From Perkinsus olseni (Eukaryota), in assembly GCA_013115125.1 (NCBI GenBank), contig JABANN010000285.1:1-42786 (forward strand): 42,786 bases of DNA. Direction: 5' to 3'. The notes below the pieces were generated by a model, which did not search any database, had not been told where the DNA came from, and saw nothing but the letters and a program-made list of their open reading frames with translations. Shown piece by piece: positions 1-42,786 of the stretch. The number at the start of each line of letters is the position of its first letter. The stretch's first letter is position 1. The position numbers and the translations under genes are program-made.

Positions 1-298
1 GAATTGGGAAGACAGCGCCCTCAGCGATCTTGCGTAGGTCGAGGTATTGAGCGCTTCGCTGATTCCTCACACACTCGCCGACGGCGGAGCGACACAACGA
101 CGAGAATCGAGTCCTCGCGAAGAATGATTGAGCAAAAAGGGAGAATGAAGTCGAACGACTTTCTCGAAGTTTAGACGAGTGAAGGGGCTTCAGTGATCGG
201 AGGCAACGACGTGGCCACGAAGGGCCCATCAAAGACTGAATGAGTTCAACTTTTGGCGGCACACGAGGTGTCGCTCAGACTGACACAAAATTTATCGA

Positions 299-3200
299 CT
301 ATCTTCGGCCTTCTTCTCTGCGGGTAGCCGCTATGGTGTCGAAGAGGGCATCGACTTCATCCAGGCTCAACGTACGCTTGATGAGGAAGGCCGAGCTTCG
401 TCGGTCGAGGGGTCGGATCTGGTCCTTGAGGAGCTCAGGCAGGCTCATGAAGCCGCCCGGGAGTTGCTCCCCACCATGATCGAAAGAGTTCACCAACACT
501 CGACTTTCAACGCCAGATTTGCGGCACCACGTACAGGAACGGTCGCGTAGTTGACGAGTCATTGAGAGGCCAGTGGAGAGCCCACACAGGAAAAGTGGTG
601 AAGAGCTGATTACAAAGTAAGGCCGTGGAAAATGCGTGAACACAACAGCGAATCTTTTTCGAGACCTTCATTCGGCGTCGCATGGATGATTTAATTATCA
701 ATGCCGCGCTAGAGCCACCCGCTCCCGGGTCGGCGAGACTAAGAGCAACAGAAGCTTCCCACTTGAACCAAAGGAGGAGTTTAATGACATACTTGTCGGC
801 CCGGCAGGCGCCTCTTCTCCGGCGTCTTCGCTGAGCGCCTTGTGAAGCATGAAAGTCTCCCTCGTGAGAGATTTCAGTCGACTGCTGTACTCGCAAAGTT
901 CGTTGATACCGAGGACCCACACTTCAAAGGCATCTGCAAGGAGCCGATCAGCTTTGTGGACGCCTGACCAGCCCTACTCCTGTTTGGCAACACCAAGTCC
1001 AGTGCGGCACGGGAGGAGCCCTCGCGAAGGACAAGGGAGATGCACCAGCGATGAGCGGTGTTGGTCCCTCCGGCGTCCTGAAGGAGTTCTCGAAGGACCA
1101 TGAGCGAAGACGTGGACTTGCCTTCTCGTGCAGGCCAGGAAACCGTCGTCTCGACGACCTGCTTCGACGACCCTCCGGGCGCGTTGACCAACCCTTGACA
1201 ACTGCTAGGCGGCGATAGCACTGTGACGTCTCTCCAAACTCCACTCGGACCTGAAACCGTCTGCCGGGCACCGTTGAGGCGACCCCCTACTATGTCGGCT
1301 ATTTGCATCATCCGGTGCCGTTTCGCCTTTTCGGTCGGGTCCTCCCAGACGATCTGCCAAGAACCGCAAGGTGTACCTGCCCCAGTGGCGCTCCTTGCCC
1401 AGGAAGGAAAGCCTCGAGTGAACGATGAGCAGTACTGAGTATCTTAAAGACTCGTCGATGAGGTGTCGGTTGACGGGAGAGAAGGCCAGCCCTCGAGGGC
1501 AGCTTGCCCATCGACCAGCCCTCCGCCTTCAGGAGCTTGCATCTGGCAAGCCAAGGCTGCCTGAAGCCAGTGGACAGGCACACTACACGAAGTCGTTCGA
1601 TCTCCTCTGCGTTGCTGAGTCGGGACTGCCTCGGGCTGTACAAAACTGAGAAGAGCCATCAGCCTCTCCCAGGCCACTTCAACGTTACCGGCTCACGACC
1701 CACGACTACCCCAAGCCTCTCCCTTCCCACTGCATCAATAGGTGGGGAGGGAGTCTGACACCCGGACAGGCTGACTATATGGTATAGGTCGCTTTACCAG
1801 TGTCCCACCTTCATCCTATCATCAGCTGCTGCCTTCTCCTGCCGCAGCTGTGATAGCTCACACTCCAGGGTAGCGCATCGCTCCGTCGCCTCATCCAGGC
1901 GTTCCTCCATCTCGCTTACTGAGCACGGAGAGGCAGGTGTCCGGCGTGATTCTCAGCCACCACTACGTCGTTTTTCCTTCCTCATCAGAGCCTCCGTAAG
2001 CTTATCCCGCTCCTTCTGCATGGCCCCCAGCCTGCCGGTCAGCTCCCTCTCCTTGGATGCCTACACAGCTCGCTGTGACCCGTCCCCGGAGTTGGCCCTC
2101 ACCCCTTGGCGGGAGCCAGCCATCACACCAGCGGCCTTCGTTAGCTGCTTCTCGAGGGTGGCGACTCTATTGCACTTCATTTCGTACCTTCCCACCTATA
2201 TTCCGGCACCCAGTGGTCCAAGCCACCTACTTGCTCGAGAGGTCGGTGTAGGTCTGACTGCGCTCGACCATCTGCCGAAAACTCCGAGTCTGGACACCAG
2301 CGGTGACAGCTTCTGAGAAACTGACGCTCAGAGAGGAGATACTCGTGCCACCGCACGCCCACTGCGATGTATTGCTGCCTGCTCTATCATCGCCCCCCCC
2401 GAGGCTTTGAGGAGCACGTGGCCGAGATCCTCCGACGTCACCTTCCCGAGAGCGTCTCTCATCAACGAAACCCAAGTAGCATCATCTATACAGGTCAGTG
2501 GCAAGCCCCGGCTCATATCGCCGGACAACCGACGGAGGTGCTCTTGACGACAATCGTCGCCGTCGTTACTCGCTGTTGCAGCACGGTGCCGGGCTATCAT
2601 CATTTCATCAAAGCAGATCTGCAGTCCAGCCCCAGTCGCCGCTGTGTGCGCTACGCTCAGACCATCACAAGAGCGCCGTACCTACTGTTTGGTGTTGTGG
2701 TATCTCAGAGGCTCACAAGGGCCTACCATAGCGGCAACTATGTTGCAGAATTGCCGTCGTCCGACATCGCTCTCCACCCCAATCGACTGCCTCAGCATTT
2801 CCCCGTCCCTTGCCGGCATGCCTACAGGCCGAAGTCTATTCCCGCAACCGCCATCGCAGGACATGCTGGTGATAACTGGGAGCGACGTACTTTCTTCGCC
2901 GCCGAGTTCCTTCAGAAGCTTTGCCAGTCGCAGCGGACTGTGGCAGCACTTCTTATACAACTGACACAGACGTCGATATCAACAGCTTGGCCAGCCTCAT
3001 TTACTTGGTTCAGAAGCCGATCTCTGAGATGCTCCGGAAGGATGCTCGGCTCCAGTGGACTCTCCTCTCCCTCAGTGGTGCCGATGAGCTCAGATTCCTG
3101 CGGTGATAGAGAAAATTCTTACGAAGAAACCTCCGAAGTGTCTATGCCCTCAGACACTCACCTCGACCTGTACTGCGATGGTCTTCACCTGCGGACGTGC

Positions 3201-3908
3201 TTGAACCTTCCTCTCTGCCGTAGTTGTTCGCCGTTCGGGTACGGTCCCACCCCCACAAGGATGAGCGAAGCACAACGCTGTGTTCGCAGCACCGACCGGG
3301 GTCATCTCCGATACGCCGGGGAGTTCCGGTCCACTCCCGGCTGGTCGTAGCGATTTGACATGGCAGCCGCCTCCGGGCGGCGGGAAGCCCTCAATCGGCT
3401 CCCTCCATGGTAGCCTCGCTGCTGCCCCCTTCCCCATCTCTGCCGCTAAAGTCCCATTGCCAACGAAGGTGCGGTTACACAAGGACACTTCACTTAGTTG
3501 GGACTGGCTGAGCGTCTGGTTCGTACTCAGCAAGAGAGTATCCGGCGACCCCTTATGCGAGGCAGCCTCTGTCGCGTCCTCTTCCTGGACCGTCAGGTCA
3601 ATCAGGTTTATTTCAGCAGCCTCGCCGATTGGCTCAGAGCGTGCATTCTCTGTGGGCCGGAGGAGGGCGCCCGAGACATCCTCTATTTCAGCATTTCCGG
3701 CATCTCGCTGGACCAGTCTCTTAGCATTAGAATTATTCGTGGCGCTTCGATCGGCAGCTGGACCCCCTTCATTCTCTGGCACCAATGCGTCTTGTGCCCT
3801 CTCCGGACCAATAGAAAGCTTTACAGTCTCTATACTAGCACTAAGCACGGCATCGCTCTGACGAGGACCTCTTCCTCCGACGAGGTTGCGAACGTTAGGA
3901 GAGGTCAC
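299..3908 (-). CDS. Multi-exon hypothetical protein with central coiled-coil (could be more than one gene)
   Basis: Successive minus-strand exons with GT-AG ends: a 252-aa low-complexity first ORF, YEMKCNRVATLEKQLTKAAG, KERELTGRLGAMQKERDKLTEALMRKEKRR, and terminal ...LSLDEVDALFDTIAATRREEGRR* at 299. No family recognised. Confidence 0.5.
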
Positions 3909-3974
3909 CGTGACCTGAGGAGGGGCAGCAAGCGTGTTGTGCTGGGGGGAGCGAGCGGGATTTGAAGCAAAACT

Positions 3975-4046
3975 GGGCTGAGCCGAGAATCGAACTCGGG
4001 ACCTCTCGCACCCAAAGCGAGAATCATACCACTAGACCACACAGCC
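3975..4046 (-). tRNA. tRNA-Pro(TGG)
   Basis: Reverse complement GGCTGTGTGGTCTAGTGGTATGATTCTCGC-TT-TGG-GT-GCGAGAGGTCCCGAGTTCGATTCTCGGCTCAGCCC. Cloverleaf with A and B boxes, one T-T mismatch in the acceptor stem, TTTT just downstream. Confidence 0.97.
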
Positions 4047-4244
4047 GATGAAAACCTCTGGACCATGAAACGCCCCACAGTGACTCTGCAGCGCAACCAA
4101 CCTCGTTCTCAACATGATACTCGGCAAACCACAAAGGTGGCTGCAGAACTTCGTTGGTCGTAAGAGACTCCGAACCAATTCCCTGATCAAACAGACTCGC
4201 GGCGACACTACCCCATTTGAGTGTGAAGTTGACACTGTGACCCC

Positions 4245-4962
4245 TTACGCCCGAGGACGCACTGTAGTCTTGGAAACTCCCAGTCCTCGAAGACGAGTCC
4301 GTGGGCGAGGCAAGGTTCCGTTGAGTCCTGCGCATGTGTTCGTATATAATATCATGATAGCCTTCTCCATTGCTGTCGGTGCCTGGCCAGTCGTCACACA
4401 CTCAACGGTCTCTAAGCTTTCAACACATATGCTACTGGCACGCAACAAATCTCGATGCCCCAGTACTTCGATGCTAGCTGCCACGTCTCCAAGGCCCTTA
4501 CCATAAGCCTGCACCGGTGGATTGAGTATCTACCACCCACGCAAATCTATACACACCCTAGCTTGAGCACAAAACATCATAGGGAAGCGCCGCCGTGAAT
4601 CACTCAAGAGCACCTACGTTGGCAGTGGATACGGAATCAGTAGAGTTTTCATCGTTGACGTAGCCGAGCCGTGGGTGCCGGGGAAGGGGGTTCTCCAACT
4701 CCTCGACTGATGTCTCTCCCTGCCACAATTAGGAACTACTAGCGAGGCGCCCGGACAATAGAGCGGTCAGTCAATTCTCATCTGTTTTGGTATTCCGATC
4801 GAAATATCGGCACACCGTTCCCACCTTGCACTCTTCCCAGCACGTAGGGACTGGGTGTTCAACAACCGAAGGCGGCTCCGGCGAGTCTCTAGCGTCGGGG
4901 TCAGAAGCTTTCCGCCGAAGCTGTTTGTATCTCTCTCTCACCTCCATAAGTCGGCTGGACAT
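4245..4962 (-). CDS. Small multi-exon hypothetical protein
   Basis: MSSRLMEVRERYKQLRRKASDPD...EECK|GETSVEELENPLPRHPRLGYVNDENSTDSVSTAN|...AYGKGLGDVAASIEVLGHRDLL...RPRA* with GT-AG junctions. Confidence 0.45.
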
Positions 4963-5670
4963 CGAAAAGAAACTACAAGACATCCGCACCTCGCGACCCG
5001 TAAACGGAAAACCTTCTCCCGTGCAACAACAGCTACCAGGCAGCCGGAGCTGGGAACAGTGAAAGCACTCCAGGCTCCAGTTCATACCGCAGCTGGCTCC
5101 TGCGTATTCACCTCACGCCGACAAATCTGAGCTATGGCAAACGTTCTTCTCATCGGAAGGATATCTGTTTTGCAGTTCGCTTGCCGTTCCCGCACCGTGG
5201 ACACAACAGGTGGCCTCAAACACGAGTATAACCTTGTGCGTACGTACACTGTACGCGAAAATATCGATCCAGCTATGGAGCACGCTGTTGAGTAATACAG
5301 CTGTCTATGCGTGCCACCGCGCAACAACACAGAACAACACCAGAGTGGCACATATGTGACTAAGCCTACGGAACAGTAGTGCTGCTCAGGTCACGGAGCA
5401 CGGGGCGTTAAGGGTTCATGCAGATAGAAGGATCGCTCGAGGGTGGATGTAAAGCAACGCCTTCGCCTATGAAAGCGATGGCCTCTGCAAGCAGATTGAA
5501 CTCGAGTTTGTCATGTCTGGCGAGGCGTCACATATTCGTACTTGCTATAGCCACAAGCATGAATAAAAGGATGAAGCAATGAGAATGTATTCAGCCAGTC
5601 GCTACGGAGTCCTCGACCGTAAACCCAGTGATCTTCAACGCAGACTTCAACCCGAAAGTGCACTCCTAAA

Positions 5671-6499
5671 TTACGCTGATACCATCGACCATCATCGGTT
5701 TTGAAAGCCAGCAGAGGCTACGCCCCAACGAAAAGAAAGAAGGCCTCGAGAGTGCCTCTCAGCTCCAATACCGCTTGGCTGATCCGAACGAAGGGTATGA
5801 CCACTGGTCGGACCCTTCATTCGAAGTGGTCCCCGACAGGCCAGCTTTTATAGCATACGACCCGGCGGAAAAGGTAGACACCCGAGATCACTTGAAAAGT
5901 CTTTGGCCACCGGCGTTCCGCTATCGAGTTTTATCTTTCAGCCGGAGTGCTCCTCTCGTGCTTGTTTCAGAGGGTAGTCGGGAGCTTGGCGTAGAAGTGG
6001 ATATATCCGACATTGGAATGAAGGAGGAGTGGAGGAAGCGAGGAGCCGACTCGGAGATGCTCAGGCAATTCCTCAAATACTAGGGTTAATCGCGAAGCGT
6101 CTGCAACGACTGCCGCGTGGCTCACGACGTAGCTCACGGGTTTACTGCTTAACTCCCTTAATTGTACGGCTGCTGGCCTATCCTTGGGAGCGGATATGGT
6201 TGTCGCACTGTAGGAAAGAAATAGGGGATAGTGCATGACTGGCGGTGAGAAATTCGTGTAGACTATCAGGTCGATAGCAAGAGGCCAAGAATTCAGGAAG
6301 CCCATTTTGAACTGGGCCCAGAGGAGATGTCGCAGGACTGGGACGAACCCTTCAAGAAGGCGGGCTTCAGAATATCAGGTCGCTATTAGTCACTGGCTGA
6401 TGATCATCAGAAGCTGTCGACTATCTCACTTTTGGGGGTTGGGATTCCGACTACGTCAAGCACAAGTTTACCAACAACCTCGACGACGACACGGCCTAA
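5671..6499 (+). pseudogene. GNAT-fold secreted-family paralog 1, probable pseudogene
   Basis: Homologous to copies 2 and 3 (LQYRLADPNEG..AFIAYDPAEK; RVVG/ELGVEVDISDIGMKEEWRKRGADSEMLRQFLKY; VDSKRPRIQEAH...PFKKAGFRIS). It has an in-frame TAA upstream with no ATG, a frameshift after RVVG, and TAG where the paralogs have a GT donor. Confidence 0.75.
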
Positions 6500-6825
6500 A
6501 ATGTCCAACAGTGCTCGCGGCATATCATGAACCGCAAAGAAAATTCACTGCCTACTACGTGTTGGAGTAAATGTGTATGACGGAGTATCCAGAATGATGT
6601 CTGATGCTGATTCTAACGCTCGCCTTCGTTGAGGGTCACTGACACTGCCAGCTTGAGATTAATGGTCCCTAGTCGGGGACTACCAGGGCGTCAAACAGTC
6701 AGGAGATGAGGTGCTAGGAACGCTGTGATGAGAATGTCGAGGCGGCTCCGGTGACTTCCTTCGTGAACTCGCCACTCGGCTAAAGATGGCCTGTCCAGAC
6801 TCGCGATAGAGGCAGCGAAGGGGGG

Positions 6826-6847
6826 CTGCTAGTCTAGCAGTGCTAGA
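6826..6847. repeat. 22-bp inverted-triplication scar (putative hAT excision footprint), 8-mer CTGCTAGA, perfect
   Basis: CTGCTAG-TCTAGCAG-TGCTAGA = N1-7, revcomp(N1-8), N2-8. Confidence 0.85.
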
Positions 6848-6864
6848 GTGACTCTAGTAGAGTC
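6843..6864. repeat. 22-bp scar, 8-mer CTAGAGTC, perfect, overlapping the previous one
   Basis: CTAGAGT-GACTCTAG-TAGAGTC. Confidence 0.85.
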
Positions 6865-6930
6865 GAATTACGAGGACTTCGTTATTCGTTGTCCGAGAAC
6901 TCGCCTCGAAGGATCAGTTCGGCAGACCTT

Positions 6931-7636
6931 ATGATCGCTTGTCGCCCCCTTCGCCTTATCTGCGTTGCCTTCGCGGTCCTACTGTCAACCGTATCCTGCC
7001 TGAAGAGCCAACAGCAGCAAAGGAAGCCAGATGACCTCGAGAATGGAATGACTAACCCTTCTCAGCTTGAACACCGCTGGGCTAAGCCCTCTGAGGGGCG
7101 ACCAGACTACACATTCGTTGCATACGACCCCAAGAAACAGGTAGGAAGCTATTCTTCCTGAGGTTACTAGACTTGGCCGTATGACCGAGTGTCATACTGA
7201 AGCATACTGAGGTCGATGTCTTCAGGATGTAGTGGGGGAGGTTTCTCTCTCTGCAAACGTCAACGTCGAAAAGGTCCGGATGAGCGAAGAGTGGAAGAAC
7301 CGAGGAGCCTTCACGGAGTTGCTTAGACAGATGCTAAAAAACGTGGGTCTATCTGGTCTCCTAAATAGCAACTGCAATTGAATTGGGCGTAGTGCCGTGA
7401 CATTTGTGCTCATTCGCAGGTTCAGAGAGAGAAGTTCAGAATCAAGGAAGCGGTCCACAAGGCTCTCGATAATAAGATTCCAGATGACTTTGAGGAGCTG
7501 TACAAAGAAGCAGGCTTTGAAATTTTCGGTGAGTATAGGTCCTACCGATTTGGTTAAGAGCATCGTTTCAGATGGCGATGGCTATGTTGAAGCTGCTCAC
7601 GATTTCACAAAGTCTGCACAGAAGGTCATTGTGTAG
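6931..7636 (+). CDS. Signal-peptide protein with divergent GNAT acetyltransferase-like fold, paralog 2
   Basis: Four exons (6931-7140, 7226-7342, 7420-~7528, ~7572-7636). N-terminus MIACRPLRLICVAFAVLLSTVSC; TFVAYDPKKQDVVGEVSL...VEKVRMSEEWKNRGAFTELLRQMLKNVQ...FEELYKEAGFEIF follows GNAT motif A/B spacing. Confidence 0.75.
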
Positions 7637-8574
7637 AGTCACTCAGAATAGACTCTCCCACTGCCTCTAGTTGGTCACTGCCTCGCACATTTGAATTACC
7701 TATTGGAAACTTGTAAGTGGGAAATGAAAGATCATCCGAGAGATGTCGGGGATCAGCTGATGCTGCATAGCGCTCTCATATATGTTCACGATACGTCATG
7801 ATGTCCACGGCGCTTGACTTATTTTGTTCGAAGTACTCCAAACTAATGAGCTTGTATCGTAGTAGTGCCGGAGTTACACTCGGGGGTTTAGGTTTTGGTG
7901 GTGAAGTCGAGCGAACCTCTTGCTCGTCTTGCTGCAAGAGGGAATGTAACAGCAGTGCGCTTTCATTAGGACAACAACCGCGTTTCAACGCTCTTTGCCC
8001 CGGGAGGCTGTGACTTTGCGGAACCGCCCCGTAAAGACGCATGTCCTGTGCCATGGGATGGAAGGACTTCCGGGCGACAACAGTCGGCACGCAAGCACGA
8101 AAAAGCGAGCAAGCGAACTGATCGCCTGACTGTTGTGTGCTGTGTTATGTGCTGGACACAGTGTGTCTCATTGCTTTAGCCGCCGGTAGTAATGTGTTAA
8201 CTGTGTTACGTTTTTAATCTGTCGGAGGAACTGTTCCCTCCAACGAGTTGCACTCTAGCACCCTATCAATGATAAAGGGATCGGTGGTGTCGACTGGCTC
8301 AAACGACCAGAACTCTGGAATTCGTCGTTGCTTGCACCGTATCACTGAGTCGTAAATCGTCTACTCACCGCGTGGTCGAAGGCACGCGTATGTTGAATCG
8401 CCCTGCATATTGTCCGTTGCTGATACTGCTTTTCTTAAGTGATGTTCAACTGTCCGCTTCGAACTAACGAACCGTTCGCAGATGCTACAAAGGTTGAAGA
8501 TAGAAGGTTTGATGGCAGCGAAACCTCAGCACCGAACAGAACTGCCGCGAAGACCCGTCGTCATAGCGCAAAAC

Positions 8575-8596
8575 CCGTGCTCAGCACGGCGCGCTG
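8575..8596. repeat. 22-bp scar, 8-mer CCGTGCTG, 1 mismatch
   Basis: CCGTGCT-CAGCACGG-CGcGCTG. Confidence 0.75.
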
Positions 8597-8657
8597 AGTT
8601 GCTGATGGATGATGCACAGAGGACCAGTCACATCAAGCCTTTGCGACAGCGTCTCTG

Positions 8658-8679
8658 CTTGAGTAACTCAACTTGAGTG
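8658..8679. repeat. 22-bp scar, core TTGAGT, 2 mismatches
   Basis: cTTGAGT-AACTCAAC-TTGAGTg. The hexamer triad is perfect; the outer bases disagree with the spacer bases. Confidence 0.6.
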
Positions 8680-8702
8680 GTTACAGAGAGCCTGGGAACC
8701 TT

Positions 8703-8737
8703 GAGGACATGTGCCACATGTCCTCGACCACTGGTCG
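8703..8737. repeat. Two abutting palindromes with 1-nt centres (11-bp and 6-bp arms)
   Basis: GAGGACATGTG-C-CACATGTCCTC (8703-8725) then CGACCA-C-TGGTCG (8725-8737). Confidence 0.8.
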
Positions 8738-8877
8738 GGAAACGATTTGCTATGGAGTTCCGCGCAACCTCGACGCCACAACACATTTCGCCTTTCCAAT
8801 CGATCGATCGCCTCTCGATCGATTACATCGAGCTCCCTAGATTTTCCATCTCTTTCACATCCGCTACCGTCGTTGCG

Positions 8878-9684
8878 ATGATTGCTCACCACCCTAGCTA
8901 TCTCATCTGCGTGGCGTTCGCCCTTCTACCGCTGACCGTTGGATCTCTCAAGAGCCAGAGGCATATCGGAGTGCAAACCGATCCCGAGAAGGGGATGGCC
9001 GACACCCCCCAGCTTGAATACCGCTGGGCTACGCCATCGGAAGGGCGCCCGGACTACACATTCGTGGCTTACGACCCCCAGAAGCAGGTAGGGAGCCTGA
9101 CTCACGCAGGCGTTCTGCATAGAGGCTTGCATCTGTGGTCCAGATAAACAATCTCGGTTGCCATATTTAGGCCATAGTGGGTGAACTGTCATTTACCATA
9201 TTGGCCAAGATCAATGAAGCTAAGATGGACGAAGAACTGGTAGACCGCGGAGTCCCTACCGAGATGCTCGAAGCGATGGTGAAAGCTGTGAGTCCGATTC
9301 GTTTGCAGAGAACCAAGTAGAAGGTTTGCCAAAGGTTGAACAAGTCCTATCACGGGGGAGCTCACTAATCCTAGTCGAAAGCAGGCTTCCTCGGTGTGAG
9401 ACCTGGACTGCCATTGCGCCTACCTAGAGCAGAAGCGAGAACAGACGGCGCTGAGGCAAGCACACTGTCGATCAGATCCCGGGAGTGAAGTTCGAGGTTT
9501 CGGAAGTGGAAAGGAAATGGGACGGCGACGGCTCTTTCGAAGAAGAGGTGTTTGAGGACGTAGGCTTCTTCACCGCAAGTAAGCACAGAACTTCCGAATC
9601 TCAAGAGCTTTTTCTGTTTCAGGTGATGTTTGCGATTATACACTCGTAACTTACAACATACCCCGTCAAGAGAACACGCTGTAG
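8878..9684 (+). CDS. Signal-peptide protein with divergent GNAT-like fold, paralog 3
   Basis: Exons 8878-9087, 9171-9287, 9476-9578, 9623-9684; exons 1 and 2 are the same length as in paralog 2 (210 and 117 nt). MIAHHPSYLICVAFALLPLTVGS...EGRPDYTFVAYDPQKQ|AIVGELSF...EELVDRGVPTEMLEAMVKA|...EVFEDVGFFTA. Confidence 0.75.
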
Positions 9685-10918
9685 GCAGTCAACTGCATCT
9701 GCCGCTGTATGGCCCTTTAGCGTCCCTAATCTCTAAAGACCATCGACCTTCGGGAGTAGTAGTGGCATTATGTGTTGATAGTTGTCCTTGTTCATACCAG
9801 ATGTTATGTACACTTCGCCGCGCTCATGTTTTGAGTCCTTCAGCTTCTTGGTGCGTTTTCTTCCGAACTGTACGAGTTGGCGTTAGCGAATCCTGGACAG
9901 GACCTCATTTTAGAATTGGCGTCGTGGGTTTCAACGAGCAGCGGAATACGGGTAGAAGAGGGCCATTACGGCTCACTTTCGATCCCTTTGAACCACTTGA
10001 AGGGTCCACAAAACTGCGTACCACTTCAACACTACCAGTGCTTGACATAGAACACACCCCACGACTGACCGACCAGGCTTGGGTGTTAGAATGACATCCG
10101 ACGGCCTGTACACAAGCAGTTCATGGACGACAGGACCTTCGTTCTCCCCAATCGGGAGGGCGCTCTCAAACAGGGGCGAATGTTGGGCCATGCGTCACCA
10201 CGAAGATTTCGACAAGTATTTTCACAAACAATGAATATTCAACTGTGAGCAATCGGCGTTGCCAAATACTCAACACCGATAAGCGGCCAAGCTCAACTCG
10301 GCCGCCGCGGTCCGAGCTTTCGGGAGATAGTGTGTCAGGACTTTTAGGAACTTCCGAAGGGGTGGAAGAATGCTGAGCCAAGGTAATCGGACGGCAAATC
10401 AAGCGCATTAGTTCAGCATAGAATGGACTGATGCTACTCTAGAATACGATGCATTATCAGCATTGGCTCAACCGAGGGGCACATTTCCTCTCCTTGACGG
10501 TTGACTCCCCGAAAACGGCCGGGAAAGTTCCCTATGTACCGGCCCACCTGTCCAAGGCGTTTGCGGCTAATCCCAGATGGCCTGGGCCAGGTCACCAGCT
10601 GCTCCCATTCCCAGTACCTCCTAAGACATCGACAAGGAACTACGAGGCACCCATCTCAGCGATACGACAAACGCAAAACTGCCTGTCAGGTGACAACAGT
10701 TGGCAAGCAAACATGACAAAAACAATTCAAGTCCTTAGAGTGGGTTATCCGTATTGTGTTCAACGACTAAGCCACCGCCTGAGCATGCACCTCAATACGT
10801 TAAGGGTTTCTATACAAGTGTTTTGGAAGCCGGGGCAAGAGAGCTCACGCTACTCAGTACCTCTCCTGCAGTTAAGGCTTCCATGAGCTGAGCATCACCC
10901 CTATGCTGGTCGCGGATC

Positions 10919-12751
10919 CTACTGGGTGTCCCGCTGAGCCTCGGGGGACCTTCGTCGTCTGATTCTACCGCTACCTGCCGAGACGACGACCTCAGGCTTC
11001 GGAGAAAACAGGTCCCCCACGGCTACAGTCGACAGACTCCGATGGTCCTCCAACAGTTTGCTGGCTTGCAGAGGCCTGCCAAAATACTCGGTACCCAATC
11101 TAAAGCCAGCAACCTTGGAAGGCCAGGGCTCACCGGCTGCCGCTATAATCAAATTGCTCCTTCTTTGCGGCTGCTCGGGGTGGGGGCGCAAACTTTGATG
11201 AACACGAGTGGAATTTACCTGCGTACGAATCCACAACCAACAACACTTACCAAGCAGTTTCGCTCCACCCGAGAGGACCTCCCACCTACTCTTGGGATAG
11301 AATTTCGGGGCCCAAGGCAGGCCCTCACCTGCTCTCAAGGAGGATGCTCCCCGAGAGTGAAGCAAAGAGCACAGGGGACTGGCTTCTCCCCACGATATCT
11401 CCAAATCCTGATAATATTCCTCAGCGAGTCCTCGGAAGCTTCTCTCCTCACCTGTAGTGCTGACTGGGATATCATTCTAGAGTTCTGCAGCCGCTGTAAG
11501 CAGCGCATCTCCTCTTCCTCAAGCACCGCTAGCTCCGCCTTGTCCGCCTTAGCACTGGCGAGGATGGCCTGAATCAGCCAGCTGAACATTCGGCTGTCTC
11601 CTTGCACACTACAGCCCGCTTTTGCTGAGCTTCCTCTCGCACCCTCCGGAGTTTCTTCTCCTTTTCCGCTTTAACCTGATGCCGTCAGTCGATATTCACG
11701 ATATGCTAACATCCCTAAAAACCGACCTGTAGCTTCGCCTCAATAGAGGCTTGGTGGATCGCCACTGCTCTCTTAGATTTCATAGCCAGATCTCTGGCCT
11801 GGATGAGCAGGTTCAAGTACAGGCGCAATCGTCCTAGGTAAGGACCTCTGTCCTGCGTTTCATCCGCTGGATCTCCGCGCTTTCCTTCCTGGTCTCCCGC
11901 GTAGCTTCCCTCTTAGCAAGCAATACGGCTTCTCTGTTCTTAAGGTGCTAACAGGGAGTGACATCCCGGCCGCCGAACTTTCCCTCATCCCGACCAAACG
12001 CCTTCACTACCTGCTCCTTGGTGATTCCCAAGCTCGTCTTCAACTCAAGTGCCCGCTTGACGTTCTCCGCTTCCCGCTGTCTCCGAGCCTACGTAATCCT
12101 CAATCCGTGCTAACTGGGCCATAACCATACTCCAGTAATACCTTATCGAGCTCCATAAGACTGTGCCGCCTCTGCCTTGCCGATTCCCGGCCCTTCTCCA
12201 GCTTTCTGGTCTGCCTTTTAACCTCGTCTAAATTCCTCCATATCTTATTCTCCTCCCTCTTGAAGTATCTACAAGGCAACAAACGCGTTCTTCCCTCATG
12301 CGCGTCTCGAAACTCCCATCAGTCGCCCCTTCTTCGGGACACTAAATCTCAACTACAGTTTTCTCTCCCCTTAACGAACCCTAACTCGCTCCCTTGCACC
12401 GTTGCTAGCGCGCTGAACGTACGTTATCAGCACAAGTCAATGTTATGAGCATAAGAAGATATACAATAAATCTATGAGATATCATCTGAGGAGGGCATTA
12501 TGTACCCTCTATCGGTCTTTCGGCTATACCGTCCCATGATCAGCAACACTACTACTCCTCCCCTTCCAGTACTACGCTATCCGAGCCTTAACGGCTTGTT
12601 TCTCGGCCGCGATGCTCCGCTGTAGCCTACAGGAGTCCGACAGGCTCAGCCGTTGCTCCATGGAATGATGGAGTAGTTCTTTCGACGACCTCCGCAAAGA
12701 CACAGGGCGTGCGCTAAATACACTGCGCTGCACGAAAACTGCACGAAACAT
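10919..12751 (-). CDS. Multi-exon charged coiled-coil protein, possibly cilium-associated
   Basis: LQRSIAAEKQAVKARIA|YFKREENKIWRNLDEVKRQTRKLEK...; VKAEKEKKLRRVREEAQQKR; AELAVLEEEEMRCLQRLQNSRMISQSALQ. Start may be the ATG at 12751 or ~12661. Confidence 0.6.
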
Positions 12752-13280
12752 GTCAACTTGAACACCCTAAAGTAACGACTGACACAATTTCTAATGGTGA
12801 TTAACAAGGAGCCCCACAGGTTATCCAGGGGGGGAAATCTCTTCGCCTTGCCAAAGCTGCAGTCTGCACGGGTGAGGACGGACTTGTCGACTCTATGGTG
12901 TCGAGTGATAAGCGGCTAGAATCGCCACCTCGCTGGGATTCCGACATCCGTTAAAACGAAGCCCACAGTATTCTGAGCTACACGTGGGCCATGGCTTGAC
13001 TGCTGAGCGTCCGCGTGAGTTTCACTGCGAGTCCTCGAAAGGATGGGCACCCCTCGGTTTGCATCTAGCGCCGCAAACCCATCGGGCATGCTCCCCGAAG
13101 CATATTAGACGTCTTCGGTTGAGCTTTCTCACCGCCCCAACGTCTCAAAGGCACACAACCTACGTAGATCCCCCTCAGGGCCCGAACGTTGCGCCAGTCA
13201 CAGCGAGAACCCACAGAGATAGTCGGCATACTAGTCAGAAGTGAGCTAACTTCCACACTGAAGGGCTCGAAGGTGACGGA

Positions 13281-16169
13281 ATGGAGAATAGTCCCTCCTC
13301 TTCTCACAGGTCGTCTGGGTTCCTGTCGAGCCGCGTCCACTCAACAGTCAATCGTGATCTCCACAACCTTGTTGACCGAGCCTTGGACGAATTTACCTCC
13401 AGTAAGGATTGCCGAACTCCCCGTGTCACAGCGGGCTCTTTCCCAAAAGGCACTACGAGCAGCCCACTCGAGGAGGTGAAAAACATCCTAGCAACAGTTC
13501 GGAAGCAGTACGACGAGACGCACGCTGAGGCTGAGAAAAAGTATCTACTCCATGTGACTGGATACTGGGTATTTACCGCCTTCCAGGCAACGAGAGCTCA
13601 ATCAACTGCGGGAGAGAATACAGGCCGCGGATAATGTCTCACAGGTGCAGCTAAACCCACACTCGGGCGCAGTGCCGAAACCAGCCTGTCCAATTAGGTG
13701 GACACTGACGACATCTTCAGGATGGAAGGTGCCAGGAAGAAGTTGGAGGACCAGCTTCACGAAGTGCAGGGGAAAATAGAGGAAGCCAGAATGAACAAAA
13801 AGGTGTGGCCAGACAGATTTGAATGCTAACCCTCCTCGCGGCCAATTTCATCAATTATGGCGAGGCGGTCGTAGCTGCGCCCGGCCTTTCTTCTCGACTG
13901 GCGACAAGGCTTCTTTTGCAAGGTATATGACCACATGTTGGCGAGGATAAAAAAGGAGTATCTTCACATACGAGAACAGATGTTGAAAGTTGAGAAGCTG
14001 CTAAAGCGTAAAAAAGCAGAGTACAAGGGCAAGGTGAACAAGAGTTCTGGCATGCGATGGGAAGCAACGACATTCAGTCGGAGAAGGCTCGTAGATGGTC
14101 CGAACAACGACAGGCCGCATCGCGCGAATACGAGACGGCGCTGGCCGAGTTGGAGCAGGAAAGGACGGCTCGGGAAGGGGCTCTTGAGGACATGATGGGT
14201 AGGACCCCCCCCCCCCACTATCCTCAGCTGAGCCCGGCCTACCTCCACGAAGCGGGTATTGGTTGTGTTTGGAAGGCTCGCTACAGTCGGTCAAAGATAG
14301 CATCAAAAGGCGGGCTGACTTCGAACGGTGGAGACACGAAGTCGCGGTGGAGGCGGCTAACGAGGTATCCCCATGGCCACGCGAGCGAGGACGTTGAATA
14401 AGTTGTAGGCCTTCAACGCATCCGCTGGGCGCTTGCGTAAGCTGTGGGTGATGGAGAAACTCACCGGCAACTGTCTACAGAAGATTATGGTCGAGCAGGT
14501 TTGGTGCCCTCGTCATTACAGCAAGCGCAATGCGTGCACACTGGTAGGTGCAAAAGTCCCAGGCCACAGAAGATGGCTTCCAAAGGATCCGAGAAGTGAC
14601 GGGCCTCAACGACGTCATGGACATCGTCCACCGCTTCCTTAACCGAGAGCTTGAACAAGTACAGAGTGGATCGGCCTCTCCGGCGCGCTCTCTTGCATTG
14701 CTGTGTTGGCTCCTCAAGACTGAAGGCCGCTTATGACGTATAAGCTCTATTGGTGTATGAGCGCAGAATGCCGTTCTGCATGGCGAATTGAAAAGCCGCT
14801 CCTTTGTACAGTAGGGTGTAGCCTATCCGTCTATAGGACCACCTAAGACAGTGTGTGAAGGATGCCGAGGCGAAGCTCCAAGGGCTCAAGGACGAGAACG
14901 CCAGGTAAACGCATGGGGAAGATGGGGACATTTCTCATAGCACCAATAACATTCTCGGTGGCTGAAGATAGCGCAGACGGAACAGCTAGCTTCACTCGGA
15001 CTCCGAGTCTCGGAGGGTGTATTGTTGCGGGTGAATCAGTCGCCCCATAGGGTCGTCGTCGATCCCAAACGTTCGGGGAAGGCTGCGTGCATGCAGTTGC
15101 CCAGTTGAAGGAGGGGATACCGAGGCATACTATCCGGTAGTCGCTTCAGGCTCCGCGCAGAGGCTGCTGATGCGAACCTATTCGTCCCGAATTCTCCTGG
15201 GGAGGAGCTGCCAGACCCCCTCACCAATGAGGACAGGTATGGCCGCGGTTGCCGCCCAGTCTCAATATAGTACCTATAGGAGCCTCTACATTGAGCTCGA
15301 CGAGCGAGAGCGGCAGTTGGCTAAGGTCAGCTCGGCTCGGTGCTTCCGTTTCGACCTGCTCGGATGCTAGGTCACCAACTCTTTCAATATATCGCGGGAC
15401 CGCCTACAAAAGTCCAGGATAGACGTCGAACACGTCCGCCGTTGGGTAAGATCCGCATGATAATAAACAAAAGCAGCTACTCCGCCTGGAGCTAGGCGGA
15501 GAGAGTGAACAACTCCATGGGAGCGTTTGAGGACCCGGTAGATCTCTCGAGTCCCCAGTGCTACCAGACTTTGGCCCAGTACTTTGAGAGGTGAGCGAAA
15601 CGCGAGCCGAAACCGCCGAGTGGCTGCCCTTCAGGTTGCCTAGGACCATCGAACTCTTCTGTGCACATGTTAAGGAACAGCTGGAAACTGGAAACGTAGG
15701 CCGCTCCGCTTCAGCGGTGAATGGTGTAGTCTCTTCAGCAGGTCCCGATTAGGAGCGCCACGCAGGCCCGATCGATAGCCATTCGTGAGCAAAATGATCT
15801 CCTCAATGACGAGGAGTTCAGCCGGGCCAACTGCCGTGTTCGCTCGGGTAAGTTGCTATCGATATGTGTCCACACTCTTTGCATTTCTCTATGTCTGCTG
15901 GTTGCCGAGTCTCTCAGGAGGGCTCTGCTCCGAGCGATGGTTGCGGAGCTGCCCTTCCTCCGCATACTGCAGGTGCCCCACCACAGGAACCTCCAGTGAT
16001 TCAGGGGCGGGCCAACACCACCGCAGTCCGTAAGGGCGAGATTATTGACGACCAGGATGATGATGAGGATGACGATATCGACGACCCTCGATTCACATCT
16101 GATAGAGCCATTCTGAAGGCGACAAGCTCCACCAGGGTTCACGAAGCGGAGAAGCACTTGAAGAAGTGA
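13281..16169 (+). CDS. Coiled-coil protein resembling outer dynein arm docking complex subunits (CCDC151/ODAD3-CCDC114-like)
   Basis: Many spliced exons; VYDHMLARIKKEYLHIREQ and EDGFQRIREVTGLNDVMDIVHRFLNRELEQ resemble the F..I...TG..D...IV..F motif of ODA-DC proteins. Start uncertain. Confidence 0.6.
14994..15015. repeat. 22-bp scar, 8-mer ACTCGGAG, perfect, intronic
   Basis: ACTCGGA-CTCCGAGT-CTCGGAG inside intron 14905-15149. Confidence 0.85.
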
Positions 16170-16585
16170 GAATTCACTCACTTGCGCCTGCCATGGTTGC
16201 CTGGCAGCTCTGGTGTGCTGAAGAAAAACAAGGCGCCACGGGGATACCTGAAAGGCCGGGCCGCTTGAGAGGCTCCTCTGTCATGTTCATGGGTCTCGAT
16301 GCATCAGCTTGTGGAAGTTGAGTTCCTCGATAGTCGGGTTGGACGCGTATACGGGTAGCCATCATGCCAGGCTTGGCTACATGTAAATGACAACAAGGCT
16401 CGAAAAACGCCCCGAGAGGAGTGCCGAGAAGACATCCAGGCAACTGAAGCCTAACATATCACCTGTTGAGAAGAAGTGAGAAAGACGTCGTTACGTACAC
16501 ACCTATTTCGTGAGACCCGCCGGGCCACGGAGGAGCAGGCCGGCAGGAACCCTTTTCTGAGTATCTCACTCATTGCGGTGAAGGG

Positions 16586-19500
16586 ATGATCAGAGTCAGG
16601 TTCCTGTCGGATGCCTGCAAAGACGAGTTGACTCTGCAGTGGCTTCACATAAGCGAGCAAAGCCTAGTGAGCATAGCTGCAAGCGTCCTACCCGAGGAGT
16701 TCGACACCTCCAGCCGAGCGCCGGATATTGACTGGGTCCGCGTTAAAGTAAGGACTACGACGGAACATGGAGAATCACACCGAGTCAAACGAAGGTTCAA
16801 CAAATAGTGAGAACTTTGGTACAAGTGATACTCCGGGTGGCCTACGAGCGTCTGGGGCCTGCCGAGGAGGAACTCGTACGAATGAAGCGCAAGGCGGCTA
16901 ATACTGAGAAGCGACTGCTAATGGTGCGTGGTTGCCGCCATTTCCTCTCTGAGTATGGGCCCCTTGTTCAGGCCGTGGGAGATCACATCCGGGAGATACA
17001 GGCGCTGAAGGATGAGCTTCAAGCTGGTGGGTAGAAGCTCGCCTTGGTGTTGAGCACTGTGTGGGTTCAGCGAGACCGAGTGCAGTACCAGGCAAGCCTC
17101 GTCTCTCACTGAACGGTTCGAGGACGGTCCCGAGCCTTGTGGAAGACAGTGCCGGAGTGAAGACGATGGTGAAGCCTGCGGATGGCACGGGTCATGTCCC
17201 CTCCTTTTACCAGCCGCTCAAATACATCGATGCTGAAACTGAACAAGTCCTGGAACAGATCATTCAGGGTAAATTGAAGGATACCATCCATTGCCGAATT
17301 TGACGCACAATGAAACATTCCGCGTCCAGAGGAGTAGTAGTTGAAAAGATTCCACCGCAGTTGGTCTTGGAGTTTCAATCTGGAATAATATCTTCTCCTT
17401 AGAGCGACTAAGGACAATCTTGAGTTCGACGTCCCCCGAAGCTGCCGTTCGTCAATCCCCGACAGGCCGCCCTTCACAGGACTCTGCGAGGTCGGAAGAT
17501 GCGGGTGGATATTCCGCGGACGAGGAGAGGGAAAGTAGGTGAAGACTCAGACCACAATTACGAGGACACTCGTATACATGCAGAGCTCACCCGCGAACTG
17601 CAGTCAGTCCGGATGAACAAGATGAGGGTCGAAGAGGAGGTGCAGGTACGCTCTCGTCTGCCCTGCTGTAGCTGGAGCATAAACATGACGCAGATACTAC
17701 GGGCGCAGCTCATGGCTAGCCAGGAGGATATTGAAGCACTGCGTGTCGAGCTTGAGACAGGACAGCGCTATACAGTGCCTGACTCGCTCATGGCCGGCGG
17801 AGGGAACAAGGATGGGGGCCGCTCGGTAGGAGGCTTCGACGCCGTGTTGGATGAGGAACTTCGATTCAGGGTGGAATGCTTGAGTTAAGCCATCAGCAGG
17901 ATAAGGCACCGGCCGGCGATGAGGCGTCACAGTGCGAGCCCTCAATAGCCTGTTCTTGTGCTCGGTCGAAACTAGCAATGATTCAGCAGTTGCCACCGCG
18001 AGGGAAGGCTGCGGTCCCGGCAGATTTGAGAGGAGGCCTTCGTGGCGTCTCCGAGGATGCAGGAGATGCGGGGTAGGACGCGACGTGTCCAAATTAAAGA
18101 AGCACTTCTATCGTCAACAGACGACCCTACCCAGTGAGCGATGCGGCCAATGAAGGGAGCATGCAGAGGAGCATCGCTGCACCGCAGCCCCGGCCAAATC
18201 TGAGCCCATCGGAAGCTGCCTCTGCCAGCGTTGTTGGGCAACTGGGCCGTGACGGCCAACCTGCATCAGTGAGGCTGGCAGTAACAGGATTGTGTGGTTC
18301 GTGACTACGGAGTGTCAGAAGCAACCTTCGATCGATTCACCGGCACCCGAGTTAAAGATAAAGCCTTCATGCGACCAACCGCGGTCCAGTGTCGAGGAAG
18401 AGAATGCCCGTGAGGAGAAGGTGAGTCCTTTCGTCGAAGCAACAACCATGAGGCTCTCTCGTGCGCTGGCTTGTTTTCTATGCCTGAGTCTTTACAGTTG
18501 GGATATCTCCATGGAATCATGTTTAGGGACCGGGCACGATGACCGTGAGCTCTGAGAATGAAATGGTGGGACACGACGCGAACAAAACGGCTGGATCGGC
18601 AACCAGCGCTCTCGGTGCAGAAAAAGTAGGCACGTTCGCTCGATCGAGAGACACGGCATGAAGAGTTAGAGGCAGTTCTACGGTTATTATGCTCAGGCAT
18701 CGAGACCAGCACGGAGCGAGCCATCATTTCCTCGGACGGTACAGGAGGACAGGAGCGTCGATCTCGGCCAGCCATTGCAAGCGGAGCAAATAAGCTCTAA
18801 TGCCGGAACACAGGAGAGGCCGAGCCAAGAGGTTGTCGGCGAAGCTGCCCCCTCGGAAGATACTTATGTCCCGAGCACTCATCTACATGCTGAGTGCGAG
18901 AAGTAGGGACACTTTCCTGCTCCGTTGGTCCAAAGACTGCTGTAACGCATGGTTGTCCACCTTTAGTGCTACCAGAGCAGAGCTTGAGGGGCCCTACAGC
19001 AACGCCACAAAGAAGCAGGTTCCTTCACCGGAAGATTCCGCGATCGGTGTAGGTCCGCAGCTCACTGCGTGCTCCGTGGCAATGCTTCTCGTCAGGGACA
19101 TGGTGAAGTAGTGAAGTTGAAGAAGAGAGTCAGTGCTCTGGAGAAACAGATCTCAAGTGAAAAAGTCCGAAGGCACATTAGTCTCTTTGTGTTTATGCCG
19201 CCTAGCAGGAAGAAAACCACAAGCTTCACGGTGCGATGGCCGAGCTCAGGATGCGATTCGAAGATTTTAAACTGCGTGCAGCGCAAGCTGTAAGTTGTGA
19301 TTCGTACTCGTTCTTCCGGGCATATAGGGCCCTGTGCAAGTGAATTCCTCCACGACCAACTCGCGTGGATGACTTCAGTTGTCGAGTGACGGAGGAGCCG
19401 ATGCTCTTGAAGAAATAGCCCAAGCATCTGGACTCGAAGATATCCTATTGGTGGACCGATGAAATCTGGATACGAGAAAACCCATCGCGTGAATCCTCAG

Positions 19501-19886
19501 ATATCAGTTGGAGGAGCGGAAAATATGAAGTCGTCAATGAAGGTCTTCGAGAGACTTTATTTGTAGCCAAGGGGACTCATGATGTGGATAGCGTTACTCA
19601 ATGGCCACCTCTTGCAGGGACTTTTATCGTCGATTGGAGCGTATGCGAATTCTGAGAGAGCGATACAACGAAGAGCTGCAGCGTCGCCTCGAACGACTGA
19701 GGTGAGCCAGAACGATACCACGCGATGCTTCTTTGTGAACTATCCTTCTCGGCCTTGCCTATTGTCCGCTGTAGATACCCCCTTGATTGGACCACACAAG
19801 ATTCAGTGGAACATTTGGTTGTTCGGTCGTACAACTCGATGTCGTGTCAACGAAGCATGGCTGACCGAGACGAGGATGATCCTTGA
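16586..19886 (+). CDS. Multi-exon coiled-coil hypothetical protein
   Basis: MIRVRFLSDACKDELTLQWLHISEQ...|VILRVAYERLGPAEEELVRMKRKAANTEKRLLM|AVGDHIREIQALKDELQAG...DFYRRLERMRILRERYNEELQRRLERLR|YPLDW...DEDDP*. Confidence 0.55.
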
Positions 19887-20030
19887 CTGCTGCGGTATGA
19901 GATTCGCGTTCCTCAGTCGATGACAAAAACAGGCCACGAGGAGCTGGAAAAATTTTGCTCTGCTGGAACTCGATGATCGTTACGCCAGGTTACCTTGCTA
20001 GTATATCTCATGGAGACCGAAAGTTCAGCA

Positions 20031-20052
20031 CAGGATAGTATCCTGAGGATAC
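20031..20052. repeat. 22-bp scar, 8-mer CAGGATAC, perfect, between convergent genes
   Basis: CAGGATA-GTATCCTG-AGGATAC. Confidence 0.85.
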
Positions 20053-20565
20053 AGGCGGGACTGGAAATTCCCATTTAGAACGCTGAGCTCCAGTTACGGA
20101 TACCGGAACCTCATGCACTGATCGACCAGAAAAAAGGAGTTGAAACCTCGCGTGATGCGTCTTATACCGTCAAGACGCGCTTTTTCTTACTATAACACTA
20201 TGATGGTGAGAAGTTGGTTGTCAGTGTTATCGCTTATAGTTTGGACAGTCCGAGGTCTCGCAGCGTGGTGCCCAGCTGAGGGCGACTGACAGAACGACGG
20301 GTGCGTCTTGCATCCCGCATGCATGTGATTCGAGTGGCCGCGGCGAAAACACCGAGAGGAGGCTTTGCGAGTCTGACGCCCCTGCCTAAGTGCCAGACAG
20401 AGCCTCCACTCATCACTGGAAAGACTCAACACTTCTTCATTATTAGGTGAAGAGTCAATGATGAGAAAAATAAAGCACGGTATTGCCGTGGATGAGGCAA
20501 GCCCAGACGATAGAGTCAACGGTTAATTATACATCAATTGAATGATAGGGAACGATAAAATTGAA

Positions 20566-23500
20566 CTAATGATTTCGTCTCCATAGATTGGCCTTGCTCG
20601 GAGAGTGCCACATCTCCGAACTTGACTCGGTCGAGTCCCTTGGGACGTACCTGCAACGTGGAAGTAACGCTGATCGTGACAACGGAAAAGCGCTCACAGT
20701 GTCCCATTCTTCTCAGCTTTTCTTATTCGTGCAGTCAACTTGCTAATCTCCCGCCGCCCTCCACTCGTCTTCTCAGCTCTCATGATAATCACACCTGTGA
20801 CTGCATCGGAGCGACGGGTCGTAGCGAATCTCAGCCTACCCGGAGATGATATTAAATCACACGTTTTCCTCAGGTTATGAACTCGCGGGATTCTTTCCGC
20901 GATCTTCGCAAAATCATCTTCATCGTCGAACGGCGCCGCTTGATTCAGAGGCGAGAGAGCACGACCAAAACGACAGAATTGTGAGCGCTGAGTTATGGCG
21001 TACAAATTTCGAACAGACATCGTGACGGGACCTGAGAGGCACATTATTCTCCGGAACGGATCCTGCTAGTAGGGAAGGAAGCTTATAAATCTGGACCCTC
21101 CAGGCCAGGAAGCCGGGTCATCTGATAATTGCTTTATACCGATATGTGCGGGAAGCCTTCAAGATATGAGCATAGCGGTGATATCCTAACTAGGTCGGTT
21201 GCGGCGTTCGCAAACTCACGCACATCCCCCGGTGCACGGTAATGAGAGAAAGCCCACCTTCTTCCTCGCACCGAAGGAACAGCGCCGTAACGTTGAAGTC
21301 GCACTCTGGACGATATGCCCGCGTTGCCTGTAAAAACTCCGAGGGTTTTATGAGGGACAGCAGCAACCAGTATAACTGGTCGAAGGACTGCTGTTGAGGA
21401 GTCGCTCGGCGGAGGAGATCTGAGAGCACGACTAATAACGGAAGGGTAACCGTCGCTGATTCGCGTGAGCAGGAGGGGGCATGGCTGCTTCGAAGGACGG
21501 TACCTCCACGGACTTCCCCTGCCACTCGTGCATTCACCTCAATAAGGCACACGTCATCGCCTGACACGACGATCACATGAGTAGCGCTGGTCACTCAAAC
21601 ATCGCGCCTACCACGTTGCATGATTTCTGTGTGAGCGGCGCCGTTACGCACTCCGGTAGCATCCAGTACTTTGAAGGCGTAGTCGACAACTTCACGCGGG
21701 CACTCGGACCAGGGCACTGATTCCTGAAGCGACTCCCAGCGTGATCCTCCGAGTATCGTCCAAGCCTGCTGGTCGAGAAACGGATGTTGCTTACTTGTAT
21801 GTCGTAAAGACACTCGGTTGAGCCAAGTTTCGCCTTTGGCGTGCCACGCCAGATATCCGAGAGGAGGTGATGACCGTCAACCGACACCGTGTTGACGATG
21901 AACTCGAAGCAAGGTCGACTGCTCTCAGTGGCCTCAGCAGCAGCACCCGAGGAGGACGAATCTCTGCAGGAAGCTCTCCGACGCGGGCTAGTGATGCAGC
22001 TCATCCGTACTGATCTTCGCAGCCATCCCCAGGCTTTGACCTCTTCCTTCTCAATCCTGCTCGAACGGGCGGCTGCTCCTGCAACGCTCCCAAGTACCTG
22101 AGGATGATGAAGATATCTAGAGCTACAGCAGGAAGAAGACTGCTATGTGGTATCGTATCTATGTCGCATAGAGGCATGAAGAACAAGCTCTACAGAAGGC
22201 AAGAGCTTGAAGTAGGGGCAGGATTCACGAACCTACTCTTGCATGACCATCTTTTCATTCGTCAGCCTCTCAGCATTCACGCGATACATGTTATCATCAA
22301 ATGCGTCTCGGAGGTCCTCGTCTGTGACGCACCTACCGAGCTCGGCGCCTGTCTTTATTCCAGCCAACCTCGTCTAACCCTACACGCAAACACCGTCACA
22401 GCCTCCACTGTTCGCCGGCTTCACGACGAGCGGGGAGTCACGCGACGGCCGCTTCCACTGCAAAGCTTGGTCAGCAGAAGTGAAAGACCGACTCTCGCAG
22501 TGCCGGAGGCCCTTGGCCGCCAGGCACCGCTGCATGAGGGCCTTGTCGGTCTGAGAGCGACTTGCTGCTACAGTGAACTTGTCGTTCTGCACCTCCCACC
22601 CGATGATCGCTCGTGAGGGGGTTGTTCCCGCAGCTGTGCAGCCCTAGGGTGGCACATATCCGGTCGGCGAAGGGGACGAAGCCGTCCAGCATGGGGACAA
22701 CTCCGAGAATATCCGATGTCCGAGACCTACACAGCGGTAAGCTTAGGCAGCTCATTGAATGGCGGCGTGCCATTTAAGGATTTGCGAAAGCGAGACGATA
22801 AACCAACAATGGTGCCTCAAGGAAGCATCCCACCACCCCTGCCTCGCGAGGGAATGCCGACAGTGAGTGGACATAACATTCTGACGAGATTCACCCGAGA
22901 TCAATCATGGCTTCGACTCGACTTGATGCTGCGGATTCAGTACTAATGGGAGCCGCAGTGGAATTGTCGAGAGCGTTTTCAGTTGGTTTTCCCCCACGAC
23001 CGTCCACCCATGTTCCCACCGCGTTATCAAATCCTTCTCGAGGCAGTCTAATACTCCACTGTAGTCGACAATCCCATGACCCGCCTGCTGGTTACTCGCC
23101 ACCGCATACGTTTTACCCGGCGACCCGCCAACGACCCCTGCCTGATGATGATGCACGCATGCACAAGATGCACAGAGGATTACGATGCCCGGTCTCATCA
23201 CCTGGGAGCTCATCGTTGTAGCGTTCCTGTAGAGGTCGTGCGGGGACACCCACACTTCGTGGACTCCGGGAAAATACTGGAAAGAGACCAATGCCCATGC
23301 AGCGAGCAACAGTCTTTCGTTACCGCTTGTAGATGCTTTTTAATCATCGTTCTCTTCCCGAGGGAGCCACCAATGAGTATGATCTCCTTTTTCTTTTCAC
23401 AACACAGACTCCCTCCCCTGCTACTCATAGGGGACGACAAGGTCGAGGAGGAGGCAGGAGAAGGGACGGCAGACGACGAGGCAGGGGAGTTGTTGTTGCT

Positions 23501-23584
23501 ACTGCTGCTGCTGCTACTCAGCTCAATGACGGGCCCGGTGAAGGCCGCAGCAGCCGTCTGAGGACTGCTCGTGAAAGACCGCAT
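20566..23584 (-). CDS. ATP-grasp ligase (L-amino-acid-ligase/NikS-like family)
   Basis: Motifs DKALMQRCLAAKGL, PLVVKPANSGGCDGV, VMQEYLG, EFIVNTVSVDGHHLLSDIW, YAFKVLDATGVRNGAAHTEIM, CLIEVNARVAG, KTCDLISSPGVIIM. Ser-rich N-terminus. Ends approximate. Confidence 0.85.
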
Positions 23585-24126
23585 CTTCCGCTACAGAACT
23601 GCTGAGAAGTGACCGGAACAGCTCCGCTATATCCAGAGGCGTCGAAATCCTTCAAGCAGATCATGCTTTCATTTCGTGTCCCCGTGAGTTACAAGGCGAC
23701 TACCCTCTCGCGAAGACCTTTTCTAGTCTGACGGCGTGCCCTCTGCCCAGAGCTGACGTACCCACTCATACCAAACTTCCGTGAATGCCAGGCATTACGG
23801 TGAACACAAGGGCGCATGTCGGAATAATTTGAAATTAGAATGGCAATGGTCATATGGGAATGATGCAGAATAGTGTCAACCTAGACATAGTGTAACAATA
23901 GTGTTAAAAACTATACAAACCGATACAACCCCTTCCTCAAGGTGCCCCAACGAAGCCCCCCAGCAACAGAGAGACGTCCTGCTGGTCCACTTCTGGAGGC
24001 AAGCGGCGGCTCTCACCGTAGCGACGCAGGTACCCGGGGTGCTGCAGTATGTCGGGCATCGGACCGTGAATCTCGAACTGTATCGTCCATTTCGCTGACA
24101 AAGAATGGCATGCGGATATTCCAGAA

Positions 24127-24700
24127 TTACCAGTAGACCGGAGCCTGTAAACACCCGGGACATCGTTAACGCTGAGTGCCGCAAACTAGGTGTTGAACTG
24201 ATGCGCACACCTCGACTTGACGACATAGACGACCATAGAAGGAGATTCTAACGTGGATCACTCCCGTACTTCCCAAGCCCGAGACATAGCCATAAAATTG
24301 ACAAGTCATCTCAGCCATGCGAGACCTACCTAGAAAAAGTGCTCCTATAATTATTGCGGATATGAGTAGCGTCTTCTTAGCAGCCGCACTCGTTATCCGT
24401 TGCATCTCTCTCGCCTGAGCGTCAGGGTCTGGAGGTAACCGATGGCCTGCGGGAGATGATGGCAGAACGATCGAGGCGTGGACGCGTACCGTTCCCATCC
24501 TGGCCAGCTAGCAGGGGCTCGTCCTGTGCGCCGGCAGTCATGGCGGCATGCCGTGCTGCTAACATGAACGATAACGCAGCCATGGGGAAGCTCAGTAAGA
24601 GCTCTCGCTCTACCGAATCAACAAACAACAAACTCCCTACGAGGATGATCATGCCAGGGACAAGGCGGCTGGGGTAGAACGCCGACGCTGAGAAGGCTAC
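24127..24700 (-). CDS. Small membrane protein, unknown
   Basis: Hydrophobic segments MIILVGSLLFVD, LLLSFPMAALSFMLAA and KTLLISAIIIGALFLG. Boundaries uncertain. Confidence 0.35.
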
Positions 24701-25099
24701 TCGAGTCGGGTCACTCGACGGACATAAGAATGACTAGCTTCACCCTCAGAGGTACGGTCGAAATGAACCCGGGTAGAGGTATCCCAGAATCACATTGATT
24801 GATCGGCCATCACAACCAAGATGTCTAGGGCGTCGACTTTGCGAGACCTCAAACCACTGAGAAGCCTTCAGCTCTACTATTATAGACTCGCTTTGCAAGA
24901 AGACCTTCAACTCCGCCAAACCTGGGATGGACGTTTCGGGTTTACATACATTCCACAGCCCCGCCGACCACCATCAGTCTCAACCCACCCATGCACTGGA
25001 ACCCAAGAAGCGTTTCAATCTCATAAGAATGACCCAGTGGCGCGACACTGCAGGTAAGAGCGACACTATTCGACAGACGACGAAGACAGATCACCATCA

Positions 25100-26999
25100 C
25101 TACTGCTGCTGGTGCTGCTGCTGCTCCTTCAGAACGTAAGGTACAACAAACTCTCGGAGGAAATAGGTGTGTACCTGAGATGGCATCCCTTCGACCAGCC
25201 CAACTGAACTCCAATTAGTGAGAGAATGACTACGACTTCGGGAGCTACAGAGTGCTACTGTATGCTTTTGGATTTCCTTCCTCTCGACTAGCACACGATC
25301 GAAAAGCGGCGCTGCGTGACACCGCGGAGACCTATGTTTCTCAGCAATTCCCCAACAGTCTGCGGGCTCCTCGAAATCTCTGCGACAGACTATATGACAG
25401 AGTGCCCCCGGTAGTACAGTATGGTCATCCGTAAGCTCAGGATGGAAGCACGTGACCATCATGTTGTCCTCCTTAGCTGCGCATATAAGAGGGCCATCGA
25501 ATGAGGGATGGTGAATAGTACCTGGCAGATGATCAGGAATCCTAGGTCCACGAGGAGCTCCCATAAATGATGTTCTATCAAGAGTGCATTGAGCTAGTCG
25601 ACAACGAGAGATTCATCAGGTTCACTGGGTTCGGGTTCACTGGGTTGACTTCGTCCCTATTCCTCGGTTCATCAGCATAAAGCTCCCACCCAAACTTACC
25701 TAGTACCGTCACCTTCTCAGGGTCCACATCAAGAATCGCCGGTGCTCGGATAAAGACAGCCGGGACATCGGCGAAAATCTGAAAGGGGGAGGGTGGATGC
25801 GTCTCGGGGGGAGGAGGCCGGGACTTACGCAACCCTCATCAATGGACGCCTCGAAAGAATTCAATTGACGGCCAAAGTAGTTGCGGGAAACCCTGATGTC
25901 CATGACGCCAATAGGATTGCCGTATCTGATAGATCACATCATCATCACCACATTGGAACAGCACACGAGGCAGAGTAGTGCACCGCGCGGCCGACTATCC
26001 AGAAGCAGACAGAGGAGGGGCGCTCGCTAGGGAGCCGCGAAGTGTGTCCGTCGGTTTCAGGGTGTAATAAGTAAGCGCCGAAATCTCCGTCCCTTGACTC
26101 ACTTGCATTCGGTGTGCTCCACTATTGCTCCAGATGCATCCCTACTACTCTGGCAAACAGTCTTGGCGAGGAGGATGGTGCCAGCACACGTTCCCCAGAT
26201 GGGACGACCGGAGAGGGCGAATTGCCTGCAGGGAAGGAAGCGATGCGGAGAGCAGCTGCTGAGTAAACTATCTCATCTACGACGCAGGGCTCTCGCCCCA
26301 TAACAAATGGTATGACCGGAAGATGTTAAACAGTCACGGAGGGAGAAGAAGCGAACTGTCAGAAACGAAGGCCATGAAGTCGGCCCGGGATGATAGAAAG
26401 TTATGCCTGAGGAGCTTCATCTTGATGGGCTCGCCCGTGACGGAAAATCCACTCGACCCATGCAGTACCTCATTCCCTCGACAATATCATCCTCTCCACC
26501 CTCAGAGATGATCTTCATAGCAGTGGACTCGCCACCAGGAATGATAAGACCATCACATGCATTCAACTCAGCTATAGTACGAACCTGAAAAGCAATATGA
26601 TTTACCGCGCGCCACGAAATAGATCTCCCATTACCTCGCAGGGAGTGATCTTGACTCCCTTCAGATCGAGCTTACTGAGGACGATGCAGTGCTCCGAGAA
26701 CGCTCCTTGCAAAGCCAGGACACCAACACGAACCTAAGAGGCCGATAAAGCCGTGCACGCTTATCACCAACTACAAACGGTAGCGAGCTTTTCTTAAGTA
26801 ACCTTCGCTTCAAATTAAAGAGCGTCAAAGACAGAATGGAATAGAGTTTCGGAGGGCTAGCACTGGCCCAGTGCCACTGGGTCGAGCAACAAGCACTGGT
26901 TAACCACGCCAGCAGTACCTCCAAGCTATCGGCCGCTCCTTTCGATGCTGTTACTGGGGCTAGGTTGGAGGGACACACGTTGGAGGCAATGCACGACAT
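25100..26999 (-). CDS. PDX2: Pyridoxal 5'-phosphate synthase glutaminase subunit (SNO/PdxT)
   Basis: VGVLALQGAFSEH, DGLIIPGGESTAM, PIWGTCAGTILLA, VSRNYFGRQLNSF, AVFIRAP, TCFHPELTDD|VHTYFL; catalytic Cys-His-Glu present. Ends in QQQHQQQ. Confidence 0.95.
26860..26881. repeat. 22-bp scar, 8-mer GCACTGGG, perfect, in PDX2 intron 1
   Basis: GCACTGG-CCCAGTGC-CACTGGG inside intron 26734-26918. Confidence 0.85.
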
Positions 27000-27181
27000 G
27001 TGGGCGAGGAACCGAGAAAGGAGGACAAAACAACTGGTGAGAAGCCAATATGCCCATACCCATTCCACTAGCACTGGTAACGCAACATGTTTGTACTGTA
27101 CTTTGGGAAACAGTCGAAACAACAGTCGAGTGGCTCGGCGAAGCTAGATCGTGCTGGCCCCTCATAATTGCAACAGTCTCT

Positions 27182-29680
27182 TTATTGAGTCTTTTTAGAT
27201 GCATCAACCTGACTAGGCTTGCCCCGCCTTAGCAGCATCGACACGCTGAACAGGATGTAGAGGACTATAAACACGCACCAGCCGATCTGAGAACGGGCAA
27301 CCTCAACATGTCCAGCAACAGACGATCTTCGACACCAGTTTCAGCGAGAAAGTCCAAGCTAAATCCTCACCTTGTTCTCCCTCGGGACGGGTGGCATCTC
27401 GGGCAGGGTCTTGAAGATGAGAACATCTTCACTTATAATAGTAAGGCAAAAGACCTACACAGCAGGACTCTGCATCACCAGCTGACACAAGGCTACGTAC
27501 CAAGCACTGAGTGCCGAGCCTGGTGACATTGGGGTCCAGCATATACATATAGTACTGGCGGACAGTGGGAATAGCGGCAAGTATCATGAGAGCGAGACGA
27601 CCCTGGAACAACCATCACTACGCCGACCGTGGTGTGCGGTCATTACCATGACGAAGGGATGCTCGGTGGGGATGTACAGGTTGAGCTTCAACATGAAGAG
27701 ATTAAGATCCACCAACATGCACACTAGCATCATCAGCTGCATACCGAAGTACCTCACAAGCACCGCGAAACTGGTTGCAGGTGTGAAAGTAGCAAAAATA
27801 CCTCTTCACTGTGAGCATGTCCTCCCATTCCACATGCATCCATGATTCTGGCGTGAACTGCATCACCGAACGCTTCAGCTGAGATGAAAACGGGCATGGC
27901 TAATCCCTCACTCGATGAAGGGTATATCGCTCTACCTTGGCTCCTAGAGTAGGCGCGTCGAAGATGCTGGACCAGTGATACTCCTTAAACTCGAGGTAAC
28001 TGAGAGAAGTGCCCCGACCGGGGATCGAACCCGGGACCTCTAGGTGCTCCCTACTTGCAAAGGTACAGTCCAATCTCGATACCAATGCCGTTGCAGAGAA
28101 GGACGTCCATCACCCAGGAGTCCCACCAGCACTCAGCGAAATTGGGAACGGCGAACACTGAAAGGACAAGGCACACCTCCCGTCAACACAGTAACAGCCG
28201 AATGGACGAGCAATGCCTAGGAGCCCTCGTGACTCTTCGACACTTGCCCCCTGCGCGCAGCAATCGGACCGCATGCAAATCTTAATGAGCTCTATGTGCT
28301 CACAGCGATGCACACGGTGAGTCGATCCTTAATAGATGAATCGGTGTGGAATAAAATACGGATAAGGATATTTTTGACTGTTTCAGGCGGGAGCCCAGCA
28401 CATTCGGGGAACCATGCGTGCCAAGGTGTCCGTCAAGTGACAGAGTGGAGCTAAGATACCTCAACTCACCGAGAGATTTCTCCACGAACTCCCAGCCGAC
28501 AGAGAAGAACCAGCAGAACATCCTATTGCGGAATAAAAGGCCCTTCACTATCCATCCGAAGAAGTGTCCGATAACGAATCTGAACAGCAGCAGGCGGAGC
28601 GATGCAGCAATGTCAGTCGTGTATCGCTGACTACATGTCCAACTTTGACTTCACATTGTCCCACGTTAGCGCACAGTCCTCTGCGTAGAAGGGCAGGGGG
28701 TGCCACCTGAGCGGCGTTGCAAGATGATGGTGAGCAGACGCAGCCGGTGAGGACGGTGAAGATACCCGGGAGGACCGAGCCAAGGCTTACTCGCCCATTG
28801 AGGGATCCAGACCGTGCAGAAGATTCCTGAGCTGCTCAGGGGTGAGGAACAGGGCCCATACGACACCCAGCAGATAGAGGAAGTTGAGACCTGAGGAAAT
28901 CCAGTAGATCTCACCACCCGACAGACCATAACAAAAGTGCCGCAGACGCCGTATTACCGAAAACTATCTTCCAGAATGCCGGGTGGGGCCGGACGAAAGG
29001 ACCGCTAGGGAAGGCGAAGAGGCCGACAACCAAATACAGCGCTACCACGAAGGGGAGGCCTCGTACTAAGTTTTGGGAGAGATCTGAGTATCACGACGAT
29101 ACTCCCCTCCTCACCAGTATCGCTGCTACTACCATTGGCTTCAGCGTCCGCGCCATGCTTGATCGTATAGTAGTATATCAACGCCATGGCCGCAATAAGC
29201 ACGAACAGACTATGGGACTCGTAGAACCTACCACACAGACGCCATCTGTCGGGGCCTCGGGAATGGGGGTGACCTACCAGGGTACGGTGATATCGGGCAC
29301 TGGCCGATGCTCTAAGTTGGCTATGGCATCCTCGTACCTACAATAGGGAAGATCTCACAGTACGCCTATGGGGCAATCGAAGATCTACTCTTCCCCGACG
29401 AAGGGTAAGAACGCGAGCGAACTAAAGCGCTGGCGACACGGATCTAGAAGCCTGGGCATTGCAGACTCGAAATGACCCACGCTCTCTGAAAAACTCGGCA
29501 TCTCTTCGCTCCGCCTTACTCTTGATTATATATTCTATCTTTTCGACTGGCATCAGTAGGCGAGCCGATACTCCCTGATCGTGGACGGTGTGACGACTCT
29601 TCCGTATCCTTCGAAGGGCCCATCGGTGGCGCCCCTCTGCCGTGAAGCGGTCTTGATGATGTTGAGGACGATGATGTCAT
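27182..29680 (-). CDS. PSS: Phosphatidylserine synthase, base-exchange type (PTDSS/PSS family)
   Basis: [100 protein letters not shown]. Confidence 0.93.
28010..28044 (-). pseudogene. Orphan tRNA 3' half (Phe/Thr/Met-like) filling a 55-nt PSS intron, sense to host
   Basis: CCTAG-AGGTC-CCGGG-TTCGATC-CCCGG-TCGGGGC-A: variable loop, perfect T arm, acceptor strand and discriminator, within intron 28000-28054. No 5' half found. Confidence 0.8.
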
Positions 29681-30169
29681 AGGGTAAAAGGCAAGTCCAG
29701 TCAAACTACCATGAAGACATCACGATGGAACGAAAATGACCTGTGACCACGCCCCTCGATCTCCCTGTACGCAACAAGCAGAATAGTAAAGGGAAATATC
29801 GTTCAATCAAGCAGTGGACGGGGACCCCTCCTGATCAGTCGGTTTGGCCCCGTCCAGTACCTCACTGAGGGACTCCATTAGGCTCACTGGTACCTGAAGA
29901 TACAGGCCTTCTACTGAGTCACTTTCTCACACTAATAACTAATATGCTGTAGAGATCGAGGATGGGTGTACCGCCAAGATTAGGTTGTCGCGGACAGAAT
30001 CCTACGCCATGCGGAGGAAAGCTGAGCGTGCTGCCCAGAGAGCACATAATCCAGGAGTCGCGAGTCCAGCCTCTCGCAGCCAATTCAATAAATGGTTTAG
30101 AGCAAGCAAGTCATTGCATAGAGGAGCACGCAGAACACTAAGGCACGACAGCGGTCGAGTTATTCCAGC

Positions 30170-31653
30170 ATTATCAACATGAGCATGCTCGGCCAGCTGT
30201 CATTACCTTATCCTTCATCTCAGGCTTGTCCTCGAGGACCTGCCGCAACCTCCTCAGATCAGCCTCCATCGCCATTGCAGCACTCTAAGCAACACCGGAG
30301 ACACCCCATATTACTGTTATCAGTGACAGAAATCACCCCACCTCCGTCTCAAAGTTATTGCTCTCAAATTCCGTCTGTTCTCGATGAAGAGAGCGCAAAA
30401 CCTGAACCGCAGCCAGTGAACACAAACAATGTCCCCCCACCACGGTACGAGTCCTCATCACCGACAGCGTCACGGGCTCGATCAATTCCGTTCCGCAACC
30501 GTCGTGAGGGAACTAGTAAGCTCTTCGACGATGTACAGCCTGTCCCACACGAACTTAAGAAATTCCCAGAAGCAGCTGGCCTATCTCTCTTCCTCGTTAT
30601 TACATTGCCATGACTCATCTGATCCAACTTGCGGCGCTTCTGGATATCTTCAACCTCCTTCGCCAACGCCTTCCTCTTCTTAGCAAGAGATTGCTCAAAC
30701 GCCGATACCTACGTTACCGCACAGGGAGCTGAGCTAGCCCGCGATAGGATAGTAGACCGCTATCAGACCTGCAGCTTGCCGTGGATCCATTGCGGCACCG
30801 CATACTTCGTTGCCACGTCCAAGTACTCGTTGTTCTCCTCAGTATCGAAGATGCTTATCTAAGAACATAACAACTCATTTCTCGAGATATACGGACAAGG
30901 ACGCTGTCGTTGAAGATATCGGCGTATCGCTCCCGGCGCGAGTCAGTGAACAACGGGTAATTCCGCCGAAGGGTGTGAAATCTCACTGGCCGTAGTGGCA
31001 GCACTCATAGGGAAAGACTCGAAGCCTGATACCGTGCCTCCTAGTACTACCTTAGTCCTATCTCTGCATTCTTCCCATGCTTCAACCGAGGATGCCTTGG
31101 AAGGGAGAGGGAGATGCGCCCGACTGTAGTCCGACGGATTCACCTGCAAAAACGACGCTCGAATCATCCGTCCCACGTCCAGGCTCCGCGACGATCATCA
31201 GCACCCGATAAGCAGTCCCCCCTGTCATCACCCTCTCGCTGAGCCCTTCCTTAGGAAGCTGACCACCATTCGCCTCAATCTTCTCCATCGCCTCCTTCAC
31301 GAAGGGACTGTTGTCCAGGTAGGGGCACTCGGGCACAGGCAAGGGCTCAAGATAGTCTCTAAAATCATCCCCTTTCGCGCCAAATGGCAGAGCAGGCTTC
31401 GTACCGGGAGGGCTGGAAGGTGGCGATCTCTTTCTGGATCATCTCCTCTACTCGAGCGAAGTCCTCTTGTCCGAAGGGATCGATGAAGGGCAACGCATCG
31501 ATCAACTGGTAGTTCGGGATGGACTAAAAAGCAATGACCGGATCGGAGTTCTATTTAGTAATGCCCATCCGAAGTAAGACCACCCACCTGATAGAGATGC
31601 TCCGATAGATGTAGTGGTCCATCGGTCACAGCCAGCTTTTTCTCCTCTGTCAT
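30170..31653 (-). CDS. SPF27: Pre-mRNA splicing factor SPF27/BCAS2
   Basis: LIDALPFIDP...VEEMIQKEI, VEAWEECRDRTK, YLDVATKYAVPQW, EVEDIQKRRKLDQMSHGN|VLRSLHREQTEFESNNFETE. 3' end approximate. Confidence 0.85.
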
Positions 31654-31949
31654 TACAATCCTCAATTGCTGAGCCTTGATAACTGCTTGCCCCCACTGTA
31701 GCGCGAGAGTACGATTCGTATAGAGGTTGGCCTTGAGAGGCTCTCCTCCCTCCACGTTCTTCGACCGTTCACTAATCGCCTCGCAACTCAACACTTCTGG
31801 TGTAAGCAAAAGTGATATCTTATACCGCATTATAATAACGAGCACCATCATGTTGACTAACTTCTACCATCCTGGCGAGGACGTGCAATAAATGCCTATC
31901 CCCAGCCTGTACTGCTGAACGTAGCGTTCAATGATAACAAAAAAGATCT

Positions 31950-32476
31950 CTACTTCGACCCGGGCATGATACCACTCGGCCAGTCCATCCCGGTTGCAGG
32001 CACCTTGTCCATTCCCAACGCCTCCTTGCGCGCTTGCAGCTTCCTGCAAAGACACCACCTTGCACTGGAACGACCAAGGCGTTAATCTGACCTATTAGTG
32101 TGCTCCCAGTGGAAACCGGCTTTCTGATAGGCGTAGCGCCTCTCCCACCAGATGTAGTTGGGGATGAACCAAAAGCCCGTCCAGACTAAGGCAGGCTGCA
32201 AGTGCGGCGACTAACCTCAACGACTACTTACAAATAAACCACATTATGTTAGTGTAACACCATTTCTCAGTGAAGACCATCTTGGGGAAGTGCCAGAGGC
32301 AGGTGAAGTAGTCGTAGCTCTTAGAACGGCCATACCTGATAACAGTACCTCACAACAACGCAACGACGGCACTCCACTCACCTCTGCTGGTTATGTGGCA
32401 ACACGACGTACTCAGGAAGTTCACGACCGTGTGCTCCACCAAGACGTATTGCAGCGCGAGCAGCCACTCGAAGCAT
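31950..32476 (-). CDS. Small single-pass protein with mitochondrial presequence-like N-terminus
   Basis: MLRVAARAAIRLGGAHGRELPEYVVLPHNQQR|YGRSKSYDYFTCLWHFPKMVFTEKWCYTNIMWFI|FWTGFWFIPNYIWWERRYAYQK...PGSK*. Confidence 0.6.
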
Positions 32477-33276
32477 CAGACGACAACCAAGTAAGATGGT
32501 CTGCTGATTCGAATACAGACTCTGTACTCTAAATGCGATGAGGGCACTCGCGCGCGCCCCGCTGATCTATTTTGGTCAATACACAAGGGCAGGGAAGAGT
32601 ACGGAAACACGACTTCGCTTCAGTGGTCATTCGTCTTAACTGAAGTAGTCTTTATTGACGCATCGACACTAACCATCTGAACAGGAAAGGATATCTACTT
32701 GCGCACAGCAAAGATTTTAAGATACGCCTCTGGGCTCTCACCTGTCTGAAATCCGACCTGCAGCATCGAACAGAAATGCGCCGTCATCAATGCTGCACTA
32801 AGATCATTTAAGACCATGTACTGCTAACTGGTCTCTCCTCAGCACGAACTAACTGTAATACTACGATGATGGATCTACTCTAAGGAATGGGCGACCGGAG
32901 TGAAGTGTATCGTCCTGAAGCTCTCGCTTGCAGGTTTGAAGAGAAGGTACTCACTGAAAAGATTCACCAAACGCCGTCGCTGCTGCAGAATGAGCCAGCG
33001 ACTAGCATCATATAAGGGAAAAAAGAGGACAAAAAGGGGAAAGAGGGCGGCACACTGGTCCAGGTTTTGCACACCTGGACCTGTACATGATATCATCGGA
33101 AACACTGCCAGCCGCAGAGGGCCACCCACACCCTGATAATAATGGTGATAATAAGAATGAAAACTCCTTGTTGTTGCTGATGTTGATCTACGGATTCTGA
33201 TTCTATGGTGATAACAGGGCTTTACATGTTCCATAATGACACTCTTGGGGATGCAAAGCACGCATACACATAACGA

Positions 33277-34649
33277 TTAGGTTCGCTGTTCCGATGCACT
33301 TGAAACTCGTGCATGGTACATAGCCGCGCCACCGGATGGCACGGGGAATCGATAGGAGATGGGTTCACTGCCTTCATCGCTACCACATATCAGTGGCGCG
33401 CGACGGTGACTCGTTGGCCGGAGCGAGGCTACTGCTGGTTGTACTGCTCTCAGCAGCACTAGTAAGACGGCAGCGAACTCTGTCCATCGCCGAGGGCATC
33501 CACGGGTCCTTAGCTGCAGAACGGACGAGCCTGAAGAGTAAATTTCATAGCGGCTTCCGGGGCGAGTCGAAGATACTCTACGCTGATGCTCTCCAGCCGT
33601 CGTGGTAATCTTGGCCATGGTGTGCCGGATGACCGATTGGGCTGCATGACAGGTCGGAGTCGAACGCCTCCTCGTGAAGGCAATCGTCACTCAGAAGCGC
33701 AGCAACCTGTCAAGGGCATCAGAAAAAATTCACATCAATTCCGATGAATACCACTCCATCACGAAATCACCTCGCTCGGCAGCAAGCAGCCCCCTATTTC
33801 CAGAGCATGTCCGTCGTCAAGACTTCCCCTATTAACAGCACCCCCGCTGTCCGAAGGGGGACTAGGCGCACTGAGCCGAGACAGAGATGCACCGCTAGCT
33901 CTAGTCACAGCCTTACCTCGAGCACGGCGTGAACTCAGGTGCATTGGCGTTGAGCCCGTTCATGAAGGTACCAGTAGCATCAGCCTCTTCCGTTGTGGCC
34001 TTGCAGGGGCCGTCCAGGGGAAGTCCCAGAGAGGTCGTCTTGATGGCTTGGACGAAGAAGACCGCACGGTGCTTGGTCTTATGCCATTTGTTCCATGACT
34101 TATACGACTGCCATACCGCCGTCCCGCTGTGGCCCAGCTCTCGAATCTGCGATATCGGCACCTGAACACACACCGTGAGGGTGGAGCCCGTCTTGATGGA
34201 GCGATAAGCACCTCATCGAAGTTGTCTCGGGTCGGTGAGGATGACGTTGGTTTAACATGAGCCAGTATTTCCTCGCCCAGGGAGGCCGTAGGCATGTCCA
34301 CTTCAACGTCCAATTGGAGATAGTAAGCTCCGTCTTTCGCGTCGTACACGATCTTAACCAGTTCGCTTGCGCGTGCGTGCACGGACATCCTGCACGAGCC
34401 GACAGTCCTCCCGCTACTAGGCCTGACGTCTCCTAGGCAAGGCACCGGTCCTCGGTCACCGTGGGCGTGATGGGAGCCCGTTATACGCTTTAACAAGGCT
34501 TCCACCGGCACTGTAACGGTACCGAGAGCCGACGTCTTAGAGCCTGCACGGAGGCAGGAGGGCTTCCGACTACCAGCAGAATAGCGCGTGGTGGGAGCAT
34601 CCGCCCAGAAGGGTTGATGGCCGCCAACGCTGACCGACGACAGGGACAT
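33277..34649 (-). CDS. PAM2-motif protein, paralog B
   Basis: Shares VPVE.LLK, RM.V.ARAS.LV...Y, L.V..D.PT and IRELGH.G..VWQ.YK..NKWHK.KH.A with paralog A. LNANAPEFTP at 33925-33954. 3' end approximate. Confidence 0.7.
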
Positions 34650-35054
34650 AATGGTAAGCTTCGGAGAGGGCGGCAAGACAGACTGAATGAGAGAAAGGGA
34701 AAGCGCGATACGGCCGGACGAGACCATCGATGCTTTGCCGTCTTCCGACTACACTACTGACCAGGATTGAGGAGATCGAACAAAACCCCTCTGTCTGGCG
34801 AAAAGGGACGATGACGTGATCGACTAAGTGCATAATGATCATCATACACGAAATGTGTGAGAGCTGATAATATGAAACGACGTATCCTCAAGGTTCGCTC
34901 TAACAGATTTGGTGCAAACGCGTCCACGGCCATACCGTCTGCCAGGGGGGGGCTCGCCGCTCTCGGCTTGACTCGGCATAAAGCACACGGCGAGGGGCCA
35001 TCTACTCATGGAGAACCAAAGATCAAGGCAGCGGGATTCTAGAGGACGGCCCCT

Positions 35055-35076
35055 GTTACGACTCGTAACTTACGAA
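35055..35076. repeat. 22-bp scar, 8-mer GTTACGAG, 1 mismatch
   Basis: GTTACGA-CTCGTAAC-TTACGAa. Confidence 0.75.
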
Positions 35077-35474
35077 GGAAATGCTCGATGTGAATGAGCT
35101 CAGCGAGAAGCTGCTTGAAGATGGGGCATCAAGCCTCAGGGCGCTTGCCAGCACCGATACGGTTGTGTAATCCGCGGACTACTTGTGCAACAACTTGGGC
35201 CGAGTGGACTAGACTCGGACCTGTGCGTCGGGACTCGGACGTGACTTCAATCTTAGTGTTATTATCCAGTTTAATGTTACACTGTAGTGGTAGCATCCAC
35301 AGGGGTAGTAGTAGAGTTGGTAATGATGACGGCAAGAGGCGGACAAGAATACACAGAACGTGTCAAGGCACCCAACAGTAGCAGGAGATGTAGACAAAGC
35401 CGCTACGACTAGGAAGGAATCTTGACTTGACATTTTCCCAAGCTGGCTTCTCTAAGGGACAGCCAACCTTCTAG

Positions 35475-36791
35475 TCACAACGGCGTGGGGCAAAAGGGCA
35501 CACTCGACGACGGTGTCAGTGACAAATGCATCAGCTTAGTCGATATAGAAGCGAGAACTGCTCGGGGTGGCCGGAGAGGATACATGGCTGGAATTGAATC
35601 CTCCGCTGGTGAAGCTGCTCGAGTGGCTCCGGGCTCTGAAGCAAGATAAGGAGTAACAGACGAAGCGACCTCCACACTATAGCCCCTACGCAGTGATGGC
35701 ACGTGGAGCAGAGCTTCGCTTAGAGGTCCTCCAACTGTCGAATCTGTCCTCACCCGCAGCCGTCATGTCCACAGGGAGCTGCACTGGGCTGGCCACGAAT
35801 GTGCTGCTGTAACCGCTTTCCGTGGCGGTCGTGGAGATGCTCCCGAAGTCTGCTCCCATAGTGGGACTCGCGTACGCCGCCTACCAACAGGCAGGATAAG
35901 CAAACACCCTCGCCGAGGACCTCACCTCTGCGTGCGGAACAGAAGCATCAGGACACCGCGAGAGACCGCTCGCTAGTCCGGGCATTTTGCCGTAGCCAGC
36001 GAAGTCACCGCATCGCGGCGGAGGAGGCGAGAGGTGGCGTCCCCTGACACAAAAGGGCGTGAAAAGCCTCAAAGACACTGTCCTTACCTGGTGTCGGGCT
36101 TGAACTCTGGCGCATCGGCATTGAGACCGCCACTGCCGCCGAGAGCGTCGAAGTCAGACGAGGACAGGGCCTTCTGCTTAGAGAGGTAGTAGAGAGCGTT
36201 ATGCTTGTTCTTGTGCCACTTGTTGCAAGCCTTGTAGGCTTGCCACACCGACGACCCGCCGTGACCAAGTTCCCTTATGAACGCCATGGGGACCTGAGAA
36301 AGGACCATCAGACTGCTTCACGACCATGCCCTTACATCAGAGAAGCTCTCGCGCCTTGTACGTTGATCGCCCACCGCTGAGGCTCCTGCTGCTAGAGGCC
36401 TGACGTGCTCAAGAATTTGATAGCTGACATCGGTGGTGGGCAGGTCGATGTCGACGTTGAGTTCCACTTCATAGGTGGCAGATACTGTATTGTATTTTAC
36501 GTGAACGAGGCTGCTCGCTCGGGCTTTTACCGGCATCCTCGTGGTGCCCAAGACGGTTCCGGAACCGCCATCGCTGCGGCTGCATCGCTCCGCCGGGACG
36601 TAAACTATCCTCCTTTCGCCATCATCGCTGTCGGAGGACGAAGTGGACGGACGAGTGAGCTGCTTGAGAAGGTCCTCGACCGGTACTGAGATCCTCGCGT
36701 GAACCGAAGTTGTTCCAGAAACAGGATCTTCCGCACTTGAGTCGGGAGACATCTCCCGGCAGCCTGACTCACTGCCGTAACTGCTGGACAT
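35475..36791 (-). CDS. PAM2-motif protein, paralog A
   Basis: First two introns at the same positions as in paralog B. LNADAPEFKP at 36096-36125; Ser/Pro-rich tail. Confidence 0.75.
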
Positions 36792-37352
36792 GGTTATGTA
36801 AAGGATACACCAACATGAATAGATGTTCGTTACCCCCGTTTCGACCCTGACAAACTACCTAAAAGTCCCACGGGCGATCTACGACGGAAAGGCGATGAAA
36901 CGAATCATGCGCGGACGTCTGGGTCTGTGTCGGACCAAGACTGTCCCTCTCTACGTTAAGATACGCCTCGGACGATGGCCTTGGCATCCTCGGGAGCTCG
37001 GCTAGTCGGCCAGCTCAGCTCTAGTACAAGGCTTAATGTTGAAGGAGTTGCTACGGCGGTACGAGGGACGTTGAGGAAACACGAGGAATCTCAAGATTTG
37101 CAAGATTGTTACCATTTGCCCGGCTCTTTCGCAAAAAAGAAGACTCCACAGCCAATTCTGGGTTTCGCAATCAATTTACTGAACGGGGGTACACGTTCTC
37201 CCTCGGGATTCTCTTCAGGTCTCCTCTCCACGCGAACGACACTTCCTCACAGGCCCCCGCTGTTGTGCAGTGGTTCACTGCAGTCCTTGCTATGTCCAGC
37301 ACCGAAAGGGTCTGGCTGTAAACGGATGAAAAGAGATCCTCTTTATACGCTG

Positions 37353-37374
37353 CTTCGATCATCGAAGTTCAATG
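37353..37374. repeat. 22-bp scar, 8-mer CTTCGATG, 1 mismatch
   Basis: CTTCGAT-CATCGAAG-TTCaATG (CG to CA change). Confidence 0.75.
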
Positions 37375-37588
37375 GAGAAGAGCAGCGGAAGGTCTAGGCG
37401 GGATTGGCGGCACAAGGAAGCCTTAGTTGTGTTTCCTGGATCTCATCTTGCTTCTCATGCTCCTCCCAACAAGCGTGTTTGATACCACACCTTTGTTGCG
37501 TTACAGGTCACACTAGAATGAGCTTCGGCAGGGCAGCTGGGAATCTTTGCAGTGCGCAGTTGCTGTTGTTTTACGCCTGTCGTCAAGT

Positions 37589-40188
37589 ATGGGCATCTCA
37601 GACCACTACGCAGAGCTATGGAAAGCTATCATACGGCCTCCTAGGGATCGATACGAGCCCAAAGACCTCGGCCCGAAGCGCTTCCGAATAGCAGGGCAAG
37701 TGGTAGTATCTGGGATGGGGGTGACCTTCCTCACAGATGTCTAGGATCGACCTAAGATTCCTGTGCAGAGGTCCAGGCGACTTCGGGGTCGTTCAATTAA
37801 CATTTCTGAAACTCGGATTCGATTCGAAACTCGTATTGTACGTGTTAAAATCAACTTCAGAATCGACTCAGAGTCTCAAAATTACTTTACTGAACGGTGG
37901 GTTGCTCTTCAGATCCGCCGAACCGATCTAGTGCTCGAAAATCCATCCGGGAAGCATCTCCAGTGCAGCTGGTTCGAACCTGAGCACAGGCCAGCTGCGG
38001 AACTCCCATGCGTTGTCTATCTCCACGGTACGTGGTCATTCGGGAAGGCGCAGTTGGACAGGGTGCGCGGTCGATCTTAGGTAACTGCAGTTCCCGAGTG
38101 GAAGGACTTTCTGCACTCCCTGTCCTGCTACCATTCGGTATCACTCTCTTCACTTTCGATTTCGCTGGCTCGGGGAGGTCGGATGGAGAGTATGTTAGCC
38201 TGGGGTAAGTCGCCTCATTTGGTGTCCAGCAAGCAAATCGAAGTCAGGTACTTTGAAAAAGATGACCTTGCCTGCGTTGTAGAGCATCTAAGAGCGACCG
38301 GAACCGTCAGTGAGTACTGGGCGCCTCCTTTGCACGTTACTCAACGGAGCGACGCGACTAGTGCTCCCTGAGACCACTCAAAAGAGCCTGTCTGCGCGTG
38401 CCGTCTGCGGTCTTCGTTCGCGGTCGGTTAAACGCCTACGATGTTTCGTCAGGCACCATCGGGTTGTGGGGTCGGAGCATGGGTGCAGTGACAGCCCTGT
38501 TACACGGGGACAGAGACCCTAGTATAGCCGGGATGGTGGTAATGAGGCTTTCAATGGACTAGTGATCTTTCCCCTGATAGAATGATACTTTTGCAACTTC
38601 CTCGTCCTCCCTGCGTATGTCGTCTGAAGGACCATCGAACTTTCACTTCTGAATGCTTACAATAAGGCCCTTTCGAACGACTGAGGAGACTGAATCTAAA
38701 ACTTTGAAAATTGCCGGAAGAAGGTCTTATCACGTGCGAACTGGTGCACGTCAATACACGCCGCTTACCGTGTGCTATTTGACGTACAACTTTCATGAGA
38801 AGCGCCCGTATAATGTGGACTGTCGACGGATGGCTCGATGCTCTATCTTTCCGTGGCAACAACACCTCCGCCCGGTATCACTACGATTCTGACCGCACTT
38901 TGTGTGTCTCAGTTGGACTCACCCTTTCAAGATCTGCGTATGGTAGCTGAGGAGCTGGTGATTGAGTTTGGCGGTTTCCGAGTGCCTAAATTTATTGTTA
39001 ACATCGCGATGAGCATGATTCGTAATTCGATCAAAAGCAGGGCGGACTTCGATATAAGCGACTTAGTCCCTATTAAACATGTAAGAATATATGCTTCGCT
39101 CCGCTCGGGAGTATCTTTTTCTCAGGTTGACCGAACCTTTATACCTGCCCTCTTCGCTGCAGCGGAAGGTGATACATTTATCAAGCCCCATCACGCTCGA
39201 GCACTTTATGAAGCTTATGCAGGGGACAAAAATTTCGTAAGTACCGCCGCCGGGGATCGAACCGGATACCTCCCGCGTCATCACAGGTTACGGTGGAAGG
39301 AGATCACAATTCAGTCCGGCCTAAGTTCTTCACAGATTCTGTTGCAATATTCTTCTTTAATACCCTGCAGTGTTCTGAGCTCATCGGGACCTCTCGTAAG
39401 TCCGCCGATATAACGGAGTTGTGAGTTCTCGATGACAAGATCTCGCTGTGGTCTGATATGACTGTATACTATGGAACTTCAATATTTATCTATTGCAAAA
39501 AGGTTCTAATTAGTGGTTCGATCATATACTATAATTTTGTCGAGTACAGCATTATCGAAGTACACCCTGATCAGATCCTCCACCATTGGCACCGCAAATT
39601 CCGGGGCGCTCCTATTCCCTCCCGGCGCCGATGCCAAGACGGCGACCATCTGAGTCTGAGGTACGCTGCGTAGAAGTGGAGCGGAGCTAGCTTGGAGGCA
39701 ACTTCGTTCGGTCAGAATGATAGAAGCGACAGCCGCGGACAGCCCCTCGGTTTGAACATGGTACCTCCTACGCAAGGGCCCTTCGATAATTATGGTGAGA
39801 TACTCTCATCATTGCTCCCTCGGGAGGGAGGGAGGGAAGCTGTGCTGCTTGATTAGAGCTGGCAGACGATATTCTCACAGGTTTTCCACAGAGCGAAGAT
39901 GAAGAGGAGATGATGATGCAACAAGCCATAGCGCTGAGCCTGCAACGGGAGGAACCTCCGGCCCCGAGTGCCCGGCAAGATTCCTCGATCGGTTCTCAGC
40001 CACTGGAAGCGGACCTCCTTCATCTCAATGATGTCGATGATGATGCAGTTTCCGCGGCGAAGGTAGAAGATGGAGGAGGGGGTGAGAAGTCTAAGGTTGA
40101 GAGTGATGCCAACAGAGTGAATGAGGAGGGTTGCACTGTGACTGCTAAGCAGGGCGAATCCAAAGATACCCCTGCTAAAGAGCGATGA
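37589..40188 (+). CDS. Alpha/beta hydrolase (YqkD/ABHD-like) with C-terminal UIM-like motif
   Basis: AIIRPPR, PCVVYLHGNCSSRVEG, FDFAGSGRSDGEYVSLG, IGLWGRSMGA (nucleophile), LDSPF, EGDTFI, EGDHNS; EDEEEMMMQQAIALSLQ. Confidence 0.93.
39242..39276 (-). pseudogene. Degenerate orphan tRNA 3' half filling a 50-nt hydrolase intron, antisense to host
   Basis: Reverse complement GCGGG-AGGTA-TCCGG-TTCGATC-CCCGG-CGGCGGT-A within intron 39237-39286; T stem has one mismatch and one wobble pair. Confidence 0.6.
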
Positions 40189-40295
40189 TGTCATCAGACT
40201 CGTCCGTTATTACTGCAGGAATTCTGTACTGAGATGTATCATCGTATCATTATTATATTTTACAATTCTCCGGGACGTTGGTGGTCTGTGTTGTA

Positions 40296-42786
40296 CTAAG
40301 TGCATGCACGGCGGAGGCAAAATGTGTACGATGTGTATAAGGTGGACGGACGAGAGTGATGAGGATAGATGGGCGCCGCGATTGAGTCTCGATTGGTTCT
40401 GGTGATGGTAGTATTCACGTCATATCCCCTAGTCCCATTGAGAGCACTGTACACCTCAATCTGGCTACTGCAAACGGTAATAAAAGAGCATCGGGGGCAA
40501 ACTTTTACCGGACATGACGTCCAGTCTCTATGGCGTGCAGGGCATACCGTTGAGAATTGGTACAAGGTAACTCATGATAATGATCATATAACCTGGTGAA
40601 GAGCAATACGGTTCCCTCCATCGTAGAAGAGAGACGTGTGCTTCCTGTCGTCGTCGAGGAGTCGACGGGCGAACTAAAGCGAGGAGCACAGTTTGCACTG
40701 ACCAGGAAGATACCTTGTGTTCTCGCCTTGTAATCGACTACAGTGACGAGCAATGGTTGCCGTAAGTAAGCGTCGATGAGAGTCGCCCCAGCAGCCCCCA
40801 CACAGAGTGCTTCCAAGGCAAATAGTGCCAGCCGCATTCCTAATCGTGCGGTATCTGCATGCAACAGAAGTAACAGAGGGCTTCAGTGTTGACCGGCCCT
40901 CACCCGTCGGCCCTCTCCCGGTCGAGATCATCTCGAGCAAAGGTGCGAGAATCACTGGGTCGAGAAGTGCCGTTGTGTCACGTGTAAGAAGACGCTCCAT
41001 AGCTTGGATGGACATGACTCGCAGAGGCCAAGCTACGAGCGACACCGCCAGCATCAGTCTGAAGTAACAGCGGATGATTGAGGGACACGGTTCCCGCAGG
41101 GCGACCTTAAATCCAAAGAACAGAGCATCTTCGAGGCGGCTCGGGTTGCAATCCAGCAAGCAAGGAGACGCTCGATAGTCCTTATGACCGGACTCCGACT
41201 CTTCGGCAGAAAACTACGGGTAGCCCGATGGAGCATCGCAGGTGCCTGATGATTTCAACCGTGATGAACGGGTCTTGCACCGAGAAGGGGCACCATCCGA
41301 TGTAGTCTAGCTGGTTAGGATTCATGGCTCTCACCCATGCGACCGGGGTTCGAGTCCCCGCATCGGAACATTGACAACGCTCAAACCACATCAACTCAAC
41401 TTCACACCACACACACTTACCCATCTCAATATCAACACTGCTGATGATGTCGAGACGGTTCGGCTAATGATGGTCTGCCAATCCCGAGATACCTACAACA
41501 GGATTCCGAAGGACAAAAGGATTCACGGTTCGCGATGTCTCTGCCAAACATCAACAATGGCTTAACTAGCGTGTCGCGTACCGCGTCGACAATCGACGAC
41601 TTCCGGAGCAGTTGTGGAGGCAGGTGCAATGCCATGCTCAGAACCAATGCTCGCAAGACGCTCTTGGCAACAGGCGACCCTGCAGCGGTACGCCAACAAG
41701 TCAATGGCTCTTATACGGGAGAAGAGTACCTCCTCGTTGACCTCCGCCGTACATCACCGCTCTCTCAATGGTGGGGGCAGCGAGTACTCCCAAGCGTCGA
41801 GATGTCTGATGCACCGATGCCGTGTGCCACCTAGAGGGCAGCTCACCACGAGATAAAGTCCGAAAGCTGCTAGGATCGAGTGGCTTCTCCTCAGTACGGC
41901 AACTGACAAGCAAAGCGCCCTCTCAGCTCGTGTGAAATCGACGCCGGTATCGATAGCCTTTCCATTAAGAATCCAAGCTAGCCGAAGTGTGAGGAAGCTA
42001 GAGCGTAACAGGCCAGCTATGAGGGAGACAAGTGTCTTCGGACCGTGAAATCCGCGAGGCTCGAACGAACTCGAAGGGCTCACCGGATATCCAGCTCGCC
42101 AGTCGTTGTAGCCTCGCCATGGTTGGCAAGGTCGCAGGGCGTACTTCGATGATTGTAGATGTACTCTCCGACGGTGCGCTGGTCCTCCTCGGCGGACTCA
42201 CACGGATTTGATATCTTCGCCCAGCGGGATGTGGCCCTGAATTACTTCTTCCGGTCGCCAGCATCAAGACCAACGTGGGTATTCACCTTCACTATGTAGC
42301 CCTCCGGCCGAGTCGGCGTCCCCGTTTTTTGTCAAGCACGGTCCTGCTCGAAGGAGTCGCATCATGAGCTGAAAATAACTATGAAAGCTCGTTCTGGAGC
42401 GGAGTGTCCGCCTACTCGCATCGTGGCAATATCGAGGGCCCTAGCGATGAACGCTGCGGAAAGTGCCGCTCTCAGGTAAGGGTCAGGGCAAAGCACGAGA
42501 GGTATCGTCGCCACGGCACCGGTAAGGAGGCCTCGCATAGCATACAGACCTGACAGTACGATCAGCTCTTCCGACTCGGCTTAGTGAAGAGTGTACTGTA
42601 GAAGAGTAGCTTAGCTTATTTCTTCGTCAAGCGTGAGCAAAAGCGCATAGCGAGGGGACGAAAGACAACATTTGCTGTGAAGCCCGCCACGAGGCGGGCA
42701 GTGCCTCGACGAGAATACAGGGTGTTCCAATTCGATATGCAAATCACAAAAATCAGTCTAATTCAGCACATACTACGTGTTTGAGG
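40296..42786 (-). CDS. Multi-exon Leu/Ala-rich hypothetical protein, 5' end unresolved or beyond window
   Basis: Phase-consistent exons: GLYAMRGLLTGAVATIPLVLCPDPYLRAAL..., VSRDWQTIISRTVSTSSAVLILRW|APAMLHRATRSFL...LDLR|LMLAVSLVAWPLRVMS... Confidence 0.5.
41296..41368 (+). tRNA. tRNA-Glu(CTC), antisense within an intron
   Basis: TCCGATG-TAGTCTAGCTGGTTAGGATT-CATGG-CT-CTC-AC-CCATG-CGAC-CGGGG-TTCGAGT-CCCCG-CATCGGA-A; acceptor, anticodon and T stems fully paired. Confidence 0.97.

What the first reader, a model, noticed from the sequence alone, without database searches (positions are those of the whole stretch)
6826..37374. Recurrent stereotyped 22-bp scars (N1-7 + revcomp N1-8 + N2-8): candidate hAT-type excision plus hairpin-annealing repair system
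SEEN: nine non-coding sites with unrelated sequence but identical grammar. Perfect at 6826, 6843, 14994, 20031 and 26860; one mismatch at 8575, 35055 and 37353; two at 8658. An 8-mer fixes the other 14 bases, so a perfect match has chance about 4^-14 per position, or about 1.6e-4 per window at uniform composition; five were found by eye. KNOWN: hAT transposases (Ac, Tam3, Hermes) make 8-bp TSDs and nick 1 nt into the flank, leaving hairpins on the donor DNA. INFERENCE: opening the two hairpins gives ABCDEFG-hgfedcba and hgfedcb-ABCDEFGH, whose 3' ends are complementary over 8 nt. Annealing and fill-in yields exactly this 22-mer, including both spacer bases. Reported hAT footprints are usually heterogeneous, so one uniform product about every 5 kb suggests microhomology-dominated repair (weak or absent Ku-NHEJ) after a large transposition wave, or programmed excision by a domesticated transposase. 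The net +14 bp frameshift would explain absence from exons.
Basis: partly seen in the sequence, partly recalled or inferred. Interest (0 to 1): 0.92.

Follow-up and report, generated by a model that had tools for sequence, protein, structure and literature searches.

The report
Uniform 22-bp transposon excision scars
A Perkinsus-like parasite genome carries many unrelated 22-base "forward-reverse-forward" insertions that look like the repaired holes left when a cut-and-paste (hAT-type) transposon jumped out, giving a readable record of past transposon visits and of how this organism mends broken DNA.

Summary
All nine sites fit the grammar N1-7 + revcomp(N1-8) + N2-8 with the stated mismatch counts, and three more 2-mismatch sites exist (4221, 10572, 24698). 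Five perfect 22-mers compare with 0 in 30 simulated sequences. Only k=8 is enriched among k=4-12, and no other arm/gap geometry occurs.

At site 14994, contigs of two divergent runs of the same species label lack exactly 14 bp, leaving the lone 8-mer. This scar lies in an intron. An independently assembled contig carries all the scars in the 20 kb that were laid.

The grammar matches the published hallmark of hAT excision: palindromic P-nucleotides centred on the complement of the base next to the element (PMC5873905), on an 8-bp target duplication. The join is across the unfolded hairpins by up to 8 nt of microhomology.

No element, TIR or transposase was found in the window, and no genome was available. 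The element itself, the Ku/NHEJ status and "programmed excision" are therefore untested.

Verdict: real, best read as hAT-type excision footprints of unusual uniformity and density (about 1 per 3.6 kb). It is a new variant of a known kind.

The parts
4221..4242 (.). degenerate scar (2 mismatches), inferred target GTGTGAAC
6826..6847 (.). perfect scar, target CTGCTAGA; overlaps the next scar by 5 nt
6843..6864 (.). perfect scar, target CTAGAGTC; with 6826 it reconstructs from one ancestral 11-mer in either order of events
8575..8596 (.). scar with 1 mismatch, target CCGTGCTG
8658..8679 (.). scar with 2 mismatches (both at the outer, least redundant positions), core TTGAGT
10572..10593 (.). degenerate scar (2 mismatches), inferred target CCCAGGTC
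14994..15015 (.). perfect scar, target ACTCGGAG; lies in an intron of the gene encoding P0001; polymorphic: 14 bp (14995-15008) absent in contigs of runs X7 and X8
20031..20052 (.). perfect scar, target CAGGATAC; about 150 bp downstream of the last coding exon of the P0001 gene (ends 19883)
24698..24719 (.). degenerate scar (2 mismatches), core ACTCGAC; inside an RNA-like contig of run X9 (24489-24984, 0 differences), so transcribed non-coding sequence
26860..26881 (.). perfect scar, target GCACTGGG
35055..35076 (.). scar with 1 mismatch, target GTTACGA(G)
37353..37374 (.). scar with 1 mismatch (CpG to CpA in the third arm), target CTTCGATG

Best explanation
Each 22-mer is the repaired donor site of a cut-and-paste DNA transposon of hAT-type chemistry that once sat at that 8-mer.

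Step 1 (inferred): the element inserted at ABCDEFGH and duplicated it, giving an 8-bp TSD.

Step 2 (established for hAT elements, not shown here): on excision the transposase nicks 1 nt into the flank and seals each flank as a hairpin. The hairpins are ABCDEFG-h-gfedcba on the left and hgfedcb-A-BCDEFGH on the right. Each apex is therefore the complement of the base that touched the element.

Step 3 (inferred): host nucleases open the hairpins away from the apex. The unfolded 3' tails carry hgfedcba and ABCDEFGH, which are complementary only within the TSD. They anneal, flaps are trimmed, 7-nt gaps are filled and the nicks are ligated.

Every pair of opening positions whose unfolded tracts sum to 8 nt or more converges on the same product, ABCDEFG hgfedcba BCDEFGH (net +14 bp). 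That explains the uniformity without a fixed nick site.

Opening near the apex followed by annealing of the direct TSD copies would restore the 8-mer exactly and leave no trace.

Step 4 (shown): the product is the 22-mer, the alternative allele is the bare 8-mer, and scars decay by point mutation.
For: - Strict k=8 with 0 sites at k=7 or k=9.
- Only odd-centred geometry occurs. [quoted passage not shown]
- hAT elements make 8-bp TSDs with target preference nTnnnnAn (PMC10368747, passages).
- The 12 inferred targets show a two-fold-symmetric bias. T2/A7 is 11 of 24 (expected 5.6, P=0.013), G2/C7 is 0 of 24, and S at positions 1/8 is 18 of 20 (P=6e-4).
- The empty-site allele differs by exactly 14 bp in X7 and X8 at 14994.
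- Among all hairpin-model products, only the one with total P-tract = 8 is enriched, 5 vs 0.
- Long P-tracts (arms up to 20 nt) and microhomology-guided joining after hairpin opening are documented for Ac/Ds in yeast and Arabidopsis.
- Scars cluster (spacings 17 and 83 bp, P=0.009). Two independent events hit one ancestral 11-mer, as expected for insertion hot spots.
- Where it could be judged, sites are non-coding: intron, downstream region, transcribed non-coding sequence. Removing the 14 bp restores no long frame.
Against: - No element with TIRs and an 8-bp TSD is in the 42.8-kb window. The strict scan gave 0 hits. The relaxed scan gave 1 hit, rejected because it spans an RNA-supported exon.
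- No ORF is longer than 341 aa, and 18 ORFs scanned against Pfam gave no transposase domain.
- hAT elements in Perkinsus were not documented in the passages I could read. Only Dada and Merlin-related sequences were.
- Experimental and natural hAT footprints are normally heterogeneous. There were 28 types in Candida, and 8 of 94 excisions of all transposon superfamilies were perfect in rice. One uniform product is atypical.
- Allele evidence exists for 1 of the 8 sites in the laid stretch. Only 12 of 161 indel rows were printed, so the other 7 are unknown.
- The target bias rests on 12 sites, and the T2/A7 test would not survive correction for 16 tests.
- The 1-nt nick offset of Hermes is recalled (Zhou et al. 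2004); that paper was not read here.
Confidence: 0.62

Rival explanations
1. The route is the same (flank hairpins unfolded and annealed across the TSD), but the element belongs to another superfamily with 8-bp TSDs: a Mutator-like element, a Merlin-like element (Merlin-related transposase ORFs exist in Perkinsus marinus), or an undescribed family.
For: - MULE Muta1 forms hairpins on flanking DNA and has 8- or 9-bp TSDs (PMC5499845, passages).
- Merlin elements make 8- or 9-bp TSDs. Two conserved Merlin-related ORFs without recognisable TIRs or TSDs are reported in P. marinus (PMC8101967, passages).
- No hAT element was shown here.
Against: - 12 of 12 sites are at k=8 and 0 at k=9, whereas MULE and Merlin TSDs vary between 8 and 9.
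- More than 90% of Muta1 excisions in yeast were precise, and the authors consider its gap repair distinct from hAT.
- The odd-centre signature is documented for hAT. I found no nucleotide-level nick position for MULE, and I know of no excision biochemistry for Merlin (recalled).
Confidence: 0.17
2. Transposon-independent mutation: a polymerase template switch or snap-back synthesis at a nick or break copies 8 nt of the opposite strand and then returns, giving forward-reverse-forward.
For: - Forward-reverse-forward triplications by iterative template switching are known at larger scales (PMC11293582, listing and abstract only).
- No transposon was found in the window.
Against: - A switch mechanism has no reason to use exactly 8 nt with 1-nt offsets at both turns in 12 of 12 events. 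There is nothing at k=5-7 or 9-12 above background and no other gap geometry.
- It does not predict a two-fold-symmetric target bias or two hits in one 11-mer.
Confidence: 0.1
3. Programmed (developmental) elimination: a domesticated transposase removes germline-limited elements, and the assembly shows the processed genome.
For: One uniform junction type is reminiscent of programmed excision systems. Conserved Merlin-related ORFs without TIRs in P. marinus were suggested to be possibly domesticated.
Against: - At 14994 the other strains carry the virgin 8-mer, not an element and not the scar.
- Scars carry 0, 1 or 2 mutations, as neutral relics of different ages would, whereas junctions re-made each generation should stay perfect.
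- No germline/soma nuclear dualism is known to me in Perkinsus (recalled).
Confidence: 0.04
4. Assembly or sequencing artefact.
For: Short palindromes can be created by some library or polishing artefacts.
Against: - Logan contigs of runs from 2 studies and 3 samples hold 0.99-1.00 of the sampled words.
- The X2 contig of 37,300 bp matches 6500-26499 with 0 differences, and the X9 RNA-like contig carries the 24698 scar.
- Mutated copies and an allelic 14-bp difference are not expected of artefacts.
Confidence: 0.01

Closest known systems
Ac/Ds (hAT) excision footprints in yeast, Candida and Arabidopsis (Weil & Kunze 2000; Yu et al. 2004; Huefner et al. 2011; Lazarow et al. 2012, as cited in PMC5873905 and PMC1978519)
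   Same: An 8-bp TSD is retained. Palindromic P-nucleotide tracts are centred on the complement of the base next to the element. Hairpin opening is followed by microhomology-guided joining, and arms of up to 20 nt occur in yeast.
   Different: Those footprints are heterogeneous (28 types among 128 Candida revertants). Here a single product dominates, the full 8-nt inversion joined in register, with 0 enrichment of shorter products. These are natural, heritable and partly polymorphic scars at about 1 per 3.6 kb in a perkinsozoan. I could not read Yu 2004, Lazarow 2012 or Huefner 2011 (not held; supplements closed), so I cannot say whether this exact 22-bp product is among their listed footprints.
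V(D)J coding joints / Transib (RAG-type hairpins with P nucleotides)
   Same: Flank hairpins, off-apex opening, palindromic additions.
   Different: As recalled, RAG and Transib cut flush with the signal, so the palindromes are even, and Transib TSDs are 5 bp. Here the palindromes are odd-centred on an 8-bp unit, and no even-geometry triple exists.
MULE Muta1 excision (PMC5499845)
   Same: Flank hairpins and 8-9 bp TSDs.
   Different: Excision is mostly precise in yeast and the TSD length varies. Here the unit is strictly 8.
TSD-derived microhomology repair of mPing excision sites (PMC4561436; title and abstract seen in listings only)
   Same: The TSD supplies the microhomology that determines the repair product.
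   Different: There the direct TSD copies anneal and restore the site precisely. Here the annealing is between unfolded hairpin tails and adds 14 bp.

Membership tests
hAT-type excision footprint | Derived from an 8-bp target-site duplication | tested here: met
   Grammar enriched only at k=8 (5 perfect, 8 with <=1 mismatch; 0 at k=6, 7, 9-12). hAT TSD = 8 bp (Table 1).
hAT-type excision footprint | Palindromic additions centred on the complement of the flank base that adjoined the element (1-nt offset hairpin) | tested here: met
   Positions 8 and 15 equal the complements of positions 22 and 1 in all 5 perfect sites. Only the 1-nt-centre geometry occurs. The feature is as worded in PMC5873905.
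hAT-type excision footprint | Empty-site allele is the single 8-mer | tested here: met
   14 bp left out at 14995 in X7 (depth 75.2 of 75.2, 1 contig) and X8 (38.3 of 38.3, 1 contig). Shown for 1 of 8 sites in the laid stretch; the rows for the other sites were not printed.
hAT-type excision footprint | Occupied allele or resident elements: TIR element flanked by the 8-bp TSD | tested here: not met
   None in the window. Strict scan 0 hits; relaxed scan 1 hit, rejected. Absence from 42.8 kb does not test the genome.
hAT-type excision footprint | hAT transposase (BED finger, DDE, hAT dimerisation domain) in the genome | not testable with these tools
   No genome is held. 18 window ORFs gave no transposase domain in Pfam.
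hAT-type excision footprint | Target preference nTnnnnAn | tested here: inconclusive
   T2/A7 in 11 of 24 (expected 5.6, P=0.013 uncorrected) and G2/C7 in 0 of 24. Only 12 sites.
MULE / Merlin footprint | TSD of 8-9 (MULE typically 9) bp | tested here: inconclusive
   0 sites at k=9 versus 12 at k=8. An 8-only family cannot be excluded.
Programmed DNA elimination junction | Same junction in all individuals, with the element present in germline DNA | tested here: not met
   Site 14994 is a bare 8-mer in X7 and X8, and scars carry mutations. Germline or life-stage reads were not available.

The most novel reading that the evidence does not exclude
In Perkinsus, breaks capped by transposase-made hairpins are joined only through microhomology. 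No effective classical end joining acts on these ends. A highly mobile but low-copy hAT-like element, or MITEs driven by a domesticated hAT-like enzyme, has visited on the order of 10^4 sites. The uniform 22-bp scars would then be a sizeable, datable class of indel polymorphism, about one scar per 390 point substitutions by the steady-state estimate. They would give a genome-wide fossil record of excision that no other eukaryote is known to keep so cleanly.
Probability: 0.3. Interest if true: 0.8.

Novelty: new variant of a known kind. Interest (0 to 1): 0.64.

Why it matters
Excision events of cut-and-paste transposons are normally invisible or too messy to count, so rates of excision in nature are poorly known. 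A single recognisable scar would change that.

- Every past visit that ended this way could be counted and roughly dated by its decay.
- Insertion hot spots could be mapped without the element being present.
- The share of indel polymorphism caused by transposon traffic could be measured.
- The break-repair repertoire of a little-studied alveolate lineage could be inferred from sequence alone.

The scars also supply a simple marker class (8-mer versus 22-mer alleles) for strain comparison.

Tried and rejected
- Whole-genome search: no genome is held.
- Earlier scan notes: nothing for this genome or its relatives, nothing for similar scars, and the Perkinsus word hits concern other genomes.
- TIR/TSD element search: 0 strict hits. 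One relaxed hit, 24644-25535 (TSD GATGATCA, TIR 9/10), was rejected. It contains the RNA-supported SNO/Pdx2 exon 25414-25518, and its right 'TIR' overlaps a splice donor.
- Repeat D1/D4 near four scars was first suspected to be a transposon. It is better read as paralogous exons ending in CAG|GTAGG.
- Half-scars: isolated 7-nt-arm odd palindromes outside the sites number 5 vs 2.8 expected, so there is no excess.
- Classical short footprints (TSD-TSD with 0-2 central bases) are at background. Power is low for these short forms.
- Pfam on 18 ORFs gave only a weak SNO hit. The longest ORF has no homologues.
- Metagenome scans with scar flanks and with P0001 found nothing.
- No RNA holder was listed by the look-up of sequencing runs. 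X9 behaved as spliced RNA when laid.
- Papers not held: PMC321453 (Yu 2004) and PMC4105704 (Hickman 2014).
- Literature searches for this exact product or for a genome-wide description found none. A search for Perkinsus + Ku70 + end joining found 0 papers.
- The allele state of the other seven sites in the laid stretch is unknown, because only 12 of 161 indel rows were printed.
Full report
OBSERVATION. The mismatch counts are as stated: 0 at 6826, 6843, 14994, 20031 and 26860; 1 at 8575, 35055 and 37353; 2 at 8658. The grammar is its own reverse complement, so one scan covers both strands.

I scanned k=4-12 against 30 first-order-Markov simulations of the window. Only k=8 stands out, with 5 perfect sites (simulated mean 0.0) and 8 with at most one mismatch (0.033). 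There are no perfect sites at k=6, 7 or 9-12, and k=4 and k=5 are at background.

A generalised scan for forward-gap-reverse-gap-forward triples (arms 5-8, gaps 0-4) found only the geometry with single-base centres, at 7 loci that all belong to the set.

Scoring mismatches over the redundant positions gave 5, 3, 4 and 5 sites with 0, 1, 2 and 3 mismatches. Twenty simulations gave 0, 0, 0.35 and 3.2. About 12 sites are therefore real; the extra ones are 4221, 10572 and 24698. That is one per about 3.6 kb.

NOT AN ARTEFACT, AND POLYMORPHIC. Six public runs from two studies hold 0.99-1.00 of the sampled words of window 6500-15500, and three further runs hold about 0.2.

I laid four runs on 6500-26499. 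A 37,300-bp contig of X2 matches the whole 20 kb with 0 differences, so the scars are in read-derived contigs made independently of this assembly. The source sample of the window is not known, and X2 may be related to it.

The two divergent runs X7 and X8 carry the same species label and differ at roughly 1,700 listed positions in 20 kb. Both have '14 left out' at 14995 (X7 depth 75.2 of 75.2; X8 38.3 of 38.3; one contig each). This turns the 22-mer into the bare 8-mer ACTCGGAG, which is the empty-site allele the model predicts.

Only 12 of 161 indel rows were printed, so the state of the other seven sites in that stretch is unknown. It is not shown to be the same as the reference.

CONTEXT. 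The window is from an intron-rich eukaryote. X9 gives spliced contigs with GT..AG introns of 43-243 nt on the minus strand between 20.6 and 26.5 kb.

A coding-like ORF hits two proteins that their source names as Perkinsus olseni hypothetical proteins. P0001 has 82% identity and sits on a contig of 42,784 bp. By tblastn, P0001 maps to 13281-19883 on the plus strand as a multi-exon gene.

- Scar 14994 lies in the intron between exons ending at 14905 and starting at 15148, both 100% identical.
- Scar 20031 lies about 150 bp beyond the last coding exon.
- Scar 24698 is inside a transcribed but non-coding stretch (X9 contig 24489-24984).
- The pairs 6826/6843 and 8575/8658 lie in non-alignable sequence upstream of paralogous exons.
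- Deleting the 14 bp restores no unusually long open frame at any site. All gains are within the random 95th percentile.

ANATOMY AND MECHANISM. The 22-mer consists of two overlapping 15-nt odd palindromes. Their centres, positions 8 and 15, are the complements of the last and first bases of the 8-mer. [quoted passage not shown]

hAT elements make 8-bp target duplications with preference nTnnnnAn (PMC10368747). The 1-nt offset of the first nick is recalled from Zhou et al. 2004, which I did not read here.

With that offset, the left flank becomes the hairpin ABCDEFG-h-gfedcba and the right flank becomes hgfedcb-A-BCDEFGH. If the hairpins are opened off-apex, the unfolded 3' tails carry hgfedcba and ABCDEFGH. 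The two flanks share nothing but the target duplication, so this is their only complementarity. Annealing, flap removal, 7-nt fill-in on each side and ligation give ABCDEFG hgfedcba BCDEFGH.

I enumerated all products of the form ABCDEFG + i apex-proximal bases + j apex-proximal bases + BCDEFGH. Every split with i+j=8 is the same 22-mer, and larger i+j reach it through i+j-8 nt of microhomology. A fixed nick position is therefore not needed to explain the uniformity.

Products with i+j between 3 and 7 would need joining without microhomology. They were seen 0 times (expected at most 0.1 each). The shortest forms sit at a background too high to judge.

Opening near the apex and annealing the direct copies of the duplication would restore the 8-mer and be invisible. 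The pattern therefore argues for microhomology-dependent joining, which is inference.

Long P-tracts (arms up to 20 nt, and 47% of footprints with arms of 3 nt or more) and microhomology use are reported for Ac/Ds in yeast. [quoted passage not shown]

FURTHER SUPPORT. The 12 inferred targets are unrelated in sequence but show a two-fold-symmetric bias:
- S at positions 1/8 in 18 of 20 (P=6e-4).
- T at position 2 / A at position 7 in 11 of 24 (expected 5.6, P=0.013 uncorrected).
- G2/C7 in 0 of 24.

This is what a dimeric transposase acting on target DNA would give, and it echoes nTnnnnAn, but n is small.

The scars cluster. Spacings of 17 and 83 bp among 12 sites have P=0.009. The overlapping pair 6826/6843 is reproduced exactly by two events on one ancestral 11-mer, in either order.

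The roughly flat 5:3:4 series of 0, 1 and 2 mismatches, together with one polymorphic perfect scar, suggests activity spread over time rather than a single burst. A neutral steady-state estimate gives about one scar-forming event per 390 point substitutions (inference).

WHAT IS MISSING. No element was found.
- A strict scan for 8-bp direct repeats bracketing 14-nt inverted termini gave 0 hits.
- A relaxed scan gave one hit that I rejected because it contains an RNA-supported exon.
- No ORF exceeds 341 aa.
- 18 ORFs gave no transposase domain in Pfam.
- No genome is held, so hAT transposases, MITEs, Ku, Lig4, Artemis and Pol theta could not be looked for.
- In the passages I read, Perkinsus marinus is reported to carry Dada elements (6-7 bp duplications, tRNA targets) and Merlin-related ORFs without recognisable ends. 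hAT was not documented there.
- Two metagenome scans for further alleles or relatives found nothing.

RIVALS.
- Another hairpin-forming superfamily with 8-bp duplications cannot be excluded. MULEs form flank hairpins, and Merlin is present in the lineage. However, both vary between 8 and 9 bp, while all 12 sites here are at 8. Muta1 excision is mostly precise.
- A transposon-free template switch does not explain the strict 8-nt unit, the 1-nt centres, the symmetric target bias or the double hit.
- Programmed elimination is disfavoured by the virgin 8-mer allele in other strains and by mutated scars.
- An artefact is excluded for practical purposes.

COMPARISON AND NOVELTY. The chemistry and the repair logic are known from experimental Ac/Ds work. 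Three things differ:
- A single product dominates. Known hAT footprints are heterogeneous: 28 types among 128 Candida revertants, and only 8 of 94 natural excisions of all transposon superfamilies were perfect in rice.
- The scars are natural, heritable and partly polymorphic, and they are dense.
- The host is a perkinsozoan.

My searches found no description of such uniform genome-wide scars. The key yeast and Arabidopsis papers were not held and supplements are closed, so the 22-bp product may already be listed among experimental footprints. I rate it a new variant of a known kind.

VERDICT. Confidence that these are hAT-type excision footprints joined through the unfolded target duplication is about 0.62. 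Including any 8-bp-TSD hairpin-forming transposon, it is about 0.8.

Noticed in passing
window 8703-8725: A 23-nt odd palindrome with 11-nt arms around a single C, about 25 bp past scar 8658. About 0.01 is expected by chance for arms of 11. It could be a one-sided long P-nucleotide tract with loss of the other flank, or an unrelated palindrome; the sequence to its right does not repeat the putative target.
   Followed up: partly
window 5853-5877, 7033-7149, 8980-9096: Three related segments (about 80% identity between the two longer ones), all ending in CAG|GTAGG. They are probably exons of tandemly duplicated paralogous genes on the plus strand. Contigs of X7 and X8 run on unlike the window just past 9096 and 7149.
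   Followed up: partly
window 28007-28040 and 39239-39272: tRNA-3'-half-like fragments (68-79% identical to each other and to the 3' half of tRNA-Pro at 3975-4046). Neither Rfam nor ARAGORN calls them as tRNAs. They may be tRNA pseudogenes or remnants; Dada transposons target tRNA genes in Perkinsus marinus.
   Followed up: no
window 24445-26500, minus strand: A very highly covered spliced gene in the RNA-like run X9 (depth 1,800-6,000), with short exons and introns of 50-243 nt. One exon (25414-25518) weakly matches the SNO/Pdx2 glutamine amidotransferase family (E=3.8e-4, below the Pfam cut-off).
   Followed up: partly
window 25289-25411 and 25579-25661: In introns of that gene, X7 and X8 replace 121 bp and 81 bp of the reference with 27 and 24 other letters. 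The second segment contains a tandem duplication of GGTTCACTGGGTT-like units. No TIR or TSD is evident.
   Followed up: partly
window 23490-23518 and 25095-25128: CTG/TGC trinucleotide-rich tracts where contigs of several runs break or fit two places.
   Followed up: no
window 2367-3350: The longest ORF of the window (327 aa from ATG) has no Pfam family and no homologue among proteins of 179-573 aa. It is probably not coding.
   Followed up: yes
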